Part shown: positions 1 through 64,000 of the stretch, one piece after another
Layout: each line of letters starts with the position of its first letter
How positions within the stretch are numbered: the stretch's first letter is position 1
Source: Escherichia phage SF
Sequence record: MH359124
Direction: 5' to 3' (one strand)
Length of the DNA stretch: 64,000 bases
Translations under genes and position numbers: made by a program
The notes under the pieces: model-generated
Database searches by the model: none
Told to the model about the DNA's origin: nothing
What the model saw: only the letters and a program-made list of their open reading frames with translations

Positions 1-233
1 CAATGATGTCTGCCTGGAGTGCTGTAGCTTCACGCTATAACATTACGGAAGAACAACAGAAAGAAATATTTAAAGAACTCCCTTTATTTGAGGATATGGT
101 TGCTGGTGATTCAGGTGGCAGCCCTCAAGCTATTGCATCAGGAACAACTACAGGTGCAGTCGTAAATAAAGGCCCAGAACAAATTCCTTCCAAGAAAAGA
201 AAGCGAATTAAAGTAAATATTAATAAGTTGTGA
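1..233 (+). CDS. 3' end of an upstream gene running off the window start (possibly helicase gene 41 or a 61.x ORF); partial
   Basis: Open frame from the window edge to a stop at 233, 40 bp upstream of primase gene 61; identity not recognisable from the 76 aa tail. Confidence 0.35.
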   Translation, partial: MMSAWSAVASRYNITEEQQKEIFKELPLFEDMVAGDSGGSPQAIASGTTTGAVVNKGPEQIPSKKRKRIKVNINKL

Positions 234-272
234 TATGATGGCCTTATTAATTTAAGGCCTCTGGAGAATACT

Positions 273-1295
273 ATGGCTGAATGGATAGATAATGAATTTG
301 CTTATCGTGCGTTTTCTCACCTACCTCGTTTTAGACAAATCAATAATTCAAGCACATTTAAATTAACATTTCGTTGTCCAGTTTGTGGCGACTCCCAGAC
401 CGATGCAATGAAAGCTCGCGGATGGTATTATGGCGGTACTCCTGGTAATGTACATTGTTATAATTGTCAATACCACAATACAATTTCCGGATACTTAAAA
501 GAGTATGATGAAGAGCTTTATCGCGAATACCTAATGGAAGTTCGTAAAGAAAAAGCTAGAATGGAACCAAAGATTGAAAAGGTTCCTGAACATAAACCAG
601 AACCGGAGAAAAAGACTATAAATTCTTTGCCGTCTTGTTCTCGTCTGGACAAGCTGCCTGAAGAGCATCCTATTGTGAAATATGTTAAGTCTCGATGCAT
701 TCCTAAAGAATCATGGAACAGATTATGGTTCACATTAGAATGGCCTAAATTGGTCAACAAGATTCAACCTGGTACGTATAAGAAAGAGATTCCCGAACCA
801 CGTTTAGTGATTCCTATTTTTAATAAAGACGGGAAGGCTGAGTCATTCCAAGGACGTGCACTTCGTAAAGATGCTCCTCAGAAATATATCACTATTAAAG
901 CGTTCGAGTCTGCAACAAAAATTTATGGTGTTGAACGTGTTAAGGAAGGAGACGTCTGGGTAATGGAAGGCCCTATTGATAGTTTATTCATACCCAATGC
1001 AATCGCTATTACAGGCGGCTCAATAGATTTAGATGTGGTACCATTTAAAGAACGTCGGGTATGGGTAATGGATAATGAACCTAGGCATCCAGATACTATA
1101 GCTCGCATGAAGCGATTAGTTGATGCAGGCGAACGTGTTATGTTCTGGGACCGAGCTCCATGGAGATCAAAGGATGTGAACGATATGGTAATGAAAGAAA
1201 ATGCAACACCACAAGAAATTTTAGAATATATGAAACAGAATATTTCAAGTGGGTTGCATGCTAAAATGAGATTATCTCGTTATTCTAAGATTTAA
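273..1295 (+). CDS. 61: DNA primase gp61
   Basis: 340 aa; N-terminal Cys4 zinc ribbon (CPVCGD...CYNC) and overall match to recalled T4 gp61; GGAGA SD before ATG. Confidence 0.9.
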   Translation: MAEWIDNEFAYRAFSHLPRFRQINNSSTFKLTFRCPVCGDSQTDAMKARGWYYGGTPGNVHCYNCQYHNTISGYLKEYDEELYREYLMEVRKEKARMEPKIEKVPEHKPEPEKKTINSLPSCSRLDKLPEEHPIVKYVKSRCIPKESWNRLWFTLEWPKLVNKIQPGTYKKEIPEPRLVIPIFNKDGKAESFQGRALRKDAPQKYITIKAFESATKIYGVERVKEGDVWVMEGPIDSLFIPNAIAITGGSIDLDVVPFKERRVWVMDNEPRHPDTIARMKRLVDAGERVMFWDRAPWRSKDVNDMVMKENATPQEILEYMKQNISSGLHAKMRLSRYSKI

Positions 1296-1489
1296 ACAAG
1301 CCCTATAATAGCAAATGCCAAATCAACTACGGTATCCAATGGAACAGAAGGAACCATAACACCATGGGCAACTAACAATGGCGCAATCCCGAAGTTCCAT
1401 GAAATAATGCCACCTACAACTATTGCAGCGATAGCAGTTTTCTTTTTATTGCCTTTAATAGCGTTGATTAACGATGGAAGTTTAAACAT
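1292..1489 (-). CDS. small hydrophobic membrane protein, unknown function
   Basis: 65 aa, two hydrophobic segments; strong SD AAGGAG 5 nt upstream of ATG on minus strand; sits in the 61-56 intergenic gap. Confidence 0.5.
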   Translation of the reverse strand: MFKLPSLINAIKGNKKKTAIAAIVVGGIISWNFGIAPLLVAHGVMVPSVPLDTVVDLAFAIIGLV

Positions 1490-1578
1490 AATATCTCCTT
1501 AGTTACCTATTATTTATTACGCTTTATAAAATTAATGTTAGAATTAACTTCTCTTATACTGAATTGAAAGGAAAAATA

Positions 1579-2100
1579 ATGGCGCACTTTAACGAATGTT
1601 CACAACTTATTTCTGGTGTTGATAAAGCAGAAGAAGCTTATTTTAATGCTCTGATTCATGAAGATAAAGACCCATTGCAGGTAATGCTTGATATGCAGAA
1701 ATCTTTACAGGTTCGTCTGGCAAATGACAAGCCTGAACATAACAAACATCCTGATGAATTGGCCACTGCTGGCGATGTTGTTGATTGGCTGCGTAATCAG
1801 AAAGATTATATCGATGATGAATTCCGTGAACTGCTGACTTCACTTGGTGGTATGAGCAATGGTGAAAAAGCCGCTAGCTCTGTATGGAAGCCGTGGAAAG
1901 CACAACATGCTGAATATCGAAATCGACGTATCGATGAACTGTCTCCTGAAGACCAGCTTGAAATTAAATTCGAGATGATTGATATCCTCCACTTTGTTCT
2001 GAATATGTTCCAAGGCCTAGGTCTTTCCGCTGAAGAAATCTTTAAACTTTACTACTTGAAAAACCAACACAACTTTGAACGCCAGGATAATGGTTACTGA
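1579..2100 (+). CDS. 56: dCTPase/dUTPase gp56
   Basis: Start moved from track TTG (1564) to ATG 1579 (MAHFNEC...); strong match to recalled T4 gp56 (PLQVMLDMQ, ETAGDVV, EDQLEIKFE, EEIFKLYYLKN). Confidence 0.9.
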   Translation: MAHFNECSQLISGVDKAEEAYFNALIHEDKDPLQVMLDMQKSLQVRLANDKPEHNKHPDELATAGDVVDWLRNQKDYIDDEFRELLTSLGGMSNGEKAASSVWKPWKAQHAEYRNRRIDELSPEDQLEIKFEMIDILHFVLNMFQGLGLSAEEIFKLYYLKNQHNFERQDNGY

Positions 2101-2107
2101 TTAGGGT

Positions 2108-2115
2108 TATAAATA
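2108..2115 (+). promoter_or_regulatory. T4-type late promoter TATAAATA upstream of soc
   Basis: Exact TATAAATA about 30 bp upstream of soc ATG. Confidence 0.6.
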
Positions 2116-2146
2116 CACCTGTAATTAAACAACAAAGGAGTTAATT

Positions 2147-2383
2147 ATGGGTGGTTATGTAAACATCAAAACCTTTACACGTCCGGCTGGTGAAGGCAAA
2201 GAAGTTAAAGGTATGGAAGTTTCTGTACCGTTTGAGATTTATTCAAACGAACATCGGATTGCAGATTCTCATTACCAAATCTTTCCATCAGAAAAGGCAG
2301 CATATTCTACTGTAGTTTCTGATGCAGCTGATTGGAAAACTAAGAATGCTGCAATGTTTACCCCTACACCAGTAAGCGGTTAA
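2147..2383 (+). CDS. soc: small outer capsid protein Soc
   Basis: 78 aa; GYVNIKTF...HYQ.FPSEKAAYSTV matches recalled T4 Soc; late promoter upstream. Confidence 0.85.
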   Translation: MGGYVNIKTFTRPAGEGKEVKGMEVSVPFEIYSNEHRIADSHYQIFPSEKAAYSTVVSDAADWKTKNAAMFTPTPVSG

Positions 2384-2391
2384 ATAATTTA

Positions 2392-2418
2392 AGGAATCCT
2401 TCGGGATTCCTTTTTTTT
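2392..2418 (+). terminator. rho-independent terminator (UUCG loop) after soc
   Basis: aggaatcc-ttcg-ggattcct hairpin followed by T8. Confidence 0.6.
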
Positions 2419-2427
2419 GTTTCTAGA

Positions 2428-2457
2428 GTTTACAACCACTAAAAACTGTGTTAAGAT
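2428..2457 (+). promoter_or_regulatory. T4 early-type promoter (GTTTAC -35, degenerate -10)
   Basis: GTTTAC then about 17-18 bp to TAAGAT; precedes ORF 2486. Confidence 0.4.
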
Positions 2458-2485
2458 ATTCTTACTTACTCAAGAGGAGAACAAT

Positions 2486-2713
2486 ATGTTAAATCGTTGG
2501 ATTAAACCTAATAACACATTAGGTGCTTTGATTGCTCAAGAAGTTTCGTTGAAATACGGTCTTGGATATTATGATGATGTAGTCGTACACTCGTTCATGA
2601 TGGATGGCGAAGACGTCAAATTTAATGCCGAAATCCGTTGGGACGATGGTGGTGTTCGTTTTGTTCGAGGAACAATTAATGCTTACGATGCTGAAGAAGT
2701 TGTTTGCTGTTAA
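2486..2713 (+). CDS. hypothetical protein
   Basis: ATG 2486 with GAGGAG SD (track ORF 2417 trimmed); 75 aa. Confidence 0.5.
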   Translation: MLNRWIKPNNTLGALIAQEVSLKYGLGYYDDVVVHSFMMDGEDVKFNAEIRWDDGGVRFVRGTINAYDAEEVVCC

Positions 2714-2726
2714 ACCAGGCGAAGGT

Positions 2727-2927
2727 ATGATGCCTATTCCTGATACACACGAAAAAAGTTGGGAATATATCGGTGACGGAATGATGGAAGAAGTTGTTCG
2801 TCCAAAAACAAAACAGGTTAATGCTTCAAGCTCTTCAAGTTATAATCATTCATACGTATCATCTTGGCCTGGTGATTCCGGGTCAAGTTATTCTGATTGT
2901 GGTTCAAGCTCAGGGAGCTGTGAATGA
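2727..2927 (+). CDS. hypothetical protein with Ser-rich low-complexity C-terminus
   Basis: ATG 2727 after GAAGG SD, immediately after the previous stop; 66 aa. Confidence 0.35.
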   Translation: MMPIPDTHEKSWEYIGDGMMEEVVRPKTKQVNASSSSSYNHSYVSSWPGDSGSSYSDCGSSSGSCE

Positions 2928-3103
2928 ACAGAATAGTAAAATGGTTTAAAAGCTGGAATGATGGAGTCGGACCAGAAGATTGGTTAGATGTTTTTGAAGA
3001 GAAAATGGTCAAAGAACTCCAGAAACATGAAGAGAAGCTCGTCGAAGATGAAGGCGAACGTATTGTAAAACTTTATATGGGTGAACCATCGAGGAAATTA
3101 TAA
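2924..3103 (+). CDS. hypothetical protein
   Basis: ATGA start/stop overlap with upstream ORF and TAATG overlap with downstream ORF, typical T4 gene packing; 59 aa. Confidence 0.35.
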   Translation: MNRIVKWFKSWNDGVGPEDWLDVFEEKMVKELQKHEEKLVEDEGERIVKLYMGEPSRKL

Positions 3104-3567
3104 TGGATGCTATGCTATTTAAAATGTATTTGCTTGAAGCCAAGTCGTTTAAACATATACCAGTAGAAGATAAGACTCCACTAGAAATAGCTATTCTCAT
3201 TAACAAATGTCTAAATAATCCGCAATATATCGTAGAAGAATTCTGCAAATTGCAGATTCCTAAAGGTTACAAAATTCGTGTAGAGCGAGTTGGAGCTATT
3301 ACTCGTTCTAAAAATTCTCCGTTTAGTCTTGAAGAAGGCATAAAGGACTTAGGTTATGAATCTACGGAAAATGCCGTTTATGTGAATCCAGAAAAGCGTT
3401 TAGATTTGTTTGAAAAGCGAGACCATAAGTATTTTGCCAAAAAATACTTTATTACGTCATTAGCAGATTTAATCCATTTGCAACGAGCTATTTGGAAATT
3501 TTTTAAGACAAAAGGTGTAGCGCTAGAAACATTCTCCGAACCTGCTAGTTTTTATCTCGGTGAATAA
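3103..3567 (+). CDS. hypothetical protein (soc-modB interval)
   Basis: 154 aa ORF, translationally coupled to neighbours. Confidence 0.5.
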   Translation: MDAMLFKMYLLEAKSFKHIPVEDKTPLEIAILINKCLNNPQYIVEEFCKLQIPKGYKIRVERVGAITRSKNSPFSLEEGIKDLGYESTENAVYVNPEKRLDLFEKRDHKYFAKKYFITSLADLIHLQRAIWKFFKTKGVALETFSEPASFYLGE

Positions 3568-3748
3568 TATGGACTTGATGAGTATGTTTGATGAGCCTGA
3601 AGTTGAGGCTCCTAAAGTGCATCGTAGTGAACTTGTTGATGAACTAGATAGTATTATACAACGTCACGGCTTTAGTTTACCTGTTGAAGCCCTGAAAGAC
3701 CTTGCCTCTTATTATGACGACCCTCCACCATGGAGTCCTTGGAAATGA
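3560..3748 (+). CDS. hypothetical protein
   Basis: 62 aa, overlapping start with upstream stop. Confidence 0.4.
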   Translation: MNNMDLMSMFDEPEVEAPKVHRSELVDELDSIIQRHGFSLPVEALKDLASYYDDPPPWSPWK

Positions 3749-3964
3749 AAGAGAAATTTAAAGAGAAATTCTTACTAGAAATCAAGGAAAAAGACTTTGA
3801 GACATGGTATCGAATGGTGAAAGGGTTGACATTGCTTTTTAAAGCATCCTTATTCATGTTAGAACAACCTGGTCCTGATGGACCTTTAGTAGGAAAGCTT
3901 AAAAAGTAGTTTACATTCCCTCCTCTCGTGTTATGATAGGCTTATCTTTAAATGGAGGTCTATC

Positions 3965-4546
3965 ATGACATGTCAATCTGAACTTCAAGAACGCGAATAC
4001 CTAACAAATCTGATTGATAGCAAATTCACCCGCCAAGAACAAAACATTCTCTGGGCTTGCACAGATTCTAAGGAAGACCCGGATTTCCACTATGAATTAG
4101 ACCATCTTGTTCGTAAGCATATGACTTCTACAGTACCAGTAGAACTCTACCGCGGTGTAACTCCAGAAGAAGTAGAACGTCTTTCCCTTCTTTCTGTTGG
4201 ATGTCATTGGTCTCCTGGACGAGTAACATCATTCACAACTGATTTCAGTACAGCTCGTCAATTCTCCGGGAGTTGGGAGTATCAGACGTACACTATTCTT
4301 AGTCTCAGGAATGCTCCATTCATTTTTGATTACTACCAAAACATGGTTAACATTGTACTTGCCGGAAAGAACCCTAAGCATGTTATGGAAGAAACACGTG
4401 TTGACGTCCTAGATATGATTGAATCTGAACAAGAGTACATGGTCTCAGGTATCTCTAGATTTGAGATTGTGGAAATTGAAGACTTAGAATATGACCCTTT
4501 ATCTCAGTTATACAAAATCATTCATTTAAAAATGTTGAATTTTTAG
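3965..4546 (+). CDS. modB: ADP-ribosyltransferase, ModB-like (R-S-E class)
   Basis: 193 aa; YRG (Arg), TSFTT (STS), ESEQEYM (catalytic Glu) motifs; paralog of next gene; position as in T4 modB-modA-srd-dda. Confidence 0.7.
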   Translation: MTCQSELQEREYLTNLIDSKFTRQEQNILWACTDSKEDPDFHYELDHLVRKHMTSTVPVELYRGVTPEEVERLSLLSVGCHWSPGRVTSFTTDFSTARQFSGSWEYQTYTILSLRNAPFIFDYYQNMVNIVLAGKNPKHVMEETRVDVLDMIESEQEYMVSGISRFEIVEIEDLEYDPLSQLYKIIHLKMLNF

Positions 4547-4576
4547 TGTACAAACTCTTCCGACGATGATACTATA
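4546..4576 (+). promoter_or_regulatory. early-type promoter (GTGTAC -35 / TACTAT -10)
   Basis: GTGTAC, about 18 bp spacer, TGATACTAT; upstream of modA-like ORF. Confidence 0.4.
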
Positions 4577-4603
4577 CTTTTATCAACCACAGGAGAAACC
4601 TAA

Positions 4604-5212
4604 ATGTTTATGCCGTATAATGAATGTGAAATTGAGGAAATGGTTCGACGTGCTCAATGCCTGGATTATCAAGATATGCTTCAGTACAAAATCGATGAGC
4701 AATTCAGTGACATTGAACAAAGTGTACTATGGCAGTGTATGGAAAACAAGCCTGATAGCATCCAACAAGATTTAAGTGCAATCGTTCGTAGAAATTGGTC
4801 TTCTTCAGTTCCTGAGACAATGTATCGTGGAATCTCTAAGAAAACTATGGCCACACTCGATGATAAAGGCATTGGTAGTATTATTAAATTTGACAGAGTA
4901 ATGAGCTTCAGCCCAGTGTTCGGTGTAGCACGTAACTTTGCTTCATATAATTTTTACGGAACATTTAATATGTTCTGCATCAAAGATGCACCATTTGCTT
5001 TCAACTTCCGTGAACATATGCTTAATATGATTCTGGCTGCACCATCTTGCGAGTTCAATGGAGCTTTCCCTGAAGCGACAAGACGGTCTAATGCTAGACT
5101 TATATCTGACGAATGTGAATTTATGCTCCCTATAGGGACTACACTGCGTGTAGATTCTATTATTCAAGATGGACGTTATACAATCTGGAATCTGTCTATT
5201 GTCGGTTACTGA
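4604..5212 (+). CDS. modA: ADP-ribosyltransferase, ModA-like (R-S-E class)
   Basis: 202 aa; MYRG, MSFSP, SDECEFMLP motifs; paralogous to preceding ORF. Confidence 0.7.
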   Translation: MFMPYNECEIEEMVRRAQCLDYQDMLQYKIDEQFSDIEQSVLWQCMENKPDSIQQDLSAIVRRNWSSSVPETMYRGISKKTMATLDDKGIGSIIKFDRVMSFSPVFGVARNFASYNFYGTFNMFCIKDAPFAFNFREHMLNMILAAPSCEFNGAFPEATRRSNARLISDECEFMLPIGTTLRVDSIIQDGRYTIWNLSIVGY

Positions 5213-5286
5213 CTGGATTGGAATAACCGGATGGAACTCAGAACCATTATAACACATAAAAAATTAAAGCATTTTACGAAAAAAGT

Positions 5287-5316
5287 GTGTACACTACCTG
5301 AGGGCATGATATTATA
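5287..5316 (+). promoter_or_regulatory. early-type promoter
   Basis: GTGTAC, 17 bp spacer, TGATATTAT, followed by the conserved TAGACCTATCA cassette. Confidence 0.45.
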
Positions 5317-5364
5317 GACCTATCAGCTAAATGACCTAACGTCCGTAAGACAGAGGAAAATATT

Positions 5365-6111
5365 ATGTTATCAAATAATAAAATTAACAAAATCAATCGT
5401 CGTCTTGACCACACCAGAGCTTCTGCGAAGAGACGCTCTAAGGATTTTAACTTAGATTTTAATTACCTTAAAAACATCCTTGATCAAAAGGTCTGCGCTT
5501 ACTCAGGTGAATCTTTCAATAACTCTGTTGAAGGTGAGAAATTATCCTTAGAACGTTTTAATAACGATATCGGCTACATTAAAGGTAATGTTATCCCGGT
5601 TAAGAAAAAATATAACACGGCTCGTTCTGATTTAACATTAGAAGAACTTATTGATAAACGTGATGCCATTGCAAGACGTATCGCTAATCCTTCTGCCCGT
5701 AAAGTAGAGAAACTTAATCTCGACGAGAAGAAATGGGCCCAAATTAAAAAGGTTTATGGTACTATTTTAAAAATCCGAGCAAAACGTGAAAATCGTGTTA
5801 AGCATATGGCGAACATGATGAAAAATCAACCTTTATCTAACGAATCTAAACTTAGAATTGTTGCTTTGAAAGCACGCATTAATGGCTCACATCAAGCAGA
5901 AGGCCATGAACTTACTAAACTCAACGTTCTTCTTAAAGGCTCTGACTGGAAAACTAAAACTAAATTAACTGACGCTGAATCGCTTTTCGATACATATGAT
6001 AAAGTTATCCAAGGTCTGCAACGTTTTGAAAAGATCGGTTTCATTGGTAAATTAAAATTGAAACGTGGCTTACCACTTAGCGCATCATTATTCCAACTGA
6101 TTAAAGGTTAA
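5365..6111 (+). CDS. srd: Srd-like protein (called by position and size)
   Basis: 248 aa basic protein located between modA and dda.1/dda as T4 srd is; sequence not independently recognised. Confidence 0.45.
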   Translation: MLSNNKINKINRRLDHTRASAKRRSKDFNLDFNYLKNILDQKVCAYSGESFNNSVEGEKLSLERFNNDIGYIKGNVIPVKKKYNTARSDLTLEELIDKRDAIARRIANPSARKVEKLNLDEKKWAQIKKVYGTILKIRAKRENRVKHMANMMKNQPLSNESKLRIVALKARINGSHQAEGHELTKLNVLLKGSDWKTKTKLTDAESLFDTYDKVIQGLQRFEKIGFIGKLKLKRGLPLSASLFQLIKG

Positions 6112-6113
6112 TT

Positions 6114-6425
6114 ATGGTTTATGTATATGCAATAGTTTATCGAGATATGGAAGGATTTACTGTCCCGGTTCCACTTGATGAGCATCGTCCTGCAGTATTT
6201 TTTAGAAAGGATATTGCAGATAAAGTTTTCGATACTTTGAAAACACAGTATAAAACAGATTTAAAAATGGGAGTTCTAAGAATGGTCGAAACTCCGCGTA
6301 AGTTCTGGTTTAATAAGCTTGAAATGAAACACGTTAAACTAGATGCGGAGACGCAAAGATTGTATCAACGAATCCTGGATACAGGCCGTATTGTTAGTAT
6401 TCCAATTGCAGGGACTTTACGATGA
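6114..6425 (+). CDS. hypothetical protein (dda.1 position)
   Basis: 103 aa; ATGA overlap with dda start. Confidence 0.5.
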   Translation: MVYVYAIVYRDMEGFTVPVPLDEHRPAVFFRKDIADKVFDTLKTQYKTDLKMGVLRMVETPRKFWFNKLEMKHVKLDAETQRLYQRILDTGRIVSIPIAGTLR

Positions 6426-7735
6426 CATTTGATGATTTGACTGAAGGTCAGAAAAACGCCTTCAACGTTGTTATGAACGCCATTAAAGAAAAGAAACATC
6501 ACGTAACTATTAATGGGCCTGCTGGCACAGGTAAAACAACCCTTACTAGATTCATCGTTGAAGCCCTTATTTCTTCTGGAGAATCAGGTATTATTTTAGC
6601 AGCCCCTACACATGCTGCTAAAAAGGTTCTAAGCAAACTTGCGGGTCAAGAAGCATCGACTATTCATAGCATTCTTAAAATCAACCCAACTACATACGAA
6701 GAAAACGTATTGTTTGAACAGAAAAAGGTCCCCGACTTAGCCTTGTGCCGTGTACTGTTATTTGATGAAGCGTCAATGTGCGACCGTTCTCTGTTTAAAA
6801 TAATGTTAGCTAGTATCCCTAAATGGTGTACAGTAATTGGAATCGGCGACCGATGCCAGATTCGTCCGGTAGACCCAGGCGAATCAACTGCGTATCTAAG
6901 TCCTTTCTTCACTCACAAAGACTTCGTGCAATGCAACCTTACAGAAGTTAAACGTAGCAATGCACCAATTATTGATGTTGCGACTGATATTCGTAATGGT
7001 AAATGGATTTACGATAAAGTAGTTGATGGACACGGTGTTCATGGATATACAGACCTTAAATCGTATATGATGAACTATTTTAACGTCGTTAAAACTCCTG
7101 AAGACCTTTTCGAAAATCGAATGATGGCATTCACAAATAAGTCGGTGGACAAGTTAAATTCAATTATTCGCCGAAAACTTCTTGAAACAGAAAAACCGTT
7201 TATTAAAGACGAGGTCATTGTTCTACAAGAGCCATTTACTAAGACATATAAGCTAGATGGTAAAAATATGACCGAAATGCTTTTCAATAACGGCCAATTC
7301 GTTCGTATTCGAGATGCTGTAGAAACGTCTACATTCGTTAAAGCACGTGGTGTTTCAGGCGAATATATGATACGATACTGGAATCTTACAGTAGAAACAT
7401 ATGGGGATGATGAAGAATACATCCGCGAAGATATAAAGGTTATTTCTTCTGAAGAAGAGCTTTATAAATTCAATTTGTTTTTAGCTAAGACCGCAGAAAC
7501 ATACAAATTTTGGAATAAAGGTGGTAAAGCTCCATGGAGCGAATTCTGGGATGCTAAACGTATGTTCACTAAGGTGAAGGCACTACCAGTATCAACCTTC
7601 CATAAAGCCCAGGGTATGTCTGTTGACACAGCCTTTGTTTATACACCGTGTATCCATTATGCCGATTCAGAATTAGCTAAACAGTTATTGTATGTCGGCA
7701 CAACTCGTGGTCGTTTTGACGTCCATTTTATTTGA
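6422..7735 (+). CDS. dda: Dda DNA helicase (SF1B)
   Basis: 437 aa; Walker A GPAGTGKTT, near-colinear with recalled T4 Dda from the first residues (MTFDDLTEGQKNAFN...). Confidence 0.95.
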   Translation: MTFDDLTEGQKNAFNVVMNAIKEKKHHVTINGPAGTGKTTLTRFIVEALISSGESGIILAAPTHAAKKVLSKLAGQEASTIHSILKINPTTYEENVLFEQKKVPDLALCRVLLFDEASMCDRSLFKIMLASIPKWCTVIGIGDRCQIRPVDPGESTAYLSPFFTHKDFVQCNLTEVKRSNAPIIDVATDIRNGKWIYDKVVDGHGVHGYTDLKSYMMNYFNVVKTPEDLFENRMMAFTNKSVDKLNSIIRRKLLETEKPFIKDEVIVLQEPFTKTYKLDGKNMTEMLFNNGQFVRIRDAVETSTFVKARGVSGEYMIRYWNLTVETYGDDEEYIREDIKVISSEEELYKFNLFLAKTAETYKFWNKGGKAPWSEFWDAKRMFTKVKALPVSTFHKAQGMSVDTAFVYTPCIHYADSELAKQLLYVGTTRGRFDVHFI

Positions 7736-7744
7736 GAGAAAATT

Positions 7745-8422
7745 ATGAGCACTGATGTTATTATAGATTTTGAAACATTCGGCAATACATCAAAAGCGGC
7801 TGTTATTGACCTTGCGGTTATTGCATATAATTCCGACCCTGAAGTTGTTGAATCATTTGAAGAACTTGTTCAACGAGGTAAGCGAATTAAATTTAATCTA
7901 GCTTCTCAGAAAGGGAAGCGAGTTTTCGCTAAATCTACTATGAAATGGTGGAAAGAACAATCGGCTGAAGCACGTAAAAACTTGGCTCCGTCTGAAGACG
8001 ATGTCACTACGCTTGAAGGCATTAAAATCTTTTTAGATTATTGCCGAGCTAATAAAGTTGACCAATGGAAATCACAGATGTGGTGCCGTGGTATGAGCTT
8101 TGACTTCCCGATCTTGGTCGATTTGATTCGTGACCTCTATCGTGATGAAGGTGTTCCTGAACCAGAGATTGATACTGATAAATTAGAACCGGTTAAATTC
8201 TGGGCTCAACGCGATATTCGTACGGCAATCGAAGCTTACTCGTTGACACGAGGATTAAGTATGTGTCCATTACCGATAGGTACGCTAAAAGGATTCGTTG
8301 CCCATGATAGTATTCATGATTGTGCTAAAGATATTTTGATGTTAAAATATGCTCAGCGTTATGCGCTTGGTCTTGAAGATGTCCCTGAGAATCCAGACCC
8401 GTTAAGTGTAAAACAGCGATAA
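7745..8422 (+). CDS. dexA: exonuclease A (DexA)
   Basis: 225 aa; IIDFET, CRGMSFDFPILVDLIRD, GFVAHDSIHDCAKDILM match recalled T4 DexA. Confidence 0.9.
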   Translation: MSTDVIIDFETFGNTSKAAVIDLAVIAYNSDPEVVESFEELVQRGKRIKFNLASQKGKRVFAKSTMKWWKEQSAEARKNLAPSEDDVTTLEGIKIFLDYCRANKVDQWKSQMWCRGMSFDFPILVDLIRDLYRDEGVPEPEIDTDKLEPVKFWAQRDIRTAIEAYSLTRGLSMCPLPIGTLKGFVAHDSIHDCAKDILMLKYAQRYALGLEDVPENPDPLSVKQR

Positions 8423-8427
8423 AATCA

Positions 8428-8457
8428 GTTTACAACCAAGGACGGTTGGAGTATAAT
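8428..8457 (+). promoter_or_regulatory. early promoter (GTTTAC -35, TATAAT -10)
   Basis: GTTTAC, 18 bp, TATAAT; shares CCAAGGACGG(T/A)TGGAGTATAAT with promoter at 8986. Confidence 0.55.
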
Positions 8458-8488
8458 CTTTCTATCTTAACCAAACAGGAAAAACATT

Positions 8489-8983
8489 ATGAATATCAAT
8501 ACTACGGCTACTTACATCCTGAAAGACGAAAAACAAATCAACTGGTACGGTGCTTCAGTGCGAGCTTATGAAAAGTTTTGTGAAATTTTAGGTGCCACTC
8601 AAGGTAATAGTTTCACTATTGTTAACTTCATTAAACAAGCTGAAGGCCCTTGGTTATTCTTAGAAATTAAAAATTCATATGGTACAATTTCTACTACTGC
8701 CATTCCAAGCACCGACTTTGAACTCTTGATTGAAGAAGTAGAACCCGTTAAAGACATCTGTATTGATATGGATATCGCTTGTATGTACGGTACTCTGATT
8801 AAGCATATTGAGCCTACTGATTTATTGTGTAAATATGTTTCAATTCGACGCCCATTCGCTGGTCCAGTAAATGGATGGGTAACTGACCAATGGATTGAAG
8901 ACGGTGTTGAACTTCTGAACGTTGTTCACGCAAGTGATTTTAGTGTAGTTCCACGTAGTGCTGTGGTTAATATCCTTAATTAA
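8489..8983 (+). CDS. hypothetical protein, member 1 of a tandem paralog family
   Basis: 164 aa; C-terminal GWVTDQWIEDGVELLNVVHASDFSVVP matches the conserved C-terminus of the next two ORFs. Confidence 0.6.
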   Translation: MNINTTATYILKDEKQINWYGASVRAYEKFCEILGATQGNSFTIVNFIKQAEGPWLFLEIKNSYGTISTTAIPSTDFELLIEEVEPVKDICIDMDIACMYGTLIKHIEPTDLLCKYVSIRRPFAGPVNGWVTDQWIEDGVELLNVVHASDFSVVPRSAVVNILN

Positions 8984-8985
8984 TG

Positions 8986-9015
8986 TTGTACATCCAAGGA
9001 CGGATGGAGTATAAT
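8986..9015 (+). promoter_or_regulatory. early promoter (TTGTAC -35, TATAAT -10)
   Basis: Near-duplicate of the promoter at 8428. Confidence 0.5.
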
Positions 9016-9046
9016 GAATTCAATTTAACAAAGAGAGAGAGAAATT

Positions 9047-9502
9047 ATGATTACTATTGGTGAAATTAAGCGTGTATCAATTGCATCCCGGTCTAAAGCC
9101 GCAGGTCGTCTGGTTGAAGTTATCGGACTTCGCACAAATGGCATGGGACGTATTAAAGAAGTTAAAGTTCGAATCATTCCTAGTTTTGGACGTCAGGATA
9201 CTCAGTACGCTTACGTAAGTCCTAAATTCTTGGAAACTCCTGTGAGCGCTCATTTTGCTTCCACTGAACCTAATGTACAGTTCAAATGGGCCCTTTGCAA
9301 AGGCGTTGAATTCCAGACTGATAAAGAATTTGACTTCATCGATGAATACGGTTATCCAAGCAAAACTGATACTATGTGTGGCTTCATTAGTGACCAATGG
9401 GTTGAAGATGGTGAAAAGTTATACAATATCGTATTCTTAGGTGACTTCCGAGTTGTTAAAGAATCTGAAATCACTCGCTATGTGTCTCCTCGTAAAGCTT
9501 AA
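9047..9502 (+). CDS. hypothetical protein, paralog family member 2
   Basis: 151 aa; VSIASRSKAAGRLVEV N-terminus and GFISDQWVEDGEKLYNIVFLGDFRVV C-terminus shared with next ORF. Confidence 0.6.
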   Translation: MITIGEIKRVSIASRSKAAGRLVEVIGLRTNGMGRIKEVKVRIIPSFGRQDTQYAYVSPKFLETPVSAHFASTEPNVQFKWALCKGVEFQTDKEFDFIDEYGYPSKTDTMCGFISDQWVEDGEKLYNIVFLGDFRVVKESEITRYVSPRKA

Positions 9503-9511
9503 GGAATTATT

Positions 9512-9931
9512 ATGAATATTGTAAATCTCTCTACAAGTGATTACGTATATGTATCTGTTGCTTCTCGCTCTAAAGTTGCTGGGAAGTTGGTTGAAGTTCT
9601 TTCTGTAAGTTGTGGACTCTTTAGTCCACATCAAGTTAAAGTTCGTGATGCTGATGGCAACATTGGCTACGTCTCAAGCCAATTCATTGAACCAGAAGAA
9701 AAAGCGTTCAAATGGGGACTATGCAGATCGGTTTCTGTTGAAAAAGACCATGAATTCACTATTGCTGCGGCAACTGATGGAACGCCGTGGAAAACTAAGC
9801 AAATCGCCGGATTTATTAGTGACCGTTGGGTAGAAGATGGTGTTAAGCTTTATAACATCGTTTTCGCTGGACAGTTCATGGTAGTTCCTGAATTCCAAAT
9901 TAAAAAATATAGCCCAGCTGCTTTCGCATAA
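9512..9931 (+). CDS. hypothetical protein, paralog family member 3
   Basis: 139 aa; VSVASRSKVAGKLVEV and GFISDRWVEDGVKLYNIVFAGQFMVV motifs. Confidence 0.6.
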   Translation: MNIVNLSTSDYVYVSVASRSKVAGKLVEVLSVSCGLFSPHQVKVRDADGNIGYVSSQFIEPEEKAFKWGLCRSVSVEKDHEFTIAAATDGTPWKTKQIAGFISDRWVEDGVKLYNIVFAGQFMVVPEFQIKKYSPAAFA

Positions 9932-9935
9932 AGTT

Positions 9936-9986
9936 GTTTACTTCTCCTCTGGTTTTGATATTATAACCATATCAACCAGAGGAGAA
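9936..9986 (+). promoter_or_regulatory. early promoter embedded in a 13-bp perfect inverted repeat (PeSL-like cassette)
   Basis: GTTTAC at 9936; arms TTCTCCTCTGGTT (9942-9954) and AACCAGAGGAGAA (9974-9986) flank TGATATTATAA; right arm contains the SD of ORF 9991. Confidence 0.55.
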
Positions 9987-9990
9987 TAAT

Positions 9991-10515
9991 ATGTTAGTTT
10001 ACCGCGTAGAACGTAGTTTTTGTACTCAACGTGAATCATTACCAGGAATTGCTATCGAAGACGGTAAAGCCGTCAGAATTTGGGAAACCTCTTGGAATAA
10101 AGAACCTCGTTCGCCATACGGTTGGTCGGGCACCGACAACTCTGAAGAAACATGGGAGTTCCTTGATAAGCATGGAATACTCTCAGGTAACTTCTACCAT
10201 CATGGCGACAACTACAATGTCTCTAATCGTCCTACAGTAAATGAAGACAAACTCCTTGAACAAAATATCTTAAGATACTATAGAATTGAGCACACATTTG
10301 AATTGAGTGAAGATTGGGCTCAAGGGTTCTATTTTGGATTTGAAAGTGTTGACGCGGTTTATGCATGGTTTGATGACCAGGTGGATGTTGAACTCTTGAA
10401 AGCTAAAGGATACTACATAGCGGTCTATGAAGCACCTGATTTCATCCTCGGAAGTTGTCAATTAATGTTTAGACGTTCATTGGCAGAACAAGTTGATTTT
10501 ATTTTGCTAAAATGA
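9991..10515 (+). CDS. hypothetical protein
   Basis: 174 aa, ATG with GAGGAG SD. Confidence 0.55.
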   Translation: MLVYRVERSFCTQRESLPGIAIEDGKAVRIWETSWNKEPRSPYGWSGTDNSEETWEFLDKHGILSGNFYHHGDNYNVSNRPTVNEDKLLEQNILRYYRIEHTFELSEDWAQGFYFGFESVDAVYAWFDDQVDVELLKAKGYYIAVYEAPDFILGSCQLMFRRSLAEQVDFILLK

Positions 10516-10549
10516 TGTACAACAACTATGGTCTATGATACTATAGACC
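10515..10549 (+). promoter_or_regulatory. early promoter with stem-loop (GGTCTAT/ATAGACC)
   Basis: ATGTAC, 18 bp, TACTAT; 7-bp inverted repeat around the -10. Confidence 0.45.
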
Positions 10550-10572
10550 TATCAAAACAAGAGGAGAATATT

Positions 10573-10800
10573 ATGAAACGTCAAATCATTAAAAACGTAA
10601 CTACTGATTCAAACATCGATGAGTTTGAAGATGTTCTGTTTAATCCTGATTTAGTTGTTGTACAGAAAAACTGGACCGAATTTTTATGCTACACTGAAGT
10701 GGTTTACGTTTACGAAAAACTCGGCGATGAAATGCCTATCTATGGTATCTTCCGTGAAATCACTGAAAATGGTACAACTTATTGGAAGGAAACTTACTAA
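10573..10800 (+). CDS. hypothetical protein
   Basis: Start moved to ATG 10573 after GAGGAG SD; 75 aa. Confidence 0.45.
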
Positions 10801-11210
10801 TGGCTAATAAATTCCGCGTTAACTCATGGTACCAATTTATAGATAAACGTGCCCAAGAAGAGTTTATTAAAGACCACACTGATAATGGGATTTATGCACG
10901 ACGTCTTGGCATGGAACCATTTAAAGTATTAGATGTTGACCATCTTGGACGTCCTACTAAAATTGTGACATCTACTGGCACGGTTGGATACGCAACAGGC
11001 GGTGATATCCTTGATGAAAACTTTATCTGGCTCTCCACGAATGAATCAGAGTTCTTTGACGAAGTTGAAAATCCATATCAAGCGTCCGAAGAGCAAGATT
11101 CTGGTAAACTTGACGAATTGTCTGAATTTCCAGTGATGACGATTACTATCGAAAATAACGACCAGGCATGGTCTTTGTATCAAATGTTGAAAGCACATTT
11201 TAAGGAATAA
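10800..11210 (+). CDS. hypothetical protein
   Basis: ATG 10800 overlapping upstream TAA; 136 aa. Confidence 0.5.
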
Positions 11211-11212
11211 TA

Positions 11213-11392
11213 ATGCCATTATACGACTATAAATGTCAATCTGAAGATTGTGGCCATGAATATGAAAAAATTAAAAGAATTTCTGAACGAGAAAACGATG
11301 TTTGCCCTGAATGTCATCGTTTGTCTACTCGTCGGGTTTCTGCTCCTAAACATGTGAACGGTGGTTTTTACGACTTACTTAAGAAGGGATAA
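11213..11392 (+). CDS. small zinc-ribbon protein (CxxC...CxxC)
   Basis: 59 aa; CQSEDC ... CPEC pattern; tightly packed between neighbours. Confidence 0.45.
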   Translation: MPLYDYKCQSEDCGHEYEKIKRISERENDVCPECHRLSTRRVSAPKHVNGGFYDLLKKG

Positions 11393-11394
11393 TT

Positions 11395-11820
11395 ATGGCT
11401 TTTAAAGGTTTTGAAGTTGGTAAGAAATATCGTATTATCAAAGGACAGGAAGATAATTTCTTGAGAATTCTTAATACGACTGGTAAACGTCTTAATACTA
11501 ATCTGCATACTACTTTATTGTCCAAAGATTTTATTGTGGAAGAGATGATTGGTTACGGCGTTTCGGTTATTGCCGTAGAAGCCGTAGGCGATTATGGCCG
11601 AACTATTCATAGTATGCAAGGTGATATTCTGCTTTATGGTGCAGAATTTAAATTCTTTGAAGAAGTTCCGGAACCAGATACATCTGTCGATTTCAAAAAA
11701 GGCTCTGTAGAATTTGTTGACGGTTCGGTGATCGTATCAGGTGATGTGGTCATTACAGTTAAAAGTGAACAAGGGCGTTTGGCTGCAATTGATGCACTTC
11801 AGAAAATTAAATTTAAATAA
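11395..11820 (+). CDS. hypothetical protein (immediately upstream of gene 39)
   Basis: 141 aa ORF followed by a terminator. Confidence 0.5.
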   Translation: MAFKGFEVGKKYRIIKGQEDNFLRILNTTGKRLNTNLHTTLLSKDFIVEEMIGYGVSVIAVEAVGDYGRTIHSMQGDILLYGAEFKFFEEVPEPDTSVDFKKGSVEFVDGSVIVSGDVVITVKSEQGRLAAIDALQKIKFK

Positions 11821-11838
11821 GGGCTTCGGCCCTTTTTG
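11821..11838 (+). terminator. rho-independent terminator (GGGC-UUCG-GCCC + T5)
   Basis: gggcttcggccc followed by ttttt. Confidence 0.55.
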
Positions 11839-11883
11839 CTTTAGATTTCGGATGATAGAATACCTTCATAACGAGGAGACGAC

Positions 11884-13701
11884 ATGATTAAAAATGAAAT
11901 TAAGGTATTGTCAGACGTAGAACATATTAAGAAACGTAGTGGCATGTATATTGGTTCTTCGGCCAAAGAAGCCCATGAGCGTTTTTTGTTTGGTAAATAT
12001 CAACAAGTTGAATATGTTCCTGGTCTGGTTAAATTAATCGATGAGATTATTGACAACTCGGTTGATGAAGCTATTCGTACATCATTTAAGTTTGCAAATA
12101 AAATTGATGTGCAAATTAAAAATAATCAAGTTTCGGTGGAAGATAACGGACGTGGTATTCCTCAAGGTTTAGTTACTGACCAAACAGGTGAACAAATTCC
12201 TGGGCCTGTAGCAGCCTGGACTATTCCAAAGGCTGGCGGTAACTTTGGTGATGACTCTGAACGTAAGACCGGTGGTATGAACGGCGTCGGGAGTAGTTTA
12301 ACTAATATCTTCTCTACGTTGTTTACAGGCATCACGTCAGATGGCGAAAATGAAATCACTGTTAACTGTTCAAACGGAATGGAAAACAAATCATGGTCTT
12401 CTAAGAAATCTAAAGGTAAAGGCACTAAAGTAATCTTCACTCCTGATTTCTCTTCATTTGAAGAGCATAATTTATCTCAAATTTATTTAGATATTACTTT
12501 AGACCGACTTCAAACATTGGCAGTCGTTTATCCTGATATCAAGTTCACATTTAATGGTAAAAAGGTTGATGGTAATTTTAAACGATTTGCTAAACAATTT
12601 GGCGAAGATAACATCATTCAAGAAAATGATAAAGTCTCTATAGCATTCACAACATCACCAGATGGCTTCCGTCATTTAACTTATGTGAATAACATCCATA
12701 CTAAAAATGGCGGTCATCACGTTGAATGTGTAATGGATGATATCTGCGAACATCTTTTGCCTGGTATTAAAAAGAAATATAAGGGTATTGAAGTCACTAA
12801 AGCTCGTGTTAAAGAATGTCTCACAATGTTGATGTTTATTAGAGACATGAGCAACATGCGTTTTGATTCTCAGACTAAAGAACGTTTAACGTCAACGTAT
12901 GGCGATATTCGTAATCATATCCAATTAGATACTAAGAAAATTGCTCAGGCACTTCTTAAAAACGAAGCCTTGATTATGCCTATTGTTGAAGCAGCATTAG
13001 CTCGTAAATTGGCAGCAGAAAAAGCTGCAGAAACTAAAGCAGCTAAAAAGGCAACTAAAGCTAAGGTTCATAAGCATATTAAAGCTAACCAATGTGGTAA
13101 AGATGCAGATACGACATTGTTTTTAACAGAAGGTGATTCTGCAATTGGTTATCTCATTGATGTTCGTGACCGTGAACTACACGGCGGATTTCCATTACGT
13201 GGTAAGGTGATGAATAGCTGGGGTATGTCATATGCTGATATGATGAAGAACAAAGAGCTCTTTGATATCTGTGCTATCACAGGTCTTATTCTTGGTGAAA
13301 AGGCAGAGAATACGAACTATCGTAATATTGCAATTATGACCGATGCCGATCATGACGGTCTTGGAAGTATTTATCCGGCTTTGCTTGCTTTCTTTAGTAA
13401 TTGGCCTGAATTGTTTGAACAAGGACGTATTCGCTTTGTTAAAACGCCTGTAATTATTGCACAAATTGGCAAAACTCAAAAATGGTTTTATACTGTAACT
13501 GAGTATGAAGAAGCTAAAGATACACTGCCTAAGCATAGTATTCGATACATCAAAGGATTGGGCTCCCTTGAAAAGTCAGAATATCGTGAAATGATTCAGA
13601 ACCCTGTGTACGACGTAGTTAAACTTCCTGAAAATTGGAAAGAACTCTTTGAAATGTTGTTGGGTGATGATTCAGAACTTCGTAAAGAATGGATGTCCTA
13701 A
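11884..13701 (+). CDS. 39: DNA topoisomerase II large subunit, undivided gp39+gp60
   Basis: 605 aa; N-terminal GHKL ATPase region matches recalled T4 gp39 and C-terminal part (IAIMTDADHDGLGSIYP...LRKEWMS) matches T4 gp60 in one continuous frame. Confidence 0.9.
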   Translation: MIKNEIKVLSDVEHIKKRSGMYIGSSAKEAHERFLFGKYQQVEYVPGLVKLIDEIIDNSVDEAIRTSFKFANKIDVQIKNNQVSVEDNGRGIPQGLVTDQTGEQIPGPVAAWTIPKAGGNFGDDSERKTGGMNGVGSSLTNIFSTLFTGITSDGENEITVNCSNGMENKSWSSKKSKGKGTKVIFTPDFSSFEEHNLSQIYLDITLDRLQTLAVVYPDIKFTFNGKKVDGNFKRFAKQFGEDNIIQENDKVSIAFTTSPDGFRHLTYVNNIHTKNGGHHVECVMDDICEHLLPGIKKKYKGIEVTKARVKECLTMLMFIRDMSNMRFDSQTKERLTSTYGDIRNHIQLDTKKIAQALLKNEALIMPIVEAALARKLAAEKAAETKAAKKATKAKVHKHIKANQCGKDADTTLFLTEGDSAIGYLIDVRDRELHGGFPLRGKVMNSWGMSYADMMKNKELFDICAITGLILGEKAENTNYRNIAIMTDADHDGLGSIYPALLAFFSNWPELFEQGRIRFVKTPVIIAQIGKTQKWFYTVTEYEEAKDTLPKHSIRYIKGLGSLEKSEYREMIQNPVYDVVKLPENWKELFEMLLGDDSELRKEWMS

Positions 13702-13725
13702 GCTCCTTCGGGAGCTTCATTTTAA
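13701..13725 (+). terminator. putative terminator hairpin after gene 39
   Basis: agctcc-ttcg-ggagct followed by a T-rich tract. Confidence 0.45.
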
Positions 13726-13743
13726 TTTTAATAAGGCTTAATT

Positions 13744-14844
13744 ATGAAAGTTATGTTTATCCCATCTCGTGCAGTCCCATTTAATCCTGACCGTGTACAA
13801 GGTGGTCTTGAAGCAGTACATTTAAATGTGCTGAAATATTTAGTTTCTATTGGTGCCGATATTGATTATATCGGTTTTGATAATGACACGTTTGGTGACT
13901 GGAAAGTTACACACCACCCTGTTGGACATCTGACTAAATTCAGTCTAGGTATGAGTTATACTATGGCTCGTAAGATTGTTGAACTAGCCGGCATCCATGA
14001 ATACGATTTTGTTGTTACTATGGAACCGACTAAACTAACCGTTCAGGCAATTAAAGACGCAGGTCTCTCTAAAGTTCATAAGAATTTTATGGCAACACCA
14101 TTTGAACCTGTATCTCGTGGCATTGTTCAAATTTGGGACCAGACTATTCAAATTCATAAGAATGGTGGTAAGAGTTATGCTCCTACTAAAGCCTTCCGTG
14201 AATTTGAACGCAAATATTGTTATATGACTTCAGGTCTGACTGACAAAATTGATTATGATTATTGGCGAGCAAATCCGTTGTTTGAAGCCGAAGATTATCC
14301 GGTTATTTGTTTGAATGAGAAACCTGAAGTTCTTCCTGCGACTGATCTGATTATTAGTGCACAACGTTATGACACTAAAATGCGTCGTACTGATGTTGCT
14401 CTTGAAGCGATTAAAGCACTAGGCGAAAATGGTGTAGGATACTGTCCAAGCAAATGGGCACCACCAGCTAAATATCCTGTTATTATTGATGCTCCACACA
14501 GTGAAATCATGGAACGTCTTAAAACAGCTAAAGCACTTATTAATACGTGTCCTGACACAGGTACGGTAGAGAATAGTTCTATTGAAGCCATCTCTAAAGG
14601 TGTCCCTGTAATCCAGTTAGTTTTTAAGGATTATCCTCATGCGACATTCGAATACGACCCAGATACTGTGCGTGTAGAAATTGATTCCTCTACTCCTAAG
14701 AAAGAAGTAGTTGCGCTTTACACAAAAGCTGTATTAGAATTCACTGACACATACGAAGCTCGAGTTAAACGTGCTGAAGCAGTATGGAAGAAGTATAACC
14801 GAGATGCAGTTGTTGCGATGTGGGATAAAATCTTCACAGCGTAA
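13744..14844 (+). CDS. putative GT-B fold glycosyltransferase (GT4-like); function inferred from motifs only
   Basis: 366 aa; N-terminal MKVMFI...GGLE and C-terminal TGTVENSSIEAISKGVPVI resemble GT4 donor-binding motifs; not similar to recalled T4 alpha-gt or beta-gt. Confidence 0.5.
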   Translation: MKVMFIPSRAVPFNPDRVQGGLEAVHLNVLKYLVSIGADIDYIGFDNDTFGDWKVTHHPVGHLTKFSLGMSYTMARKIVELAGIHEYDFVVTMEPTKLTVQAIKDAGLSKVHKNFMATPFEPVSRGIVQIWDQTIQIHKNGGKSYAPTKAFREFERKYCYMTSGLTDKIDYDYWRANPLFEAEDYPVICLNEKPEVLPATDLIISAQRYDTKMRRTDVALEAIKALGENGVGYCPSKWAPPAKYPVIIDAPHSEIMERLKTAKALINTCPDTGTVENSSIEAISKGVPVIQLVFKDYPHATFEYDPDTVRVEIDSSTPKKEVVALYTKAVLEFTDTYEARVKRAEAVWKKYNRDAVVAMWDKIFTA

Positions 14845-14860
14845 ATCCTGAATAGCCTGA

Positions 14861-14911
14861 GGCACTATTACACATAAGATGATAGATTATATGGTCTTTA
14901 GTAATAGTGCC
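14861..14911 (+). promoter_or_regulatory. inverted-repeat cassette (11-bp arms) with -10-like element upstream of ORF 14937
   Basis: GGCACTATTAC (14861-14871) and GTAATAGTGCC (14901-14911) flank TAGATTATAT. Confidence 0.35.
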
Positions 14912-14936
14912 CTAGGAATCTACTGAAGAGAATATT

Positions 14937-15137
14937 ATGAGAACATATAACGTGGACTTGGAACTTTTTGATAAAGCTGTGCTCCGGGAATTCCGGCTTA
15001 TCCAAAGGTTTTTTGATATCGAGTCAGCTGAAGCCTTTAAAGAACGCTTTAAGGAAATTCGATATAAAATACAAACCGATACAGCTACTAAAGAAGAACT
15101 TCTTGAAGTAGCAGAAATTTTTAAACGTAACTTGTGA
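14937..15137 (+). CDS. hypothetical protein
   Basis: 66 aa, predicted helical, charged. Confidence 0.45.
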   Translation: MRTYNVDLELFDKAVLREFRLIQRFFDIESAEAFKERFKEIRYKIQTDTATKEELLEVAEIFKRNL

Positions 15138-15149
15138 TGAGAGAAAAAT

Positions 15150-17363
15150 ATGATTATTGAAACGGCTAAAGAAACGATTATCGGTTCAGGCGGTAAGAGC
15201 ACAGCATTTACTATTCAAGGCAATAGCAAAGTTTATAAGATTTTGTCTAATGACCTTTATACAAACAAAGAATTGGCTTGTGTACGTGAATTAATCACAA
15301 ACTGTATTGATGGACAAATTCTTAATGGTTGCACTGATAAGTTTATTGTTCAGGCTCCAGGTCGTTTAGACCCACGTTTTGTAGTTCGAGACTTTGGTCC
15401 TGGTATGAGTGATTTCACCATTCGAGGTAATGACGAAGAGCCAGGAATCTATAACTCATATTTTGCTTCAACTAAAACATCGAGTAACGATTTCATTGGT
15501 GGATTCGGACTCGGTTCTAAAGCTCCACTAGCATATACTGATACGTTTAACATTACTTCTTATCATAATGGTGAAGTTCGTGGTTACGTAATCTACCAAG
15601 ATGACACGGGTCCACAAATTAAGCCAACATTTGTAGATAAGATGGGTCCTGATGACAGGACCGGCGTTGAAGTAGTTGTGCCTGTTAACCCAGAAGATTT
15701 TGAAAAGTTCGCATCCGAAATTGCTTATGTTATGCGTCCTCTCGGCGATATTGCAGAAGTTCGTGGTGTTAAAGATATCAAATACTTCCCAGAATTTGAT
15801 GATGTTTATTTAGCCAAGGAAGCTCCATGGGGTGAACGTGGTAATATCATGGCTGTTTATGGTGGTATTGTATATCCAATCGGAAGTGTTATTAAAGAAC
15901 AAACATGGATGATGACGCGATGCACTACAGCTTATATTAAATTCCCTATGGGTGAACTAGATGTAGCCCCGTCTCGTGAAGCATTGTCATTTGATAAACG
16001 TACAGTAGCAAATATCCATAAACGCGTTGCAGAAATCGATGCAAAATTATTTGCTGAAGATTCTAAGAAATGGATTGATTGTGAATATCCACGTCATGTA
16101 TTCCGTGAAATCGATTCTCTTGGTTACTCTGCTCGTAAATACATGGAAAAAGCTGGTTCTAATATTGAATCACTGAAATATTCTAAAGAACAGCTAACTT
16201 ATTCTGAGTTGTACAAACGTTTTAAAATGGGACCTGAATGGTGCAACCTTGGCGTTGTATATGATATCGTTTCAGACCCACGGCTTCGTCGTATTCGTGA
16301 AAGCGGAAGCTCGTCTTCAACTATTTCAATTAATAGCCTGCTAGGTATTAGTCGTAAGCATATTGATATTGTTATTGACGATGTGAAAGGCCGCGTACCA
16401 ATGATGCGTGCTCTGAACGATGCTTTGACTTCCACCGATGCATCAACACTCGTTGATAAGGTTCCTTCCGGATGGGGTAGTAGCGTATTATTCATTAACC
16501 CAGAAGACGAAGTTGCAATGAAACTTCTGGAACGATTAAAGGTTATTTTCGCTGGTGATAGCCTTAAATTTTATAAGACCTCCGAAATTCTTGCATTGGT
16601 TAAACCGTGGATTGAAGTTAAAGAACGTTCATCACAGCCTCGTCCTAAATCACCGAGTGCTCATCGGTTCTTTAAGAATGAAAACGATGTTTGGGTATCA
16701 GAAGATCTCTTTATTCCGGCCGGTAAAGCTGATGAGATTCAAGGTTATGTTGTAATTCGTAATCGTTCTAACGCTGAATGTCTTGACGCAGATAAAGGTT
16801 GGTTGAACTATGATTCTAGTTTCTTGACTCGTATTGCCGATTTGTCAGGTATTAAAGAGTTCACTGTAGTTCGCCCACAGATTGCTAAGAAAGTTCGTAA
16901 ACTTGGTGAAGTAGAATGCTTGTTCGAAAAATCAATTAATGACTATATTATGCTAATCGATAAAGTAGATTATGATGAGTATGTATCACCAAGTCGTAGA
17001 GCACAGCCTTATTTGAATCATATTACTCGTAATGAAGAGCTTAACTTCCTCAGTAAGTATTTTAGCTCTAAGAACAAAGAAATCAGTAAAGATTTTGCAA
17101 AACTTTCAACAGTAAATAATCGTTGGGGATGGAATCGATTCGCAGGTGCTGATAACAGAGACCTGAACAGGAAGTTAGAATTGTGTGCTAAAATTTTCGA
17201 TAAGCTTAAAGATAATGCTTACGATAATGATGATAAAATGGTTATTGAATTTGAAACCAATTATCATATTGTGTCAGAATACATGGGACGACGTGGTACT
17301 CTTTCTAAAGAACAGGTCGCTCAAATCGTTAAATTCATGAAGGCCGTGGAAGCGGCCAAATAA
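15150..17363 (+). CDS. rIIA: rIIA protein
   Basis: 737 aa; N-terminal region (VRELITN, GRLDPRFV.RDFGPGMSDF, NDFIGGFGLGSK, IYGGIVYPI) closely matches recalled T4 rIIA. Confidence 0.9.
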   Translation: MIIETAKETIIGSGGKSTAFTIQGNSKVYKILSNDLYTNKELACVRELITNCIDGQILNGCTDKFIVQAPGRLDPRFVVRDFGPGMSDFTIRGNDEEPGIYNSYFASTKTSSNDFIGGFGLGSKAPLAYTDTFNITSYHNGEVRGYVIYQDDTGPQIKPTFVDKMGPDDRTGVEVVVPVNPEDFEKFASEIAYVMRPLGDIAEVRGVKDIKYFPEFDDVYLAKEAPWGERGNIMAVYGGIVYPIGSVIKEQTWMMTRCTTAYIKFPMGELDVAPSREALSFDKRTVANIHKRVAEIDAKLFAEDSKKWIDCEYPRHVFREIDSLGYSARKYMEKAGSNIESLKYSKEQLTYSELYKRFKMGPEWCNLGVVYDIVSDPRLRRIRESGSSSSTISINSLLGISRKHIDIVIDDVKGRVPMMRALNDALTSTDASTLVDKVPSGWGSSVLFINPEDEVAMKLLERLKVIFAGDSLKFYKTSEILALVKPWIEVKERSSQPRPKSPSAHRFFKNENDVWVSEDLFIPAGKADEIQGYVVIRNRSNAECLDADKGWLNYDSSFLTRIADLSGIKEFTVVRPQIAKKVRKLGEVECLFEKSINDYIMLIDKVDYDEYVSPSRRAQPYLNHITRNEELNFLSKYFSSKNKEISKDFAKLSTVNNRWGWNRFAGADNRDLNRKLELCAKIFDKLKDNAYDNDDKMVIEFETNYHIVSEYMGRRGTLSKEQVAQIVKFMKAVEAAK

Positions 17364-17372
17364 GGAAACATT

Positions 17373-18308
17373 ATGTACAATATCAAATGCTTGTCCCAAG
17401 AAGAACAGTTAGAAGCTTACAACCTGGTCAAATCAGGCAAATGGACCCGTAAAGAAATTGCCGATTACTTCGACATTTCAACAGATACTCTTCGTAAGAT
17501 TGTTAAGAATTTTAAAGCTGAAGAGAAAGCAGCTAAATTTGAAGACGAAGAACAGGTCCCAGAAAATAATGAACCTATTATTACAGGTCATCGTCCAGAA
17601 ATCGTATGGAACGCGTCATCTAAATTTATTTCAATCATTGAAGGACGCGTAGCATACAATGCGACCCCATCAAGTCATGCAAATTTTGAAGAAATTAAAG
17701 CTAATTTGGTCGCAGGAAACCTTAGTAAAGCTGTCGAACTTATTAACATCAAGAAAGCTATTACTAAGTTTGTTGACGGTAATGTTACTATTGAAGGTGG
17801 TAGTTTATTTTATCAAGGTATAGAGATTCGTTCAGGACTGGTTAATCGTATTATTGATTCCATGGAAAAAGGCGAAGACTTTAAATTCTATCTGCCGTTC
17901 CTTGAAAACCTGTTAGAAAACCCAAGCGAAAAAGCTGTACAACGTTTATTCGACTTCTTGGTTGCAAACGATATTGAAATCACTGAAGATGGGCATTTCT
18001 ATGCGTGGAAAGTAGTTCGTAAAGACTATTTAGATTGCTATAGCGGTACATTTGATAACTCGCCTGGTAAAGTTGTTTCAATGCCTCGTACTCGTGTTAA
18101 CGATGATGATACTCAAACCTGCTCCCGTGGTCTACATGTTTGTGCTAAATCATATATTCGTTACTTTGGTTCTAGCTCAGATAAAGTTGTTAAGGTTAAA
18201 GTTCATCCACGTGATGTTGTATCTATCCCAGTTGACTATGGCGATGCTAAGATGCGTACTTGTCGTTATGAAGTAATTTCAGACGTTACTGAATTATTTG
18301 CAGAATAA
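17373..18308 (+). CDS. rIIB: rIIB protein
   Basis: 311 aa; MYNIKCL..., C-terminal third nearly identical to recalled T4 rIIB (FDFLVANDIEITEDG, VVSMPRTRVNDDDTQTCSRGLHVC). Confidence 0.9.
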   Translation: MYNIKCLSQEEQLEAYNLVKSGKWTRKEIADYFDISTDTLRKIVKNFKAEEKAAKFEDEEQVPENNEPIITGHRPEIVWNASSKFISIIEGRVAYNATPSSHANFEEIKANLVAGNLSKAVELINIKKAITKFVDGNVTIEGGSLFYQGIEIRSGLVNRIIDSMEKGEDFKFYLPFLENLLENPSEKAVQRLFDFLVANDIEITEDGHFYAWKVVRKDYLDCYSGTFDNSPGKVVSMPRTRVNDDDTQTCSRGLHVCAKSYIRYFGSSSDKVVKVKVHPRDVVSIPVDYGDAKMRTCRYEVISDVTELFAE

Positions 18309-18313
18309 TAATT

Positions 18314-18337
18314 GGGGACTTCGGTCCCCTTTTTTCT
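18314..18337 (+). terminator. rho-independent terminator after rIIB
   Basis: ggggac-ttcg-gtcccc followed by T6. Confidence 0.6.
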
Positions 18338-18349
18338 TTAGGGGTAATT

Positions 18350-18637
18350 ATGATTCATCCATTTGACGTATCAGAATCCAAAATTGCTAATCTTCGTGGT
18401 CATCATAAGTGTAAATCAGTTTATTGCGCTAAATTGGTAAAACATCCTGGCGATGCACACTACGGCTGGTTAGAATGCGACGAAGTTGTTATTGAAATTC
18501 CGCCTGTAGATGCAGAATATCTTGAAGAAGGTGATCGCATTTATTTTGGCGAACTACACATCAGAGGTATCTATGGTAAAGACGAACTTGGGGCTGTTGA
18601 GACTGAAGAATCTTCCGACATTTATCCTGTCGAATGA
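18350..18637 (+). CDS. hypothetical protein (rIIB-ndd interval, denB region)
   Basis: 95 aa, His/Cys-containing; ATG right after terminator. Confidence 0.45.
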   Translation: MIHPFDVSESKIANLRGHHKCKSVYCAKLVKHPGDAHYGWLECDEVVIEIPPVDAEYLEEGDRIYFGELHIRGIYGKDELGAVETEESSDIYPVE

Positions 18638-18653
18638 GTTTTTGACTAGTGAA

Positions 18654-19130
18654 ATGAAGGTGAAGATTGCTGACACTGCTCGGTATTCCCTGAGCCAAAA
18701 TCCTGGCCAAAACAAAGAAGATGTAGTTCGACGTTGTAAGGTTGCGGTCTTTGCAGAGTATGTAGTAGCAAATTGGCTAGACGGATATGTTAATAAAGGT
18801 ATTGAAGACGTAGAAGACCCATACACGTATGCATGGGACGTGTTAGCCCATCCCAAGTATTGCGGAATTCGTGTAGAAGTCAAGACACACCAGATAGATT
18901 CTAAATGGATTTCGGTTACCACAGGATACAGTGGTGATTATCCGGGTGGTAATGGAATCAATATAGGGCCCTTCTTGAACCATCGAGTCGCAGACTGCAT
19001 TATTATATTAGATGTCAAAGAAACCTCACCTGACGTCTTCTCTTATTCTATAAAGTTCGTGGGAGACCATGAAGACCTAAAGAAAATCGTCCGCAAGAGC
19101 AACTACAACGGGTGGTATCTTCATCTTTAA
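18654..19130 (+). CDS. hypothetical protein (possible denB-region product)
   Basis: Track ORF 18510 trimmed to the first ATG after the upstream stop; 158 aa; weak SD. Confidence 0.4.
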   Translation: MKVKIADTARYSLSQNPGQNKEDVVRRCKVAVFAEYVVANWLDGYVNKGIEDVEDPYTYAWDVLAHPKYCGIRVEVKTHQIDSKWISVTTGYSGDYPGGNGINIGPFLNHRVADCIIILDVKETSPDVFSYSIKFVGDHEDLKKIVRKSNYNGWYLHL

Positions 19131-19142
19131 TTTCATAAAAGT

Positions 19143-19180
19143 GTTTACAACTAAGTAGGACTATGATACAGTAGTCCTAT
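19143..19180 (+). promoter_or_regulatory. early promoter with stem-loop (TAGGACTA/TAGTCCTA)
   Basis: GTTTAC at 19143; 8-bp inverted repeat around TGATACAG. Confidence 0.5.
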
Positions 19181-19198
19181 CTAAAAGAGGATAGCATC

Positions 19199-19462
19199 AT
19201 GAAATTTAAATTTTTCTACGCAAAACATAAAGTAACAGGCGAATTTGTTTCAATGTACAACACCGCAGATGATGAAGGGATGATTTATACCCATTTAGGC
19301 CTATCTCATTGGGACTCAGACGTGCCTTATATGTCATCTGAAGCCGAAATAACTCGTCTGGTTAATGGACATATGAACGACCATTTTAGTGTTATTCTTT
19401 CTAAAGACCTTAAAGAGGTTATCAACAAAGGATATATGGAACTCGCGGAAGTTGAGATATGA
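19199..19462 (+). CDS. hypothetical protein
   Basis: 87 aa; AAGAGGA SD. Confidence 0.5.
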   Translation: MKFKFFYAKHKVTGEFVSMYNTADDEGMIYTHLGLSHWDSDVPYMSSEAEITRLVNGHMNDHFSVILSKDLKEVINKGYMELAEVEI

Positions 19463-19651
19463 GCTCTAAAATGTGGATAGGAATATGGTTTCTTAGTATC
19501 CCTATGATTTGTATAATATTTTCAATTGCATTGAGGTACTTATGAAAAATGCACTTATTGTACTAAGAACAATTTGCGATACAGGTTTTTACATCGCATG
19601 TTCGTTCACTGGAACATGGTTGGCTTTAACATATTTTAATGTAATTTAATT

Positions 19652-19690
19652 GTTTACAACACAGTAGGATTATGGTATAGTAGTCCTATC
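19652..19690 (+). promoter_or_regulatory. early promoter with imperfect stem-loop
   Basis: GTTTAC at 19652; TAGGATTATGGTATAGTAGTCCTATCAAAACA cassette. Confidence 0.45.
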
Positions 19691-19709
19691 AAAACACGAG
19701 GAAAACAAA

Positions 19710-19910
19710 ATGGCTAAGCTTTTTAAAGATGTTGAAATTGGTGAAAAATTTGTCCTGAATAATGGTCAGCAGCTTATTCGTGTAGCTTCTATAGCCGGAC
19801 AAACTCATAACTGCATAGCCCCAACGTGTTGGACCCGATTCTTTATTGAGGATGACACCGAATGTTTAACTGTTGAAGAGCTTTTTGAACGTTCTGATAT
19901 AACCGAATAA
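19710..19910 (+). CDS. hypothetical protein
   Basis: 66 aa, Cys-containing. Confidence 0.5.
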   Translation: MAKLFKDVEIGEKFVLNNGQQLIRVASIAGQTHNCIAPTCWTRFFIEDDTECLTVEELFERSDITE

Positions 19911-19912
19911 AA

Positions 19913-19948
19913 TTGTACAAACTCTTGAGAGCAGAGTATAATGCTCTC
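19913..19948 (+). promoter_or_regulatory. early promoter (TTGTAC -35, TATAAT -10) within GAGAGCA/TGCTCTC inverted repeat
   Basis: Homologous to the cassette at 48659. Confidence 0.5.
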
Positions 19949-19986
19949 ATGGATTACAAAAACATTAATCAATTGAGGAAATTAGC

Positions 19987-20433
19987 ATGTCCAAATATTT
20001 AACTCGTAAAGACCTTCTGGCAGTTGGCGGTGAAGTTGTTGCAGTAGTTCGTAATGGCGAATACGGTTCTGAAGTTTCTAAAGAGTTTCGTTCTCGTGAA
20101 GGTTTTTACTTCTTTGTTAAAGGTTCATCTGATTGGCGTCAAGTAGCAGCACGATTCTTTGTAGGACGTCAACGTTCTAAACAAGGGTTGGATGCAATTC
20201 TTTCTCACATTCGTCAAGGCCGTTCGCAACTAGCCCGTACTATGGGCACTAACAATATTGAATATGATGTAATCTTTGTTGCAGCTAAGAACATGAAACC
20301 ACTGACCACTGGTTATGGTAAAGGACAATTGGCTCTGGCATTCACTCGCAATCATACATCAGAATATCAAACACTCACTGAAATGAACCGTCTTCTGGCA
20401 GATAATTTCAAATTCATTCTGCAGAGTTATTAA
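19987..20433 (+). CDS. ndd: nucleoid disruption protein Ndd
   Basis: 148 aa; [59 protein letters not shown] match recalled T4 Ndd. Confidence 0.85.
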
Positions 20434-20486
20434 TTTATATAGGCCTATTAAGTTAGGCCTTTAATTTATTTTTGAGGTAATTAAAA

Positions 20487-20636
20487 TGGTAACATGGATT
20501 ATTGCATTGTTGTGTTGGTCGTTTTTATTCATTAACACTTTAGTTACAGGCGAAACAACAGTATTTCAACAGGCTGTATCACAAGGTACCTTAGCGGTCT
20601 TAGCTCTTTTTAACGTATTAAAAGGCGAGCAATGAT
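20487..20636 (+). CDS. small hydrophobic peptide (49 aa)
   Basis: Below the track cutoff; hand-translated MVTWIIALLCWSFLFI...; position upstream of gene 52 as for T4 stp/ac. Confidence 0.3.
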
Positions 20637-20771
20637 TAAGAAAATCTTAGCAGGAGCCTTCGGGCTCTTGTTGTTGCTTACGGTCCTGTACTACGGTGTG
20701 ATGTTTGGGCTAATCCAAGTAGTGCTTTTCATTTCAGATGTTATAATGGCTATTCGTTCATTAATATGGTG
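20634..20771 (+). CDS. small hydrophobic peptide (45 aa), possibly Ac-like
   Basis: Hand-translated MIKKILAGAFGLLLLLTVLYYGVMFG...; immediately upstream of gene 52. Confidence 0.3.
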
Positions 20772-20776
20772 AAAAT

Positions 20777-22102
20777 ATGCAATTGAATTCTCGTAATCTA
20801 AAAAGTATTATTGATAACGAAGCCTTAGCATATGCGATGTACACCGTTGAAAACCGTGCAATCCCAAACATGATTGATGGATTTAAGCCGGTTCAACGTT
20901 TTGTGGTTCATCGTGCGTTAGATTTGGCTCGTGGTAATAAAGAAAAATTTCATAAACTTGCGTCAATTGCAGGCGGTGTTGCAGATTTAGGTTATCACCA
21001 TGGTGAATCTTCTGCACAAGATGCAGGTGCATTGATGGCTAACACATGGAACAACAACTATCCACTGTTAGATGGCCAAGGCAACTTTGGTTCTCGAACA
21101 GTCCAAAAAGCTGCAGCATCTCGTTATATTTTTGCTCGTGTAAGTAAAAATTTCTATAACGTATATAAAGATACTGAATATGCTCCAGCTCATGAAGATA
21201 AAGAACACATTCCACCAAAATTCTATCTTCCTATTATTCCAACAGTTCTTTTGAATGGCGTCTCTGGTATTGCAACCGGTTACGCAACAAATATTCTGCC
21301 TCATAGTTTTAAATCAGTCAAAAAGGCTGTATTACAAGCTCTTCAAGGTAAAAATGTCACTAAGCCAAAAGTTGAATTCCCGGAATTCCGTGGTGAAGTA
21401 CATGAAGTTGATGGGCGTTATGAGATTCACGGAACATATAAGTTCACATCCCGAACTCAAATGCAGATAACTGAAATCCCATATAAATTCGACCGTGAAA
21501 CGTATGTGAGTAAGGTTCTTGACCCATTGGAAGACAAAGGTCTAATCTCATGGGAAGATGATTGTGGTGAACACGGCTTTGGGTTTAAGGTGAAGTTCCG
21601 TAAAGAGTACTCGCTTCCTGATGATGAAGAGCTACGTCATGAAAAAATCATGAAAGATTTTAGTCTCATCGAACGTCGTTCGCAAAACATCACAGTGATT
21701 AATGAAAAGGGTAAATTAGCGGTCTATGATAACGTAGTGGACTTAATCAAAGATTTTGTTGAAGTCCGTAAGACTTATGTTCAGAAACGTATTGACAACA
21801 AAATCCTTGAATCTGAAAAAGCATTTAAACTGGCTTTTGCTAAGGCACACTTCATCAAAAAAGTTATTACAGGTGAAATTGTGATTCAGGGCAAGACTCG
21901 TAAAGCTTTGACTGAAGAGCTAGCACAAATCGAAATGTATAAAGAACATGTCGATAAACTGGTAGGCCTTAACATCTTCCATATCACTTCCGACGAAGCA
22001 CGTAAACTAGCAGAAGAAGCTAAGGCTAAGAAAGAAGAAAATGAGTATTGGAAGTCTACTGATGTTGTGACAGAGTACACTAAAGACTTGGAGGCACTTT
22101 GA
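20777..22102 (+). CDS. 52: DNA topoisomerase II medium subunit gp52
   Basis: 441 aa; GyrA/ParC-like N-terminus (AYAMYTVENRAIPNMIDGFKPVQR), same size as T4 gp52. Confidence 0.92.
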   Translation: MQLNSRNLKSIIDNEALAYAMYTVENRAIPNMIDGFKPVQRFVVHRALDLARGNKEKFHKLASIAGGVADLGYHHGESSAQDAGALMANTWNNNYPLLDGQGNFGSRTVQKAAASRYIFARVSKNFYNVYKDTEYAPAHEDKEHIPPKFYLPIIPTVLLNGVSGIATGYATNILPHSFKSVKKAVLQALQGKNVTKPKVEFPEFRGEVHEVDGRYEIHGTYKFTSRTQMQITEIPYKFDRETYVSKVLDPLEDKGLISWEDDCGEHGFGFKVKFRKEYSLPDDEELRHEKIMKDFSLIERRSQNITVINEKGKLAVYDNVVDLIKDFVEVRKTYVQKRIDNKILESEKAFKLAFAKAHFIKKVITGEIVIQGKTRKALTEELAQIEMYKEHVDKLVGLNIFHITSDEARKLAEEAKAKKEENEYWKSTDVVTEYTKDLEAL

Positions 22103-22178
22103 GTGCCCTAGCCTTAGGATTTCTCGGTGCAATAGCTGCACTAGTGATTTGGCTGTATTGGTTGGACAAACATGATTA

Positions 22179-22199
22179 GGGAGCTTCGGCTCCCTTTTG
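22179..22199 (+). terminator. rho-independent terminator after gene 52
   Basis: gggagc-ttcg-gctccc followed by T4. Confidence 0.55.
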
Positions 22200-22221
22200 T
22201 GCATTTTTTTCTCACAAAACA

Positions 22222-22250
22222 GTTTACTTTTGCTTCAAACATGATATTAT
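22222..22250 (+). promoter_or_regulatory. early promoter, copy A of a duplicated cassette of about 75 bp
   Basis: GTTTAC, 17 bp, TATTAT; cassette AGTTTACTTTTGCTTCAAAC.TGATATTATAGACCTATCAAAACAAA...TTGGAGAAATAAAATGTCTAAA. Confidence 0.5.
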
Positions 22251-22289
22251 AGACCTATCAAAACAAAACAACCAAATTGGAGAAATAAA

Positions 22290-22505
22290 ATGTCTAAAAT
22301 GAAATTAACCCAAAACACAACTACTCGTTTCGGTAAAGTTAAACCTGGTATGAATGCTCCCCGTAAAGCACTTGTTGAAGAATTAAATTTCTTAGAAGTT
22401 GAAATCAATTCTTTAGTGGTTCGCGGTTCAAATGGACATCATTTAGAAAAGCTTCGTTCTAAAAAGGCAAAACTTATTGGCCTTATTAAAGAAATGAGTT
22501 TGTAA
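22290..22505 (+). CDS. hypothetical protein
   Basis: 71 aa, basic; begins MSK like the following motA. Confidence 0.5.
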   Translation: MSKMKLTQNTTTRFGKVKPGMNAPRKALVEELNFLEVEINSLVVRGSNGHHLEKLRSKKAKLIGLIKEMSL

Positions 22506-22543
22506 ATTTTACCAGGGCTTTTGGAAAAAGAGCCCAAAATAAA

Positions 22544-22572
22544 GTTTACTTTTGCTTCAAACGTGATATTAT
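22544..22572 (+). promoter_or_regulatory. early promoter, copy B of the duplicated cassette
   Basis: About 90 percent identical to the cassette at 22222; precedes motA. Confidence 0.5.
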
Positions 22573-22609
22573 AGACCTATCAAAACAAATACTAATTTGG
22601 AGAAATAAA

Positions 22610-23242
22610 ATGTCTAAAGTTACTTACATCATCAAAGCTTCTGAAAACGCTCTGAATGAAAAAACTGCTGCAATAATGGTTTATGTCATTAAGAACAACT
22701 TCACCACGGCTGCCAATGTCCGTGAAGCTCTGGAAGCGGAATACAATGCATCGGTTGTTAACTCTAACATTGGTGTATTGATTAAGAAAGGTTTAGTCGA
22801 AAAATCCGGTGATGGACTTGTAGCAACAGGCGAAGCAATGGATATTATCCAAAAAGCTGCAGACCTCTTTGCCCAAGAAAATGCTCCAGAACTTCTTCAG
22901 AAACGTAACACTAGAAAAGCACGTGGAGTTACTCCTGAAATGCACGAATTAGCGAACTTTGTTTTTGAAAATATTAAAGATAAAGTTGAAGTTAAAGAAA
23001 TTGGTGAAAACCGTAGTAACTTGGAAGTTCGATTTGCAAAACGAGTTCTAGGTATTCGTCAGATCGAAATTCGTCGAAATGGTTCTCTTAGAATCTTTGC
23101 ATACAACATGTCAGAAACTGAATCAAAGCTGTTTACTTCTCTTGAAAATGATGTTAAGATTAAGATCGGTGGTAAATATACATACATTGACTTCCCTAAT
23201 GTGTCCAAAGAAATCATTACCCTTGTAACTAACGTACTGTGA
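22610..23242 (+). CDS. motA: middle-mode transcription activator MotA
   Basis: 210 aa; MSKVTYIIKAS, NSNIGVLIKKGLVEKSGDGL, QENAPELL match recalled T4 MotA. Confidence 0.85.
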   Translation: MSKVTYIIKASENALNEKTAAIMVYVIKNNFTTAANVREALEAEYNASVVNSNIGVLIKKGLVEKSGDGLVATGEAMDIIQKAADLFAQENAPELLQKRNTRKARGVTPEMHELANFVFENIKDKVEVKEIGENRSNLEVRFAKRVLGIRQIEIRRNGSLRIFAYNMSETESKLFTSLENDVKIKIGGKYTYIDFPNVSKEIITLVTNVL

Positions 23243-23252
23243 GGAATACATA

Positions 23253-23582
23253 ATGAATAAGCTGAATATTATTAACGAACTTCGTAAATGTGCAGAACCT
23301 ACTCAGGAAGGATGGGATATTTGGTACCACGGGGCTTATTTAGGGACAATTGTAAAGATTAAAGCAGGCCAATATATGATTATTCGTGAAAATAATGACG
23401 CACCATTTGGCCTTCGTAAAAACTACATGGCAGCGATCAGTTCATTTGTTGATGCAGCTTACGAAATCTATAAAGAAGATTATAAAGAATATCAGCAGTC
23501 ACAACCGGTTATTCGTTCGATTGGTGTAAATAAACAAGCACAAAAATCTATTTGGCAACGTATTAAGGAATGGTTTAAATGA
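23253..23582 (+). CDS. hypothetical protein
   Basis: 109 aa. Confidence 0.5.
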
Positions 23583-24040
23583 AATCATTTAAAGAACGTT
23601 TAGAGCTATTAGATTTGGCCTTGTCTCGTGAGACTCCTGAAAGTCTAGCAGAAAAATTCCAGTCCTACGGTTATAATTATTCTGCTGATGATATAATGAA
23701 TGAAGTTCCTGAAATCTGTTGGCAAACGTGCTATTGGAATAATGACCAAAAAGTTCAACGTGTTATAGTATGTGCAGCTAATAGGTTTAAATTGAAGAGT
23801 GGTGGAACTCTGGTTATTCCTGGAGTTCGTCATTACTCTAAAGATATGGCTGAAGTACTTGATATAGTTGGTCCTCAATTAGTCTCGCAACAAGTTTGTG
23901 GCGACGACCAAGGCTTTATCGACCAATACTCTAACTACTGGACTCGTGAAGAAGCAATGATTATTGCAACGTATGCTGGACAGGTACGTATTGAACGTGG
24001 CGGAAGTGAGAAAGAACTTTATTCAGAGGACCTGTATTAA
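23579..24040 (+). CDS. hypothetical protein
   Basis: 153 aa; ATGA overlap with upstream gene. Confidence 0.5.
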
Positions 24041-24321
24041 TGAATATTAAACAACTCCAGAAAGATGCTATTGAATCACGTATCCAAGATATCAAACGTC
24101 TTAATCATATGATGGAAGAAAACTATGGTATGTATGCTAATCAGCCCGGTTGGGACGCTTTAGACCATCCTTATTTGGTTAATTTATGTAAAGGTGATAC
24201 GTTAGCAATTATTCGTGATGGGTTAAAACCTTTCTTGCGTGACATGTATATTAAAATGAACGAAGAAATTATTAGCTCGTTGCAATATCAATTAAGGAAA
24301 TTAGATGATGAGAATAATTGA
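24040..24321 (+). CDS. hypothetical protein (Arn-sized, motA-asiA interval)
   Basis: 93 aa; position where T4 carries the anti-restriction gene arn; sequence not recognised. Confidence 0.45.
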   Translation: MNIKQLQKDAIESRIQDIKRLNHMMEENYGMYANQPGWDALDHPYLVNLCKGDTLAIIRDGLKPFLRDMYIKMNEEIISSLQYQLRKLDDENN

Positions 24322-24532
24322 TTCTAAAATAGATTATTTTAATTCTGTTAATGATAAGAATAAAGCTTTAATTCGCCACTTTATTACTGAGATGGGATAT
24401 ACCGACTCTAAAGATTTGAAAGAGCACATTATCGAATGTTCTGTGGCTAAAAAGTTTTCTTTTACCGATAAATGTTTAAATGAGGTTATAAATCATTATG
24501 AACAATCTTGTAGCAAAACACGATTTCAATAA
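24305..24532 (+). CDS. hypothetical protein
   Basis: 75 aa. Confidence 0.4.
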   Translation: MMRIIDSKIDYFNSVNDKNKALIRHFITEMGYTDSKDLKEHIIECSVAKKFSFTDKCLNEVINHYEQSCSKTRFQ

Positions 24533-24606
24533 GGCTTCTGTTCATAAGGACAAGAAGAAATCAGAACTTCAATCTAAACGCAAACAAAAACATAAGGGTA
24601 AAGACT

Positions 24607-24906
24607 ATGTTTACTAAAATCAAAGAAAATCCTGCCACTGAACTTGTTATTCGATGCGAAGAACTTGCAGAGCTTTATCAGGTTAACCGAGAAGTATATC
24701 GTAGCGTTGTTGCAGATATGGCAGACGAAGTATGTTCTCGTATTCCTTTTAGTGTTGATTTCAATCACATGAAGCCTGGTGAAATCACTATTGTATTTGG
24801 TTCTGACTATACCGAAGAACGGGCTCTTAATGCCTTAGAATATGAAATGTCATTCTTCGACATACAGGACTATATTGATAGTTATAAGGAACGATATGAG
24901 CCATAA
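24607..24906 (+). CDS. hypothetical protein
   Basis: 99 aa. Confidence 0.45.
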   Translation: MFTKIKENPATELVIRCEELAELYQVNREVYRSVVADMADEVCSRIPFSVDFNHMKPGEITIVFGSDYTEERALNALEYEMSFFDIQDYIDSYKERYEP

Positions 24907-25103
24907 TCTTCAGAACGTAGTAGAGGCAGAACGTGAGCGTGAGGCTTTAGTCTATAATGAACTATTAGCCACGTTCTTGGCCTTACACTCATACGAACAG
25001 GAAGACTACACTGATTACGTTAAAAGTGTAGAAAAAGCTGTTTACAATCATCATTGTTAATGGTACTATACTCGTATCAACCAAATGGAATGAATAAAAC
25101 GGT

Positions 25104-25376
25104 ATGAATAAAGATATTGAAATTGTACGTGAAATTATTACTGTTGCTTCTATTTTGATTAAATTCTCGAGGGAAGATATTGTTGAAGACCGAGCAAATT
25201 TCATCGGATTCTTGAATGAGATTGGAATTAAAAAAGATGGTCGGCAGCTAAATCAGAATTCGTTCAGAAAACTAATTACAAATTTAACTGCCGAAGAAAA
25301 GAAAACACTGATTAGTGAATTCAATGAAGGTTTTGAAAATATTTATCGCCATTTGACGATGTATTCTAACAACTAA
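25104..25376 (+). CDS. asiA: anti-sigma70 factor AsiA
   Basis: 90 aa; VREIITVASILIKFSREDIVE.RANFI.FLNEIG...LNQNSFRK, near-identical to recalled T4 AsiA. Confidence 0.9.
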   Translation: MNKDIEIVREIITVASILIKFSREDIVEDRANFIGFLNEIGIKKDGRQLNQNSFRKLITNLTAEEKKTLISEFNEGFENIYRHLTMYSNN

Positions 25377-26036
25377 TTATTTAGCCCGCCCTAATATCCT
25401 TGCTGCTTGGTTGCATATTGCAGCCAAGCGTTCTTCATTTAACACATCCGACCCCTTATACCAATACATAGAAACAGTTCCCGCATATATGTTATCCAAA
25501 TTGAAGTAAGGACAACTATACATATACGCCAGTTCTGGAGTTTTTGATTTGGTGGGTAAGAAAGCAAAATCTGTTTTAGAAGTAAAGTGAAGTCCACTTA
25601 AATGGACCGAATATTCTGCTGTCGTTTTATCAACAGGAAATCCTCCCATAGATTTTTCAGTTACTGTGCTAGGTAACTTACCTTCATACGCAATAAGGTC
25701 GACGAAATAATTTAGATTTTTAGGTCTGAAAGAATACACCGAACTAAAATCCGCCCTTGATGTGACGTGGACTATTTGTAGTTGTTCTAAAGCCGCAGAT
25801 TCAAATCGTGTATTTCTTTCTTTTTGAATTACTTCTGTGTAAGTATCATATTTCGACCTCACGTAATAATCCATAAAAATATTCCCTTTGTACCATATTA
25901 GTGCCATTAGGAACAAAAGAACTACAACAGCAACTCTGGAAATAAGAATATTTCCAGAGGCGTTATCTTTGAAAATGCGGTCTAGCAACCCAAATAAAAT
26001 ATCACTAGGCGAAAATGATACTTTTGGTGCTGCCAT
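25377..26036 (-). CDS. t: holin T
   Basis: 219 aa; MAAPKVSFSPSDILFG, single N-terminal TMD, C-terminal YMYSCPYFNLDNIYAG...AARILGRAK match recalled T4 holin. Confidence 0.9.
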   Translation of the reverse strand: MAAPKVSFSPSDILFGLLDRIFKDNASGNILISRVAVVVLLFLMALIWYKGNIFMDYYVRSKYDTYTEVIQKERNTRFESAALEQLQIVHVTSRADFSSVYSFRPKNLNYFVDLIAYEGKLPSTVTEKSMGGFPVDKTTAEYSVHLSGLHFTSKTDFAFLPTKSKTPELAYMYSCPYFNLDNIYAGTVSMYWYKGSDVLNEERLAAICNQAARILGRAK

Positions 26037-26066
26037 AGACCCTCCTTTTAAGGATATTTATTCAAA

Positions 26067-30186
<4,120 letters not shown>

Positions 30187-30194
30187 AAGTCCTC

Positions 30195-30851
30195 TTAATA
30201 ATAGCCGAAATCTTGAACAGAATCCTTAATAACAATTTGGTCAAATCGTGGAACATGCGAGGGTTGAGATGCAGGATTCTGTGAGAAAAAGTTTGGGGCG
30301 GTTAGCGCCCCGGTCATCGTATCTCCTGAACGGAGTACACGACTGTTTGCATTAGCATTAACTGTATTTATTTGACTATCAACATAATCTTTGCGAGTAA
30401 GGTCGTAATTATTTAAAGGTGCTAACGTTGTGGCTCTGAATTGAGATGCTTCAATAACGCCTTTAGAACTTATATTACCGGTGCGAGTATCAATTACAAC
30501 AGTTCTTTCACCTGTACCTTGAGATGATTTAAACCCAATACCATACCACGAAACAATATCCATGTTTGTTTGGTCGAATGTCGCGGCGTCACCGCCACCA
30601 GAAAAAATACCATTTGTTTGGTCATCTGATGTTTTGACTGCAACACCTTCGTTAAAGATTACCTTTTTGAGATATGTCCCACCATTTGCTTTAGATACGA
30701 AATCGTTATCAGCCGCTTTTGGCTTGTTATATTCGGTGTATAATTTAAATGTTTTATATAGGATGTCATCGCCAGCTGGCATTAAAGGAAAATTGCCTTG
30801 ATGCCATATGACGGAACCACCAACTGTACTTCCGGCTTTTAAATCGGCCAT
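30195..30851 (-). CDS. 36: long tail fiber distal connector gp36
   Basis: 218 aa; MADLKAGSTVGGSVIWHQGNFPL and C-terminal NPASQPSHVPRFDQIVIKDSVQDFGYY match recalled T4 gp36. Confidence 0.9.
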   Translation of the reverse strand: MADLKAGSTVGGSVIWHQGNFPLMPAGDDILYKTFKLYTEYNKPKAADNDFVSKANGGTYLKKVIFNEGVAVKTSDDQTNGIFSGGGDAATFDQTNMDIVSWYGIGFKSSQGTGERTVVIDTRTGNISSKGVIEASQFRATTLAPLNNYDLTRKDYVDSQINTVNANANSRVLRSGDTMTGALTAPNFFSQNPASQPSHVPRFDQIVIKDSVQDFGYY

Positions 30852-30877
30852 TTCGTGTCTCCTTATTAATATTAAAG

Positions 30878-30885
30878 TATTTATA
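30878..30885 (-). promoter_or_regulatory. late promoter (TATAAATA on minus strand) upstream of gene 36
   Basis: Plus-strand TATTTATA about 27 bp upstream of the gp36 ATG. Confidence 0.55.
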
Positions 30886-30889
30886 CGCG

Positions 30890-30910
30890 AAAAGGAGACC
30901 GAAGTCTCCT
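30890..30910 (-). terminator. putative terminator after gene 35 (minus strand)
   Basis: aggagac-uucg-gucuccu hairpin followed by a short T run on the minus strand. Confidence 0.4.
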
Positions 30911-32035
30911 TTATTCTGTGTACTCTTTAAATTCCTGCCCAAATACCTTACCTGTGTCGTTAGATAACTGAGTAGGCAAGTCCATTATATCATTACCGGT
31001 TAATGATTCATCAATGTAATTAACACGAATACCGTTTATACCAAACTCGGCTGGTTTTGCTATACTTCCGTTACATGATACTTCAGTGAAAATAACATTT
31101 CTTAGTCCACCTTGACCGACTGAGGCCGTACGGTAACAATATACTGTAAAGCCATCAGCTTCAGCTGGTATTTCAACATATTCTTCATATAGCTTCCACT
31201 CCCCGGCAGTTCCATCAAAGTTTATATCTTTAGATGATATAGGAGAGCTAGATGGAGACTTAAAGAAACGAATTGAAAGTCTTGTGGTTCCTTCCTCTAA
31301 TAATTCTTCATCAGCCATTAATTGAAATTTCAAATAAAGAAAATCTGTAGGCTTTAATCCATAGTTTGCGATAGGAGTAACAAGGGATGATGTAGGCATC
31401 CTTTTTATTTCATTGTTAGTTCCTCCAACAGGAGATAAAAACGTTTCTAGAGCTTCATATGTACGTCTAGGATAGCCGGTAGCACCTATATCAGCAATAG
31501 AGTCATATACAATATCTAATGGAGTTGCGTAATCAGAAATTGTTTTCTTATTACTGTATTTTATGTGTTCTAATGCAATAGTATTTTTACCTGAAACATA
31601 AAACGCTGAATATGAAATATCAACAAGACTAGCAACTTCAATTGACGGTATAACTGAACTCCCAGCAGCTTTAAACCATTCAATTATTTCTGGTGGCAAA
31701 TTAAATTTGTTATTAGAAATAAATGCGAAAATGAAATTATCTGCGTATGTATTAACAAACGAAATAAATGCAGCTGAAGTTGCATTATTTGTAGGCGCAA
31801 AATTGTATAATTTACTATCAACTATAGTTCCATTTTCAGGATTTATCACCCTAACATTTAGTCCAATACCAAAAGACTGCAACCCTAAAGGCTCGTTTTG
31901 GAACAAAATGTACGGATTAGTTGTTGAAAGCGGGCATGAACCCGCTATACTTAGCTTAAATCTAACTGAATTGCTTTCCGATAAAAACGGCGTTTGGACG
32001 TATCCCTGTCCAAACCTTGCCATAAATTTTTCCAT
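30911..32035 (-). CDS. 35: long tail fiber proximal connector (hinge) gp35
   Basis: 374 aa; MEKFMARFGQGYVQTPFLSESNSVR...; C-terminal GKVFGQEF. Confidence 0.85.
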   Translation of the reverse strand: MEKFMARFGQGYVQTPFLSESNSVRFKLSIAGSCPLSTTNPYILFQNEPLGLQSFGIGLNVRVINPENGTIVDSKLYNFAPTNNATSAAFISFVNTYADNFIFAFISNNKFNLPPEIIEWFKAAGSSVIPSIEVASLVDISYSAFYVSGKNTIALEHIKYSNKKTISDYATPLDIVYDSIADIGATGYPRRTYEALETFLSPVGGTNNEIKRMPTSSLVTPIANYGLKPTDFLYLKFQLMADEELLEEGTTRLSIRFFKSPSSSPISSKDINFDGTAGEWKLYEEYVEIPAEADGFTVYCYRTASVGQGGLRNVIFTEVSCNGSIAKPAEFGINGIRVNYIDESLTGNDIMDLPTQLSNDTGKVFGQEFKEYTE

Positions 32036-32043
32036 ATAACCTC

Positions 32044-35000
32044 TTATTCAACCCATATAAATTTAACTGTTTTGTTAACCGGGTCTGGAACAATTCTCAC
32101 ATTTCCTAATTGTAAGAAGTCTCGAATAGTAAGGTTTCCAATAACAGCATTATCAGATGGGATAGCACCGACATCGCTAGGTGAAGGTGGGTTGCCACTA
32201 TCAAATACCATTGCAAATGAAGTCCAAGCATCTTTATTTTTCTGCCAGGTACGAGTATATCGAATGCTACCACCATTTGCACCTGTAGGATAACAAATCC
32301 AATCCTGATAAAGCGAATCTAAGCTATTGCCGAATTGAGTCAAAGTACCAGGATATTTAATTTCTTGGTCACGGTTACCTTTGTTATCACGCGTCCAGTA
32401 TCCAGGGAATTGGCTATATACAGCAGAATCGTTAATGTCAATAGACCAAAAACCTACAGTAGAAGCTGTTGGTTTATCGGTATAAACAGTGGCAGTTTTA
32501 ACGCCGTTAGAAATAATTCTGCTATTTACAGTTAGCCCACCGGTAGTTATTGTTGCACCACATGTGATTTGAACACCGTTGTCAAGACGAACTAATCCTG
32601 TGGCATTGTTAATCGTGATCGGGCGTAAGTTATTAAACGTCCCGGTCTGGTCACCTGAGTTAGTTAATGCAATATAAGAACTGTTACCAGCATTATAAAG
32701 CATAACACCATAGTTACCGTTAATAGCTCTGAATGCAATAGGAGAACTAGAAACAATTTCGCCTGTAGCACTAATAGGCCCAGTAAAGGTAGAAACACCT
32801 GTAACATTTAACCCATTCGTAGAAACAATACCTGTTGAATAAAGTGTTCCATTAATATTAAATGATACTCTATTATCAGCAGCGCGCTGAGAATAGAAAT
32901 GGTATCCGGTTTCGTCACCCGCTTCAAATACTGTATCACGGGCACCATCTGTAGCGCTATTACCCCATGCTCTAACAACGAAATTCTCTTTATTACTAAG
33001 AGATTGGGTTCCTTTAGTGAAAATTATTTCGGAACCGCTAGAGTCATTAAGAGTTAATCTACGAGTAACAGATGCTTCGGAACCAAAAGAAGCAGTGCTT
33101 GTAGATACTAAAGGAGCACTCAGGTTGGTCTGTTTAGTAAGGCTTAAAGAACCATTAACCGTCTGGTCGATGTCTCTACGGATGAACTGAAGAGAATCTA
33201 GACCATCTAACAAATTACTATCAGCTGCTTTAGCTTTCAACGGTAAGTAGTTAGCAAGTACACGGTTTAATTCATATGGAGAAATAGCATAACTATTTTT
33301 CTCGTATAGCTCTAAGTTCTGTGTAGAACCGACTGTATCATTACCAACGAATGTAATTGAACCGGATGAAGTTTTAACAAAACCTCTTATCGCCGTAGTA
33401 GCAGCCCATGTTGGTTCACTCTGCACAATCCATTTTAAATTCTTAGGTGATACAGCAGTATTAGCAGAAGTTCCTGTTACAGTTTCAGCCTGCGTAGCGA
33501 CCTTAATCACGCCTTCAGACGTTTCAGTGGACTTAGTCCCTAAAAGCTTTTTAGGAGTAATAAGAACATCATCTAAAGTTCCTGCATTAGATTCTGCCTG
33601 GGTCGCTACGCGAAGTGTACCACGTTGTGTTTCATTTGCTTTAGAAATATCAAGAGTATAATGGTTCCACAAGGTTCCTTCTTCAATAAGTCCGGAATCA
33701 GAATTAACACTGGTACGGTCAGAAGAATCAAAATGAGTTTTAATTTTCAGTGGAGTCGAGATACGAGTATCATCAGTTCCAGTATCAAATTCAACTTGCG
33801 TAGCAATTTCGGCTATGCCAGATAATCCTTCCGTAGCTTTCCTATCATTTAACGTCTTAGGCGTTACTGCTCTAGTATAATCAGTTCCAGTGTTAGTTTC
33901 TGCTTGCGTAGCAATTTCAATTAAACCAATACGTCCATCAGTAGAAGTTTTCTTATGCAGAGTTTCAGGGGTAACTACAGCATTAGCCCAACCGGCTTGT
34001 GATTCGCCAGCGATAACTTCACTTTCAATAGCAAGAATTACTGCACCCTGCTGAGTAGGGGTAGCTTTATACTGGTCAAGAGCCTTTGGAGAAATAGTTA
34101 AATTATCTACGGCTTTGTTATAAACGTTAGTCCCAGCATTACCACGAATAGTAGCAGCTGTAGTACCAGTCGTAGATGTGTATTTTACAATACCAGATAA
34201 AACTTCAGAACCTTGACGGCCATCCAATTTCTTAGGAGTAATAATAGTGGTGTCATCTGTTCCGGCATTAGTTTCAGCCTGAGTTGCAACTTCAGCAACA
34301 CCTCTACGGGTTTCAGTTGCTGTACGTTCGTTCAATTTCTTAGGAGAAATAATCAAGTCGTCTTGGAATGCAAAATCGGTATTCTGGTTAACTTGTGCAG
34401 TTGTTGCAATACGAGCAATACCACGACGAGTTTCAGTTGCTGTACGATTTGCTAATGTTTCCGGAGTAATAGCCAGTTCTTTACCAGGAGCATTTTCTAA
34501 ATCGACATTTGCTTGCGCTTGAGAAGCAAGAGCAATAACACCTAAACGAGCTCGAGTGGTATTGCTCGATGCATCGACTCGTTCGACGGTTACGGTGTTT
34601 TGTTGAACTACCCAATATTTTGTTTCAGATGAATAATCTTCTATATAAGCTAACTCAAGTACAGGTACATACGAAGTATCACCATTAAATTCTAGCTCAC
34701 TAACAGAAACCCATTGTGCATCAGGTGGATACTCCGAACGTTTTGGGAACTGTAATAAAGAAATACTGCTAGCAATTGTATCGCCTTCAGCAGCTTTAAT
34801 TTTTACAGTTTGCCCTTTACGCATATAATTCAACGATATTTTAACAGTATCGCCAGACAAAATATCTGTAGGCAAAGTAAGATTTACCGTCGAGATTGTA
34901 TCATTATTAGTTCCAAAAACAAGAACTTCTTCATTAGGGCGTAAATCAGTATCATTACGAACTATACGTAAACGAGATTTCTGGTCACCTTCCCAAACAC

Positions 35001-35877
35001 GCCATAAACTATTGGCAGAATCATAAACAAAGAATGCTTCCGCAGTATTACGTCCTTCTGCTACATGAACACCAGCTTCTCGTATAGAAGTTGTATCATC
35101 GTAAGTTTTGACAATTGTGTGATATAATGGGTTTAATTTGTCTAAAACCACTAAATTAATAATATCGCCATTATTAGCATTACGAGGCAATGTAATATTA
35201 ATAGGAGCGGCTGATGTAAAACGTCGAATGATAAAATCATTAGGTTGCGCTTGATATGGCGTAGCAGGAGTTACTGTGACTGCATTACGTTCGTAATCAG
35301 AAACATACATTTGCCATAGGCGGTTGCTAAAAATGAAGACCATTTTAGATTTTGGGTGCGTCATTAAAACTGAACGAACCTGTTGTCCTCTAAAGTTTAC
35401 AATACTTTGAGCCGCTGCAGTAATTTGAACTTTTACATAGCCTACTCTACCGCCAATATCAGATAAAATAACTGTATCGCCATCTAAAGGATTTTGAGGC
35501 AAAGTGAAATTAATATCAGTGCCAGCTGAAGTATCAACCGCAATAGAGTTACCTACTGATAATTGGAAATCTCCGCCTTGAACTGTAATCCATTCTGCAT
35601 CTGTACGAGTTGCCTTCCATTTAGCCAAAGAGAAAGGGCCTGCCGGAGCTGGAATATCGCTTAAAGCTTGATAAAAACGATTATCATAAAGAACAATAAA
35701 ATCTTTTGTATACGCGCGCGTCTCGTCATAATTCTGTACGGTGTTTTCTTGCACCAAAAAGTCAACGTTCACGCCATCGGTGCCAACTGTGCGGTCAGCA
35801 AGCGCAACGTTAACTATCTTATCACCGCCTGCGTCAAGACCATCTTCGGCCCTGAACTTACGTTTGATGTCAACCAT
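32044..35877 (-). CDS. 34: long tail fiber proximal subunit gp34
   Basis: 1277 aa; long stretches colinear with recalled T4 gp34 (FRAEDGLDAGGDKI.NVALADRTVGTDGVNVD, repeated ATQxE/TPKKL motifs, C-terminal NVRIVPDPVNKTVKF). Confidence 0.92.
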   Translation of the reverse strand: MVDIKRKFRAEDGLDAGGDKIVNVALADRTVGTDGVNVDFLVQENTVQNYDETRAYTKDFIVLYDNRFYQALSDIPAPAGPFSLAKWKATRTDAEWITVQGGDFQLSVGNSIAVDTSAGTDINFTLPQNPLDGDTVILSDIGGRVGYVKVQITAAAQSIVNFRGQQVRSVLMTHPKSKMVFIFSNRLWQMYVSDYERNAVTVTPATPYQAQPNDFIIRRFTSAAPINITLPRNANNGDIINLVVLDKLNPLYHTIVKTYDDTTSIREAGVHVAEGRNTAEAFFVYDSANSLWRVWEGDQKSRLRIVRNDTDLRPNEEVLVFGTNNDTISTVNLTLPTDILSGDTVKISLNYMRKGQTVKIKAAEGDTIASSISLLQFPKRSEYPPDAQWVSVSELEFNGDTSYVPVLELAYIEDYSSETKYWVVQQNTVTVERVDASSNTTRARLGVIALASQAQANVDLENAPGKELAITPETLANRTATETRRGIARIATTAQVNQNTDFAFQDDLIISPKKLNERTATETRRGVAEVATQAETNAGTDDTTIITPKKLDGRQGSEVLSGIVKYTSTTGTTAATIRGNAGTNVYNKAVDNLTISPKALDQYKATPTQQGAVILAIESEVIAGESQAGWANAVVTPETLHKKTSTDGRIGLIEIATQAETNTGTDYTRAVTPKTLNDRKATEGLSGIAEIATQVEFDTGTDDTRISTPLKIKTHFDSSDRTSVNSDSGLIEEGTLWNHYTLDISKANETQRGTLRVATQAESNAGTLDDVLITPKKLLGTKSTETSEGVIKVATQAETVTGTSANTAVSPKNLKWIVQSEPTWAATTAIRGFVKTSSGSITFVGNDTVGSTQNLELYEKNSYAISPYELNRVLANYLPLKAKAADSNLLDGLDSLQFIRRDIDQTVNGSLSLTKQTNLSAPLVSTSTASFGSEASVTRRLTLNDSSGSEIIFTKGTQSLSNKENFVVRAWGNSATDGARDTVFEAGDETGYHFYSQRAADNRVSFNINGTLYSTGIVSTNGLNVTGVSTFTGPISATGEIVSSSPIAFRAINGNYGVMLYNAGNSSYIALTNSGDQTGTFNNLRPITINNATGLVRLDNGVQITCGATITTGGLTVNSRIISNGVKTATVYTDKPTASTVGFWSIDINDSAVYSQFPGYWTRDNKGNRDQEIKYPGTLTQFGNSLDSLYQDWICYPTGANGGSIRYTRTWQKNKDAWTSFAMVFDSGNPPSPSDVGAIPSDNAVIGNLTIRDFLQLGNVRIVPDPVNKTVKFIWVE

Positions 35878-35911
35878 GGTAGTCCTCTTATCATTATGTG
35901 TTCTATTTTAC

Positions 35912-35919
35912 TATTTATA
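35912..35919 (-). promoter_or_regulatory. late promoter (TATAAATA on minus strand) upstream of gene 34
   Basis: Plus-strand TATTTATA about 35 bp upstream of the gp34 ATG. Confidence 0.55.
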
Positions 35920-35997
35920 AATGAGTAAAAGACTATTTACGCTTTCGAACTAGTATGTTACTATGATCTAAGTTGACTAACTGAACAAGAGGTTCAT

Positions 35998-36915
35998 ATG
36001 GATTTAGAAATGATGTTGGATGAAGATTACAAAGAAGGTATTGCACTTGCTGATTTTAGTAACATTGCATTAGCAGCCGCATTAAACAACTTTGAAGACG
36101 GCGATAAAATTACTGTTCCGATGGTTCGACATGTAATCTTGAATTCAATTCGTAAAAACGTAGTTATGTTCCGTAAGCAAGGCTATACAAAATTTGTATT
36201 GTGTATGGATAATGCTACTTCAGGTTATTGGCGACGCGACTTTGCTTACTATTACAAGAAAAATCGTAAAACTGATCGTGAAGCTTCAAAGTGGGATTGG
36301 GAAGGATATTTTACTGCACTTCATCAAGTCGTTGATGAGATTAAGAAATACATGCCATACGTTGTAATGGATATCGACAAGTATGAAGCGGATGACCATA
36401 TCGGTGTATTAACTAAATATTTGTCATTAGCTGGACATAAGGTATGTATTGTTGCATCAGATGGTGACTTTACACAATTACACAAATATCCTAACGTTAA
36501 ACAGTGGTCGCCGCCACAGAAAAAATGGGTTAAAATTAAGAACGGTTCTGCTGAAATTGATTGCATGACTAAAATTCTTAAAGGTGACCGTAAAGACGGC
36601 GTTGCATCTGTTCGAGTTCGCGGCGACTTCTGGTTTACCAGAGTTGATGGTGAACGAACTCCGAGCATGAAAACAACGATTATTGAAGCGATTGCTAATG
36701 ACCGTTCTCAAGCCGAAGTATTATTAAGTGCAGAAGAATATAAACGGTATCAAGAAAATTTGGTTCTCATTGATTTTGATTATATCCCTGATAATATTGC
36801 TTCAACCATTATAGAGTATTATAACTCATATAAACAACAACCTAAAGGCAAGATTTATTCATACTTTGTAAAATCTGGTCTTTCTAAATTAACAAGTGTA
36901 ATTAACGAATTCTGA
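35998..36915 (+). CDS. rnh: RNase H (5'-3' exonuclease/flap endonuclease)
   Basis: 305 aa, same length as T4 RNase H; divergent from gene 34 as in T4. Confidence 0.88.
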   Translation: MDLEMMLDEDYKEGIALADFSNIALAAALNNFEDGDKITVPMVRHVILNSIRKNVVMFRKQGYTKFVLCMDNATSGYWRRDFAYYYKKNRKTDREASKWDWEGYFTALHQVVDEIKKYMPYVVMDIDKYEADDHIGVLTKYLSLAGHKVCIVASDGDFTQLHKYPNVKQWSPPQKKWVKIKNGSAEIDCMTKILKGDRKDGVASVRVRGDFWFTRVDGERTPSMKTTIIEAIANDRSQAEVLLSAEEYKRYQENLVLIDFDYIPDNIASTIIEYYNSYKQQPKGKIYSYFVKSGLSKLTSVINEF

Positions 36916-36922
36916 GGTAAAC

Positions 36923-37192
36923 ATGGCTAAGAAAGAAGCAGTTGAATTTAATCAAGATGTGCATGGTGAAGAACTGGCTAAACTAGTCAAGGAAGCTTCC
37001 GATAACAAACTTAAAATTTCTGGTTATAATGAACTGATTAAAGACATTCGTACTCGTGCTAAAGAAGAGCTTGGCGTCGATGGAAAAATGTTTAATCGTT
37101 TGTTAGCTCTTTATCATAAAGACGCTCGTGACCAATTTGAAGCTGAAAACGAAGAGGTAGTCGAGCTTTATGACACAGTTTTCACTAAGTGA
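36923..37192 (+). CDS. dsbA: dsDNA-binding late transcription enhancer DsbA
   Basis: 89 aa; position rnh-dsbA-33-59-32 as in T4. Confidence 0.8.
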   Translation: MAKKEAVEFNQDVHGEELAKLVKEASDNKLKISGYNELIKDIRTRAKEELGVDGKMFNRLLALYHKDARDQFEAENEEVVELYDTVFTK

Positions 37193-37508
37193 TATTAAAC
37201 CGGTTGATGAGGCCGGTTTATCTGAACAAGAATTAGCGGTAAAACACGATAAAGATGATATCGCTAAATTGCTTGACCGACAAGAAAACGGATTCATTAT
37301 CGAATCCATGGTTGAACAATTTGGTATGTCTTATTTAGAAGCAACAACTGCTTTCTTGGAAGAAAATTCTATTCCAGAAACACAATTTGCTAAATTTATT
37401 CCTACAGGAATTGTTGAAAAAATTACAAGCGAAGCAATTGACGAAAACATGCTTCGCCCATCAGTTGCTCGTGGTGAAAAAACTAATACGTTAGATTTCT
37501 TATTATGA
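37170..37508 (+). CDS. 33: late transcription co-activator gp33
   Basis: 112 aa; MTQFSL...LLDRQENGFIIE...NTLDFLL matches recalled T4 gp33. Confidence 0.85.
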   Translation: MTQFSLSDIKPVDEAGLSEQELAVKHDKDDIAKLLDRQENGFIIESMVEQFGMSYLEATTAFLEENSIPETQFAKFIPTGIVEKITSEAIDENMLRPSVARGEKTNTLDFLL

Positions 37509-38158
37509 TTAAAATACGCATGCCTCCTGATGGAGAACGTTATATTAACGGAAAATCGGTATACAAACTATACTTGATGTGCAAACAACATTTTAATGGT
37601 CGGTATGACGTAATCAAATATAACTGGTGCATGCGTGTTTCGGATAATGCGTATCAAAAACGCCGAGATAAATATTTCTTTGAAAAACTAGCAGAGAAAT
37701 ATAAATTGAAGGAACTCACCTTGATATTCATAAGCAACTTAGTTGCTAACCAAGACGCATGGATTGGTGAGATATCAGACGCTGATGCATTAGTTTTCTA
37801 TAGGGAATATATTGGACGTCTCAAACAAGCCAAGGAGACGTTTGCTGAAGATGTACGTAACATCTACTATTTCAGTAAGAAAGTTGAAGTTAGTGCGCTT
37901 CAAGAGATATTTGATTATAATAACAACGTTCAGTCGAGCTACATATTCAAATTGCTACAAAGCAATATAATTTCATTTGAGACTTTCTTATTGTTGGACT
38001 CGTTTTTGAATATTATAGATAAGCACGACGAACTCACCGATAACTTAGTCTGGCAAAATTATTCTACCAAATTAAAGGCATATCGAAAACTACTTCAAAT
38101 CGATGGAAATGCTGCTAAGAAATTGTTCATAGAAACAATCAAATCATGTAAGTATTAA
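37505..38158 (+). CDS. 59: helicase loader gp59
   Basis: 217 aa, T4 gp59 size, between 33 and 32. Confidence 0.85.
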   Translation: MIKIRMPPDGERYINGKSVYKLYLMCKQHFNGRYDVIKYNWCMRVSDNAYQKRRDKYFFEKLAEKYKLKELTLIFISNLVANQDAWIGEISDADALVFYREYIGRLKQAKETFAEDVRNIYYFSKKVEVSALQEIFDYNNNVQSSYIFKLLQSNIISFETFLLLDSFLNIIDKHDELTDNLVWQNYSTKLKAYRKLLQIDGNAAKKLFIETIKSCKY

Positions 38159-38187
38159 GCTTTATTTCTTGTGTGTTAAAATTACTT

Positions 38188-38195
38188 TATAAATA
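38188..38195 (+). promoter_or_regulatory. late promoter TATAAATA upstream of gene 32
   Basis: Exact TATAAATA about 80 bp upstream of the gp32 ATG. Confidence 0.5.
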
Positions 38196-38203
38196 AATCA
38201 TAC

Positions 38204-38275
38204 CAGCTACGAGGTATAAGTGTCGTAGCAACCAACTGTAAAATTTAATTAATAATCTAAATAAAGGCAAATAAA
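38204..38275 (+). promoter_or_regulatory. gene 32 translational operator: leader hairpin/pseudoknot plus unstructured A/U-rich tract
   Basis: Stem GCTACGA...TCGTAGC (38206-38229) followed by AAAATTTAATTAATAATCTAAATAAAGGCAAATAAA before the ATG, as in the autoregulated T4 gene 32 leader. Confidence 0.55.
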
Positions 38276-39175
38276 ATGTTTAAACGTAAAAGTACCGCAG
38301 ACCTCGCAGCTCAGATGGCTAAACTGAATGGTAACAAAGGTTTCTCTTCAGAAGATAAAGGTGAATGGAAGCTGAAACTCGATGCATCCGGTAATGGTCA
38401 AGCGGTAATTCGTTTCCTGCCGGCAAAAACAGATGACGCACTTCCGTTTGCAATTCTTGTTAACCACGGGTTCAAGAAAAACGGCAAATGGTATATTGAA
38501 ACCTGTTCATCTACACACGGCGATTATGACTCTTGTCCGGTATGTCAGTACATTAGTAAAAATGATCTGTACAATACAAACAAAACAGAATATTCTCAAC
38601 TGAAACGTAAAACTTCTTATTGGGCTAATATCCTGGTTGTTAAAGACCCACAAGCTCCAGATAATGAAGGTAAAGTATTCAAATACCGTTTTGGTAAAAA
38701 GATTTGGGACAAAATCAATGCAATGATTGCAGTCGATACTGAAATGGGTGAAACTCCTGTTGATGTAACTTGCCCATGGGAAGGTGCTAACTTTGTGCTG
38801 AAAGTTAAACAGGTTTCTGGTTTTAGTAACTACGACGAATCTAAATTCCTGAATCAATCTGCGATTCCAAACATTGATGATGAATCTTTCCAGAAAGAAT
38901 TGTTCGAGCAAATGGTTGACCTTTCTGAAATGACTTCTAAAGATAAGTTCAAATCGTTTGAAGAATTGAATACTAAATTTAATCAAGTTCTTGGTACTGC
39001 CGCTCTTGGTGGTGCTGCAGCCGCAGCAGCTTCTGTTGCAGATAAAGTTGCTTCTGACCTTGACGATTTTGATAAAGACATGGAAGCCTTTAGTTCTGCA
39101 AAAACTGAAGATGACTTCATGAGTTCCTCGTCTTCTGACGATGGCGACCTCGATGACCTGTTAGCTGGTCTATAA
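38276..39175 (+). CDS. 32: single-stranded DNA-binding protein gp32
   Basis: 299 aa; [19 protein letters not shown]..., zinc-binding H/C cluster, acidic C-terminus. Confidence 0.95.
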
Positions 39176-39181
39176 TAAATT

Positions 39182-39204
39182 GGGAGACTTCGGTCTCCCT
39201 TTTG
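39182..39204 (+). terminator. rho-independent terminator after gene 32
   Basis: gggagac-ttcg-gtctccc + TTTT; identical hairpin recurs at 54283. Confidence 0.6.
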
Positions 39205-39230
39205 AGTATCTGTAAATTGCCAAAAAAGTT

Positions 39231-39260
39231 GTTTACTTCTTCCCTAGATGTGATATTATA
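39231..39260 (+). promoter_or_regulatory. early promoter
   Basis: GTTTAC, 17 bp, TGATATTAT. Confidence 0.5.
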
Positions 39261-39288
39261 GTTCTATCAACAACATGAGGAAATCAAA

Positions 39289-39681
39289 ATGGAAATCGGA
39301 AAATCTTATATCATTAACCCTTTGTTTAAAGACGACTTTGTTCAAGAAGCGCCACACAATAACGCTAAGATGTTAAAATTGATTGAACTCCATGGGCCTA
39401 GTTTTGTTGTAAACGGAATGGAACCTGATTATGATAGCGATACGCCAAACGTAGTAAGTGTAACTATGGAAGACGGTACTGTATGTTCTGCCGCTGGTGA
39501 AATTGAAACTTATTTTGAGATTTATTATGATGAGTTCAAATACTTTACTGAGGTAGATTTAGTAAAGTCTCAACCTACTAACAAAGGTATAGCTTTAGGT
39601 GTAACAAAAATACATTGTATCGTAGATGAAACCAACGTCGACGAAATCATCAAACTTTTGCAAAAAACTTTTAAAAAGTAG
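39289..39681 (+). CDS. hypothetical protein (32-frd interval)
   Basis: 130 aa. Confidence 0.5.
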   Translation: MEIGKSYIINPLFKDDFVQEAPHNNAKMLKLIELHGPSFVVNGMEPDYDSDTPNVVSVTMEDGTVCSAAGEIETYFEIYYDEFKYFTEVDLVKSQPTNKGIALGVTKIHCIVDETNVDEIIKLLQKTFKK

Positions 39682-39718
39682 TTTATAACAAGATAGGGCT
39701 ATGTTATAGTAGCCCTAT
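39681..39718 (+). promoter_or_regulatory. early promoter with stem-loop (TAGGGCTA/TAGCCCTA)
   Basis: GTTTAT -35-like; 8-bp inverted repeat around the -10. Confidence 0.45.
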
Positions 39719-39744
39719 CAAATAAAAGTAAAGAGGAGAATAAA

Positions 39745-40927
<1,183 letters not shown>

Positions 40928-40942
40928 TTATATAGGTGTTAA

Positions 40943-41803
40943 ATGAAACAATATCAAGATTTGATTAAAGATATCTTAGAAAATGGCTATGAAACAGACG
41001 ACCGTACAGGTACCGGCACTATTGCTCTATTCGGAACTAAATTGCGATGGGACCTTACTAAAGGATTTCCTGCAGTAACAACCAAGAAGCTTGCATGGAA
41101 AGCTTGTATTGCCGAGCTATTATGGTTCATGTCTGGTTCTACCAATGTTAATGATTTGCGTATTCGTACTCATGGTAGTCTTATTCAAGGTAAAACTATT
41201 TGGGACGACAACTATGAAAATCAGGCAAAAGACCTTGGATATCATAGCGGCGAACTTGGTCCTATTTATGGTAAGCAATGGCGTGATTTTGGTGGTGTAG
41301 ACCAATTGGTCAAAACTATTGACCGTATTAAAGCTCTTCCTAATGATCGTCGTCAAATAGTTTCTGCATGGAACCCGGCCGAAATTGACCAAATGGCTCT
41401 TCCTCCTTGTCATATGTTCTATCAATTTAACGTGCGTAATGGGCATCTTGATTTACAATGGTATCAACGCAGTGTAGATGTTTTCTTGGGTCTGCCATTC
41501 AACATTGCCTCGTACGCTGCCTTGACACATATTGTAGCGAAGATGTGTAACCTTATCCCAGGTGATTTAGTGTTCTCAGGCGGCAACACGCATATCTACA
41601 GCAATCATGTAGAACAATGCAAAGAAGTTCTTCGTCGTGAACCTAAAGAGTTGTGTTCTCTTGAAATTAATTGGCCTAGTAATTTTGAGAATTGGCCTAC
41701 AAAAATCCAAATGGACTGGGTTACTGGAACGATGACACATTCTGATTTCGTTCTTAAAAATTACGAATCTCATCCAACTATCAAAGCTAAAATGGCGGTA
41801 TAA
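40943..41803 (+). CDS. td: thymidylate synthase, uninterrupted
   Basis: 286 aa continuous ORF; TDDRTGTGT, catalytic PPCH, FNIASYA motifs. Confidence 0.95.
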   Translation: MKQYQDLIKDILENGYETDDRTGTGTIALFGTKLRWDLTKGFPAVTTKKLAWKACIAELLWFMSGSTNVNDLRIRTHGSLIQGKTIWDDNYENQAKDLGYHSGELGPIYGKQWRDFGGVDQLVKTIDRIKALPNDRRQIVSAWNPAEIDQMALPPCHMFYQFNVRNGHLDLQWYQRSVDVFLGLPFNIASYAALTHIVAKMCNLIPGDLVFSGGNTHIYSNHVEQCKEVLRREPKELCSLEINWPSNFENWPTKIQMDWVTGTMTHSDFVLKNYESHPTIKAKMAV

Positions 41804-42058
41804 ATGATTTTACGTTTTATTAATTCATATGGCACCACAATTTTTGAAATGAAAAATCCTACCGAACTGGATATCCCTTCACCGAATAGTGAAATCACAG
41901 TTAAAGGTGAACGATTCATTTGCTATTCACACGAACGAATTTATGAATATCGTGAATTTTGTGGTGGTTATGGTATGGAAAAAGAACCATTGGTTTATTT
42001 CGATATCACGGTCTTGACACCTAAAGAATACGAAAAAATTATTGCTGATGATAATTAA
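41804..42058 (+). CDS. hypothetical protein
   Basis: 84 aa immediately after td. Confidence 0.45.
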   Translation: MILRFINSYGTTIFEMKNPTELDIPSPNSEITVKGERFICYSHERIYEYREFCGGYGMEKEPLVYFDITVLTPKEYEKIIADDN

Positions 42059-42145
42059 CGCTTCAGTTTAAAAGTGTATAATAAATTAACGGGATAAATA
42101 CTATCCCGTTTGGAGTAATGTCTATCAACCTATACTGAGGAATAT

Positions 42146-44401
42146 ATGCAAGTAACTAAGAGCAGTGGGGTATCCCAAAATTTTGATGCACAGAAAATTA
42201 TTCAAGTTTTAACTTGGCAATGTGAAGGAACACAAATTGACCCATATGAATTGTATGAAGAAATTAAGACACATCTTGTCGATGGGATGAGCACCAAAGA
42301 TATTCAGAAGATTTGTATTAAAGTTGCAGCTAACTTGATTTCTGTCGAAGAACCTGATTATCAGTATGTCGCTGCCAAAGGGCTAATGTTTGCACTTCGT
42401 AAAGATGTATATGGGCAGTTTGAACCGCCTGCTTTTATAGACCATATTTCTTATTGTGTTAATGAAGGCAAATACGACCCTGAGCTGTTGTCTCAATATT
42501 CGGCAGAAGAAATCATTTATCTCGATTCACAGATTAAACATGAACGAGACTTTGACCTGACTTATGCTGGTGCTATGCAGCTTAAAGAAAAATATCTAGT
42601 TAAAGATAAAACAACTGGGAAGATTTATGAAACTCCACAGTTTGCTATCATGGCTATTGGCATGGCCTTACACCAAGACGAAACTCATGACCGTTTGAAA
42701 CATATTATTCGTTTTTATGATGCCGTTTCTACTCATCAAGTTTCATTGCCAACCCCAATTATGGCAGGTGCTCGTACTCCAACTCGCCAGTTCTCTAGTT
42801 GTGTAGTTATTGAAGCCGGTGATTCGTTAAAATCTATTAACAAAACTTCAGCATCAATTATTGAATATATTTCTAAACGAGCTGGTATCGGTATCAACGT
42901 TGGTATGCTTCGTGCAGAAGGTTCTAAGATCGGTACGGGTGAAGTTCGACATACAGGTGTTATTCCATTCTGGAAACATTTCCAAACTGCAGTAAAATCT
43001 TGTTCTCAAGGCGGTATTCGTGGTGGTGCTGCTACAGCGTATTATCCGATGTGGCACTTAGAAGTAGAGAACCTATTAGTTCTGAAAAATAACAAAGGTG
43101 TGGATGAAAACCGTATTCGACATATGGACTACGGAATTCAGATTAATGACCTTATGATGGAACGCCTTGGTAAAAATGATTATATTACTTTATTTAGCCC
43201 TCACGAAATGTCAGGCGAACTATACTACTCGTTCTTTGAAGATCAAGATAAATTCCGTGAGCTTTATGAGAAAGCTGAAAAAGACCCAACAATCAGAAAG
43301 AAAAGAATCAAAGCACTAGAACTCTTTGAATTGTTCATGACTGAACGTTCTGGTACTGCTCGAATTTATCCACAGTTTGTTGATAACACGAATAACTACA
43401 CTCCATTTATTCGTGAAAAAGCTCCAATTCGTCAGAGTAACTTATGTTGTGAAATCGCTATTCCGACTAATGATGTGAATGGTCCTGATGCTGAAATTGG
43501 TTTATGCACGTTATCTGCTTTTGTATTAGATAAATTTGATTGGCAAGACCAAGATAAAATTAATGAACTTGCTGAAGTACAAGTACGTGCACTTGATAAC
43601 CTGTTAGACTATCAAGATTATCCGGTTCCAGAAGCTTTAAAAGCTAAAAAGCGTCGAAACCTCGGTGTTGGTGTGACGAACTATGCCGCATGGTTAGCTT
43701 CTAACTTTGCTTCATATGAAGACGCTAATGATTTGACTCATGAATTGTTTGAGAGATTGCAATATGGCCTTATCAAAGCTTCAATCAAACTCGCCAAAGA
43801 AAAAGGATGTTGCGAGTATTATTCAGACACTAAATGGTCTAGAGGCGAATTACCTATCGACTGGTACAATAAAAAGATTGACCAAATCGCAGCCCCGAAC
43901 TACGTCTGTGACTGGGAAGAACTTCGAGCTGAACTCAAAGAACACGGAATTCGTAACAGTACACTCAGTGCTCTCATGCCATGCGAATCAAGCAGCCAGG
44001 TCTCAAATAGCACAAATGGTATTGAACCACCTCGTGGTCCAGTAAGTATTAAAGAATCTAAAGAAGGTAATTTCCGTCAAGTAGTTCCTAATATTGAACA
44101 CAACATGGGTCTTTATGACTATGCGTGGAAACTTGCTAAGAAAGGTAATAAACCTTATTTGACCCAAGTTGCTATCATGTTGAAATGGGTGTGCCAATCT
44201 GCTTCTGCTAATACTTACTATGACCCTGCAGTATTTGAGAAAGGTAAAGTGCCAATGTCAGTAATGCTTGACGATCTGCTTTACTTCTGGTACTTTGGCG
44301 GAAAAAATCTCTACTATCATAACACTCGCGACGGGTCAGGTACAGATGACTATGAATTAGAAACACCTAAAGCTGAAGATTGTTCTGCTTGTAAGCTTTA
44401 A
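42146..44401 (+). CDS. nrdA: aerobic ribonucleotide reductase large subunit NrdA
   Basis: 751 aa; class I RNR motifs (SNLCCEI active-site region, C-terminal CxxC tail). Confidence 0.95.
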   Translation: MQVTKSSGVSQNFDAQKIIQVLTWQCEGTQIDPYELYEEIKTHLVDGMSTKDIQKICIKVAANLISVEEPDYQYVAAKGLMFALRKDVYGQFEPPAFIDHISYCVNEGKYDPELLSQYSAEEIIYLDSQIKHERDFDLTYAGAMQLKEKYLVKDKTTGKIYETPQFAIMAIGMALHQDETHDRLKHIIRFYDAVSTHQVSLPTPIMAGARTPTRQFSSCVVIEAGDSLKSINKTSASIIEYISKRAGIGINVGMLRAEGSKIGTGEVRHTGVIPFWKHFQTAVKSCSQGGIRGGAATAYYPMWHLEVENLLVLKNNKGVDENRIRHMDYGIQINDLMMERLGKNDYITLFSPHEMSGELYYSFFEDQDKFRELYEKAEKDPTIRKKRIKALELFELFMTERSGTARIYPQFVDNTNNYTPFIREKAPIRQSNLCCEIAIPTNDVNGPDAEIGLCTLSAFVLDKFDWQDQDKINELAEVQVRALDNLLDYQDYPVPEALKAKKRRNLGVGVTNYAAWLASNFASYEDANDLTHELFERLQYGLIKASIKLAKEKGCCEYYSDTKWSRGELPIDWYNKKIDQIAAPNYVCDWEELRAELKEHGIRNSTLSALMPCESSSQVSNSTNGIEPPRGPVSIKESKEGNFRQVVPNIEHNMGLYDYAWKLAKKGNKPYLTQVAIMLKWVCQSASANTYYDPAVFEKGKVPMSVMLDDLLYFWYFGGKNLYYHNTRDGSGTDDYELETPKAEDCSACKL

Positions 44402-44454
44402 GACTTTTTATTATAATTTACTCATGGATGAGTTAAACTAAGTGAGAAAATATA

Positions 44455-45633
44455 ATGAGTACAGTTTTTAACACACAACAAGTCGATGTTTTGAATGAAC
44501 CGATGTTCTTTGGTTCTGGTCTTGGTCTCGCACGTTACGATATTCAGCGTCATAAAGTTTTTGAAGAACTTATAGAAAAATCCTTGTCATTTTTCTGGCG
44601 CCCTGAAGAGGTAAACTTGATGTTGGACTCTGCGCAGTTCAATAAGCTTCCTCAGTTCCAACAGGACATCTTTACAAACAATCTTAAGTATCAATCATTA
44701 TTGGATTCTATCCAAGGCAGGGCCCCATCTGCGGTACTTATGGCACTGATTTCTGACCCTTCATTAGATACATGGGTTGCAACATGGACATTCAGTGAAA
44801 CTATTCACTCTCGTTCGTATACTCATATTATGCGAAATCTTTATACAGACCCATCTAAGGTATTTGATGAAATTGTATTAGACGAAGCAATCATGAAACG
44901 AGCTGAATCAATAGGTAAATATTACGATGATGTTCTAGTCAAGACTCGTCATTGGGAAAACCAGAAAGAATTCACGGAACTAGCCAAAGCGTCAATTGGT
45001 GCAGACCTTCAATTAAAACGTGCTATTAAGCAAGAAGCCGCTGCTAAGCGTGATTTAATGAAGTCTCTTTATCTCTGTTTGCATGTTATCAACGCCTTAG
45101 AAGCTATTCGTTTTTACGTATCATTTGCATGTACTTTCAACTTCCATAAAAATATGGAAATTATGGAAGGTAATGCAAAGATTATGAAGTTCATTGCTCG
45201 TGACGAACAACTCCACCTCAAGGGTACTCAGTACATTATCCGTCAACTTCAATCTGGTACTGATGGTGATGAGTGGGTTCAAATTGCTAAAGAATGTGAA
45301 CAAGAAGCAGTTGACATTTTTATGGAAGTAAATAGTCAAGAGAAGGAATGGGCTGCACACCTCTTTAAAGATGGTACATGTCCAGGTATCAATACGCAGA
45401 GTATGTGTGCTTTTGTTGATTACTTGACTGTGTCTCGTATGAAACAGTGTGGTTTGCCATGCCCAATCACTGATGCTCCGACCAAGCATCCGTATCCTTG
45501 GATTCGTGAATATCTGAACTCTGATTTAGTTCAAGCAGCTCCTCAGGAAGTTGAAATCAGTTCTTATCTTGTCGCACAAATTGATAATGATGTAGACCAA
45601 AATGTAATCAATTCATACAAAAAATATTTCTAA
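44455..45633 (+). CDS. nrdB: ribonucleotide reductase small subunit NrdB, uninterrupted
   Basis: 392 aa continuous ORF; di-iron/tyrosyl radical protein features. Confidence 0.93.
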   Translation: MSTVFNTQQVDVLNEPMFFGSGLGLARYDIQRHKVFEELIEKSLSFFWRPEEVNLMLDSAQFNKLPQFQQDIFTNNLKYQSLLDSIQGRAPSAVLMALISDPSLDTWVATWTFSETIHSRSYTHIMRNLYTDPSKVFDEIVLDEAIMKRAESIGKYYDDVLVKTRHWENQKEFTELAKASIGADLQLKRAIKQEAAAKRDLMKSLYLCLHVINALEAIRFYVSFACTFNFHKNMEIMEGNAKIMKFIARDEQLHLKGTQYIIRQLQSGTDGDEWVQIAKECEQEAVDIFMEVNSQEKEWAAHLFKDGTCPGINTQSMCAFVDYLTVSRMKQCGLPCPITDAPTKHPYPWIREYLNSDLVQAAPQEVEISSYLVAQIDNDVDQNVINSYKKYF

Positions 45634-45637
45634 GGAC

Positions 45638-45656
45638 GGGACTTCGGTCCCACTTT
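45638..45656 (+). terminator. putative hairpin after nrdB
   Basis: gggac-ttcg-gtccc followed by a weak T-tract. Confidence 0.35.
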
Positions 45657-45659
45657 ATT

Positions 45660-46070
45660 ATGAAAGATATTGCCGCCGAATATTCCTTTATTAAATATAC
45701 AGAATTGGAGCTATTAGAAGATGCAACAATTAAAACAGTTGATGTCCCTAATAAGAAAAATGTCATATACGCTATTGCTATAGATGACGAGCTTGTGTAT
45801 ATTGGTAAAACCAAGAATTTAAAGAAACGCATTAACTATTATCGAACAGCCATAAATCGAAAAGACCAGACTTCAGATTCAAGAAAATCACTTATGATTT
45901 TGGATGCCTTAATGCAAGGCAAAAAGGTTGAATTCTGGGCCCGCCAATGTTTTGACCTTTCAGTCACCAACGAACTTGGTTCAATGACTATCGCAACAAT
46001 GGACCTTGAAGAACCGCTTTTTATCAAAAAGTTCAACCCGCCTTGGAATATCCAACATAAGAAAAAGTAG
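45660..46070 (+). CDS. denA: endonuclease II (GIY-YIG family)
   Basis: 136 aa; YSFIKYTELEL, VIYAIAIDDELVYIGKTKNLKKRINYYRTAINRKD, C-terminal PLFIKKFNPPWNIQHKKK, closely matching recalled T4 DenA. Confidence 0.9.
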   Translation: MKDIAAEYSFIKYTELELLEDATIKTVDVPNKKNVIYAIAIDDELVYIGKTKNLKKRINYYRTAINRKDQTSDSRKSLMILDALMQGKKVEFWARQCFDLSVTNELGSMTIATMDLEEPLFIKKFNPPWNIQHKKK

Positions 46071-46099
46071 TTTACACGCCACAAGGATTGTGGTACAAT
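46070..46099 (+). promoter_or_regulatory. early promoter (GTTTAC / TACAAT)
   Basis: GTTTAC, 18 bp with CCACAA/TTGTGG inverted repeat, then TACAAT. Confidence 0.45.
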
Positions 46100-46116
46100 T
46101 TAAAAAAACTAACTGA

Positions 46117-47250
<1,134 letters not shown>

Positions 47251-47252
47251 TG

Positions 47253-47285
47253 GTTTACAAACACCAAGGAAGGTGTTACTATGGT
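47253..47285 (+). promoter_or_regulatory. early promoter with AACACC/GGTGTT stem
   Basis: GTTTAC, then inverted repeat around TACTAT-like -10. Confidence 0.4.
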
Positions 47286-47312
47286 TTTTATCAACATCAC
47301 GAGGAGAAAATT

Positions 47313-47813
47313 ATGAATATGCAATTGATTACTAACGATATGGTTGTGGCAGCATTTGGTGATTCTACAGATGGAATCCGGGTCTTTAAGAAAGGCCGTG
47401 CAGTTGGTTATCTTACTGACCTCCGTGTTACACTGGCCAAAAATCTTAAAAAGAAAGTAAAACAAAAAGAGTATTCCACCAGATACGCTGAAGAGAAACG
47501 CGAAGCGATGCCAGAAGCAGTTAATGCTATGGTAGAATTTCTTCAAAACAATTTGACTAAATATGACGCTAATGTGTTCATTAATATTAGTCAACCAAAC
47601 GTACATATCGCAGGTATAAAATTCTACATTATTTGCGACCCTCTTACCGACAAATTCAACCGCCTCGGAATTTCAAGTCCGTATCATACAGCAGAAGAGT
47701 TGTGTGTATTGTTTGAATCGTACAAAATCCAGTGTGATGGTCCGAAAACCGTTCTTATCAATGGATTATCCCGAGATGAAATCATTGAGATTATTAAAAC
47801 ATGCTTAAAGTAA
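47313..47813 (+). CDS. alc: Alc, host transcription terminator on dC-DNA
   Basis: Start moved to ATG 47313 after GAGGAG SD; 166 aa; MNMQLITNDMVVAAFGDS.DGIRVFKKG..., VLINGLSRDEIIEIIK match recalled T4 Alc. Confidence 0.8.
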   Translation: MNMQLITNDMVVAAFGDSTDGIRVFKKGRAVGYLTDLRVTLAKNLKKKVKQKEYSTRYAEEKREAMPEAVNAMVEFLQNNLTKYDANVFINISQPNVHIAGIKFYIICDPLTDKFNRLGISSPYHTAEELCVLFESYKIQCDGPKTVLINGLSRDEIIEIIKTCLK

Positions 47814-48157
47814 ATCCGATTTATGCTATAGTAGCAGCTTTTGCTCTAGTTTCTACTGTAACAATAATGGTCTTAAACAACAAAGTTGATTCGTTGAATA
47901 CCGAATTAGCTTCTGTCAAAGAGACAGCTAAAAACAATGCTAAAGTATTAGACGACTTCAAGGTTCAATATCAGTCAATCGAAGAAATGACTTATAAGAA
48001 CCGTGTTTTAGTTGACCAACTTAAGGCCGAAAATGAAAAGCTCCGTAAGGATTCGAAGAAGAAGAACGTGGTGGCAAGTAAGCCAGGATTGGTCGAAAAA
48101 CAAATCAACAGGTCCTTCGATTCCTTTGCAGAAGACCTCAGGAAGCTCTCAGAATGA
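47801..48157 (+). CDS. inner-membrane spanin component (i-spanin)
   Basis: 118 aa; N-terminal TMD (IYAIVAAFALVSTVTIMVL) followed by charged coiled-coil; immediately followed by a lipoprotein gene. Confidence 0.65.
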   Translation: MLKVNPIYAIVAAFALVSTVTIMVLNNKVDSLNTELASVKETAKNNAKVLDDFKVQYQSIEEMTYKNRVLVDQLKAENEKLRKDSKKKNVVASKPGLVEKQINRSFDSFAEDLRKLSE

Positions 48158-48444
48158 TTAAATTAACCGCAGTTGTATTATCTATTGGCATTTTAGCCGG
48201 ATGTGCCCAGGATGTGCCCTTAAGCCCTAAAGAAACTTTACATCCGCCATGGCCTGAATCTATTGGTGAATATAACCAGAAATGGCAAGTAAAGGTTATT
48301 GATGGTAATCCGTGGGTTGGAATGCCGTTTGAAGACTCTCAAGAATTTCGTATCTGGTTAAACGACGTAAAAAGATATGTACATGACCAGAAGACTATGA
48401 TATGTTATTATCGTAGTGGTTTAAAAGAGGAAAAATGTCAATGA
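48154..48444 (+). CDS. outer-membrane lipoprotein spanin component (o-spanin)
   Basis: 96 aa; signal peptide with lipobox LAGC, Pro-rich, Cys near C-terminus; ATGA overlap with i-spanin. Confidence 0.65.
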   Translation: MIKLTAVVLSIGILAGCAQDVPLSPKETLHPPWPESIGEYNQKWQVKVIDGNPWVGMPFEDSQEFRIWLNDVKRYVHDQKTMICYYRSGLKEEKCQ

Positions 48445-48659
48445 CTAAAGAACAGCATGAATACCTTAAAGGACTTATCTATGACTCTGAAATGGCGGCC
48501 ATGATTTACGGGCGACAGATTCAACGATTAGAATCTTTGCCTCCGACTAATGACCGCTTGTTAGTTCAGTCTCGTGCTAATCTGAAAAATGAATATCAGA
48601 ATAAGTGGGCGGTAGCGACTAAAGCTCTTCATGAGTATATTGAATCTTTAGTAAAATAG
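48435..48659 (+). CDS. hypothetical protein
   Basis: 74 aa. Confidence 0.45.
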   Translation: MSMTKEQHEYLKGLIYDSEMAAMIYGRQIQRLESLPPTNDRLLVQSRANLKNEYQNKWAVATKALHEYIESLVK

Positions 48660-48694
48660 TTTACAAACTCTCGGGAGCAGAGTATAATGCTCCT
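48659..48694 (+). promoter_or_regulatory. early promoter (GTTTAC / TATAAT) within GGAGCA/TGCTCC inverted repeat
   Basis: Homologous copy of the cassette at 19913. Confidence 0.5.
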
Positions 48695-48716
48695 ATGGAT
48701 AATTGAGGAAATCTAA

Positions 48717-49015
48717 ATGAAAACATTACTAGAGAATTACATCAAACGGTCTGATGAGTATATTGATATCTGTCGTGGAATGTCACTTGCCAATTATGAC
48801 AAAGATGCAGCAAAGGCACTAGATGAAGCAGGTAAAGCTCTTCGTAAAGCGGCTAAAGAAAAAGGGTTGGATTTACAACAACTCAAAAGTCATATGATTA
48901 AATTTATTTCTTCAAACGTTAGAAGTAAGTCAATTAATAAAAACGTTGCTGAAATTAATAAAGACCGTCGCGAGCATAACATTCGTATTCTTGAAACTTT
49001 CTTAGGAATAAAATA

Positions 49016-49016
<1 letters not shown>
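48717..49016 (+). CDS. hypothetical protein
   Basis: 99 aa. Confidence 0.45.
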
Positions 49017-50102
<1,086 letters not shown>

Positions 50103-50103
<1 letters not shown>

Positions 50104-50294
50104 TGAAACGATTATATGAAGTGATTGAGGCTATCGAACAGCATAAAGAATATTTGTTTGTAGCCTGGCCTTTAGTAAACGGACAGTTCGGTATTGATGT
50201 GCTGGACTATGAGCATGAAGAACGTTTGGACGGCGGTATATTTGATAACGTTGACCGGGCAATTGAATGGTTAAATGAAAACTATGTACGATAA
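50103..50294 (+). CDS. hypothetical protein
   Basis: 63 aa. Confidence 0.4.
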
Positions 50295-50499
50295 ACATCA
50301 TGAAATCGAAGATGAAGCATACAAAATGCTTCGTAAACTAGTGGGACTTAATATGAGTTCTACATTAATCAACAAGCTTACTGAAATTCGTAACGACTTG
50401 AATACTCGTTACAAAGGCGAATATCATATAGAGTTTGTTCCTGTAGGTGAACCGACCGAGCAATTTGTTGTTCGAGTTAAAGTAAATACTGTACACTGA
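50275..50499 (+). CDS. hypothetical protein
   Basis: 74 aa. Confidence 0.4.
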   Translation: MKTMYDKHHEIEDEAYKMLRKLVGLNMSSTLINKLTEIRNDLNTRYKGEYHIEFVPVGEPTEQFVVRVKVNTVH

Positions 50500-50506
50500 G
50501 GTAATT

Positions 50507-50782
50507 ATGTTCCCTAAATATTCTGAAATTGTAAAGGTCGTTTTTAGCCAGATTATCGCAAATCATTTCTTTGATAAGCCGGATACGGCCACCGAGCTTA
50601 AGATCCACTCTGAACTACTCTACGTTTTGAATACGCTGGTGCCCGACCAAGTGGATTCTGTGTCTGTTACACTGTTGCCAAGCTCGGCTCATGTGATTGT
50701 TGTGTTTGGACTTGACGCTGATCTAGTAATTCAATGTGAAGTTGATTTCGATTCACAAGAAATTAAATGTTTTGCAATTTAA
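50507..50782 (+). CDS. hypothetical protein
   Basis: 91 aa. Confidence 0.4.
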   Translation: MFPKYSEIVKVVFSQIIANHFFDKPDTATELKIHSELLYVLNTLVPDQVDSVSVTLLPSSAHVIVVFGLDADLVIQCEVDFDSQEIKCFAI

Positions 50783-50820
50783 GTTTACAACACCGTAGAG
50801 TTGTGATACTATAACTCTAC
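50783..50820 (+). promoter_or_regulatory. early promoter with stem-loop (GTAGAGTT/AACTCTAC)
   Basis: GTTTAC at 50783; 8-bp inverted repeat around TGATACTAT. Confidence 0.5.
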
Positions 50821-50840
50821 CAACAAATGAGGAAATAGAA

Positions 50841-51077
50841 ATGCTAAGTGAAAACCCAATTACAGTACACGAATTTCAGATTAAAGTAAAAGAATTTGCT
50901 CAAGCACTCATCAATAAAGTGTCTGAACGTTTCCAAGATGCAACATTACGAGTTATTCAAGAATCTCCACGTTCTTTTCTCATAATCGTTAATCCTAAAG
51001 ATGGTGACCAAATTACTAATCTTAAATTAGGCAGTGATGGTCTTGTTGAAGCAACTCGAGTATATGGAACACTATAA
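50841..51077 (+). CDS. hypothetical protein
   Basis: 78 aa. Confidence 0.45.
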   Translation: MLSENPITVHEFQIKVKEFAQALINKVSERFQDATLRVIQESPRSFLIIVNPKDGDQITNLKLGSDGLVEATRVYGTL

Positions 51078-51197
51078 TGAGAGCTATCTCATTACTATCG
51101 AGAATGGTCATAAATCTGAGCACTACCAACTTAGCCTGTCTAATCCGGTTAAAGGTATTGTTGAATCAGAATCTGTTTATATCTCCTAAGGATTGTT

Positions 51198-52190
51198 ATG
51201 TTACCTGTCGTCAGAAAACTTATTTCTCCAAAAGAACTGGCTGAGATTATTCCTTTGTCGGAAGCTTACGCATCACAAGTGGCTTCTCATCGCGAACAAG
51301 TTAATTCGATTATGAACGGTGAAGACCCACGCAAACTTATTGTTGTAGGTCCTTGTTCAATTCATGACCCTATTGCTGCTGTTGAATACGGCAAACGTCT
51401 GGCTGAACTTCAAACTCGTCTTCCTAATGTTCTGTTAGTGATGCGCGTTTATTTTGAAAAGCCTCGAACTACCGTAGGTTGGAAAGGTCTTGTAAATGAT
51501 CCATATCTTGACGGAAGTTTTGATATGAACCACGGTCTTATAGTTGCACGAACATTGTGTCGTAAACTTCTACGTATGGGACTTCCATTAGCAACTGAAG
51601 TATTAGACCCATTCACGATTAAGTATCTTTCTGGTATTTTCTCATGGGTTGCTATTGGCGCCCGTACGACTGAAAGTCAGACACATCGTGAAATTGCTTC
51701 AGGTCTACCGATGTGCGTAGGCTTCAAGAACGCAACCAATGGTTCTATTAAAGTAGCTACAGACGCGATGTATAGTGCCGCCTGGCCTCATCGGTATATG
51801 GGTATGGACGTCGATGGTACTGTAGGCATTGTTGAAGCTGAAGGTAATCAGAATACGCATATCGTATTGCGTGGCGGGACTAACGGCCCGAACTATCATT
51901 CTTCTGATATTCAAGAAGCTTCTAACAAAGCAAGTGCATTAGGTCTGAATCATTATGTAATGGTTGACTGTAGCCATGCAAACGCTGATGGGTATTATAG
52001 CAATCAAATTGGTATTGGTAAAAATTTAGCAGCTAATGATTTGGTCAAAGGAATTATGATAGAATCATTCCTACATGAAGGAAATCAAAAAATTTCTGAT
52101 AATATGTCCTATGGCGTTTCCATTACCGATGCGTGCATCAGTTGGGAACAAACTAAAGAGCTGTTAACTTATATTAATAAGGTTCAATAA
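51198..52190 (+). CDS. 3-deoxy-D-arabino-heptulosonate-7-phosphate (DAHP) synthase, class I (AroG/AroF-like)
   Basis: 330 aa; VVGPCSIHDP, VMRVYFEKPRTTVGWKGL, AIGARTTESQTHRE, DCSHAN, IMIESFLHEGNQ, SITDACISWE match the E. coli AroG catalytic/metal-binding regions; N-terminus shorter than AroG. Confidence 0.85.
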   Translation: MLPVVRKLISPKELAEIIPLSEAYASQVASHREQVNSIMNGEDPRKLIVVGPCSIHDPIAAVEYGKRLAELQTRLPNVLLVMRVYFEKPRTTVGWKGLVNDPYLDGSFDMNHGLIVARTLCRKLLRMGLPLATEVLDPFTIKYLSGIFSWVAIGARTTESQTHREIASGLPMCVGFKNATNGSIKVATDAMYSAAWPHRYMGMDVDGTVGIVEAEGNQNTHIVLRGGTNGPNYHSSDIQEASNKASALGLNHYVMVDCSHANADGYYSNQIGIGKNLAANDLVKGIMIESFLHEGNQKISDNMSYGVSITDACISWEQTKELLTYINKVQ

Positions 52191-52771
52191 TGAAAGCTAG
52201 CACATATCTTCAAATTGCTTATTTGATTTCTCAAGAATCAAAATGTTGTTCATGGAAAGTTGGTGCCGTCATTGAAAAAGATGGACGCATTATCTCTACT
52301 GGATATAATGGTTCACCGGCCGGTGGCGTTAACTGTTGTGAACATGCATCTGAAAATGGTTGGTTGAAGAATAAACCAAGCCCGGTCATCGTTGCTGGCC
52401 ATAAAGAAGGCACTACAGCATTTGGACGGGTAGATAATTTTGTTTTAGCTAAAGAACATCGGGCCGCTCATAGTGCATGGTCTGCTAATAATGAAATCCA
52501 TGCAGAATTGAATGCAATTTTGTTTGCAGCTCGTAAAGGTAATTCTATTGAAGGTGCTACGTTATATACGACGCTTTCTCCGTGTCCTGATTGCACTAAA
52601 GCTATTACGCAGTCAGGTATTAAAAAGGTTGTATACGCAGAATTATATGATCGATCTCCTGAAAATTGGGCAGACATTCTAAAACAAGCCGGTATTGAAG
52701 TAATTCAGTACTCTCGTAATAATCTTCGTTCTCTGAATTGGGAACAAATCCGAAACTTTTGTGGTGAATAA
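52190..52771 (+). CDS. cd: dCMP deaminase
   Basis: 193 aa; zinc-binding H.E and PCxxC motifs (CEHASENG...SPCPDCTKAI). Confidence 0.92.
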   Translation: MKASTYLQIAYLISQESKCCSWKVGAVIEKDGRIISTGYNGSPAGGVNCCEHASENGWLKNKPSPVIVAGHKEGTTAFGRVDNFVLAKEHRAAHSAWSANNEIHAELNAILFAARKGNSIEGATLYTTLSPCPDCTKAITQSGIKKVVYAELYDRSPENWADILKQAGIEVIQYSRNNLRSLNWEQIRNFCGE

Positions 52772-52772
52772 T

Positions 52773-53069
52773 ATGATTTTAACTGAACAAGAAACTATGG
52801 TTCTTCGTGAACGTATTAAAACTATTCTGTCTGTAGGCGTTCATTGTGTTGTATTTGAAAAGGCTAACGGCGAGGTACGCACTATGTTTGCTTCTCGCGA
52901 TGAACTTGAAGTCAAATATGAAAATAACAATCCAGCAACAGAAGTTCGTTATGAACCTCGTGAATCAGTTCGAGCATTCGACACCAAGTTAGGTCAGTGG
53001 CGTTCTTTCCGCCTTGATAAAGTAATTTCGGTTGATGGTACTCCGGTAGAACGTTTGCTTCTTATGTAA
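52773..53069 (+). CDS. hypothetical protein
   Basis: Start moved to ATG 52773; 98 aa. Confidence 0.5.
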   Translation: MILTEQETMVLRERIKTILSVGVHCVVFEKANGEVRTMFASRDELEVKYENNNPATEVRYEPRESVRAFDTKLGQWRSFRLDKVISVDGTPVERLLLM

Positions 53070-53126
53070 TATGCTTTACGAATAGTATGGTATTATTAAT
53101 CTATCGTCAAACAACAAGGAAATAAG

Positions 53127-53459
53127 ATGTCTGAAGTACAACTCCCAATTCGTGCTGTTGGTGAATATGTCATTCTGGTTTCTGAACCCGCTCAAGCAGG
53201 TGATGAAGAAGTTACCGAATCAGGACTTGTGATTGGTAAACGTGTTCAAGGTGAAGTTCCTGAACTATGTGTAGTTCATTCTGTAGGTCCTGATGTTCCT
53301 GAAGGTTTTGTTGAAGTCGGTGATTTGACTCCACTACCAGTTGGACAAATTCGAAATGTTCCGCATCCATTTGTGGCTTTAGGTCTTAAACAACCTAAAG
53401 AAATTAAACAGAAATTCGTAACATGCCACTATAAAGCTATTCCGTGCCTTTATAAGTGA
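53127..53459 (+). CDS. 31: co-chaperonin gp31 (GroES-like)
   Basis: 110 aa; almost identical to recalled T4 gp31 ([34 protein letters not shown]...). Confidence 0.95.
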
Positions 53460-53467
53460 TATAAATA
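53460..53467 (+). promoter_or_regulatory. late promoter TATAAATA upstream of rIII
   Basis: Exact TATAAATA immediately after gene 31 stop. Confidence 0.45.
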
Positions 53468-53583
53468 ACTATATGAAGAGAACACTCTTCTAAGCGGTAG
53501 CCTACAACTGAGAGACTTGTCGAAAGAAGGTGAAATTCAGACGAACGTGGCTACTAAATATTATCTCGAATTGAGACTTTAAA

Positions 53584-53832
53584 ATGATTAAACAATTACA
53601 ACACGCTCTTGAACTGCAACGCAACGCATGGAATAACGGTCATGAAAACTATGGTGCATCCATTGATGTTGAAGCCGAAGCTCTTGAAATCCTGCGTTAT
53701 TTCAAACATCTGAATCCTGCTCAGGCTTCTTTGGCCGCTGAACTGGAAGCTAAAGATGAATTGAAATATGCTAAGCCTCTGGCTTCTGCCGCACGTAAAG
53801 CAGTTCGTCATTTTGTTATTACCCTTAAGTAA
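53584..53832 (+). CDS. rIII: lysis inhibition accessory protein RIII
   Basis: 82 aa; MIKQLQHALELQRNAWNNGHENYGASIDVEAEALEILRYFKHLNPAQ matches recalled T4 RIII. Confidence 0.88.
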   Translation: MIKQLQHALELQRNAWNNGHENYGASIDVEAEALEILRYFKHLNPAQASLAAELEAKDELKYAKPLASAARKAVRHFVITLK

Positions 53833-53910
53833 GTTAAATCGAGGAGCCGTCGAATTGTCTGATTAATGATTTGCGAATCATTATAGTTTTAAGACCCCAA
53901 CAATTTTACG

Positions 53911-53939
53911 GTGTACCTCTTGAATGTATTTTGTACTAT
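53911..53939 (+). promoter_or_regulatory. early-type promoter inside a 265-bp noncoding gap
   Basis: GTGTAC, 17 bp, TG-n-TACTAT; followed by about 155 nt of leader before the next ATG. Confidence 0.4.
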
Positions 53940-54096
53940 CACGCGTCAGAAAAAGGTTATCTGTCTAAGTCGTGGTTGGTATGATGACGAGGTTTATGGT
54001 TATCCTGTCGTTAAATATCCAAAACCTATGTTCCCCTTGAGGGCTTGCGCAGGCAATGTCAATAAGTCCTGCATTTTCATTTAAAGAGAATTTATA

Positions 54097-54276
54097 ATGG
54101 CAAAACAAGCTAAAGCAAAGAAAGCAGTTGAAAAGAAAGTTGATGGTACCTCTAAACGCGCTGGATACAAGCGTGGGTCGAACTCTCGTATTAATCAAAC
54201 AGTTGAGAAGATCATGCGCAGAGCACGTGCAGTTCTTCGAGATGATGCTTCTCGTTTTGGAAAGGTTGTTGCATAA
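54097..54276 (+). CDS. small basic protein (59 aa), unknown
   Basis: Below the track cutoff; hand-translated MAKQAKAKKAVEKKVDGTSKRAGYKRGSNSRINQTVEKIMRRARAVLRDDASRFGKVVA; followed by a terminator. Confidence 0.4.
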   Translation: MAKQAKAKKAVEKKVDGTSKRAGYKRGSNSRINQTVEKIMRRARAVLRDDASRFGKVVA

Positions 54277-54282
54277 TTTTAG

Positions 54283-54304
54283 GGAGACTTCGGTCTCCCT
54301 TTTG
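54283..54304 (+). terminator. rho-independent terminator
   Basis: gggagac-ttcg-gtctccc + TTTT, identical to the hairpin at 39182. Confidence 0.55.
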
Positions 54305-54335
54305 TGTGTTTAGGGCAGAAAAAGTTTAAAAAGAT

Positions 54336-54365
54336 GTTTACTCTCCTATAGGATGTGTTACTATA
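54336..54365 (+). promoter_or_regulatory. early promoter
   Basis: GTTTAC, then GTTACTATAGAC cassette. Confidence 0.45.
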
Positions 54366-54405
54366 GACTTGTACCACCTAATCAATAAAACAACCGGAGA
54401 ATAAA

Positions 54406-54777
54406 ATGAACACTATCAATTTAAATGCTACAGTTAAATGCCATGACCATGATGGATATAAATCTCAAGTTGTTAACGAGTTACAGTGGATGGTTCGTTC
54501 AGTTCAAGGTGATGTAGTTTATTGTACAACTCCTGATGGCCCTTCAGACGATTTTTGTTATCATATCGAAATCGAAAACTTTTTCACTGGTGAAATTTAC
54601 CGTCTGAATTCTACAGTTTATGGTTGTATTCGTTCTAAAACTTACGAAGACGAAGAGACTGGTTACTCTGAAGATGTTGTATGGTACGAAAATGCCAGAA
54701 ATCGCGCAGAGGCATTAATCGAGAAGATTAAAGCAAAAGGTGTTATTGATTCAGCTAAGTGGACAAAAATCAAATAA
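54406..54777 (+). CDS. hypothetical protein
   Basis: 123 aa, Cys/His-containing. Confidence 0.5.
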   Translation: MNTINLNATVKCHDHDGYKSQVVNELQWMVRSVQGDVVYCTTPDGPSDDFCYHIEIENFFTGEIYRLNSTVYGCIRSKTYEDEETGYSEDVVWYENARNRAEALIEKIKAKGVIDSAKWTKIK

Positions 54778-54781
54778 AAAT

Positions 54782-54821
54782 GTTTACTTTGGTACAGGTT
54801 TTGTTATTATAGACCTGTACC
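54782..54821 (+). promoter_or_regulatory. early promoter with 9-bp stem (GGTACAGGT/ACCTGTACC)
   Basis: GTTTAC at 54782; inverted repeat around TTGTTATTATAG. Confidence 0.5.
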
Positions 54822-54851
54822 AACAAACAACTTAAACATCTGGAGAATAAA

Positions 54852-55217
54852 ATGAACTACATCAACTTTGAACGCAAATATGTTTCTAACGGTATCGCCG
54901 GTTCTATTGATACGATTTGCTTATGGAAACATAAAAATGGTTCAGTATGTGAAATTGAGCAGTATATGACTCCTAATTACGTTTATATGCGATTTGAAAA
55001 TGGCATCACGGTTTCAATCACAATGGACGGTTCCAACTTCAAAATTGCATTAGATGACGATTTCCGTCAACGTGATTTAGGTACTCATCCTTGCTGGAAT
55101 GGTGATAATCGTAAACTTCTGGTTAAAACTTGGATTCGTCATATCCTGAGTAACCGAGCTAAACCTGAACATCTCGAAGCAATCTTTGATGTAGTTCTTA
55201 ACGAATTCGATATCTAA
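54852..55217 (+). CDS. hypothetical protein
   Basis: 121 aa. Confidence 0.5.
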   Translation: MNYINFERKYVSNGIAGSIDTICLWKHKNGSVCEIEQYMTPNYVYMRFENGITVSITMDGSNFKIALDDDFRQRDLGTHPCWNGDNRKLLVKTWIRHILSNRAKPEHLEAIFDVVLNEFDI

Positions 55218-55228
55218 TCTTAAAAATG

Positions 55229-55248
55229 GAGGCTTCGGCCTCCTTTGA
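55229..55248 (+). terminator. putative terminator hairpin
   Basis: ggaggc-ttcg-gcctcc + TTT. Confidence 0.45.
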
Positions 55249-55258
55249 GGAAAATATT

Positions 55259-55546
55259 ATGTTTATGACCACTTATTTTGATACTCGTAAAAATTTCTGT
55301 GAAGTTGTTTTCTCTAAAGCTGGTAAAGATGTTCCTGCCGACAAACAACCTACTCGTGAATCTATTAAGGCTTATGCTGATGTTGTATGCCCGGTAGAAT
55401 TCCGTACTGTTAATGGACGTGATACCCTAGCAATCACTAAGCTCAACCGTGACATCAATATCGACCCAAGTGTCGCCCGTGAAGTCAATACCTCTGACAT
55501 CTATGGTGGTAATGTTAAAGCCCATGGCTTTCAGATGAGGTTCTAA
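55259..55546 (+). CDS. hypothetical protein
   Basis: Start moved to ATG 55259 downstream of the hairpin; 95 aa. Confidence 0.45.
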   Translation: MFMTTYFDTRKNFCEVVFSKAGKDVPADKQPTRESIKAYADVVCPVEFRTVNGRDTLAITKLNRDINIDPSVAREVNTSDIYGGNVKAHGFQMRF

Positions 55547-55740
55547 TGCAACTATTCTTATCACAAACAGTCAAGTTAAAAGGTGTAGGTATTCCTGGAA
55601 TGATTTCAAAGGTTCTACCTGCTTTTAAATTAGGTAATGTTATTATTAAAGAAGCCTACACCGTCTTATGGGTCGATGGAACTGAAGACGTTCGCATGGG
55701 TGGTGAACTGTCTGTAATCAAATGTTTAAAGCGAGGATAA
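55546..55740 (+). CDS. hypothetical protein
   Basis: 64 aa. Confidence 0.4.
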   Translation: MQLFLSQTVKLKGVGIPGMISKVLPAFKLGNVIIKEAYTVLWVDGTEDVRMGGELSVIKCLKRG

Positions 55741-55741
55741 T

Positions 55742-55960
55742 ATGCTTAAGAAATTGATTCAGAAATTATTAGGTACGGAAATGATCGAAGTTACTTATCG
55801 TGTAACAGACGTTTTTCCATATTATGCAGAAAACCGTTTAGAACCATACGTTACGTCAATTAAAATGCCTAAAAATGATGGAAATTTATCTATCGAAGAC
55901 CGTATACCTGGATACGGCCATTGGGCTGATGTTGAAATTATAAGTGTTAAAGATGTCTGA
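55742..55960 (+). CDS. hypothetical protein
   Basis: 72 aa. Confidence 0.4.
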   Translation: MLKKLIQKLLGTEMIEVTYRVTDVFPYYAENRLEPYVTSIKMPKNDGNLSIEDRIPGYGHWADVEIISVKDV

Positions 55961-56411
55961 ATTAGAAATAAGAAGCAATTTCAAATGGCCGTCATGTGCA
56001 TTAAGTAACTTTGCTCAATGGCCTTTCGTTATGGATGGTATTCAATTCGGAGGACTTGAAGGATTTCTCCAAGGATGTAAGGTGAAAAATGTTGAACAAC
56101 AAAGACGTATATTTGGGTTGTCTGGATTGGCTGCACAGCAAGCTGGAAGGTCTTATGCAAGAGCTCAGGACCGTGGGACTCTCTTCTGGTTAGGAGTTCC
56201 ATTTTCAAGATACTCCGAAGCGTGGAAAGAATTATACACAAATGCATATTTTGAAGCCGCGATCCAAAACAAGGGGTTTCGTGATGCCTTACAAGCCTCT
56301 AAAGGAAAAATTTTGAAGCACAGCATGGCCAGCCACCTAACAAAAGATGATACAATACTAACCGAAGCTGAATTTATTGATGTGTTAAACCTATTAAGAG
56401 ACTCTTTATGA
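55944..56411 (+). CDS. NADAR (YbiA-like, DUF1768) domain protein; putative ADP-ribose/N-glycoside hydrolase
   Basis: 155 aa; LSNFAQWPF..DG..F...E.FLQ pattern resembles the E. coli YbiA core (FSNFAAWPI..DG..W.TSEHYFQ). Confidence 0.55.
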   Translation: MLKMSELEIRSNFKWPSCALSNFAQWPFVMDGIQFGGLEGFLQGCKVKNVEQQRRIFGLSGLAAQQAGRSYARAQDRGTLFWLGVPFSRYSEAWKELYTNAYFEAAIQNKGFRDALQASKGKILKHSMASHLTKDDTILTEAEFIDVLNLLRDSL

Positions 56412-57223
56412 AACCTACTATTTTGACTGATATTGATGGTGTATGTTTAAGCTGGCAATCTGGACTTCCTTATTTTGCCCAAAAATATAATCTTCCATTA
56501 GAACATATTTTAAAAATGATTCAGGACGAAAAATTTATTTCTCCTGGTAAACTATTCAATACCGACGATAACCTCGGTAAACAATTAATAGAAAAATATA
56601 ATCGCTCTGATTTTATTCGTTACTTAGCGCCTTATTCGGATGCTCTTCGAGTTATCAATAAATTAAAAGAAGACTATAATTTTGTAGCCGTGACGGCGCT
56701 AGGTGATTCAATTGATGCTCGATTGAATAGACAATTTAATTTGAATGCTTTGTTCCCAGGTGCCTTTTCTGAAGTAATGATGTGTGGTCATGATTCTTCA
56801 AAGGAACAATTATTCGAACTAGCTAAAACAAAATATAACGTGATTTGTTACGTTGACGATTTAGCTCATCACTGTGACCATGCAGCAGAAATTCTTAATG
56901 TACCGATTTATTGGTTGGCTCGTGGTGAACGTGATGCCATTCCTCGTACTGCACAACGTGTACACACGTGGGATGATATTGAATCTCGTTTGGTTCCACC
57001 CGAGCATAATTCAGATTCAGATCGTGAAGACCTTTTAAAACGATTGGCGGATTTGCTTAAAGAATCTGGTACAACAAGTCCAGGTGCATGGCCTAATCAA
57101 ATTGGCGGTCCGTCGAATCCGTATACCTGGCGAACCCCAGGACCAACCGATATGCAGCCATGGTGGACGATTCAAAACTTTCCTTTAGATTCGTCCAAAT
57201 GGACTTGGTCTACAAATTGTTAA
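56408..57223 (+). CDS. HAD-superfamily phosphatase (putative 5'-nucleotidase-like) with Trp/Pro-rich C-terminal tail
   Basis: 271 aa; HAD motif I DIDGV near N-terminus, downstream VDD motif; ATGA-coupled to the NADAR ORF. Confidence 0.5.
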   Translation: MKPTILTDIDGVCLSWQSGLPYFAQKYNLPLEHILKMIQDEKFISPGKLFNTDDNLGKQLIEKYNRSDFIRYLAPYSDALRVINKLKEDYNFVAVTALGDSIDARLNRQFNLNALFPGAFSEVMMCGHDSSKEQLFELAKTKYNVICYVDDLAHHCDHAAEILNVPIYWLARGERDAIPRTAQRVHTWDDIESRLVPPEHNSDSDREDLLKRLADLLKESGTTSPGAWPNQIGGPSNPYTWRTPGPTDMQPWWTIQNFPLDSSKWTWSTNC

Positions 57224-57232
57224 GGGTTAATT

Positions 57233-57502
57233 ATGTTTGTAGTTCATGATATTACAGATGGCAAAAACACAACGCGTGACTACGGTCACGTTAACATGTT
57301 CTTTCGAGACTGTCCATTGTTTCGTTCAGTAAAAGACGCAGAAATATTTAAAGAGTGTGTTGAACAAGGGTTCATCTACATTTCAGAATATTATGTTGAA
57401 GGTCTCGGTAAATGGATTACCACTTATCAGAAAACGCTGAAATCGCTTCTAGATGAAGTGGCTTATAATAGAACCGTAACCAAAATCGAGGACATCAAAT
57501 GA
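57233..57502 (+). CDS. hypothetical protein
   Basis: 89 aa; ATGA overlap with ligase start. Confidence 0.45.
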   Translation: MFVVHDITDGKNTTRDYGHVNMFFRDCPLFRSVKDAEIFKECVEQGFIYISEYYVEGLGKWITTYQKTLKSLLDEVAYNRTVTKIEDIK

Positions 57503-58992
57503 TTTTAGATATTTTAAACCAAATAGCTGCGATCGGTTCTACTAAAACAAAACAAGAAATCCTTAAGAAAAATAAGGACAACAAATTACTTGAACGTGTG
57601 TATCGTTTAACATATGCACGTGGTATCCAGTATTATATTAAGAAATGGCCAGGACCGGGTGAAAGGTCTCAAGCATATGGTCTTCTTGAATTAGATGACA
57701 TGTTGGATTTTATTGAGTTCACATTAGCCACTCGTAAACTCACTGGTAATGCCGCAATTAAAGAGCTCATGGGTTATATCGCTGACGGTAAACCTGATGA
57801 TGTAGAAGTCCTTCGTCGTGTAATGATGCGCGACCTTGAAGTAGGTGCTTCAGTGTCTATCGCGAATAAGGTGTGGCCTGGACTTATTCAATTGCAACCA
57901 CAGATGTTAGCATCTGCATATGATGAGAAATTGATTACTAAAAATATTAAATGGCCCGCATTTGCCCAATTAAAAGCAGATGGTGCTCGTTGTTTCGCTG
58001 AAGTTCGCGATGATGGTGTTCAATTCTTTTCTCGTGCCGGTAACGAATACCATAGTCTTACTCTATTAGCGGATGAACTAATGGAAATGACTAAAGAAGC
58101 TCGTGAAAGACACCCTAATGGGGTTTTAATCGACGGTGAATTAGTTTATCATTCATTTGATATTAAAAAGGCTGTGAGCTCAGGAAATGACCTGTCGTTC
58201 TTATTTGGTGATAATGAAGAATCTGAAGAAGTACAAGTTGCAGACCGTAGCACTTCAAATGGTCTAGCAAATAAATCTCTTCAAGGGACTATTTCTCCTA
58301 AAGAAGCGGAAGGTATGGTTCTTCAAGCCTGGGACTATGTTCCTTTAGATGAAGTCTATTCTGATGGCAAAATTAAAGGTCAGAAATACGATGTTCGTTT
58401 TGCTGCTCTTGAAAATATGGCTGAAGGCTTTAAGCGAATTGAGCCAATTGAAAATCAGTTAGTTCGTAATCTTGACGAAGCTAAAGTGGTTTATAAAAAA
58501 TATGTCGACCAAGGTCTTGAAGGTATTATCCTTAAAAACCGTGATTCATATTGGGAAAACAAACGCTCTAAGAACCTAATTAAATTTAAAGAAGTTATTG
58601 ATATCGCTTTAGAAGTTGTAGGATACTATGAACACTCTAAAGACCCTAACAAATTAGGTGGTGTCGAACTCGTATCACGTTGTCGTCGTATTACAACCGA
58701 TTGTGGTTCAGGGTTTAAAGATACAACTCATAAAACAGTTGACGGTGTAAAGGTTCTTATTCCTTTAGACGAGCGTCATGATTTGGACCGTGAACGATTA
58801 ATGACCGAAGCTCGTGAAGGTAAATTAATCGGACGTATCGCTGATTGTGAATGTAATGGTTGGGTTCATTCTAAAGGCCGTGAAGGCACTGTAGGTATTT
58901 TCCTTCCAATTATTAAAGGGTTCCGTTTTGATAAAACAGAAGCGGATTCATTTGAAGACGTATTTGGACCGTGGTCCCAGACAGGTTTATAA
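57499..58992 (+). CDS. 30: ATP-dependent DNA ligase gp30
   Basis: 497 aa; MILDILNQIAAIGSTKTKQEILKKNKDN, adenylation motif around AQLKADGAR, C-terminal EDVFG; colinear with recalled T4 ligase. Confidence 0.95.
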   Translation: MILDILNQIAAIGSTKTKQEILKKNKDNKLLERVYRLTYARGIQYYIKKWPGPGERSQAYGLLELDDMLDFIEFTLATRKLTGNAAIKELMGYIADGKPDDVEVLRRVMMRDLEVGASVSIANKVWPGLIQLQPQMLASAYDEKLITKNIKWPAFAQLKADGARCFAEVRDDGVQFFSRAGNEYHSLTLLADELMEMTKEARERHPNGVLIDGELVYHSFDIKKAVSSGNDLSFLFGDNEESEEVQVADRSTSNGLANKSLQGTISPKEAEGMVLQAWDYVPLDEVYSDGKIKGQKYDVRFAALENMAEGFKRIEPIENQLVRNLDEAKVVYKKYVDQGLEGIILKNRDSYWENKRSKNLIKFKEVIDIALEVVGYYEHSKDPNKLGGVELVSRCRRITTDCGSGFKDTTHKTVDGVKVLIPLDERHDLDRERLMTEAREGKLIGRIADCECNGWVHSKGREGTVGIFLPIIKGFRFDKTEADSFEDVFGPWSQTGL

Positions 58993-59180
58993 TGAAAGCT
59001 TATTTAGAAACAGTAGTTGTCACTAATAAAGACGGTAGTGATGTTTCCACCTCTTGTTCACAAATTGTATTAGATTTTCCTAATAACGATTCCTATCATA
59101 TTTTTATGGACAATTTTGATATGTACGAAAAAGGCCCTAATTTTGAAGTTTATCGTACTTTGCTCCCTATTGTGGATTAA
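58992..59180 (+). CDS. hypothetical protein
   Basis: Start moved to ATG 58992 overlapping ligase stop; 62 aa. Confidence 0.4.
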   Translation: MKAYLETVVVTNKDGSDVSTSCSQIVLDFPNNDSYHIFMDNFDMYEKGPNFEVYRTLLPIVD

Positions 59181-59204
59181 GAGCCTTCGGGCTCTTTTTT
59201 TTTG
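59181..59204 (+). terminator. rho-independent terminator
   Basis: gagcc-ttcg-ggctc + T9. Confidence 0.6.
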
Positions 59205-59239
59205 GCATAAATATAAATTATTACTAAAAGGAAAACACT

Positions 59240-61327
59240 ATGTCTGAACAATTAAATGAAGTGTTTGAATCTGAAGGCAGTCTTCCTGTCGTCAATTTGA
59301 ACCCTAAAGCTAAAGTTCCACAAGTCTGGAAGATTGGTGATATTGATACAAACATCGTAGTTCGCTTATTCTCTTACCTTTCTGAAGGCGATGCTGTAAA
59401 ACAAGTTAAACTTGGCGACAAATACGCTCATGTTGTTATTATGAGTCTGTCTGAAAAGGGTAATCTCGCTGAATTGAAAAATGGCCTTGGTCCTGCTCCT
59501 ATTGATGCAATCAACACCATTTTCAATACAGTATATGAACAAGTTAAAGCTCTTCGTATGGATGCAGTTCTGTTCCGATTCCCTACCAAGAAATTGAAAG
59601 GACGTGGACAGCAACTTCAAACTCTTCTTGCTCGTTTAGTTTCTACTAAAACCGGTGGCCGTTTTAAAGTATTGTCGGCAATGTATCAATTCACAGGTAA
59701 ACACACCTATGTGATGATGGTTCGTAAAAATGCTAACATTGAAGATATTAAAGGCATCCCTAACATTAACACAGAGTTGTACACGAAAGTAGATTCTGAT
59801 GTTGGCGAAGTTTATGTGAGTAAAAAGACTGGCGAAAAGGTCACCAAAGAAACGGCTATCGCTGGTTCTATTGCTGCGGTAGAAGAAAAACGTAAAGATA
59901 AGCCTGTTATTGCTCGTACTAAAATTTCTCGTCGTGCTATTGCAGCAAGTCAATCTTTAGAAGCTGACCGTCAAGAAGGTGAGTTATTCCAGAAATACGA
60001 AAATTCTGCTAAAGAAGTTAGCGGCCCAGCTACAGCCGAATTACTTCCTGAAGCATATGAAATCGTACTAGCCCAAGCATCGTCCACAGCAAAAGGCACT
60101 TTAGTTGCTGATATCGAAAATAAGATTTATAATCGCATTGATGAATCCTTTAGATTTGCTGATGAAGTTTCTTATGGTGGTGTTATTAAACCAACTTTAG
60201 AAAAGTTTGCTAAGAAAATTAAAACTGAAAAAACAACATCTGTTAAAGCATTAGCTGCTTTTGTTGAAGCTGCAAATGAAATTGCAGACTCTATTAAAGA
60301 CGAATGGTTTGAAGATTTTAGACGTGATAATTTCCAACTGGCCGACGACGTTTTAGCTGAAGTATCTGAAAAAACTTGGAAACAACGCAAATCAGCGTTC
60401 TTGTCTAATGTGATGTATACTTATGCACGAGAATCGGCTAGAGGCACCTTTAATATAACAATGAATCGGGACCCTAAACAATACTCTGTTGCTGAAAAAC
60501 GAGCTATTCGTGAATATGCCTCTTCTGCGTATACCGATATCAATAATATGTTGTTAGGTCGTTATAAACCAGATTTTTACGATGTTGCAGATGAAGATGA
60601 AGTTAAACGCGCTATTGATGGTCTTGATTCGGCGTTTTTAAATGGAGACCGTTTACCTGAAGGACTAACGTTATATAGAGCTCAGTCTATCAGAATGCCT
60701 ATTTACGAAGCAATGGTTAAAAATAAGGTATTCTACTTCAGAAACTATGTTTCCACTTCACTAGCTCCTATTATTTTCGGTGGGTTTAAAGAGAACGTTG
60801 CCCTTGGACTTGCTCCTGAAGAAGTTCGCAAAGAGCTTAACATTGATAATAACGACGAAGGTGTTACTATTTCTCCTAGTCAAGTAAGAACAGCTATGCA
60901 TGCACCAGAACAAATCCGTGTTAACGTCGGATGGGCTATTGATGGCGCCCATAAAGTTAACGTGATTTATCCTGGACAGTTGAGTAATCACCCTAACGAG
61001 CAAGAAATTATTTTGCCTAGAGGCATTCTCTTGCAGATAAATAAAATTACAGATGCGTCATCTGACACTGGTGCAGGTTTAGAATCCAACCTTAAATTTA
61101 TTCAAGCTGAAGTCATGTCCTCAGACCAGTTGGACGAAGCTGTCATTTACGATGGTGATGTTCTCATGGAAACAGGCGAGGTGGTTGCTATGACGGGTGA
61201 AATCGAATCGGATGAGCCGGTATCGTTCTCTTCATTTGTAGAAAAAACTAGTGCACCTAAAGGTTTGAAATTGTTAGCATCTTTAATGGATTTAGAATCA
61301 GTTCCGTTTAAATTTGTCCAAGGATAG
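59240..61327 (+). CDS. alt: ADP-ribosyltransferase Alt (virion-packaged)
   Basis: 695 aa; C-terminal third colinear with recalled T4 Alt (YEAMVKN.VFYFRNFVSTSL, ILPRG, KITDAS, LIQAEVM, VIYDGD.LMETGE, KFVQG). Confidence 0.9.
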   Translation: MSEQLNEVFESEGSLPVVNLNPKAKVPQVWKIGDIDTNIVVRLFSYLSEGDAVKQVKLGDKYAHVVIMSLSEKGNLAELKNGLGPAPIDAINTIFNTVYEQVKALRMDAVLFRFPTKKLKGRGQQLQTLLARLVSTKTGGRFKVLSAMYQFTGKHTYVMMVRKNANIEDIKGIPNINTELYTKVDSDVGEVYVSKKTGEKVTKETAIAGSIAAVEEKRKDKPVIARTKISRRAIAASQSLEADRQEGELFQKYENSAKEVSGPATAELLPEAYEIVLAQASSTAKGTLVADIENKIYNRIDESFRFADEVSYGGVIKPTLEKFAKKIKTEKTTSVKALAAFVEAANEIADSIKDEWFEDFRRDNFQLADDVLAEVSEKTWKQRKSAFLSNVMYTYARESARGTFNITMNRDPKQYSVAEKRAIREYASSAYTDINNMLLGRYKPDFYDVADEDEVKRAIDGLDSAFLNGDRLPEGLTLYRAQSIRMPIYEAMVKNKVFYFRNYVSTSLAPIIFGGFKENVALGLAPEEVRKELNIDNNDEGVTISPSQVRTAMHAPEQIRVNVGWAIDGAHKVNVIYPGQLSNHPNEQEIILPRGILLQINKITDASSDTGAGLESNLKFIQAEVMSSDQLDEAVIYDGDVLMETGEVVAMTGEIESDEPVSFSSFVEKTSAPKGLKLLASLMDLESVPFKFVQG

Positions 61328-61356
61328 TTTACAAACACATGGATGTGTGATACTAT
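61327..61356 (+). promoter_or_regulatory. early promoter with CACATG/ATGTGTG stem
   Basis: GTTTAC at 61327, TGATACTAT -10, downstream ATCAACAACATGAGGAAA as in the cassette at 39260. Confidence 0.45.
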
Positions 61357-61385
61357 CATTCCATCAACAACATGAGGAAAACGTT

Positions 61386-61679
61386 ATGAAATCTATGCTT
61401 CGCTTTAATGGTCAAGAACTAGTAGTTGAAGATGTTATCCCAGCGGATGATGCTTTTAACGAAGCTGTGATTGACGAATTGAATCGAGTATTCCCAGGTG
61501 CATTCCATATTGCTATGGAACCTCTTAAAAACTTTCGTGACCCTGAGCACACTGATCAAATTTTTGTCGGTGTAGTGACAGGTCATTTAGAAACAGAGGT
61601 ACCAATGGTCGTATTAGTTAAATACTCTAAAGATGATACTCCATTCCGAGCACCAGCATTCCTTTCATTCCGTAAATAA
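61386..61679 (+). CDS. hypothetical protein
   Basis: Start moved to ATG 61386 after GAGGA SD; 97 aa. Confidence 0.45.
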   Translation: MKSMLRFNGQELVVEDVIPADDAFNEAVIDELNRVFPGAFHIAMEPLKNFRDPEHTDQIFVGVVTGHLETEVPMVVLVKYSKDDTPFRAPAFLSFRK

Positions 61680-61688
61680 ACCCCTAAA

Positions 61689-61711
61689 GGGAGACGTCGT
61701 CTCCCTTTTTC
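61689..61711. terminator. bidirectional terminator between convergent units
   Basis: gggagac-g-tcgtctccc hairpin with T5 on the plus side; lies between a plus-strand stop (61679) and the gp54 stop (61713). Confidence 0.5.
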
Positions 61712-61712
61712 C

Positions 61713-62675
61713 TTATAGTCCTAAAACTCTTGACGCAGAATTCACCACACCTGTCAATGTGTTTATATTAGACACACCTCCAGCAGTCCCACCTAATCTA
61801 GAAAGTCTTGATACTGCACTTCCTAGACCAGAATCGTTCTGATTATTTCCAAACATTCCTGAAACACTACTAATAAGTCCTGATTCCAGCCATTCTAAAG
61901 CAGCCTGTCTATTTACAGCACCTGATTGCATAACACGATAAGCAAATGTTACGTCAAAAACTGTTATTTGGTTATCACCATCATACGTTAACTCAGGAGA
62001 AGAGACACTAACAGGAATACATCCAGTGAACATGACAGCAGTATGTGGTAAACCATTTCGTGCATGTAAATTAACCTGAATATCTGCTTCGACGTCTTGT
62101 GGTAAAGCACGAAGACCTGTTACAGGGTCTTGGACTGAGTTTACCCAGTCTTGCATTGCTCTAAAGTTAGATGCTTCGGAATCCATTCTAAAGCTTATTA
62201 CTAACGGGTCCATTTCACGGCCGGTAATTCGGATGTTCGGGGAGTTATAGTTGAAATCTGTTTCATAAGATAATCGGTTCTCAGGCATTTTTACAGAATA
62301 AATCATTAAACCTGTATTATTATATGCCATATTGAAGAAGTCTATCAGATAAGCTCCTACTGTGAACTCACCTAACAAGCTTTGTACCGTACGTTGACTC
62401 ATTGCTCCAATCAGATATTTACTTACACCTGATTTTCGAATTAATTTCTGTGTTCCTGCTGTAATCAGGGTTGTTACGCCCTGATTGATATCACCTTGAG
62501 TCAATCCTAGCCAATCGGAATCCAACCCTAAGTTATTATAAGCAAAACTACCAATTGACGAAATTAGTGAAGACGATTTGGTCGATGGTGTAGTAGCAAA
62601 TACACAACTAAACATATTGTTTCGTTGGAAATCTGCATTTATAGCTTGGTTATTAAATTCTTCTAAAGAGTACAT
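61713..62675 (-). CDS. 54: baseplate tail-tube initiator gp54
   Basis: 320 aa, T4 gp54 size; N-terminus MYSLEEFNNQAINADFQRNNMFSCVFATTP matches recalled T4 gp54; order 29-48-54 on the minus strand. Confidence 0.85.
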   Translation of the reverse strand: MYSLEEFNNQAINADFQRNNMFSCVFATTPSTKSSSLISSIGSFAYNNLGLDSDWLGLTQGDINQGVTTLITAGTQKLIRKSGVSKYLIGAMSQRTVQSLLGEFTVGAYLIDFFNMAYNNTGLMIYSVKMPENRLSYETDFNYNSPNIRITGREMDPLVISFRMDSEASNFRAMQDWVNSVQDPVTGLRALPQDVEADIQVNLHARNGLPHTAVMFTGCIPVSVSSPELTYDGDNQITVFDVTFAYRVMQSGAVNRQAALEWLESGLISSVSGMFGNNQNDSGLGSAVSRLSRLGGTAGGVSNINTLTGVVNSASRVLGL

Positions 62676-63784
62676 TAGAAAGTCCCCGCATAAAGTGAAG
62701 AACGGTTTAATGTAATAATTTCTCGCATTGTTATCTCTAACGTAAATGTTGACGGTAAGTTAGGAGCAACAGCGAGACCATTAAATTGTCCATTTGGAGT
62801 TTTATCAAAACGTACGCTTTGAATTTGGCATGGGCCAAATACGTCAGTTAATCCATCAAATTTAGACGTATAACCAAAGTTTTTAACCATCCAAATTGTA
62901 GGGTTGCTTACAACTAATACATTTGTTAATGATGCAGTAATCTTTTCAAACAATGTCTTATTTTTTACTGCATCATCTGGCGTCATAGGCTCAATAAACG
63001 TTGAACGGTACCATTCGTCTAAATAACTTTTAATCTCTTGGGCGTACTGTGATTTACCAGTCTCACCATATGAGAAATAGTTAAAATACTGGTAAATGTT
63101 TATAATAGCCATAAGGTCTTCAGTTGAACGTGGAGTTAAATCCCATGTAAAGACTTTAGTACGGTTCTCAGCACCGCCATACATACTACGAGAAGTCGTA
63201 TAAATCTGTTCGTTATTATCAGCCATAAGCCCTTGAGTAATAGAATCTAATGCACCAAAAACTGCAGTAGAAGCAATGTTACTTAAAACACCCGTAGCAG
63301 TACCTCCACCTTTAGTAATAAGGCTATCACCAATATCATTAAAACGGTGTGAAGTTGTATCAACGTCAGATTTGGAACGTGGCAAAAGTATATTAGCAAC
63401 AGGAGTTTTATTTATAGTAGGTTTATTAGCTCCGGCAGGAAGCAACCCATTAGAGAATTTAGTCACTGCATCTTTCACATTATCAGTTAAATCTGATATG
63501 ATACCATTAGATGAAGTGCCGGCGTATGCCGGACGTAAATTCCTGAGGGATCCTGAATCGCGTGCAGACATATTGTACGCGGTAAATAATAATCCATTCT
63601 TATAAAGGTCTGTTACCTGGAAGTCTCCTGTGGAGTCATTTCCGGCTGCTCTTCCTGTAGGAAATTGAGCAACATAAGTTTTAGTAGTTGTTTCGGTTTT
63701 AGTGCTTTGCCCAGCACTTTCTGAGACTGGGATTGCTTTATTTAAATCCTTTGCATCTACTACTATTTCTTTTACACTAATCAT
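62675..63784 (-). CDS. 48: baseplate/tail-tube associated protein gp48
   Basis: 369 aa; called by size and position between 29 and 54. Confidence 0.8.
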   Translation of the reverse strand: MISVKEIVVDAKDLNKAIPVSESAGQSTKTETTTKTYVAQFPTGRAAGNDSTGDFQVTDLYKNGLLFTAYNMSARDSGSLRNLRPAYAGTSSNGIISDLTDNVKDAVTKFSNGLLPAGANKPTINKTPVANILLPRSKSDVDTTSHRFNDIGDSLITKGGGTATGVLSNIASTAVFGALDSITQGLMADNNEQIYTTSRSMYGGAENRTKVFTWDLTPRSTEDLMAIINIYQYFNYFSYGETGKSQYAQEIKSYLDEWYRSTFIEPMTPDDAVKNKTLFEKITASLTNVLVVSNPTIWMVKNFGYTSKFDGLTDVFGPCQIQSVRFDKTPNGQFNGLAVAPNLPSTFTLEITMREIITLNRSSLYAGTF

Positions 63785-63792
63785 AATAATCC

Positions 63793-64000
63793 TTAATTAA
63801 CACCGGTGGCATGGAAAATTCCAGGAGCCGTTGTACTTGTTACAGGGGTCATATTCTGGACTACGGTATTCTTTTTGACGACATTATTTGTGTTACTAAT
63901 AGCCGCTACCGGTTGCTGTTGTTTAGATTCAGAAGCACGTCCTTTCTCTATTGACTGAACTTGTTTTGCTTCAGGAGATTTAGTCGAAGATTCAGGCTTA
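63793..64000 (-). CDS. 29: tail length determinator gp29, C-terminal fragment (gene continues beyond window)
   Basis: Hand-translated open frame on the minus strand from the window edge to TAA at 63795-63793 (...KQQQPVAAISNTNNVVKKNTVVQNMTPVTSTTAPGIFHATGVN*); synteny with 48 and 54. Confidence 0.55.
   Translation of the reverse strand, partial: KPESSTKSPEAKQVQSIEKGRASESKQQQPVAAISNTNNVVKKNTVVQNMTPVTSTTAPGIFHATGVN

Follow-up and report, generated by a model that had tools for sequence, protein, structure and literature searches.

The early promoters in this 64,000-nucleotide stretch of Escherichia phage SF (record MH359124; the whole stretch is called the window below) raise the question of whether the inverted repeats in and around them are part of their design and, if so, in which RNA a hairpin could form. 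The source of the window is an RB69-like Mosigvirus, a T4-type phage. An initial annotation had described a family of GTTTAC-type early promoters between 2428 and 61356, at least 20 of them with a repeat straddling the -10 and with the hairpin in the 5′ leader of the mRNA. The promoter family and its extent are borne out (the first site is at 2428, the last at 61327-61356); the number of repeats and the place of the hairpin are not.

Early promoters of the window

The window contains 24 early promoters of T4 type, all on the + strand, built of an A-rich upstream region, GTTTAC, a spacer of 17-18 nt, TGn and TAYWAT, the aligned sites reading aaaaagt-GTTTAC-N17/18-(tgn)TAYWAT. They were scored with a weight matrix that comprises only the -35 block and the TGn/-10 block, leaving out the positions of the hairpin arms. 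Trained on 23 of the 24 sites and applied at a cut-off of at least 16 bits, it finds 24 sites on the + strand of the window and none on the - strand, compared with a mean of 0.17 in first-order Markov simulations of the window. Independent support comes from 46 other loci, with 160 further matches on the + strand and none on the - strand.

These promoters follow the stop codon of the preceding ORF and come before the SD or ATG of the next gene, and in the intergenic listing the stop codon abuts or overlaps the -35 at 10515, 39681, 46070, 48659, 50783 and 61327. The distance from predicted start to ATG is 20-43 nt, and the 5′UTRs belonging to the promoters themselves are correspondingly 20-43 nt long and A/C-rich (e.g. 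AUCAACAA), followed by the SD. Stable stem-loops are found within or beside the promoters (nine internal, four upstream with a UUCG loop, and three in the spacer), and about 8 of the 24 have no significant stem-loop.

Hairpins spanning the -10

Chance was gauged with swap controls that preserve the promoter consensus, using 153 unique promoters from T4-like phages, in which orthologs are not fully independent of one another. By this measure an inverted repeat across the -10 exceeds chance at nine of the 24 window promoters, and not at the 20 or more first supposed. Eight belong to class 1, with a left arm up to -16, a tgnTAyaa loop and a right arm from -7 to about +1 to +6 (median end +3, some reaching +6 or +7). 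One belongs to class 2, in which an anti-SD left arm in the spacer has the SD of the downstream gene as its partner. The nine are as follows.

9936-9986, + strand: class 2, promoter of the motB.2 homolog; -35 9936-9941, TGa, -10 9959-9964, predicted start about 9971; 13 perfect pairs, left arm TTCTCCTCTGGTT 9942-9954 in the spacer, right arm AACCAGAGGAGAA 9974-9986
10515-10551, + strand: class 1, cef promoter (ATGTAC); -10 10539-10544; arms GGTCTATG 10530-10537 and TATAGACC 10542-10549
19143-19180, + strand: class 1, promoter of ORF 19199-19462; predicted start 19179; arms GTAGGACTAT 19155-19164 and GTAGTCCTAT 19171-19180
19652-19689, + strand: class 1, promoter of ORF 19710-19910, a paralog of 19143 and 39681; arms 19664-19673 and 19680-19689 with one U:G pair
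19913-19949, + strand: class 1, ndd promoter (TTGTAC), homologous to the T4 motB promoter; arms TGAGAGCA 19926-19933 and TGCTCTCA 19942-19949
39681-39719, + strand: class 1, frd.1 promoter (GTTTAT); arms GATAGGGCTAT 39692-39702 and GTAGCCCTATC 39709-39719
48659-48695, + strand: class 1, promoter of ORF 48717-49016; arms GGGAGCA 48673-48679 and TGCTCCT 48688-48694
50783-50820, + strand: class 1, cd.2 promoter; arms GTAGAGTTGTG 50795-50805 and TATAACTCTAC 50810-50820
54782-54823, + strand: class 1, gene 30.7 promoter; arms TTGGTACAGGTTT 54789-54801 and AGACCTGTACCAA 54811-54823

All seven hairpins named initially are present, 1-3 nt from where they had been placed; the site at 10515, of the same type, was missing from that list. 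The proposed homology of 19913 with 48659 holds, and the TAGACCTATCAAAACAA group has 10515, 22222 and 22544 as its homologous members. The other promoters comprise four with upstream UUCG terminators and three with spacer hairpins (46070, 47253 and 61327), the rest being at the chance level.

2428-2464, + strand: early promoter; -35 2428-2433, -10 2452-2457, predicted start about 2464; no internal hairpin; UUCG terminator upstream at 2391-2412
3909-3958, + strand: early promoter, modB homolog; -10 3932-3937; weak 5-pair anti-SD/SD pairing of CCTCC 3919-3923 with GGAGG 3954-3958, at chance level
4546-4582, + strand: early promoter, modA homolog (GTGTAC); -10 4570-4575; no significant hairpin
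5287-5322, + strand: early promoter, srd homolog; no significant hairpin
8428-8464, + strand: early promoter before ORF 8489-8983, paralog of 8986; only a 4-pair spacer stem (CCAA..TTGG)
8986-9022, + strand: early promoter (TTGTAC) before ORF 9047-9502; spacer stem offset by one pair relative to 8428
22222-22257, + strand: early promoter of ORF 22290-22505; no hairpin; UUCG terminator upstream at 22178-22195
22544-22579, + strand: early promoter of motA, paralog of 22222; no significant internal hairpin
25040-25076, + strand: early promoter of asiA; no significant hairpin
35935-35971, + strand: early promoter of rnh, at a divergent junction with no co-directional upstream gene; no hairpin
39231-39266, + strand: early promoter of frd.2; no significant hairpin; UUCG terminator upstream at 39182-39199
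46070-46106, + strand: early promoter of rnlA; hairpin confined to the spacer, CCACAA 46079-46084 and TTGTGG 46088-46093
47253-47289, + strand: early promoter of alc; spacer hairpin, ACACC 47261-47265 and GGTGT 47272-47276
54336-54371, + strand: early promoter of gene 30.8, paralog of 54782 that keeps a sequence like its right arm and lacks the complementary left arm; UUCG terminator upstream at 54281-54300
61327-61363, + strand: early promoter of alt.-3; small spacer hairpin, ACACA 61335-61339 and TGTGT 61344-61348

Against the reading favored below, several tightly packed promoters (4546, 8428 and 8986) are among those with no significant hairpin. Positional orthologs of the alc promoter (47253) in other T4-like phages have class-2 hairpins.

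The excess over chance lies in the long stems. Among the 153 promoters, class-1 stems of at least 8 pairs number 45 against 3.5 expected from the swap controls, and class-2 stems of at least 9 pairs number 29 against 2.2, so that both classes are 10-13 times commoner than in the controls; within the window alone the excess has p = 4e-4. Stems of 5 pairs occur in 78 of the 153 promoters where swaps predict 53, and those of 5-6 pairs reach only about 1.5 to 3 times the swap-control frequency. Folded as RNA, the hairpin sites give -9.5 to -23.7 kcal/mol (z -2.4 to -7.0), the values being -23.7 kcal/mol (z -7.0) at 9936, -18.7 (z -7.0) at 39681 and -18.3 (z -4.8) at 54782, while the promoters that lack a hairpin lie at -1 to -6 kcal/mol with z near 0. 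The class-1 register is shared despite many unrelated arm sequences: of stems with at least 6 pairs in 148 unique promoters, 40 fall on one symmetry axis compared with typically 2-8 on others. The fixed register may partly reflect that the spacer and discriminator are the sole positions free to vary in compact junctions. An SD-like motif is present in 28 of 29 class-2 right arms among the relatives, and T4 itself has both classes, with the same features at its motB.2, motB and cef promoters.

The arms also stay complementary as their sequences change. When orthologs of the cd.2 promoter are picked by position only, 17 of 19 have the hairpin, with four or five distinct arm sequences; paired cells make up 88.7%, compared with 25-55% when the partners are slid, both sides have changed at 7 of 10 pairs, and none of 500 shuffles reaches the observed score. 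In the class-2 family 97% of cells are paired and both sides have changed at 4 of 14 pairs.

Where the hairpins could form and what they may do

All the significant hairpins have their left arm within the spacer (-29 to -16), on the upstream side of the -10. Being upstream of the predicted start, this arm is not transcribed from that promoter, and the hairpin therefore cannot occur in the promoter's own mRNA; the placement in the mRNA 5′ leader given initially has to be abandoned. From its predicted start, a class-1 promoter's own transcript includes no more than a few nucleotides from one of the arms. The hairpin would be encoded where the promoter sequence is variable, in the 3′ half of the spacer and in the discriminator and initial transcribed region, and would form only in RNA from an upstream start, i.e. 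read-through RNA, or in DNA. The reading we favor, and consider somewhat probable, is that these sites are PeSL-type cassettes combining a promoter with a stem-loop, and that about 9 of the 24 encode an RNA hairpin that would form only in read-through RNA.

Class 1 may act at junctions that have no terminator. Canonical UUCG-loop terminators lie just upstream of four promoters (2428, 22222, 39231 and 54336), and internal hairpins are almost always absent where a terminator precedes the promoter: they are present in 3 of 23 such promoters and in 78 of 130 others (p = 3e-5) or, counted by cluster, in 1 of 9 and 23 of 44 (p = 0.03). The class-1 hairpins are not canonical intrinsic terminators, because the stem is followed by AUCAAAAC, ATCAAAAC or CAACAAA and not by a U-run. 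We considered them as Rho-independent terminators and rejected this, as the immediate U-run that should accompany such a hairpin is absent from the + strand after class-1 and class-2 stems alike, and a + strand terminator scan flags the UUCG hairpins and no class-1 hairpin. With the stop codon of one gene before it and the SD of the next behind it, the class-1 hairpin would instead replace the terminator missing at tight junctions; it would most likely serve as an attenuator, a 3′-end or processing barrier, or an insulator of polycistronic early RNA, and may thus insulate or punctuate that RNA. Since the class-2 right arm is the SD itself, the ribosome-binding site would be masked in read-through RNA and unmasked in RNA from the promoter itself; if true, translation would be confined to transcripts from the gene's own early promoter.

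Other readings fare less well. A hairpin acting in the 5′ leader of the same promoter's mRNA, tuning its translation or stability, would fit the SD in the right arm at 9936 and the class-1 right arms that extend to +6 or +7, but the position of the left arm upstream of the -10 hexamer in all significant cases, and the short, A/C-rich leaders that these promoters do have, make it barely credible. The possibility that the stems arise by chance, or as a side effect of the promoter consensus, without selection for structure, is very slight: the consensus is indeed partly self-complementary (TTACA with TGTGA, and TGTG with TATA via G:U) and short stems are only modestly enriched, yet stems of at least 8-9 pairs exceed consensus-preserving swaps more than tenfold and their pairing survives multiple compensatory changes. 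At the nine strong sites these results contradict chance; for the weak stems at 2428, 3909, 22222, 22544, 25040 and 35935, chance is the best reading. It is likewise highly improbable that the hairpins are antisense terminators, with the A-rich upstream element, read on the - strand, supplying a T-rich tract after each hairpin. A simple terminator scan does flag 39681 on the - strand, where TTGTTATAAA follows, but at most sites the T-rich tract starts 5-15 nt past the stem and not at once, the class-2 logic, in which the right arm holds the SD, applies to the sense strand only, and the - strand has no promoter-like sites of this family.

Two further readings place the function in DNA, and the first of these, a cruciform or hairpin in supercoiled or single-stranded DNA that modulates the promoter or offers a target for nuclease or recombination (e.g. 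endonuclease VII), seems doubtful to us. According to the excerpted text of PMC2839356, PeSL stem-loops stop a sequencing polymerase on single-stranded template without betaine, and recombination crossovers are reported in or beside them; moreover, the G:U versus A:C counts meant to tell the selected strand, 5:0 in class 1 and 2:6 in class 2, are compatible with selection in DNA as well as in RNA. Nonetheless, G:T pairs, which are mismatches in DNA, are frequent in the stems (for example the closing pair in 13 of 15, besides several inside the stem), SD-bearing right arms in class 2 are sensible only for RNA, and the anticorrelation with upstream terminators points to a role tied to incoming transcription. 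We infer that the sense RNA is the strand that matters. The second reading, that these are chiefly recombination cassettes (PeSL 'modular shuffling') providing portable homology, with a stem-loop of little role in expression, is possible though unlikely. In its favor, the ORF245c cassette of RB69/AV110 sits precisely at the 39231 start-site motif with ATCAACAAATGAG at both ends; in AV110 and L005 the replacement of gene 30.8 falls exactly between 54336 and 54782, two adjacent promoters with about 80% identity across 83 bp; and one promoter cassette, GTTTACAAACTCT..GGGAGCAGAGTATAATGCTCC, is found before ndd and before ORF 48717 in the window and before motB in T4. The likeness of 54336 and 54782 is also the one observation that bears on the mini-circles expected from recombination between neighboring PeSLs. 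On the other side, compensatory changes keep the pairing at orthologous sites, which recombination alone does not explain, and many of the indels relative to close relatives lie away from promoters, among them the homing endonucleases, the DAHP synthase gene (51086-52187) and ORF 40584-40940; some junctions (39266, 54410/54718, 22298 and 25104) fall at promoters, and many others (40584-40940, 41491, 51086-52187 and 37504) do not. Selection spares only indels that respect gene boundaries, so that junctions there are to be expected in any case, and the promoter-indel association is confounded accordingly. The earlier suggestion that the repeats supply microhomology for recombination thus stands only in part: the arm sequences are unique to each site and so cannot give homology between sites, which comes from the shared promoter and 5′UTR consensus, as the ORF245c boundaries illustrate.

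Relation to known elements

The PeSL-type element is already known, and the nine sites match the architecture of the published RB49/phi1 PeSLs. The label 'PeSL-like' used initially is apt, both for the RB49 layout and for the subclasses of Arbiol et al. 2010, which in the excerpted text (PMC2839356) are set by the position of the stem-loop and include those between the -35 and -10 and those over the -10; in PeSLs generally the stem-loop may be upstream of the promoter, over the -35, in the spacer, over the -10 or shortly ahead of the start. As in the window, the RB49/phi1 elements comprise an intergenic AT-rich tract, a strong early promoter, a stem-loop, an SD and an ATG, with the stem-loop mostly in the spacer or over the -10 (PMC2839356); some association with gene indels between close relatives may be a further point in common. 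The RB49 PeSLs that overlap the -10 have the class-1 layout: the 3′ part of the spacer forms the left arm, the loop takes in the beginning of the -10, and the right arm extends to about +1. They differ in the -35, which is TTGACA in RB49/phi1 and the T4-type GTTTAC in the window, and in the stems, which in the window are more AT-rich and not poly-G/poly-C. Direct reading against 18 RB49 junctions reveals no apparent sequence homology, as the -35 and stems differ, and class 2, with the SD in the right arm, is not seen among these 18. The window elements are analogs and not homologs of the RB49/phi1 PeSLs, the architecture being what they have in common; in the same excerpted text Arbiol et al. 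call the T-even elements analogs and not homologs, cite Repoila et al. 1994 for elements at the IP locus of T-even phages, and report that the RB49 PeSL211/210 stem-loop reduces downstream reporter expression (PMC2839356).

Closer in lineage are the PST/T4 PeSLs of Comeau et al. 2014 (PMC4122927), whose excerpted description gives the same promoter consensus (TTTACW N17 TAYWAT) and phage subfamily as the window. Their stem-loops sit 'just upstream of the promoter', as do the UUCG terminators at 2428, 22222, 39231 and 54336, whereas the nine in the window sit around the -10 or reach the SD. The promoter part itself is that of the T4 early promoters (Pe, 'uber' UP / -35 / TGn / -10) without difference, sharing the A-rich UP-like region, GTTTAC, TGn, a near-consensus -10 and conserved +1 positions (ATCAA); the excerpted portion of the review that describes them (PMC2988021) does not discuss stem-loops within them.

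For class 2 the parallel is the T4 genes e, soc, 49 and I-TevI, where long transcripts are established to mask the SD in a hairpin that contains a promoter, and where the short transcript from a promoter in the 5′-arm region is translatable (excerpted text of PMC3014915). The hairpin at 9936 may mask its SD in the same way. Its right arm holds the SD (GGAG) of the motB.2 homolog, whose ATG is at 9991; in the predicted fold this SD lies in a stable 13-pair helix of upstream-initiated RNA, and a transcript from the predicted start, which falls between the two arms, lacks the 5′ arm. There is no internal late promoter (TATAAATA) at 9936, as there is in the T4 genes, where it delays expression (PMC3014915, excerpted text); the internal promoter is of the early sigma-70 type (GTTTAC, 17 nt spacer, TGa, TATTAT). 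The predicted effect of class 2 is therefore opposite in time to that in e, soc, 49 and I-TevI, with translation expected only from immediate-early transcripts.

Early promoters and associated hairpins

The window was assigned by megablast to the genus Mosigvirus, with 98% identity to Escherichia phage PHB12 over 9–14 kb and 95.6% identity to RB69 over 36–61 kb, and its orientation is the reverse of the usual T4 map. The early genes on the + strand run from gp61 through modB/modA, srd, dda, dexA, the motB group, cef and gp39 to rIIA/B, ndd, gp52, motA and asiA. The tail-fibre block, on the − strand, lies between these asiA-side genes and the rnh-side genes, and the order beyond it is rnh ... 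gp32, frd, td, nrdA/B, rnlA, alc, pseT, cd, gp31, gp30 and alt.

Intergenic regions, when inspected and then aligned, reveal a uniform family of early promoters, here designated by the window coordinate of their first −35 base. Each has an A-rich tract, GTTTAC, a spacer of 17–18 nt with TGn at its end, TAYWAT, a discriminator of 6 nt and ATCAA, the last of which falls at the expected start site; they are of the published UP/−35/TGn/−10 type of T4 early promoters (PMC2988021). A weight matrix restricted to the −35 and TGn/−10 blocks, with a threshold of 16 bits, has 24 matches on the + strand of the window and none on the − strand, against 0.17 sites in Markov simulations. Searches for related loci returned 42 with a Cd query, which form the basis of the comparative work, and only three with Ndd; over all 47 sources scanned (the window and 46 other loci from T4-like phages) there are 184 + strand matches, 160 of them outside the window, and again none on the − strand. 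A scan with the generic sigma-70 consensus (70 sites, 62 expected) did not separate the family, and signal is split from noise only with a matrix specific to T4 early promoters. The start sites used here are predictions, since the T4 RefSeq record carries neither promoter nor start-site annotation; a literature search likewise found no usable T4 map of start and termination sites.

All seven hairpins named in the initial annotation were found, within a few nucleotides of the positions it reported, together with another of the same type at 10515, upstream of cef. Folded as RNA, the hairpins have energies of −9.5 to −23.7 kcal/mol and z-scores of −2.4 to −7.0, as compared with −1 to −6 kcal/mol, and z-scores close to 0, for promoters without them; an Rfam scan of the window gave no matches and thus no family for the hairpins. 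In a swap control, in which the spacer of one promoter is paired with the downstream part of an unrelated promoter such that the consensus is kept, own pairs within the window score higher than swapped ones (p = 4e-4), though only 7–9 promoters stand out. The earlier count of at least 20 sites is therefore right for the promoters themselves (24) and too high for significant repeats spanning the −10. Intergenic inspection also identified a small hairpin confined to the spacer at three promoters (46070, 47253 and 61327).

Two fixed geometries

When symmetry axes were counted for stems of at least 6 pairs in 148 unique promoters, counting positions from where the −10 hexamer begins, a single sharp peak of 40 promoters emerged, against a typical 2–8 on other axes. 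This peak defines class 1, whose arms enclose a tgnTAyaa loop: the left arm extends as far as −16, and the right arm runs from −7 to a median end of +3 (interquartile range +1 to +6). Class 2 corresponds to a second group of axes, in which an anti-Shine-Dalgarno (anti-SD) left arm lies in the spacer and the right arm spans approximately +3 to +17, with an SD-like motif within it in 28 of 29 cases. Relative to swap controls both are in large excess, with 45 class-1 stems of at least 8 pairs observed (3.5 expected) and 29 class-2 stems of at least 9 pairs (2.2 expected), and many unrelated arm sequences recur in the same registers.

Early promoters of the window with internal hairpins
10515 (+): class 1, predicted start ~10551
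19143 (+): class 1, predicted start ~19179
19652 (+): class 1, predicted start ~19688
19913 (+): class 1, predicted start ~19949
39681 (+): class 1, predicted start ~39717
48659 (+): class 1, predicted start ~48695
50783 (+): class 1, predicted start ~50819
54782 (+): class 1, predicted start ~54817
9936 (+): class 2, preceding the motB.2 homolog, predicted start ~9971

In every locus the promoter preceding cd.2 was picked by position only, and 17 of the 19 in this ortholog set carry a class-1 hairpin, built from four or five unrelated arm sequences. In their gap-free alignment 88.7% of cells are paired, compared with 25–55% when the partners are slid, and both sides have changed in 7 of 10 pairs; the observed score is matched by none of 500 shuffles. 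A class-2 orthologous family has 97% of cells paired with both-side changes in 4 of 14 pairs, and a pooled class-1 alignment has double changes in 9 of 10 pairs, although its sequences were chosen for having stems and it is illustrative only. What is under selection at these hairpins is pairing rather than sequence.

Transcript origin and upstream terminators

The left arm of the hairpin is always upstream of the −10. It is therefore absent from the transcript of its own promoter, wherever the exact start site lies, and the hairpin can form only in RNA started further upstream or in DNA. The suggestion in the initial annotation that the hairpins sit in mRNA 5′ leaders is contradicted by this geometry in every case; its promoters, its named hairpins and its 'PeSL-like' (promoter-early stem-loop) label stand, but its hairpin count and leader mechanism do not. 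At 9936 the geometry has a particular consequence: in read-through RNA the SD is predicted to be locked inside a 13-pair helix, whereas RNA from the promoter itself, with a predicted start at about 9971, begins between the arms and would have its SD free. Partition-function estimates of SD accessibility in own and read-through transcripts were too noisy to be informative, as pairing with the coding region dominates them.

The presence of hairpins is also related to what lies upstream. Nine UUCG-tetraloop terminators of canonical T4 style (a GC stem followed by a T-run) are present in the window, and four early promoters (2428, 22222, 39231 and 54336) are directly downstream of such terminators.

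UUCG-tetraloop terminators
2391–2412 (+)
11819–11834 (+)
13700–13717 (+)
18314–18329 (+)
22178–22195 (+)
39182–39199 (+)
45638–45651 (+)
54281–54300 (+)
59179–59196 (+)

Internal hairpins are found at 3 of 23 terminator-preceded promoters and at 78 of 130 without a terminator (Fisher p = 3e-5); reduced to 53 sequence clusters, the contrast is 1 of 9 against 23 of 44 (p = 0.03). Internal hairpins and upstream terminators are thus close to mutually exclusive. Of the paralogous promoters 54336 and 54782, it is 54336 that is preceded by a terminator, and it keeps a sequence resembling the right arm while the complementary left arm is missing. Promoter 35935, which alone lies at a divergent junction and cannot receive read-through, lacks a hairpin. 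The terminator exclusion, the 54336/54782 contrast and 35935 are all consistent with an action on RNA that comes in from upstream.

Several other roles can be considered for these elements. Operators for a dimeric DNA-binding protein are ruled out by a constant register combined with arm sequences that differ wholly from site to site, and canonical intrinsic terminators by the nature of the stems, which in neither class are followed by a U-run. Class-1 hairpins may conceivably act at the DNA level, but G:T pairs are frequent in the stems, favoring RNA, as does the SD logic of class 2. Counts of G:U against A:C mismatches, compared to tell sense RNA from DNA or antisense as the selected strand, point in no single direction: G:U exceeds A:C by 31 to 19 overall, the two are equal (15 and 15) as distinct events, and on stricter criteria the ratios are 5:0 for class 1 and 2:6 for class 2.

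We tentatively propose, as a reading that is possible but that we would not call probable, that in T-even early promoters one hairpin arm is encoded in the untranscribed spacer and acts as a filter on transcript origin, such that a gene whose mRNA started further upstream would be read differently from the same gene transcribed from its own promoter. Class 2 would prevent translation of read-through RNA (delayed-early or middle), so that MotB.2 and similar proteins would be made only during the first minutes of infection. Class-1 hairpins would insulate the cistrons of long early RNAs or mark where each ends, with no need for a canonical terminator, perhaps through transcription attenuation, an exonuclease stop, processing or hindered ribosome loading.

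Should read-through-only hairpins work in this manner, they would help to explain how T4-type phages accommodate dozens of strong head-to-tail promoters; uncontrolled spill of one gene's transcripts into expression of the next would be prevented, and some early proteins could be limited to a very short time window. In annotating start sites and operons of T4-like therapeutic phages, these stem-loops would belong to upstream transcripts and not to leaders, and engineered insertions beside such promoters would alter expression of the neighboring gene.

Genome junctions, other hairpins and known elements

Comparison with PHB12, RB69, AV110, SQ17 and IMG/VR relatives places some indel or replacement junctions at promoters and others elsewhere. 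In RB69 and AV110 the insertion point of a 256 bp cassette (ORF245c) coincides exactly with the start-site motif of promoter 39231, that of frd.2, and the 5′UTR consensus ATCAACAAATGAG flanks the cassette at both ends as a direct repeat.

ORF245c cassette: RB69 locus (L048) 4775–5050, corresponding to window 39266–39273

The gene 30.8 allele is replaced in AV110 and one IMG/VR locus (L005) exactly between promoters 54336 and 54782, whose regions (54329–54411 and 54775–54857) are approximately 80% identical over 83 bp, and a replacement in two further loci (L002 and L004) starts right behind promoter 22222. Indels away from promoters involve homing endonucleases, the td intron, the DAHP synthase gene and an ORF between frd and td. 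Homology at these junctions comes from the shared promoter and 5′UTR consensus and not from the hairpin arms, each of which is unique to its site; the proposal that the repeats supply microhomology for recombination is thus only loosely supported. Since viable indels must respect gene boundaries the association with promoters is suggestive only. PHB12 lacks 503 bp inside the modB homolog (window 4008–4512), with a 5-bp microhomology at the junction; modB is thus deleted in PHB12 and the flanking promoters are intact. With both endpoints inside the modB ORF, this is not a promoter-bounded deletion.

Two of the ORFs at these indels, and several elements in other intergenic gaps, are as follows.

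51198–52190 (+): 330-aa ORF between cd.2 and cd, a shikimate-pathway DAHP synthase (Pfam DAHP_synth_1, E = 1.7e-74); present in AV110 and SQ17, absent from RB69 (1100-bp indel); no early promoter of its own by the matrix
40580–40927 (+): 115-aa ORF lying between frd and td and missing from RB69, AV110 and SQ17 (355-bp indel whose junction has an 8-bp overlap); nothing in Pfam matches it, and no early promoter is adjacent
14861–14910 (+): 11-bp inverted repeat GGCACTATTAC ... GTAATAGTGCC upstream of rIIA.1, in a gap of 92 nt; its loop, about 29 nt long, contains TGaTAGATT, which resembles an extended −10
42088–42110 (+): 10-pair hairpin AACGGGATA..TATCCCGTT upstream of nrdA, starting a few nt past TATAAT (~42076–42081)
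53070–53126 (+): upstream of gene 31, a sequence similar to middle promoters with a MotA box (taTGCTTTAc, 12 nt, TATTAT) and not to early promoters
234–272 (+): promoterless gap with short GC hairpin GGCCTT..AAGGCC
20434–20485 (+): promoterless gap with short GC hairpin AGGCCT..AGGCCT

The repeat at 14861–14910 may be another promoter-in-hairpin, of a non-early type. That at 42088–42110, unlike the early-promoter hairpins, would lie at the 5′ end of its own promoter's transcript. The hairpins in promoterless gaps suggest that intercistronic stem-loops are general in these early operons.

The 'PeSL-like' label is apt. PeSLs of RB49 and phi1 are early promoters combined with stem-loops in five positional subclasses, most commonly in the spacer or overlapping the −10; one such stem-loop was shown to reduce downstream reporter expression, and mini-circles were shown to arise between neighboring PeSLs (PMC2839356). 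Among 18 RB49 junctions inspected directly are the spacer type and several with the class-1 layout, in which the left arm closes the spacer on its 3′ side, the loop takes in the first bases of the −10 and the right arm extends to about +1. The sequences are not homologous, however, as the RB49 elements have TTGACA and G/C-tract stems, whereas those of the window have GTTTAC and mixed stems; Arbiol et al. likewise treat T-even elements as non-homologous to RB49/phi1 PeSLs (PMC2839356). In the PeSLs described for PST and T4 the stem-loop is directly upstream of the promoter (Comeau et al. 2014, PMC4122927), which matches the four terminator-preceded promoters of the window. Both classes are present in T4. 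A class-2 hairpin (−23.7 kcal/mol) lies at the motB.2 promoter (T4 position ~8218); class-1 hairpins lie at the promoters of motB (~7215) and cef (~6630), the former being a homolog of the 19913/48659 family in which a G:C pair is swapped to C:G.

We found no description of origin-filtering hairpins at early promoters in the literature searched. The PeSL element class and the SD-masking logic are already published, and the advance is a modest one that will not surprise specialists; what is added here is the fixed register, a class of SD-masking hairpins at early promoters, and the mutual exclusion of internal hairpins and terminators. An SD held in a helix in read-through RNA and free in the promoter's own RNA is established for T4 e, soc, 49 and I-TevI (PMC3014915). 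Promoter 9936 has the same arrangement except that the internal promoter is early and not late, which would make class 2 at early promoters the temporal mirror image of these late-promoter cases.

Follow-up and report, generated by a model that had tools for sequence, protein, structure and literature searches.

The best-described relatives of the genes considered here come from phages T4 and RB69. The early protein MotB of T4 binds DNA of the host as well as glucosyl-hydroxymethylcytosine DNA, in both cases without regard to sequence. It co-purifies with H-NS and StpA, alters H-NS footprints and is toxic if overproduced, and with it burst size is doubled (PMC6070864, PMC7827196). MotB and MotB.1 have a C-terminal domain in common and differ in their N-terminal domains, one of the two has been suggested to derive from the other by duplication, and RB69 carries motB twice and motB.1 once, together with a 29-aa peptide (Patterson-West 2021, PMC7827196). 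The N-domain of MotB.1 has been assigned to an LSm-like fold family, marked by a bent five-stranded antiparallel sheet, together with GoF and Frd.2 (Kim 2025, PMC12152347). Early promoters of the T4/PST type follow the consensus TTTACW N17 TAYWAT (PMC4122927).

We analysed a 64-kb stretch of Escherichia phage SF (MH359124; hereafter the window), which is 96-98% identical to many Mosigvirus genomes (PHB12, PhAPEC2 and other RB69 relatives), with 97.9% identity to PHB12. A preliminary description of this DNA had singled out three consecutive plus-strand ORFs of 164, 151 and 139 aa in a hyperplastic region and had guessed at the T4 motB family. The ORFs are present (Table 1), and they lie within the variable early region between dexA and gene 39. 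The wider gene order is dda, dexA, ORF1, ORF2, ORF3, ORF4, cef, a goF-like gene, 39.2, another ORF and gene 39, and the position between dexA and cef is syntenic with T4, RB69, PhAPEC2 and Sf23. All three ORFs scored above the 25-bit gathering cut-off of Pfam PF17613 (motB, 'modifier of transcription'), confirming the family guess and disposing of the possibility, also raised at the outset, that they belong to unrelated known families. ORF1 aligns with T4 MotB.1 and ORF4 with T4 MotB.2, and database annotation of the neighbouring 96-98% identical genomes is MotB-like. Searches of NCBIfam gave no match for any of the ORFs, Rfam returned nothing except two sub-threshold chance matches inside coding sequence, and the MotB profile run against all PDB chains found nothing meaningful (best E 0.44). 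Very probably, then, the locus is the MotB-family gene array of Mosigvirus (RB69-like T-even phage), arranged as dexA, early promoter, motB.1 (ORF1), early promoter, motB (ORF2), motB-like (ORF3), promoter/hairpin and motB.2. The cluster, the paralogy and the RB69 copy number are already known from literature and database annotation. The analysis is of use mainly in assigning the locus correctly: what looks like a striking series of 'tandem paralogs with promoter cassettes' is the MotB/MotB.1 cluster, the paralogy and RB69 copy number of which were published in 2021.

Table 1. Positions of the genes, predicted promoters and protein domains of the MotB-family array (nucleotide positions in the window; aa, residues of the protein).
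Feature	Position	Strand	Details
Early-promoter-like cassette 5' of ORF1, left repeat copy	8428..8457	+	GTTTACA, 17-nt spacer, TATAAT; 11/12 sigma-70 consensus
ORF1, full-length MotB.1 homolog	8489..8983	+	164 aa, acidic, pI 4.6; phrog_2333; Pfam motB (34.1 bits)
ORF1 layout, AF2 model	aa 1-85; aa 86-113; aa 114-164		N-domain; low-confidence linker; C-terminal barrel
Early-promoter-like cassette 5' of ORF2, right repeat copy	8986..9015	+	TTGTACA, 17-nt spacer, TATAAT; 10/12 consensus
ORF2, MotB ortholog	9047..9502	+	151 aa; PF17613 1.6e-36 (126 bits); phrog_1671 8.7e-64
ORF2 layout	aa 1-62; aa 83-151		Basic KOW-like N-domain (+7.5), then linker; acidic C-terminal barrel
ORF3, second MotB paralog (RB69ORF010c)	9512..9931	+	139 aa; PF17613 6.9e-21 (75.2 bits)
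Right block boundary, 5' of ORF4 (motB.2)	9936..9986	+	Promoter-like site and 13-bp perfect inverted repeat (9942-9954 / 9974-9986)
ORF4 (motB.2)	9991..10515		

Both ORF2 and ORF3 have the two-domain layout of MotB, a KOW-like N-domain followed by a C-terminal barrel, and they are full-length paralogs of each other (45% identity over 137 aa; BLASTP 2e-32). The N-terminal motif that they had been reported to have in common is real, since SRSK.AG..VEV is nearly invariant in 136 MotB homologs. ORF3 orthologs (at least 60% identity) were found in about 206 phage records. ORF1 matched phrog_2333 over its full length (aa 1-164; 2.5e-81), whereas the Pfam motB profile covered only aa 84-159 (profile positions 78-153). 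Its N-domain differs from the KOW-like SRSK.AG N-domain of ORF2 and ORF3 and, because the MotB layout is thus absent, ORF1 was filed as MotB.1 rather than MotB. The 'triplication' originally proposed is therefore not one of whole genes, as ORF1 has only the C-terminal domain in common with ORF2 and ORF3. AF2 models reached a pLDDT of 77 for ORF1 and 85 for ORF2.

The C-terminus of each of the three proteins is formed by a homologous small beta-barrel, about 50-70 aa long, with the core G[FW][IV][ST]D[QR]W[VI]EDG..L.N[IV]V. The conserved C-terminal block noted beforehand proved significant: in BLASTP, ORF1 matched ORF2 at 2e-09 over 36 aa and ORF3 at 1e-09 over 29 aa, the similarity being limited to its last 29-36 residues. 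Comparison of profiles built from 136 MotB and 73 MotB.1 homologs (probability 98.6%, E 8e-16) stretched the homology to ORF2 83-145 and ORF1 113-162. In the curated alignment, MotB.1-type DPTDLLCK.V.I pairs with MotB-type FKW.LCKGV.F, and about 20 extra residues follow this first strand in MotB. The MotB.1-type core GWVTDQWIEDGVELLNVVH is present in ORF1 and in full-length MotB.1 homologs, and the core pattern (GWVTDQWIEDGVELLNVVHAG.[FY]SVVPRSAV) hardly varies among proteins with four or more different N-terminal architectures. HMM searches of 1633 six-frame segments from the 64-kb window found no C- or N-terminal domain copies beyond the three ORFs. A C-terminal-domain profile searched against 1.84 billion representative proteins matched no more than 34 clusters, with E <= 1e-10 for 21, and the true matches were small phage proteins; the MotB C-domain family is therefore narrow. 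In the distant matches, a KOW-like N-domain is joined to a MotB.1-type C-domain through a linker that contains D.DV..MY and DPTDLL. Long multi-stretch matches (P0270, P0274-P0279) were phage tail-repeat proteins and were rejected as spurious. The models suggest SH3/Tudor-like barrels; an OB fold had been proposed for the C-terminal domain.

Sequence divergence was assessed with orthologs taken from ten related loci. Among 10 Mosigviruses, protein identity was 97-100% for the flanking dda, dexA, motB.2 and cef, 91.5-99% for ORF1, 79-100% for ORF2 and 82-94% for ORF3; protein variation in ORF1-3 was 5-19 times that of the flanking genes. Nei-Gojobori averages over Mosigvirus pairs only gave dN 0.004, dS 0.087 and dN/dS 0.04 for dexA, and 0.007, 0.108 and 0.07 for ORF4; the corresponding values were 0.019, 0.173 and 0.11 for ORF1, 0.075, 0.338 and 0.22 for ORF2, and 0.044, 0.281 and 0.155 for ORF3. 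ORF1-3 are under gene-wide purifying selection. The description of the genes as 'fast-evolving' is thus right as to the amount of protein variation, but not as to the selection acting on them. The raised dS of ORF1-3 points to old alleles traded by recombination.

These values bear on the possibility of a recent tandem amplification, that is, a true triplication whose copies, driven by positive selection in an arms race with the host, now diverge fast. In its favour, the genes are neighbours on one strand and have motifs in common, and no proteins of the locus vary more than ORF2 and ORF3; ORF2 variation is clustered in an N-domain loop (aa 26-38) and in the linker, where indels occur and dN/dS rises to 0.37. 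However, dS between the core blocks of the paralogs is 1.3-2.3, or saturated and not computable, the N-domain of ORF1 is not homologous to that of ORF2 and ORF3, gene-wide dN/dS stays at 0.11-0.22, and all three genes occur in about 180-200 genomes, including that of Tequatrovirus Sf23. We regard such an amplification as highly improbable. The paralogs are ancient and have been kept by purifying selection. The protein sequence of the MotB.1 core has hardly changed between T4 and the window, at a dS of 1.15, which indicates strong purifying selection. Recent gene conversion as the source of C-terminal-domain conservation was ruled out by the high dS.

Exchange of alleles is visible at several levels. 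Compared with the window, Tequatrovirus Sf23 has 65-68% identity in dexA and cef and 81-95% in ORF1-3; the block has therefore moved between genera. The ORF2 allele of Shf125875 has a T4-like N-domain. Among MotB homologs, P0025 turns from ORF2 type into ORF3 type at GFISDQWVEDG, P0035, the sole motB on its contig, combines an ORF2 N-domain with an ORF3 C-domain, and P0103 combines a T4 N-domain with an ORF3 C-domain. Recombination also takes place within the genes, as ORF2/ORF3 chimeras joined within the conserved C-terminal coding block exist.

The motB.1 gene is broken in two reference records. In the T4 RefSeq genome (NC_000866, 4142-4651, minus strand) it encodes 119 aa ending ...GWVTDQWIGRWR*, with the remainder of the conserved barrel (EDGVELLNVVHAGEYSVVPRSAVVAILN) in a different frame; the newer T4 assembly OZ035787.1 has one G fewer in a 600-nt stretch that is otherwise identical, and encodes an intact motB.1 of 143 aa. 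Most T4-like phages have an intact motB.1. In RB69 (NC_004928, 4877-5373, minus strand) comparison with the window and PhAPEC2 shows two single-base insertions that split the gene and account for the '29-aa peptide' of the 2021 paper; the split may be an artefact of sequencing or a true mutation. A counterpart of that peptide was looked for in the 64-kb window and none was found, ORF1 being intact. Published MotB.1 experiments used the 13.8-kDa form, and so a protein lacking the greater part of the conserved C-terminal barrel.

The link of ORF1 to the LSm-like fold rests on Kim 2025, because comparison of its N-domain with the GoF-like ORFs of the window by hhalign was weak or negative (probability 50% and 0.5%). 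The locus contains two such paralogs (10782-11210 and 11395-11820), both matching phrog_622 and GoF-type families; it is the second that resembles the ORF1 N-domain weakly, also by HMM (E 0.016). The ORF1 linker contains a conserved, predicted disordered element, DMDIACMYGTL...PTDLL (window 8762-8827, aa 92-113), which is found again in MotB.1-type proteins of 179-183 aa, at the N-terminus, and in distant family members of the KOW type, in the linker, and which may be a short linear motif.

Nearly identical promoters had been noted before ORF1 and ORF2, and this was borne out. The left and right cassettes are identical at 26 of 30 positions, and the 22-mer CCAAGGACGGNTGGAGTATAAT occurs exactly twice in the window, at 8436 and 8994, against 0 occurrences expected by chance. 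The promoter repeat reaches 65 nt at 72% identity, in direct copies 558 nt apart, and both cassettes are of the T4/PST type and predicted to be promoters. The statement that each gene has its own promoter fails for ORF3, which starts 9 nt past the ORF2 stop with only an AAGGA ribosome-binding site upstream; ORF3 is predicted to be read from the ORF2 transcript. At the right block boundary, the RNA of 9936-9986 folds into a hairpin of -23.9 kcal/mol (z -5.4), whereas a search of the two ORF1-flanking cassettes for a PeSL-type hairpin found none better than in shuffled sequence (z 0.17 and -1.5). The -10 box lies inside this hairpin upstream of ORF4, and the Shine-Dalgarno sequence of ORF4 is base-paired in it (window 9936-9990). 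Upstream read-through transcripts could thus carry a masked ORF4 ribosome-binding site, and transcripts from its own promoter would not.

Early-promoter-like sites ([GT]T[TG][TA]AC., 15-17 nt, TA[TC][AT]AT) number 19 on the plus and 3 on the minus strand of the 64 kb, with short inverted repeats in many spacers. A pair of early-promoter-like 29-mers, at 22222 and 22544 and identical at 28 of 29 positions, flanks a 71-aa ORF (22290-22505), and 22222-22572 may be another promoter-bounded cassette.

In Shigella phage JK45, dexA is followed directly by motB, without ORF1, and the junction is chimeric, consisting of the left cassette through TATAAT and then the 5' leader of the right cassette. With this JK45 dexA-motB junction as query, 19 of the best 40 records, representing 17 distinct phages, had a contiguous junction of 269-271 nt. 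In the remaining records among the best 40 it measured 826-829 nt, about 558 nt longer, which is the spacing of the repeats. Crossovers lie just past TTTACA in NHEP36, phi25-307 and G2285, and after TGGAGTATAAT in JK45 and ST2; there are two positions and therefore at least two independent events. Evidently, the promoter copies flanking ORF1 act as recombination sites that bound a 558-bp module. Similarly, motB.2 is a presence/absence module: in ST2 and phi25-307, cef directly follows ORF3, and the ORF3-ORF4 and ORF4-cef cassettes are fused into a chimera at the junction. The promoter repeats at motB.1 and motB.2 thus provide a clean natural case of cassette gain and loss by short-homology recombination. 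ST2 (OM982647.1) is a 171-kb T4-like genome that GenBank taxonomy places in Guernseyvirinae; Kagunavirus, an apparent misclassification.

Among relatives, RB69 has the same three genes, and the 17 phages with the short junction lack ORF1. Their existence could mean that ORF1, ORF3 or both are redundant, decaying copies without a function of their own, as could the interruption of motB.1 in the RB69 and T4 reference sequences, the lack of a laboratory phenotype of a T4 motB.1 deletion (Kim 2025, PMC12152347) and the loss of positive charge from the ORF3 N-domain. Yet both genes are intact in every examined Mosigvirus locus that has them, with dN/dS of 0.11 and 0.155, the C-terminal core of MotB.1 is almost invariant across genera despite a dS above 1, and motB.1 is intact in the newer T4 assembly. 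Decay of this kind is very improbable.

The function of the array is likely to be early-expressed modulation of the nucleoid and of H-NS. The host interaction proposed beforehand would likewise follow from the published co-purification of T4 MotB with H-NS/StpA. By analogy with T4, host sigma-70 RNA polymerase would transcribe ORF1-3 straight after infection; the predicted early promoters precede ORF1 and ORF2, and ORF2 and ORF3 would share a transcript. ORF2, like T4 MotB, would coat DNA non-specifically through its very basic N-domain and perturb H-NS/StpA-DNA complexes, leading, if T4 is a guide, to a higher burst size. The N-domain charge is +7.5 for ORF2 (pI 11), +4.6 for T4 MotB and -1.4 for ORF3; the ORF2 C-domain has -5.2, and ORF1 is acidic throughout (-9.3). 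Because the ORF2 N-domain is very basic and the C-domain acidic, this charge pattern suggests that the KOW-like N-domain rather than the common C-domain binds DNA. For the C-terminal barrel, which is neutral to acidic, a part in protein contacts or oligomerisation is therefore more likely than one in DNA binding. On this view ORF3, with its non-basic N-domain, and the acidic ORF1 would be sub-functionalised partners rather than redundant DNA binders. The name 'modifier of transcription' and the database label 'transcriptional regulator' imply instead sequence-specific regulators of phage middle genes, as would those database annotations in general and the occurrence of KOW domains in NusG and Spt5; with T4 MotB, phage early and middle transcripts are unchanged (PMC6070864, PMC7827196). 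This is the least probable of the explanations considered, and we retain nucleoid modulation as the likely function.

A more elaborate version of nucleoid modulation, which we put forward as speculation and consider rather unlikely as a whole, would make the MotB.1-type C-barrel a Tudor/SH3-like protein-contact or oligomerisation module instead of a DNA binder, one that tethers interchangeable N-terminal effectors to a common target, such as H-NS/StpA-DNA filaments, the three paralogs forming one hetero-oligomeric nucleoid-remodelling or anti-silencing system. One effector would be the basic KOW domain, with DNA as its substrate, and another an acidic LSm-like domain acting on RNA or protein; others would be the further N-domains of the 180-aa and 250-aa relatives. 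The linker element D.D[VI]A.MY.T...DPTDLL could serve as a docking motif. Recombination, at the promoter repeats and in the conserved C-terminal coding block, would reshuffle the composition of the system from phage to phage.

Comparison with known systems places the locus as follows. To tandem SH3-like barrels (KOW of NusG/Spt5, Tudor of 53BP1, chromo/PWWP) the resemblance is one of fold only and not of membership, with 6-19% sequence identity and no sequence-level match from the MotB family to any solved structure. The PeSL cassettes of T4-type phages (Arbiol 2010; Comeau 2014) are likewise repeated early-promoter cassettes at gene boundaries in a hyperplastic region, and here too the indels between relatives, those of ORF1 and motB.2, start and stop in such cassettes and leave chimeric junctions; unlike PeSL, the ORF1-flanking cassettes have no significant stem-loop, and only the one upstream of motB.2 does. 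ORF2 and ORF3 match T4 MotB (PF17613; Patterson-West 2018, 2021) over their full length, and they agree with it in the two-domain layout, in lying between dexA and cef and in having an early promoter. Identity to T4-type MotB is 46% for ORF2, whose N-domain is basic as in T4, and about 37% for ORF3, which differs from T4 MotB in being shorter, in lacking the long linker and in its non-basic N-domain. ORF1 aligns end to end with T4 MotB.1 (GoF/Frd.2 'LSm-like fold' family, PMC12152347), with about 50% identity to T4-type MotB.1 and the same N-domain and MotB-type C-core; it has the whole C-terminal barrel, whereas the RefSeq T4 protein, with one extra G in its gene, ends within it. The motB.1 - motB - RB69ORF010c cluster of RB69 (PMC7827196), the published instance of motB in two copies beside one motB.1, has the same order and orthologs, with 92% identity for ORF2 (RB69 MotB) and 90.6% for ORF3, and differs in that its motB.1 is recorded as split ORFs of 132 and 29 aa, whereas that of the window is intact.

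Follow-up and report, generated by a model that had tools for sequence, protein, structure and literature searches.

An undivided topoisomerase gene, intron-less td and nrdB and empty homing-endonuclease sites in Escherichia phage SF: the usual arrangement among T4 relatives

The 64,000-nucleotide stretch of Escherichia phage SF (MH359124) analysed here, hereafter the window, is very probably an ordinary Mosigvirus segment from an RB69-like T-even relative, running from gene 61 to gene 48 and carrying the arrangement that is usual among T4 relatives, with the differences from T4 arising because T4 and some of its close kin acquired selfish elements. An undivided gene 39, intron-less td and nrdB genes and the lack of a recognisable homing endonuclease are the majority state of T4 relatives, and it is T4 that is the exception. 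The absence of T4-type elements is a lineage-wide feature of RB69-type phages that has been published previously.

Over 20 kb, the window shares 94–97% nucleotide identity with three Mosigvirus genomes, LF82-4, PHB12 (the highest, at 97.1%) and AlbertHofmann, with a coverage of 92–99%, and it is syntenic gene by gene with AlbertHofmann, as for a Mosigvirus (RB69-like) segment. The gene order from 61 to 48 is that of RB69, PHB12, LF82-4 and AlbertHofmann, and the window shares with the Mosigviruses an arabinosyltransferase-like ORF adjoining gene 39, intron-less td and nrdB genes, adjacent nrdA and nrdB, and the lack of T4-type seg, mob, I-Tev and dam homologues. A gene for a putative hmC-arabinosyltransferase of the RB69p003c type beside gene 39, which marks membership of Mosigvirus, is present as a 366-aa ORF at positions 13744–14844 on the plus strand (AlbertHofmann annotation; PHROG 8302, E = 1e-222; PMC8056088). 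This ORF fills the slot taken up by gene 60, mobA and 60.1 in T4, where no homologue of it was found. The window differs from the other Mosigviruses in that the nucleotide identity is 94–97% and not 100%, and in small presence/absence differences, such as two additional small ORFs between 56 and soc in AlbertHofmann. Compared with T4, gene content in the syntenic region differs in both directions, with ORFs found only in T4 amounting to 9.9 kb in total and those found only in the window to about 6.6 kb. The term "streamlined" in the first-pass annotation is hence an overstatement, and the arrangement that it described is not special to this genome.

Gene 39 (11884–13701, plus strand) encodes the topoisomerase II large subunit in a single ATG-to-stop frame of 605 aa, with Pfam matches to HATPase_c, DNA_gyraseB and TOPRIM_C, and is the counterpart of T4 gp39 plus gp60. 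In blastp alignments, the product matches gp39 residues 1–473 at 79% identity, followed directly by gp60 residues 27–159 at 86%, and there is no counterpart to gp39 residues 474–516 or gp60 residues 1–26. The coding sequence flanking the T4 gene 39/mobA/gene 60 cassette is thus homologous, whereas the C-terminal extension of gp39, mobA, 60.1, the N-terminal extension of gp60 and the 50-nt gap are all absent from the window. At the site of the T4 bypass gap, the frame continues through ...MTDADHDG/LGSIYP..., encoded by an uninterrupted GAC GGT CTT GGA; the 50-nt stretch that in T4 separates a take-off GGA from a matching landing GGA is absent, and the Gly codon corresponding to T4 take-off is GGT instead of GGA. 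A search for a mobA gene or pseudogene in the window returned a best E value of 0.61 with tblastn and 0.034 with a Mob HMM. With blastp, the nucleotide view and tblastn in agreement, the early proposal of one 605-aa frame replacing T4 39 and 60, without bypass element or mobA, is upheld. The protein is 99.8% identical to that of PHB12, which like other Mosigviruses has a single 605-aa gene 39, and at least 99% identical in 110 records; the large subunit is likewise a single uninterrupted gene in most T4 relatives and in T2, the latter belonging to a different genus from the window.

The td gene (40943–41803, plus strand, 286 aa) and nrdB (44455–45633, plus strand, 392 aa), both identified by Pfam, are collinear with the T4 exons and uninterrupted, as had been claimed from the reading frames. 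The exons are contiguous at the junction equivalents, between 41491 and 41492 in td, the place of a 1,017-nt insert in T4, and at about 45130/45131 in nrdB, where the T4 insert is about 600 nt. The exon sequences are homologous to those of T4, but the group I introns and the endonuclease ORFs for I-TevI and I-TevIII are missing; the best tblastn match to I-TevI in the window has an E value of 2.9. The I-TevI cleavage motif CAACG is nevertheless retained in td, correctly spaced at −27 to −23 relative to the insertion site. Upstream of nrdB, nrdA (42146–44401, plus strand, 751 aa; Pfam and alignment to T4) is followed by a spacer of only 53 bp, and the window therefore holds neither mobE nor nrdB.1. 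The absence of introns was judged by direct exon alignment and not by Rfam, since a scan at the gathering thresholds gave no group I intron match in the window but also missed the known td and nrdB introns of T4. The Tequatrovirus RB14 also has intron-less td and nrdB genes and no mobE. Absence of introns alone does not separate a lineage that was never invaded from one that lost its introns cleanly.

Each of the six endonuclease sites that T4 has in the corresponding region (segF, mobA, segG, the td intron, mobE and the nrdB intron) is empty. At the segG site, the spacer between genes 59 and 32 (38159–38275) spans 117 bp and lacks the segG gene present on the T4 map. The segF site lies in T4 between gene 56 and soc; in the window, soc (2147–2383) follows the dCTPase gene 56 (1579–2100, plus strand) after 46 bp, which leaves this site empty. 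Searches with tblastn for segA, B, C, F and G, mobA–E, and I-TevI, II and III gave nothing below E = 0.3 in the window. For relatives of the Seg GIY-YIG type, tblastn E values were 0.48 or higher and the best Seg/I-Tev HMM value was 0.14; for Mob-HNH relatives (HHIxP...GG), the corresponding values were 0.61 or higher and 0.034. The custom HMMs represented the Mob-HNH domain and the Seg/I-Tev GIY-YIG N-terminal domain, and were run on all six-frame stretches of at least 25 aa. Pfam and/or PHROGs assigned no nuclease family to 17 of the 19 window ORFs that lack a T4 homologue (the minus-strand ORF 5274–5414 lies outside the scan). The only GIY-YIG protein detected by Pfam is endonuclease II, DenA (45660–46070, plus strand, 136 aa; E = 2.5e-6), with 78% identity to T4 DenA. 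Tblastn, HMMs, Pfam and PHROGs accordingly agree with the first-pass annotation that no seg, mob or I-Tev-type ORF is seen in the 64 kb and that denA is the sole GIY-YIG gene. No recognisable homing endonuclease is present within the window, where a novel fold would escape the searches used. An HTH_23 match in a 311-aa ORF (17373–18308) was considered as an endonuclease DNA-binding domain and rejected, the ORF being rIIB with 65% identity to its T4 counterpart.

Between gene 61 (273–1295, plus strand; a 340-aa primase with 74% identity to T4 gp61, annotated as DNA primase in AlbertHofmann) and gene 56 lies an interval of 283 bp (1296–1578), in which T4 holds dam (780 bp) and spacers. The earlier statements that this interval is only about 280 bp and lacks dam are both correct, and tblastn with T4 Dam found nothing below E = 0.8 in the window. 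The mention of dmd next to dam for this neighbourhood in T4 is not borne out, however, as the T4 interval holds only dam; on the T4 map dmd sits between genes 41 and 61, a position beyond the left edge of the window. Nor is the interval empty, as it carries a conserved reverse-strand ORF (1292–1489, minus strand) for a hydrophobic 65-aa protein, annotated as hypothetical in AlbertHofmann and matching an unannotated T4 ORF at about 17738–17938 with 55.6% identity (E = 3e-19). The suggestion that the missing genes might lie elsewhere was followed up in the whole genome of AlbertHofmann, and applies to dmd, which is present at the T4 position, but not to dam, for which there is no homologue; T4-type seg, mob and I-Tev homologues are likewise absent from that genome.

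The distribution of the T4-type elements was evaluated in 50,697 phage records, 1,498 of which hold a gp39 homologue. At a query coverage of at least 80%, most of the T4-type mobA/gene-60 cassette is found in 41 of these 1,498 records, the td intron in 197 and the nrdB intron in 118; these megablast counts are minimum values, as more divergent versions go undetected. In agreement with a minority distribution, only 28 genomic sequences with a split topoisomerase were found in a study where the ancestral T4 gene is described as split by a MobA element (bioRxiv 10.1101/2022.08.31.505936). The unsplit gene has been regarded as the ancestral form, with the T4 39/60 split and bypass arising from insertion of a MobA cassette (bioRxiv 10.1101/2022.08.31.505936, citing Bonocora et al. 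2011; PMC2988022), so that the order of events suggested for gene 39 in the first-pass annotation, unsplit first, matches the literature. For RB69, the entry for endonuclease genes in Table 5 of a report from 2010 reads "RB69 ... None" (PMC2993671), and T4 has been called "an oddity". According to this scheme, T4 and a minority of closely related phages would have gained homing-endonuclease cassettes and group I introns. The places that segF, mobA, segG, mobE and the td and nrdB intron endonucleases take up in T4 are short spacers in the window.

The same empty sites could in principle be the product of a purge, with elements once present lost cleanly through recombination with empty alleles, in which case the state would be restored and not primitive. 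A homing cycle of invasion, decay and loss is an accepted model (PMC2988022), decaying copies are seen in T4 itself, where mobA is a pseudogene and I-TevIII is defective, and clean junctions such as those described above are the expected trace of precise loss via empty alleles. This course of events is nonetheless very improbable: none of the six sites retains a remnant of an endonuclease gene or intron, the empty state recurs in AlbertHofmann, is reported for RB69 and extends to most other T4-like genera, and a few gains in the T4-like Tequatroviruses make a more parsimonious account than many independent clean losses. From the literature and the distribution across records, we infer that an unsplit gene 39 and the lack of introns are original features and not ones regained later. 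The label "pre-invasion state" that had been attached to this genome agrees with the literature as regards gene 39, but since the state is lineage-wide and that of the majority, the genome is no special relict.

An ancestral empty state does not mean that the genus Mosigvirus is untouched by Mob-like elements. In the Mosigviruses phiC120 and phiE142, the final codons of gene 39 are the site of a Mob-like HNH gene, and about 26 further records have such a gene at the gene 39 end. The window represents the empty allele of this site: gene 39 is followed by a 42-bp spacer (13702–13743) with a GCTCCTTCGGGAGC hairpin, placed by alignment to phiC120. Genus and locus are the same as for the HNH/NUMOD3 element of phiC120 and phiE142, and the flanks are 96.6–96.7% identical, but the window lacks the 798-bp ORF, bounded by a TGGATG repeat, of phiC120, which also differs by clustered substitutions within the final ~40 nt of gene 39.

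These occupied alleles bear on the idea that emptiness is actively maintained, with homing blocked by arabinosyl-hmC DNA, by exclusion of T4-type phages in co-infection or by diverged flanks. RB69 fully excludes T4 in mixed infection, and no recombination takes place between them (PMC2993671); the window carries the arabinosyltransferase gene, and nucleotide identity to T4 near the target sites is only 66–80%. Mosigviruses can evidently be invaded, however, as seen from the HNH genes at the gene 39 end, and the I-TevI motif is still in place in td, so that we regard active resistance as unlikely and favour gains on the T4 side as the source of the differences.

As a discovery, the arrangement has little value, because papers from 2010 to 2022 had already reported that RB69-type phages lack homing endonucleases and introns and that the 39/60 split of T4 is derived. 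What the region does provide is a naturally occurring collection of empty sites on which homing can be studied: a contiguous MobA target, a td gene with the I-TevI motif and an empty phiC120-type Mob allele at the gene 39 end. It also illustrates how poorly T4 represents the norm of its family.

Two small ORFs deserve separate consideration because relatives in the BASEL collection have them labelled "putative homing endonuclease". One encodes 115 aa (40580–40927, plus strand) between frd and td, and the other 99 aa (48717–49016, plus strand) upstream of pseT; both are missing from T4. Were one or both to belong to a family of homing endonucleases not yet described, the window would contain such enzymes after all, and such ORFs at T4-type gene junctions (the 115-aa ORF, possibly also the 99-aa ORF) might represent an undescribed selfish or nuclease class, so that Mosigvirus genomes regarded as lacking endonucleases would harbour mobile genes of a kind so far overlooked. 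In line with this, T4 frd and td overlap exactly at the site of the 115-aa ORF, which is bounded by an AAATGAA repeat, and the RB14 record notes "flanked by 9 bp repeat". Hef-type endonucleases are not known to have the standard nuclease motifs. Table 5 of PMC2993671 lists them separately, as "hef-like". No Pfam match, nuclease signature or known nuclease domain or fold was found for either ORF, however, and both fall in PHROG families of no known function; the 115-aa product is predicted to have a fold without a solved relative. The BASEL annotation was made by comparative genomics, and the presence or absence of "putative homing endonucleases" is mentioned there (PMC8594841), which suggests that the labels rest on presence/absence and not on domain evidence.

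The distribution of the two ORFs also speaks against their being endonucleases. The 115-aa ORF occupies the same frd–td slot in Tequatrovirus at 92–94% identity and in T4-like phages of Klebsiella, Enterobacter and Serratia at 30–42%, which fits an old gene that was deleted in T4. For the 99-aa ORF, the listed records with 94–100% identity belong, bar one unannotated, to Escherichia phages in which the 20-kb Mosigvirus-type region is matched as well or which carry a 99.7%-identical gp39, whereas listed T4-type records (RB32 and BASEL Tequatroviruses) show about 55–69%. On these grounds we give the endonuclease reading, and with it a new selfish class, scarcely any credence. The unannotated record, PQ561402, reaches 100% identity only in the 99-aa ORF. 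In the identity profile against RB14, drawn up to reveal any co-conversion peak, the 115-aa ORF reaches 82–95%, td 58–93% (mostly ~80%) and frd 50–68%, with a sharp fall at the frd boundary and no peak that clearly sets the 115-aa ORF apart from td.

The window belongs with the Mosigvirus (RB69-like) coliphages, which gave the best matches to a 20-kb query (11000–31000) that hit 921 phage records, among them LF82-4 (99% coverage, 94.2% identity), PHB12 (97.1% identity), and AlbertHofmann (95.6% identity). Its gene order is that of AlbertHofmann, and also that of T4, where it runs on the opposite strand: 61, 56, soc, dda, 39, rIIA/B, 52, tail-fibre 34–38, 32, frd, td, and nrdA/B, followed by denA, rnlA, pseT, cd, 30, alt, 54, and 48. 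Nineteen ORFs have no T4 homologue, and the identifiable ones encode an RB69-type putative arabinosyltransferase, a T2-type gp38 adhesin, and a DAHP/KDO8P-synthase-like enzyme. The term streamlined, used in the first-pass annotation, overstates the case, since content differs in both directions: in the syntenic region, T4 ORFs without a window homologue amount to 9.9 kb, about half of it endonuclease- or intron-related, vs. a total of ~6.6 kb for window ORFs without a T4 homologue.

Gene 39 (11884–13701), encoding the topoisomerase large subunit, is indeed undivided. The single 605-aa frame, with GyrB-type domains, is collinear with T4 gp39 residues 1–473 (79% identity) and continues without a break into the equivalent of T4 gp60 residues 27–159 (86% identity); the nucleotides ...GAT CAT GAC GGT CTT GGA AGT... 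are uninterrupted where T4 has its 50-nt gap. With the PHB12 protein it shares 99.8% identity, and 110 records are at least 99% identical, so that a sequencing frameshift is of no concern. In T4, the 39/60 split has been assigned to a MobA element that inserted into a gene ancestrally in one piece (bioRxiv 10.1101/2022.08.31.505936; PMC2988022), and gp39 residues 474–516 and gp60 residues 1–26, which lack a counterpart in the window protein, are element-encoded extensions (bioRxiv 10.1101/2022.08.31.505936). The slot next to gene 39 holds mobA, 60.1, and gene 60 in T4, and a 1.1-kb arabinosyltransferase-like gene in the window. Gene 39 ends in a stop codon that is immediately followed by a GCTCCTTCGGGAGC hairpin (13704–13717), which has a UUCG tetraloop and a T-rich run behind it. 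Stable hairpins of this type often separate genes in T4, and a similar hairpin sequence, CCTTCGGG, occurs in the T4 bypass gap.

The td and nrdB genes are likewise uninterrupted, as first noted, and both proteins give full-length Pfam matches. For td, window 40940–41491 aligns with T4 145115–144564, and 41492–41803 with T4 143546–143235, without the 1,017 nt that lie between the T4 segments. For nrdB, 44454–45128 aligns with T4 139720–139058, and 45131–46200 with T4 138457–137393, and the exon alignment lacks the ~600-nt T4 intron. At the td site, the CAACG cleavage motif is kept at −27 to −23 from the intron insertion site and the surrounding changes are synonymous; given how tolerant I-TevI is of sequence changes, this motif suggests that I-TevI may still be able to cut here. 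The sequence is compatible both with introns that never invaded and with clean loss. In a T4 control (L003, 18000–27000), an Rfam scan at gathering threshold did not report the known td and nrdB group I introns; where group I introns carry endonucleases, a negative Rfam result is therefore not trustworthy.

In the matching region, T4 has six endonuclease genes or relics, and all six sites are empty in the window: segF, segG, and mobE correspond to spacers of 46, 117, and 53 bp, respectively, and mobA, I-TevI, and I-TevIII to continuous ORFs. A tblastn search of the window with thirteen T4 endonucleases (segA–C, F, G; mobA–E; I-TevI–III), Dam, and Dmd returned nothing below E = 0.3; only the DenA control matched, at E = 8e-76. 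HMMs were built from N-terminal catalytic regions for two groups, Mob (with the phiC120 protein among its members) and Seg/I-Tev, and all six-frame stretches of at least 25 aa were searched with every filter disabled; the best E values were 0.034 and 0.14, respectively. Of the 19 ORFs without a T4 homologue, the 17 scanned with Pfam and/or PHROGs matched no nuclease family (5274–5414 (−) lay outside the scan; 19509–19649 was in the Pfam batch only). These results agree with the initial view that the 64 kb hold no seg, mob, or I-Tev-type ORF. At the T4 segF position between 56 and soc, AlbertHofmann has two extra small ORFs of 57 and 74 aa (L002, 5656–6043) where the window (2100–2147) has just the 46-bp spacer, a within-genus presence/absence polymorphism.

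Two ORFs are nevertheless labelled "putative homing endonuclease" in records of the BASEL phage collection: a 115-aa ORF between frd and td (40580–40927), and a 99-aa ORF upstream of pseT (48717–49016 (+)) that is absent from T4. The BASEL paper bases its annotation on comparative genomics and mentions presence/absence of "putative homing endonucleases" (PMC8594841), and both labels seem to rest on such patterns, not on domains. Pfam matches neither ORF, and their PHROG families are of unknown function. The 115-aa ORF occupies the same frd–td slot in Tequatroviruses (92–94% identity) and in T4-like phages of Klebsiella, Enterobacter, and Serratia (30–42%), and an AAATGAA repeat is present at the locus; the ORF looks like an old gene, lost by T4 across the repeat, and not like a newcomer. 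Matches to the 99-aa ORF listed at 94–100% identity are from Escherichia phages, except for one unannotated record, and these phages were also among the hits to the 20-kb Mosigvirus-type region or have a gp39 that is 99.7% identical; T4-type records among the matches listed (RB32, BASEL Tequatroviruses) are at ~55–69%. The 99-aa ORF shows no nuclease signature; its hit with the Seg HMM, the top one, is non-significant (E = 0.14). That the labels conceal a new endonuclease family in these ORFs is thus highly improbable, and from the domain results and the distribution of both ORFs we would keep the description of the window as free of recognisable endonucleases.

Nor is the genus Mosigvirus untouched by homing-type genes. 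In phiC120, phiE142, and ~26 other records (at least 95% identity), a 265-aa Mob-like HNH/NUMOD3 gene sits in the last codons of gene 39 (L010, phiC120 coordinates, 5695–6501). The window counterpart, 13702–13743, is an empty allele with flanks 96.6–96.7% identical. A TGGATG repeat borders the insert, a patch of substitutions lies immediately upstream, within the final ~40 nt of gene 39, and the C-terminus of the Mob-like protein, CWMS-stop, recreates the gene 39 end, EWMS-stop. For gene 39, the polarity implied by the designation pre-invasion matches published work; for the introns, clean loss fits as well. With six empty sites in a genus that has been invaded, "uninvaded at T4's sites" is a fair wording.

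The arrangement is also ordinary. Among 50,697 phage records, 1,498 contain a gp39 homologue; megablast counts, which are lower bounds, are 43 records for the T4-type mobA/gene-60 cassette (41 with at least 80% covered), 260 for the td intron (197 at 80% or more), and 191 for the nrdB intron (118 at 80% or more), and the unsplit, intron-less state is therefore in the clear majority. Even the Tequatrovirus RB14 has intron-less td and nrdB, with nrdA and nrdB adjacent. Petrov et al. and Edgell et al. are in agreement with this, and for RB69 no endonuclease gene is listed in Table 5 of PMC2993671. The first-pass observation was largely correct and its interpretation partly so, the condition being normal, known, and already published for RB69-type phages.

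The detail that failed concerns the 61–56 interval. Its length, put at about 280 bp, is 283 bp, but only dam occupies this interval in T4; T4 has dmd in the 41–61 interval, a position beyond the left edge of the window. In AlbertHofmann, Dmd is annotated at the T4 position (tblastn E = 5e-18), and tblastn found no Dam homologue in the whole genome, so that the lack of dam seems to characterise the lineage. Within the gap, a 65-aa hydrophobic ORF (1292–1489 (−)) overlaps the gene 61 stop codon by 4 nt and is 55.6% identical (E = 3e-19) to a T4 ORF at ~17738–17938 (+) that is unannotated in AF158101.6; the T4 annotation may have overlooked a small, conserved membrane protein here.

The DAHP/KDO8P-synthase-family ORF (51198–52190 (+), 330 aa; Pfam DAHP_synth_1, E = 2e-74) has no T4 counterpart and is labelled "putative aldolase" in AlbertHofmann. 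Because KDO8P synthases use arabinose-5-phosphate as substrate, the enzyme might conceivably be connected with the metabolism of arabinosyl-hmC precursors.

Follow-up and report, generated by a model that had tools for sequence, protein, structure and literature searches.

A DNA hypermodification recognised only recently, arabinosylated 5-hydroxycytosine protects T4-like phages against restriction enzymes, the Brig1 glycosylase and some CRISPR systems; how long its sugar chain is alters which defences see the phage DNA. In Mosigvirus, the arabinose is ether-linked to 5-hydroxycytosine, which a thymidylate-synthase homologue produces in place of gene 42 (PMC13326640, PMC13390438), and the papers of 2025-2026 describe mono- and di-arabinosylated 5-hydroxycytosine in these phages instead of glucosyl-hydroxymethylcytosine. 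For RB69, arabinose was found on the DNA and ORF003c was proposed as the arabinosyltransferase from HMM and HHpred matches to GT-B enzymes (Thomas et al., 2018, PMC6024577). The RB69 base has since been characterised by LC-MS and NMR as beta-D-Araf-(1,3)-alpha-D-Araf ether-linked to 5-hydroxycytosine, not hydroxymethylcytosine (Lee et al., 2026, PMC13326640). In the same report, the thymidylate-synthase homologue gp48 makes 5-hydroxy-dCMP, gp46:47 is proposed as the first transferase and gp3 (ORF003c) as ‘beta-arabinosyltransferase 2’, the role of gp3 being proposed, not demonstrated (PMC13326640).

The number of sugars differs among phages carrying this modification. Doubly arabinosylated hydroxycytosine has been reported for Bas46 and Bas47 and the singly arabinosylated form for Serratia phage LC53; Thanatos DNA also carries a single arabinose (PMC13326640), and DLP3 possesses tri-arabinosyl DNA. 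In vitro, RB69 DNA gains one more arabinose when treated with UDP-Araf and purified DLP3 gp76 and gp77, the two proteins being inactive individually and active only together (PMC13326640). Deletion of an arabinosyltransferase termed ‘Aat’ reportedly renders Bas46 susceptible to a plasmid-borne defence; the citation of this deletion does not state which of the two transferases is meant.

The stretch of Escherichia phage SF DNA analysed here (sequence record MH359124, 64,000 nucleotides, hereafter the window) is Mosigvirus DNA: its 1.6-kb locus of interest is 99.1% identical to Escherichia phage PHB12 and 95-99% identical to ~140 other records of Mosigvirus, the RB69 group of T-even phages. The ORF at 13744..14844 (+) was confirmed with an ATG start and a length of 366 aa. 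Its product shares 363 of 366 residues (99.2%) with RB69 ORF003c/gp3 (NP_861693), which has equal length and likewise sits between gene 39 and rIIA.1, the substitutions T56N, V231A and T327I being conservative. A search of all PDB chain sequences returned a single match, 9iqz/9ir0 (E 5e-251, 363/366 identical, full length), and PHROG 8302 also matches the protein over its full length (E 1e-222). Under the names given by Foldseek, 9IQZ is the ‘phage HY126 glycosyltransferase’ (apo) and 9IR0 the same ‘with UDP’, both released on 2025-07-16. The SF gene is already known: it bears a name, its place in a pathway has been set out, and the crystal structure of a 99%-identical protein has been solved. 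The novelty that a sequence-only reading of the window had considered, that of a ‘new’ DNA-sugar transferase, therefore falls away, since the RB69 enzyme was already proposed in 2018 and the structure became public in July 2025. Many GenBank records mislabel the family as ‘hypothetical’, ‘DNA alpha-glucosyltransferase’ (the RefSeq label in HX01, with similar labels in several Acinetobacter phages), ‘ATP-binding protein’ or ‘hmC-arabinosyltransferase’ (‘putative hmC-arabinosyltransferase’ in the Bas46 record).

With a probability of roughly 85%, the product of the SF ORF is a GT-B enzyme dependent on UDP-arabinofuranose that serves as the second DNA arabinosyltransferase in the arabinosyl-hydroxycytosine pathway of Mosigvirus. 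A DNA-sugar transferase for an alternative, anti-restriction glycosylation had likewise been suggested by the sequence-only reading and is the most likely role (PMC6024577, PMC13326640, PMC13390438). The hydroxymethylcytosine DNA on which that suggestion was built has to be replaced by arabinose on 5-hydroxycytosine, the modification found in Mosigvirus (PMC13326640, PMC13390438).

The SF protein is a GT-B, GT4-like glycosyltransferase, as had been proposed from its motifs, and this is borne out by the predicted fold, by hhalign and by the identity to 9IQZ/9IR0. Judged by sequence HMMs alone, the protein would be mistaken for an orphan: Pfam gave no match even at E<=10, including its GT4 models Glyco_transf_4 and Glycos_transf_1, NCBIfam gave none, and a family profile run against all PDB sequences retrieved only 9IQZ/9IR0, with T4 a-gt and b-gt not found. 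[quoted passage not shown] When 1.84 billion representative proteins were searched exhaustively with the profile, only 25 matched at E<=1e-3 and eight at E<=1e-30. The weak full-length matches carry Pfam Glyco_transf_4 and Glycos_transf_1, and hhalign of the family against proteins with these two domains gave a probability of 99.9% (E 1e-31, 359 columns); the link to GT4 is thus provided only by profile-profile comparison and fold. A first AF2 model, built on a 6-sequence alignment, was set aside owing to its pLDDT of 58.7, even though Foldseek still matched it to 9iqz. A second AlphaFold model, for which distant members found by profile search brought the alignment to 10 sequences, reached a pLDDT of 90.6 and a pTM of 0.86 and superposes on the HY126 structure with a TM of 0.96. 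Instead of a non-GT fold, it displays the GT-B arrangement of two Rossmann-like alpha/beta domains with an interdomain cleft, and its closest structural neighbours are PimA, BshA, WaaG and sucrose-phosphate synthase. Binding of the UDP moiety of the donor is demonstrated through the 99%-identical 9IR0 structure, which was solved with UDP.

The two motifs singled out in the sequence-only reading, GGLE (residues 20-23) and TGTVENSSIEAISKGVPVI (residues 272-290), are both present and constitute the most conserved parts of the family. Across 10 members, which are 34-44% identical to the SF protein, the invariant positions comprise G20, G21, L22, T272-E276, E281-S284, G286, P288 and V289. The conserved E281-A-I-S-x-G-x-P-V in the C-terminal domain aligns with the GT4 nucleotide-binding motif. 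The canonical GT4 (E/D)x7E signature is altered: an invariant T272 lies opposite its first acidic residue and is followed by a one-residue insertion (G273), the second Glu is kept as E281, and the changed residues form part of a family-specific invariant motif, TGTVEN.

The genomic setting also distinguishes SF from T4. In T4, the order at this locus is 39 - mobA - 60.1 - 60 - rIIA.1 - rIIA, and the 54-nt spacer between gene 60 and rIIA.1 harbours an early-promoter-like TTTACT/TATAAT. In SF, an unsplit gene 39 is followed by the transferase gene, bracketed by two hairpins, and then by rIIA.1. Gene 39 (11884..13701, +) encodes the DNA topoisomerase II large subunit of 605 aa, equivalent to T4 gp39 plus gp60, with T4 gp39 residues 1-473 aligning at 79% identity, and forms the upstream border. 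The downstream border is rIIA.1 (14937..15137, +), which is 71% identical to T4 rIIA.1 and matches Pfam T4_RIIA1 (E 4e-30); rIIA (15150..17363) and rIIB follow. Homology to T4 ends at the topoisomerase stop codon and restarts at rIIA.1. Compared with T4, the transferase gene is inserted between the topoisomerase gene and rIIA.1, in agreement with the inserted module envisaged earlier, and the arrangement is fixed throughout Mosigvirus. Comparison of base composition (GC of 0.393 for the ORF and 0.38 for the window) gave no sign of recent acquisition.

The two hairpins differ in how far they rise above chance. The upstream one (13700..13717, +) overlaps the gene 39 stop codon and consists of a 7-bp stem with a UUCG loop (AAGCTCC-TTCG-GGAGCTT), followed by the T-rich tail CATTTTAATT. 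The terminator-like hairpin noted earlier at this site does exist and is 100% conserved in RB69; its stability is, however, not statistically exceptional (-10.5 kcal/mol, z -1.7, with 14/200 shuffles equally stable), and the single terminator-like site found in the 2-kb region, against 1.3 expected, is at chance level. It resembles a terminator or a hairpin that stabilises mRNA. The downstream inverted repeat, also reported earlier, is real and strong. This long, imperfect hairpin (14856..14916, +) lies in the 92-nt spacer from the transferase gene to rIIA.1 and is formed by 16-nt arms (14856-14871 and 14901-14916, 88% complementary) and an inner stem. Its fold of -28.6 kcal/mol (z -4.76, 0/200 shuffles as stable) is well above chance, and no T-run was found 3' of the stem. 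It is 95-100% conserved across 153 Mosigvirus records, a similarity among all 153 copies that leaves no room for a covariation signal. An Rfam search of 13600-15200 matched neither hairpin. A sigma-70 scan of the plus strand from the upstream hairpin to the start codon found no promoter, and a MotA-type middle promoter considered at AGCTTCA (13713-13719) was dropped, as no properly spaced -10 element could be recognised by eye.

The distribution of the family bears on which arabinose of the chain the enzyme would attach. The 2018 proposal amounts to a first, base-proximal arabinosyltransferase, placing the sugar directly on the modified cytosine, and it is favoured by the fact that ORF003c was singled out by its GT-B HMM and HHpred matches and was then the sole recognised glycosyltransferase of RB69 (PMC6024577). 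However, a split-ORF sequencing error in RB69 gp46:47 had hidden the other candidate, the first transferase (GT1), at that time. A tblastn search with Bas46_0141 as the query located GT1 in 347 phage records, covering Mosigvirus and phages of Klebsiella, Enterobacter, Edwardsiella, Yersinia, Pectobacterium, Serratia, Proteus, Pseudomonas and Acinetobacter; it is present in all 347 arabinosylation-cluster records found, whereas the second-transferase family occurs in only 210 phage records. Mosigvirus records hold one copy each of this family (>=95% identity, i.e., at least that value), the listed Acinetobacter T4-like phages (for example, DLP2) hold two copies of ~42% identity, those of DLP3 having been confirmed directly, and one Tegunavirus record also has the family. 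None of the 210 records is from Serratia, the host of LC53. Copies of the family therefore number 0, 1 and 2 where 1, 2 and 3 arabinoses are reported, for LC53, for Bas46/RB69/NP and for DLP3, respectively, and this independent correlation of copy number with chain length is an addition of the present analysis. Furthermore, the phages with a single arabinose (LC53 and, as per PMC13326640, Thanatos) are devoid of a family member, yet carry GT1 next to the 5-hydroxy-dCMP synthase. A base-proximal role for the SF enzyme is hence very unlikely, and a second-step transferase remains the preferred reading.

The gene can be regarded as a relocatable accessory of the arabinosylation pathway, the family being found at four different genomic positions. 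Besides the 39/rIIA.1 junction of Mosigvirus, the DLP2 and DLP3 homologues are located directly after a nucleotide kinase inside the arabinosylation cluster, one metagenomic contig places a 41%-identical member between the 5-hydroxy-dCMP synthase and GT1, and another has a member near T4-type ligase and dsbA genes. DLP3 gp77 and gp76 are 43% and 40% identical to the SF protein, respectively, over the full length and 58% identical to each other, and this closer mutual relationship shows the duplication to be specific to the Acinetobacter-phage lineage. Within the phage collection, the family was detected only in T4-like phages, all 210 records belong to phage groups also found in the GT1 search, and wherever the record or contig was long enough, the phage with a family member also carried the DNA-arabinosylation cluster.

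For SF, the 5-hydroxy-dCMP synthase, first-transferase and UDP-arabinose genes were not found inside the 64-kb window. The near-identical genome of Bas46 has the full cluster ~20 kb from the transferase gene, a position that corresponds to ~6 kb outside the window, and GT1 is also present in the closest relatives, PHB12 and HX01; from such relatives, ~98-99% identical, we infer the presence of the arabinosylation cluster in the SF genome. Of the other genes in the cytosine-replacement pathway, only one was located inside the window, that for dCTPase, the gp56 homologue (1579..2097, +; tblastn, 100% identity to PHB12 dCTP pyrophosphatase), which is listed as a pathway member under RB69p028 (PMC13326640). 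By removing dCTP, this enzyme restricts the cytosine entering phage DNA to the modified form. Four further genes in the window, denB (18654-19127), arn (23579-24037), denA (45660-46067) and alc (47313-47810), are typical of phages with fully replaced cytosine.

In the proposed mechanism, dCMP would be replaced by 5-hydroxy-dCMP through the thymidylate-synthase homologue encoded outside the window, and the 5-hydroxy nucleotide would then be built into the phage DNA. The first transferase (RB69 gp46:47/Bas46_0141) would attach alpha-D-arabinofuranose to the 5-oxygen, after which the SF enzyme, with UDP-arabinofuranose bound in its interdomain cleft, may extend the first sugar on replicated DNA with another, beta-1,3-linked arabinofuranose, giving 5-ara-ara-hydroxycytosine. 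The longer sugar chain would be expected to provide broader protection against host nucleases and other DNA-targeting defences.

The SF protein would thus perform the second step and presumably act alone, although action of a single Mosigvirus enzyme is an assumption, because DLP3 gp76 and gp77 worked only together. The behaviour of these paralogues, each inactive without the other, is what gives some weight to a non-autonomous protein, which would need to associate with the first transferase or a further phage protein in order to function, or would mainly serve as a DNA-binding or positioning subunit; the multi-chain nature of the HY126 PDB entries (4 chains over 2 entries, for example chain H) is in line with such an arrangement. 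Against this, Mosigvirus possesses only one family member, its C-terminal UDP-binding motif and N-terminal GG loop are invariant, and the HY126 protein was crystallised with UDP. Single copy, invariant motifs and UDP co-crystal together suggest a catalytically competent transferase, and dependence on a partner is considered improbable.

Still less credible is a non-DNA acceptor such as host lipopolysaccharide or some other surface component, or a protein of the phage or its host. It would be in keeping with the structural neighbours (PimA, BshA, WaaG and sucrose-phosphate synthase), which act on lipids, small molecules or polysaccharides, and with one metagenome homologue named ‘glycosyltransferase involved in cell wall biosynthesis’. 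Nevertheless, the family is tiny (the 25 matches among 1.84 billion representative proteins), confined to T4-like phages of groups that also appear in the GT1 search and embedded in the cluster in two lineages, and its paralogues act on DNA in vitro. The modifier of the host surface offered as an alternative by the sequence-only reading accordingly found no support, the family occurring only in T4-like phages that have the DNA-arabinosylation cluster wherever this could be checked. Transfer of a sugar other than arabinose, such as glucose, is suggested by the HX01 and several Acinetobacter annotations, and the fold alone does not set the donor sugar, but it is scarcely tenable given that RB69 and NP DNA contain only mono- and di-arabinosylated cytosines by LC-MS/NMR, that similarity to T4 a-gt is not detectable and that these annotations are automated transfers.

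Assuming a second DNA arabinosyltransferase, the stereochemistry of the reaction merits attention. The two arabinoses on RB69 DNA are opposite anomers: the base-linked sugar is alpha and the one attached to it beta (PMC13326640). Since both sugars presumably originate from one UDP-Araf donor, one of the GT4-like phage transferases would invert and the other would retain. The missing first acidic residue of (E/D)x7E and the invariant TGTVEN would fit a changed mechanism, making the SF enzyme a candidate for an inverting transferase on the scaffold of retaining GT4 relatives; this is put forward tentatively and is doubtful at present, and which of the two enzymes inverts would follow from the donor's anomeric configuration.

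Compared with known systems, the SF protein stands closest to RB69 gp3 and the HY126 glycosyltransferase, the sole difference being three conservative substitutions with respect to each. DLP3 gp77 and gp76 (beta-arabinosyltransferases 2/3) belong to the same protein family, but differ in being two paralogues that are needed together, in residing inside the cluster and not at the 39/rIIA junction, and in that the assayed step was addition of the third arabinose. In T2/T6, a beta-alpha-glucosyltransferase adds a second glucose to the first, making gentiobiosyl-hmC. The analogy to this second-step phage enzyme, which also extends a sugar on modified cytosine, is functional only: it uses glucose on 5-hydroxymethylcytosine, and the PDB and Pfam searches revealed no sequence relationship (gentiobiosyl-hmC itself is mentioned in PMC11078745 and PMC13390438). 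T4 alpha-glucosyltransferase (PDB 1Y6F/1XV5) and T4 b-gt likewise display no detectable sequence homology to the SF protein. The bacterial GT4-type GT-B enzymes (sucrose-phosphate synthase 6KIH, BshA, PimA and MshA) are 10-14% identical to it, and the SF protein departs from them in its proposed DNA acceptor, in the loss of the first acidic residue of (E/D)x7E and in escaping the Pfam GT4 models.

The public labels for the transferase gene (window 13744-14844, encoding the proposed second DNA arabinosyltransferase) disagree with one another, and are mostly wrong or outdated. Most records describe its product simply as a 'hypothetical protein', while 'DNA alpha-glucosyltransferase' is the label used in the HX01 RefSeq record as well as in Acinetobacter phages. 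'GDP-mannose-dependent alpha-(1-2)-phosphatidylinositol mannosyltransferase' and 'ATP-binding protein' are further labels in circulation, and in the Mosigvirus phages Bas46 and Bas47 the gene is annotated as 'putative hmC-arabinosyltransferase'.

A third arrangement of the arabinosylation pathway is found on a metagenomic, T4-like Logan contig (SRR26937416, positions 373-3019), where the genes for 5-hydroxy-dCMP synthase, a transferase homologue (41% identity to the window protein), the first arabinosyltransferase (48% to that of Bas46) and a nucleotide kinase follow in that order. The search of phage records additionally yielded a single Tegunavirus record with a transferase homologue (<60% identity), and no homologue in records named 'Yersinia phage'. 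If the Tegunavirus homologue is real, more than one arabinose per cytosine would be predicted in that phage.

The spacer between the transferase gene and its downstream neighbour, rIIA.1, harbours an imperfect hairpin of 61 nt (window 14856-14916), far more stable than its shuffled controls (-28.6 kcal/mol, z -4.76). The hairpin is retained at 95-100% in 153 Mosigvirus records, these copies being too alike to allow covariation analysis. No T-run follows the hairpin and an Rfam search with it returned no match; a role in processing or stabilising the mRNA is conceivable. In the record of Shigella phage JK45 (NC_054940.1), this junction shows a perfect tandem duplication of 503 bp (2207-3212) whose unit spans transferase residue 237 to the fifth codon of rIIA.1. 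This yields an additional 136-aa ORF, in which the first five codons of rIIA.1 are fused to the transferase C-terminal domain. The duplication could be genuine, or else an assembly artefact.

Elsewhere in the window, a plus-strand gene at 51198-52187 encodes a genuine 3-deoxy-7-phosphoheptulonate (DAHP) synthase of 330 aa. The protein matches the Pfam model DAHP_synth_1 at E 2e-74 and scores 426 bits with the NCBIfam aroFGH equivalog, for which the cut-off is 173. Directly downstream lies a dCMP deaminase gene (52190-52768). DAHP synthase is the entry enzyme of the shikimate pathway, and represents an unusual auxiliary metabolic gene for a T-even phage. A chorismate-mutase-domain protein is included in the arabinosylation cluster of Serratia phage LC53.

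Comparison with PHB12, the closest relative, by megablast left two segments of the window without a match. The first (4009-4511, roughly 500 bp) falls inside a 193-aa plus-strand ORF (3965-4546), which has no Pfam match and is located close to where the ModA/ModB-like ADP-ribosyltransferases are encoded. The second (26062-27673) belongs to the distal tail-fibre/adhesin region and is divergent in sequence. Conversely, PHB12 carries a Seg-like homing endonuclease gene between genes 33 and 59 (PHB12 40595-41278) that is absent from the window, where the alignment of the two phages skips it cleanly at ~37504-37508.

Follow-up and report, generated by a model that had tools for sequence, protein, structure and literature searches.

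Five mini-ORFs of an RB69-like T-even phage, very likely real and translationally coupled early-region genes

The window analysed here, the whole 64,000-nt stretch of Escherichia phage SF (record MH359124), is that of an RB69/HX01-like Mosigvirus (T-even) with 98% nucleotide identity to Mosigvirus genomes, and comparison with T4 and RB69 gave the T4/RB69-type gene order rIIB-denB-ndd-ac-52.1-52-motA. Five tiny reading frames were found in this window, all on the + strand; very likely they are true genes of the T-even early region, coupled in translation, whose products are small and hydrophobic. The frames and the features around them are the following:

19126..19185, +, T4-early-type promoter with embedded stem-loop (TAGGACTA...TAGTCCTA), from the promoter scan; TTTACA-17-TACAGT at 19144-19172
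19199..19462, +, 87-aa soluble protein of the RB69ORF270c family, phrog_2390; the stop codon shares bases with the start of the following 28-aa ORF
19459..19545, +, hydrophobic peptide of 28 aa with a single helix, T4 Ndd.6 ortholog (phrog_8851, E 9.6e-10)
19542..19649, +, 35-aa aromatic-rich, moderately hydrophobic peptide (phrog_18561, E 5.9e-27), GAGG Shine-Dalgarno
19635..19694, +, downstream copy of the promoter/stem-loop repeat, early promoter for ndd.1 (repeat and promoter scan)
20441..20460, +, hairpin resembling a terminator, in the ndd-ac spacer; the equivalent site is annotated as a terminator in phage G2469
20486..20635, +, Ac, acridine-sensitivity ('acridine resistance') protein, 49 aa (phrog_2501, E 5.3e-22)
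20632..20772, +, gp52.1, 46 aa, Pfam DUF7396 (PF24129, E 6.5e-23), ATGA overlap with the ac stop
20777..22102, +, gene 52, DNA topoisomerase II medium subunit, anchor of the ac-52.1-52-26-aa chain
22099..22179, +, hydrophobic peptide of 26 aa with a single helix and a TTG start, in the slot that motA.1 occupies in T4; the TTGA overlaps the stop of gene 52
22180..22195, +, hairpin GGGAGC-TTCG-GCTCCC followed by a T-rich tract, likely terminator; the same site is annotated as a terminator in NRG-P0074

A sequence-only reading of the window had proposed these frames as coupled mini-ORFs, and all five are indeed present on the + strand. Its coordinates were exact for 19459-19545 (28 aa, ATG), 19542-19649 (35 aa, ATG) and 22099-22179 (26 aa, TTG), whereas the ac frame had been placed at 20487-20636 instead of 20486-20635, with the correct length of 49 aa, and the 52.1 frame at 20634-20771 (45 aa) instead of 20632-20772 (46 aa). 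The coupling was found as claimed, with ATGA overlaps at 19459-19462, 19542-19545 and 20632-20635 and a TTGA at 22099-22102 that includes the gene 52 stop. The frames do not form an overlooked gene class, as Ac, gp52.1 and Ndd.6 are all named in the T4 record. The cluster is already known: three of its members are the T4 genes ndd.6, ac and 52.1, and the other two sit in the T4 ndd.5 and motA.1 slots.

The first three genes are bracketed by the two copies of a 60-nt direct repeat (19126-19185 and 19635-19694, 82% identical), the upstream copy being the promoter region listed above; such promoter/stem-loop repeats are similar to PeSL elements (PMC4122927). The 87-aa gene has a pN/pS of 0.06 within Mosigvirus. 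The 28-aa product aligned with T4 Ndd.6 at 46% identity across all 28 residues (z 9.4, 0 of 500 shuffles equal), and homologues of 28-29 aa, all starting with ATGA or TTGA, were detected in 23 of the 42 comparison loci. Motif alignment placed the pattern M-S-(S)-x-x-W...W...I-P in the 28-aa product, and residues W6, W10 and I14-P15 are retained across genera. It shares with T4 Ndd.6 the length, the M-S-S...W...W..IP motif, the upstream ATGA overlap and the location between denB and ndd; the two differ in that the upstream partner gene of T4 has shrunk to an 8-codon remnant, which preserves the overlap with ndd.6. The T4 label 'predicted outer membrane protein' is an old prediction that a hydrophobic helix of 28 residues does not obviously support, and inspection by eye gave no obvious cleavable signal peptide in the 28-aa product.

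The 35-aa ORF, 36 aa long in most relatives, matched 151 phage records by tblastn, all of Mosigvirus type, and judged by these matches it is a Mosigvirus-restricted ORFan at the T4 ndd.5 position. Pairwise alignment with shuffles revealed no similarity of its product to T4 Ndd.2, 2a, 3, 4 or 5 (Ndd.5: z 1.0, 79 of 500 shuffles equal), and a tblastn search of the window with T4 Ndd.5 returned no match. Like the 32-aa Ndd.5, the peptide is small and hydrophobic and follows ndd.6 with a 4-nt overlap; its sequence is different, its hydrophobicity lower and its occurrence confined to Mosigvirus.

Between ndd and ac, T4 carries stp, which encodes a 26-aa basic peptide that activates PrrC. It had been cited in the sequence-only reading as one of the known tiny effectors of the region, but no Stp homologue was found in the whole window (best E 0.36); the ndd-ac spacer holds just one hairpin, and the five peptides are neither basic nor hydrophilic. 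The other gene cited there for comparison was T4 ac; it had gone unrecognised that 20486-20635 is Ac itself. T4 Ac and the window protein aligned locally with z 9.0 (0 of 500 shuffles equal; tblastn E 3e-4), the stop codon overlaps the 52.1 start, and the order ndd-ac-52.1 is that of T4 and RB69; records of relatives that name the gene Ac include RB69, HX01 and others. In both phages the gene follows ndd and precedes an overlapping 52.1, the proteins are of similar size (51 aa in T4) with a helix-break-helix shape, and the critical glycine is shared, T4 Gly38 aligning with Gly34. They differ in that identity amounts to about 34% over 35 residues only and in the lack of stp between ndd and ac in the window. 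The window protein ends in GEQ*, one codon longer than the GE* of most Mosigvirus genomes.

Ac is the only one of the five with a known phenotype. Cells infected with T4 or expressing T4 Ac accumulate acridines and become sensitive to them, and the exchange G38R in T4 Ac leads to acriflavine resistance (preprint 10.1101/2025.06.30.662393). The proposed action, impaired acridine efflux via AcrAB-TolC, was put forward there as a hypothesis (preprint 10.1101/2025.06.30.662393). A resemblance to the efflux-pump partner AcrZ is only an idea; a PDB sequence search with Ac and gp52.1 retrieved nothing meaningful and no AcrZ match.

The gp52.1 frame ends 4 nt ahead of the gene 52 start. Its product scored 81.1 bits against the PF24129 cut-off of 27, with residues 1-46 covering profile positions 1-46, and is 74% identical to T4 gp52.1 (z 21.3), with which it shares the length of 46 aa, the ATGA start and the site directly upstream of gene 52, without any material difference. 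Homologues were found in 34 of the 42 comparison loci and every one starts with ATGA. An alignment of nine divergent members yielded the family-invariant residues G22, L32-F33, V37 and the C-terminal W, all of which are present. The dN/dS of 0.08-0.23 against five other genera is comparable to that of gp52, at near-saturated synonymous sites. With a constraint equal to that on the topoisomerase subunit encoded directly downstream, gp52.1 is the most attractive of these peptides to study.

The five products had been described as peptides with a single transmembrane segment, which agrees with the 28-aa and the 26-aa peptide, both of which reached 2.49 in the best 17-residue Kyte-Doolittle window; the corresponding values were 2.36 for gp52.1 and 2.13 for Ac. 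The description fails for the helix-break-helix protein Ac and for the moderately hydrophobic 35-aa peptide, which is not a clear transmembrane peptide given that it scored only 1.51 and contains an internal R, a D and several polar residues. AlphaFold2 models of Ac and gp52.1 were built from single sequences without alignments. For Ac, two helices were returned (2-21 and 24-45, pLDDT 79), so that its predicted shape is an N-terminal transmembrane helix followed by a second helix. A two-helix hairpin had been considered for gp52.1 because its hydrophobic run spans 41 residues and is flanked by positive charges; the model is one long helix (residues 2-45, pLDDT 96).

The last of the five frames is preceded by the ribosome-binding site GGAGG with a 5-nt spacer to the TTG, which lies in the loop of a small hairpin and is replaced by ATG in phage LF82-3. 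The frame is undamaged in 15 of 15 Mosigvirus sequences, and no indel occurs in it, whereas the 110-nt spacer behind it has several among the Mosigvirus genomes. No second-codon-position change was seen, and three of the four replacements are mild (L/I, G/S, K/N). Among about 15 billion proteins the exact 26-aa sequence occurred once, as YP_010247053 of RefSeq HX01. Directly after the stop codon, the hairpin at 22180..22195 likely ends the ac-52.1-52-26-aa transcription unit. With the 49-aa MotA.1 of T4, labelled 'predicted periplasmic protein', the peptide has in common the 4-nt overlap with the gene 52 stop, hydrophobicity, an abundance of small-xxx-small motifs and the site upstream of motA, but it is about half as long, starts with TTG instead of ATG and bears no detectable similarity to it (z -0.5, 355 of 500 shuffles equal; tblastn of MotA.1 against the window empty). 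By this likeness it is a positional and, by analogy, a functional counterpart of MotA.1, homology being not demonstrated. A non-coding RNA was rejected as an explanation, because there was no match in an Rfam scan of 19000-22700, nor any unusual RNA structure in the body of the 26-aa ORF (z +0.35).

Across the T-even genera, coupled hydrophobic ORFs of 23-49 aa that belong to five sequence-unrelated types follow gene 52, and they are missing in some genera; the joint chance of these open frames alone is about 7e-6. Such an exchange of unrelated sequences between genera, and their absence from some, would be expected if the 26-aa and the 35-aa ORF, and possibly the 28-aa ORF, were cis-acting coupling or leader ORFs, in which the act of translation matters for the tuning of gp52, mRNA stability or terminator read-through and the peptide itself is functionless. 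This explanation would also account for the overlap of each start with the upstream stop, the meaningless 8-codon ORF that T4 has kept just to overlap ndd.6, the 26-aa stop codon exactly at the terminator stem and the TTG in a hairpin loop, and pN/pS values of the 26-aa and the 35-aa ORF that fall only weakly below 1. However, a spacer ORF need not be hydrophobic, and all five post-52 versions reached 17-residue Kyte-Doolittle values of 1.9-3.4, against a background rate of 7% for values of 2.0 or more. The untouched second codon positions and mild replacements of the 26-aa ORF and the motif that Ndd.6 keeps across genera argue for the peptides as well, and we regard a purely cis-acting role as improbable.

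The conservation of the frames in relatives, which had been suggested as a check, was borne out in a comparison of 14 Mosigvirus genomes. Indels that are not a multiple of three were confined to intergenic spacers, with one exception, the loss of a single nucleotide from a T-run in the 35-aa ORF of phage PECP20, the sole frame break; the only other indel within any mini-ORF is one whole codon, an in-frame CTT of the same ORF. The 28-aa ORF is undamaged in 14 of 14. Variable sites of the five mini-ORFs pooled were distributed over the codon positions as 23/7/30 (p 0.001), while the 35-aa and 26-aa ORFs alone gave 9/3/11, which is not significant (p 0.1). For Ndd.6, pN was lower than pS in six of six comparisons, in one of them barely (0.41 vs 0.42), and for Ac in both comparisons that aligned. 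These substitution patterns, together with those of gp52.1, show purifying selection on Ndd.6, Ac and gp52.1. The PHROG families matched by mini-ORF products were phrog_8851, phrog_18561, phrog_2501 and phrog_3595; no PHROG match was obtained for the 26-aa peptide, and no homologues of the 35-aa and 26-aa ORFs were found outside Mosigvirus.

For a test of composition, all six-frame ORFs of 20-60 aa in the window were counted, 675 in total; 47 of them were equally hydrophobic, and a Shine-Dalgarno match of 4 nt or more preceded 43. Three ORFs combined both properties, exactly ac, 52.1 and the 26-aa ORF, and independence predicts 3.0. Since this result equals the chance expectation, the test was not used as evidence, and the argument that the genes are real is based on conservation and position instead. 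The same count would suit a view of some or all mini-ORFs as untranslated chance frames in AT-rich, T-rich spacer DNA, as would the frameshift in PECP20, the failure to detect the T4 homologues in the proteome and the disagreement of pipelines that call obviously spurious ORFs nearby. This view is hardly credible in the face of the orthology and purifying selection of Ndd.6, Ac and gp52.1, the genetic phenotype of T4 Ac (preprint 10.1101/2025.06.30.662393), the distribution of indels, the conserved coupling and the post-52 ORF position kept across genera.

The T4 transcripts of motA.1, 52.1, ac and ndd.2-6 have been classed as 'early' (PMC9697503 Table S2), although the homologues were undetected in the time-resolved proteome (Class_P = NA; PMC9697503). 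Absence from a proteome is expected for tiny hydrophobic peptides, yet it is still a gap. Early expression would fit the suggestion of the sequence-only reading that the peptides are dedicated membrane effectors against the host or its defence, or effectors of superinfection exclusion. It would be in line with a plastic region between promoter/stem-loop repeats of a type associated with cassette shuffling and adaptation to the host (PMC4122927), the quick replacement of slot occupants from genus to genus and the hypervariable residue 40 of gp52.1 within Mosigvirus. T4 lacking the entire 52.1-denB block (saΔ9) grows with about half the burst, and such dispensability on laboratory strains is typical of host-specific accessory genes (PMC6071114). 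The phenotype reported for saΔ9, however, is a lost stimulation of phospholipid synthesis and not a lost exclusion (PMC6071114). Moreover, gp52.1 shows the conservation of a core replication protein and in this differs from typical arms-race genes, and the acridine sensitivity caused by Ac, the sole phenotype known, is a liability. A full-text search of the literature on ndd.5, ndd.6, motA.1 and DUF7396 returned almost nothing relevant, and a toxicity screen of T4-like phage genes used ndd as a control only and left the small ORFs unmentioned. We consider dedicated effectors possible but rather unlikely.

A more speculative reading starts from the post-52 slot, whose occupants are T4 MotA.1, the 26-aa TTG peptide and at least three other unrelated versions. 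The slot may be conserved by position and not by sequence, as the place of a coupled, Gly/Ala-rich transmembrane micropeptide which, together with gp52.1, might tether the topoisomerase or replication machinery to the membrane or deliver it co-translationally; alternatively, these peptides might modulate host efflux pumps in the manner of the host small protein AcrZ. If true, this would set the post-52 peptides apart from miscellaneous accessory genes, but we give the idea little credence.

The explanation that we prefer, with a probability of about 0.82, is that the five frames are true early genes of this RB69-like phage and encode inner-membrane miniproteins in chains of translationally coupled cistrons. 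One chain would run from the early promoter at 19144 through the 87-aa protein and Ndd.6 to the Mosigvirus-specific 35/36-aa peptide, the other from Ac through gp52.1 and gp52 to the 26-aa TTG peptide and the hairpin terminator. The products would be inserted as helices in the inner membrane of the host, their topology and host target being likewise conjectural. Ac would act by impairing acridine efflux through AcrAB-TolC, as proposed for T4 (preprint 10.1101/2025.06.30.662393), and the other four may be accessory, host-dependent modifiers of the envelope. The ndd.5 and motA.1 slots would then have been refilled repeatedly by unrelated hydrophobic peptides in different genera.

With three named T4 counterparts, two known slots and all five genes in one RefSeq record, the finding is an ordinary one, and it carries little weight as a discovery: clusters of predicted membrane proteins of this small size near ndd, ac and gene 52 have long been annotated in T4. 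The assumption that automated annotation misses such genes is correct for the 28-aa and the 26-aa ORF, each present in one of the 12 annotated Mosigvirus records inspected, and incorrect for Ac (12/12), gp52.1 (11/12) and the 35-aa ORF (9/12). RefSeq HX01 carries all five, and most other records lack just the 28-aa and the 26-aa ORF; a curated model for these two slots would improve Mosigvirus annotation. Annotation pipelines also disagree with one another at this locus, and spurious ORFs have been called over the neighbouring promoters.

All five very small ORFs proposed by the sequence-only reading are present in the window, and they are very probably genuine early genes encoding membrane miniproteins. 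As a class they have not been overlooked: three have named orthologs in T4, and the ORFs of 35 and 26 aa encode lineage-specific peptides in known T4 slots, so that the cluster is an ordinary one and was known before. Many Escherichia phages of the genus Mosigvirus (RB69, HX01, PHB12, APCEc01 and others) share 97.5-98.4% identity with region 19100-22300, and the early genes on the + strand follow the T-even order rIIB, denB, ndd.1, ndd, ac, 52.1, 52, motA. The coordinates proposed for the 28-, 35- and 26-aa ORFs were exact, while the other two were 1-2 nt off and are corrected here, the last ORF before gene 52 encoding 46 and not 45 aa. The proposed coupling was confirmed, since each start (ATGA or TTGA) overlaps the stop of the preceding gene.

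Mini-ORFs and neighbouring elements (+ strand), with annotation counts in 12 annotated Mosigvirus records
19144: T4-early-type promoter before the 87-aa gene
19459-19545: 28-aa ORF, assigned to Ndd.6; 1/12
19542-19649: 35-aa ORF (35/36 aa in the records); 9/12
19653: T4-early-type promoter before ndd.1
19914: T4-early-type promoter before ndd
20441-20460: hairpin after ndd
20486-20635: 49-aa ORF, assigned to Ac; 12/12
20632-20772: 46-aa ORF, assigned to gp52.1; 11/12
22099-22179: 26-aa ORF with TTG start; 1/12
directly 3' of the 26-aa stop: hairpin GGGAGC-TTCG-GCTCCC with T-rich tail

Four of the products are strongly hydrophobic (best 17-residue Kyte-Doolittle mean 2.1-2.5); all had been described as hydrophobic, but the 35-aa product, with R, D and several polar residues within its sequence, reaches 1.5. 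All six frames together hold 675 ORFs of 20-60 aa, of which 47 were equally hydrophobic and 43 had a Shine-Dalgarno match; the three combining both features (ac, 52.1 and the 26-aa ORF) are exactly the number expected under independence. As this composition is no better than chance, the case for genes rests on conservation. Homologues of gp52.1 and Ndd.6 occur across T-even loci. In 14-15 Mosigvirus genomes the five frames are unbroken apart from the 35-aa ORF of phage PECP20, in which a T-run has lost 1 nt. Only one other indel falls inside a mini-ORF, a complete CTT codon, again in the 35-aa ORF. The short intergenic spacers carry at least six whose lengths are not divisible by three, several of them in the 110 nt just past the 26-aa stop. 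Variable sites of the pooled ORFs split 23/7/30 over the codon positions (p 0.001). Taken without the other three, the 35-aa and 26-aa ORFs gave 9/3/11 (p 0.1), and their individual support is therefore weaker.

Of the tiny effectors that T4 has in this region (stp, ac), only ac was found; stp, ndd.2-ndd.5 and motA.1 have no homologue in the window. The 49-aa ORF is identified as Ac by its match to phrog_2501 (E about 5e-22) and its similarity to T4 Ac (z 9.0 against shuffles), and its counterparts in RB69 and HX01 are annotated as 'Ac acridine resistance protein'. Gly38 of T4 Ac, at which G38R confers acriflavine resistance (10.1101/2025.06.30.662393), is conserved as Gly34. A single-sequence AlphaFold2 model, which is weak evidence, places helices at residues 2-21 and 24-45 (pLDDT 79), and the ESMFold model in the same preprint likewise gives T4 Ac two helices. 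The evidence speaks neither for nor against the anti-host or exclusion role suggested for the peptides. Among the five products, documented activity is limited to Ac: its expression in E. coli increases acriflavine sensitivity, Δac phage is resistant, and the authors proposed interference with AcrAB-TolC efflux (10.1101/2025.06.30.662393), cited as an assumption in a 2026 PNAS paper.

The 46-aa ORF is gp52.1: it shows 74% identity to the T4 protein, and Pfam DUF7396 matches along its entire length (E 6.5e-23, scoring above the curated cut-off). Homologues, all with an ATGA start, were found in 34 of 42 comparison loci, comprising 38 gene 52 neighbourhoods taken from viral contigs (gp52 identity 47-100%) and four annotated phage records. 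Against five other genera, dN/dS was 0.08-0.23, with synonymous sites near saturation; this constraint resembles that of gp52 (0.05-0.17) and is tighter than that of Ndd (about 0.3). The single-sequence AlphaFold2 model, again weak evidence, is one helix (residues 2-45, pLDDT 96). This strong conservation is of modest residual interest. Residue 40 (20749-20751; A, V, T, D or I across Mosigvirus) is a lone hypervariable site in an otherwise almost invariant protein. In other T-even genera (loci L010, L012, L029, L031, L036), the space between ndd and gene 52 holds different small two-helix membrane proteins, one family (51-54 aa, motif GVW(A/V)P) occupying the ac slot and another (52-60 aa) carrying an SL..P..(N)D loop. 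The layout, with small membrane proteins immediately before gene 52, thus reaches further than detectable homology.

The 28-aa ORF is the ortholog of T4 Ndd.6. It matches phrog_8851 (E 9.6e-10), has 46% identity to the T4 peptide along all 28 residues (z 9.4) and shares the motif M-S-S..W...W...IP with it. Homologues of 28-29 aa occur in 23 of the 42 loci, each with an ATGA or TTGA start that overlaps the stop of the preceding ORF. The start codon switches between ATG and TTG from genus to genus, so that a TTG start for the 26-aa ORF is nothing unusual in this cluster. In T4, the 87-aa gene that stands before ndd.6 in the window and in close T4 relatives is gone except for its last eight codons (MKIAEIEL*), which keep an upstream GGAG and the ATGA overlap, an unannotated remnant (1885-1911 of L004, T4 in reverse complement; compare 941-1204 of the T4-like contig L007) consistent with a need for coupling. 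In L007 the Ndd.6 homologue (1201-1452) has lost its stop and reads through to 83 aa, which is either genuine (a fusion or a frameshifted variant) or the result of faulty assembly.

The 35-aa ORF directly follows ndd.6, exactly like T4 ndd.5, although pairwise comparison revealed no similarity to T4 Ndd.5, Ndd.2, 2a, 3 or 4. It matches phrog_18561, and tblastn retrieved 151 phage records, Mosigvirus-type without exception. The 26-aa ORF matched no PHROG or Pfam family. It occupies the place of T4 motA.1, whose start likewise shares 4 nt with the end of gene 52, without sequence similarity to MotA.1 (z -0.5). Overlapping ORFs after gene 52 take at least five sequence-unrelated, strongly hydrophobic forms (49 aa in T4-type phages and a related group, 34, 45-46 and 23 aa, and 26 aa in Mosigvirus) and are absent in some lineages; the joint chance of the five open frames alone is about 7e-6 at a stop-codon frequency of 0.065 per codon. 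This kept position with a replaceable sequence is likewise of modest interest. GGAGG lies 5 nt upstream of the TTG, which is ATG in LF82-3. RNA folding of the ORF body was unremarkable (z +0.35), and an Rfam scan of the region matched no family. A possible 6-bp hairpin (22093-22107, GGCACU-UUG-AGUGCC; minimum-free-energy fold only) places the TTG in its loop and the 3' half of GGAGG in its 5' arm. Ribosomes completing gene 52 would have to open this hairpin, which would couple the 26-aa ORF strictly.

In T4, motA.1, 52.1, ac, stp and ndd.2-ndd.6 are early transcripts with none of their proteins detected (PMC9697503 Table S2). The saΔ9 deletion, removing 52.1, ac, stp, ndd, ndd.1-6 and denB, approximately halves the burst, and the phage then no longer stimulates phospholipid synthesis (PMC6071114).

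That automated annotation misses such genes holds for the 28-aa and 26-aa ORFs but not for the other three, and RefSeq HX01 annotates all five. In a collection of ~15 billion proteins, the exact 26-aa sequence occurs once and the common 28-aa variant in two or three curated phage records. Some pipelines call implausible ORFs over promoters (at 19913-20002 and shortly after the 26-aa stop). Annotations also conflict between rIIB and denB (18350-18640), where RefSeq HX01 has a 25-aa TTG ORF (18363-18440) inside the 95-aa ORF (18350-18637) of most other records. The denB start has three placements (477, 558 or 621 nt), of which the 558-nt form fits the N-terminus of T4 DenB and shares 65 nt with the 95-aa ORF.

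A promoter-plus-stem-loop repeat (19126-19185 and 19635-19694) flanks the 87-aa/28-aa/35-aa module. It is similar to the PeSL elements, for which a part in cassette shuffling in T4-like phages has been proposed (PMC4122927). Further downstream (22213-22618), a 71-aa gene (22290-22505, phrog_6200) forms a cassette between ~85-nt direct repeats (22213-22298 and 22535-22618), each with an early/middle promoter, a 5' leader and ATGTCTAAA. The cassette is present in the window and six compared Mosigvirus genomes and cleanly missing in eight others including RB69, consistent with PeSL-type gain or loss via the promoter repeats.
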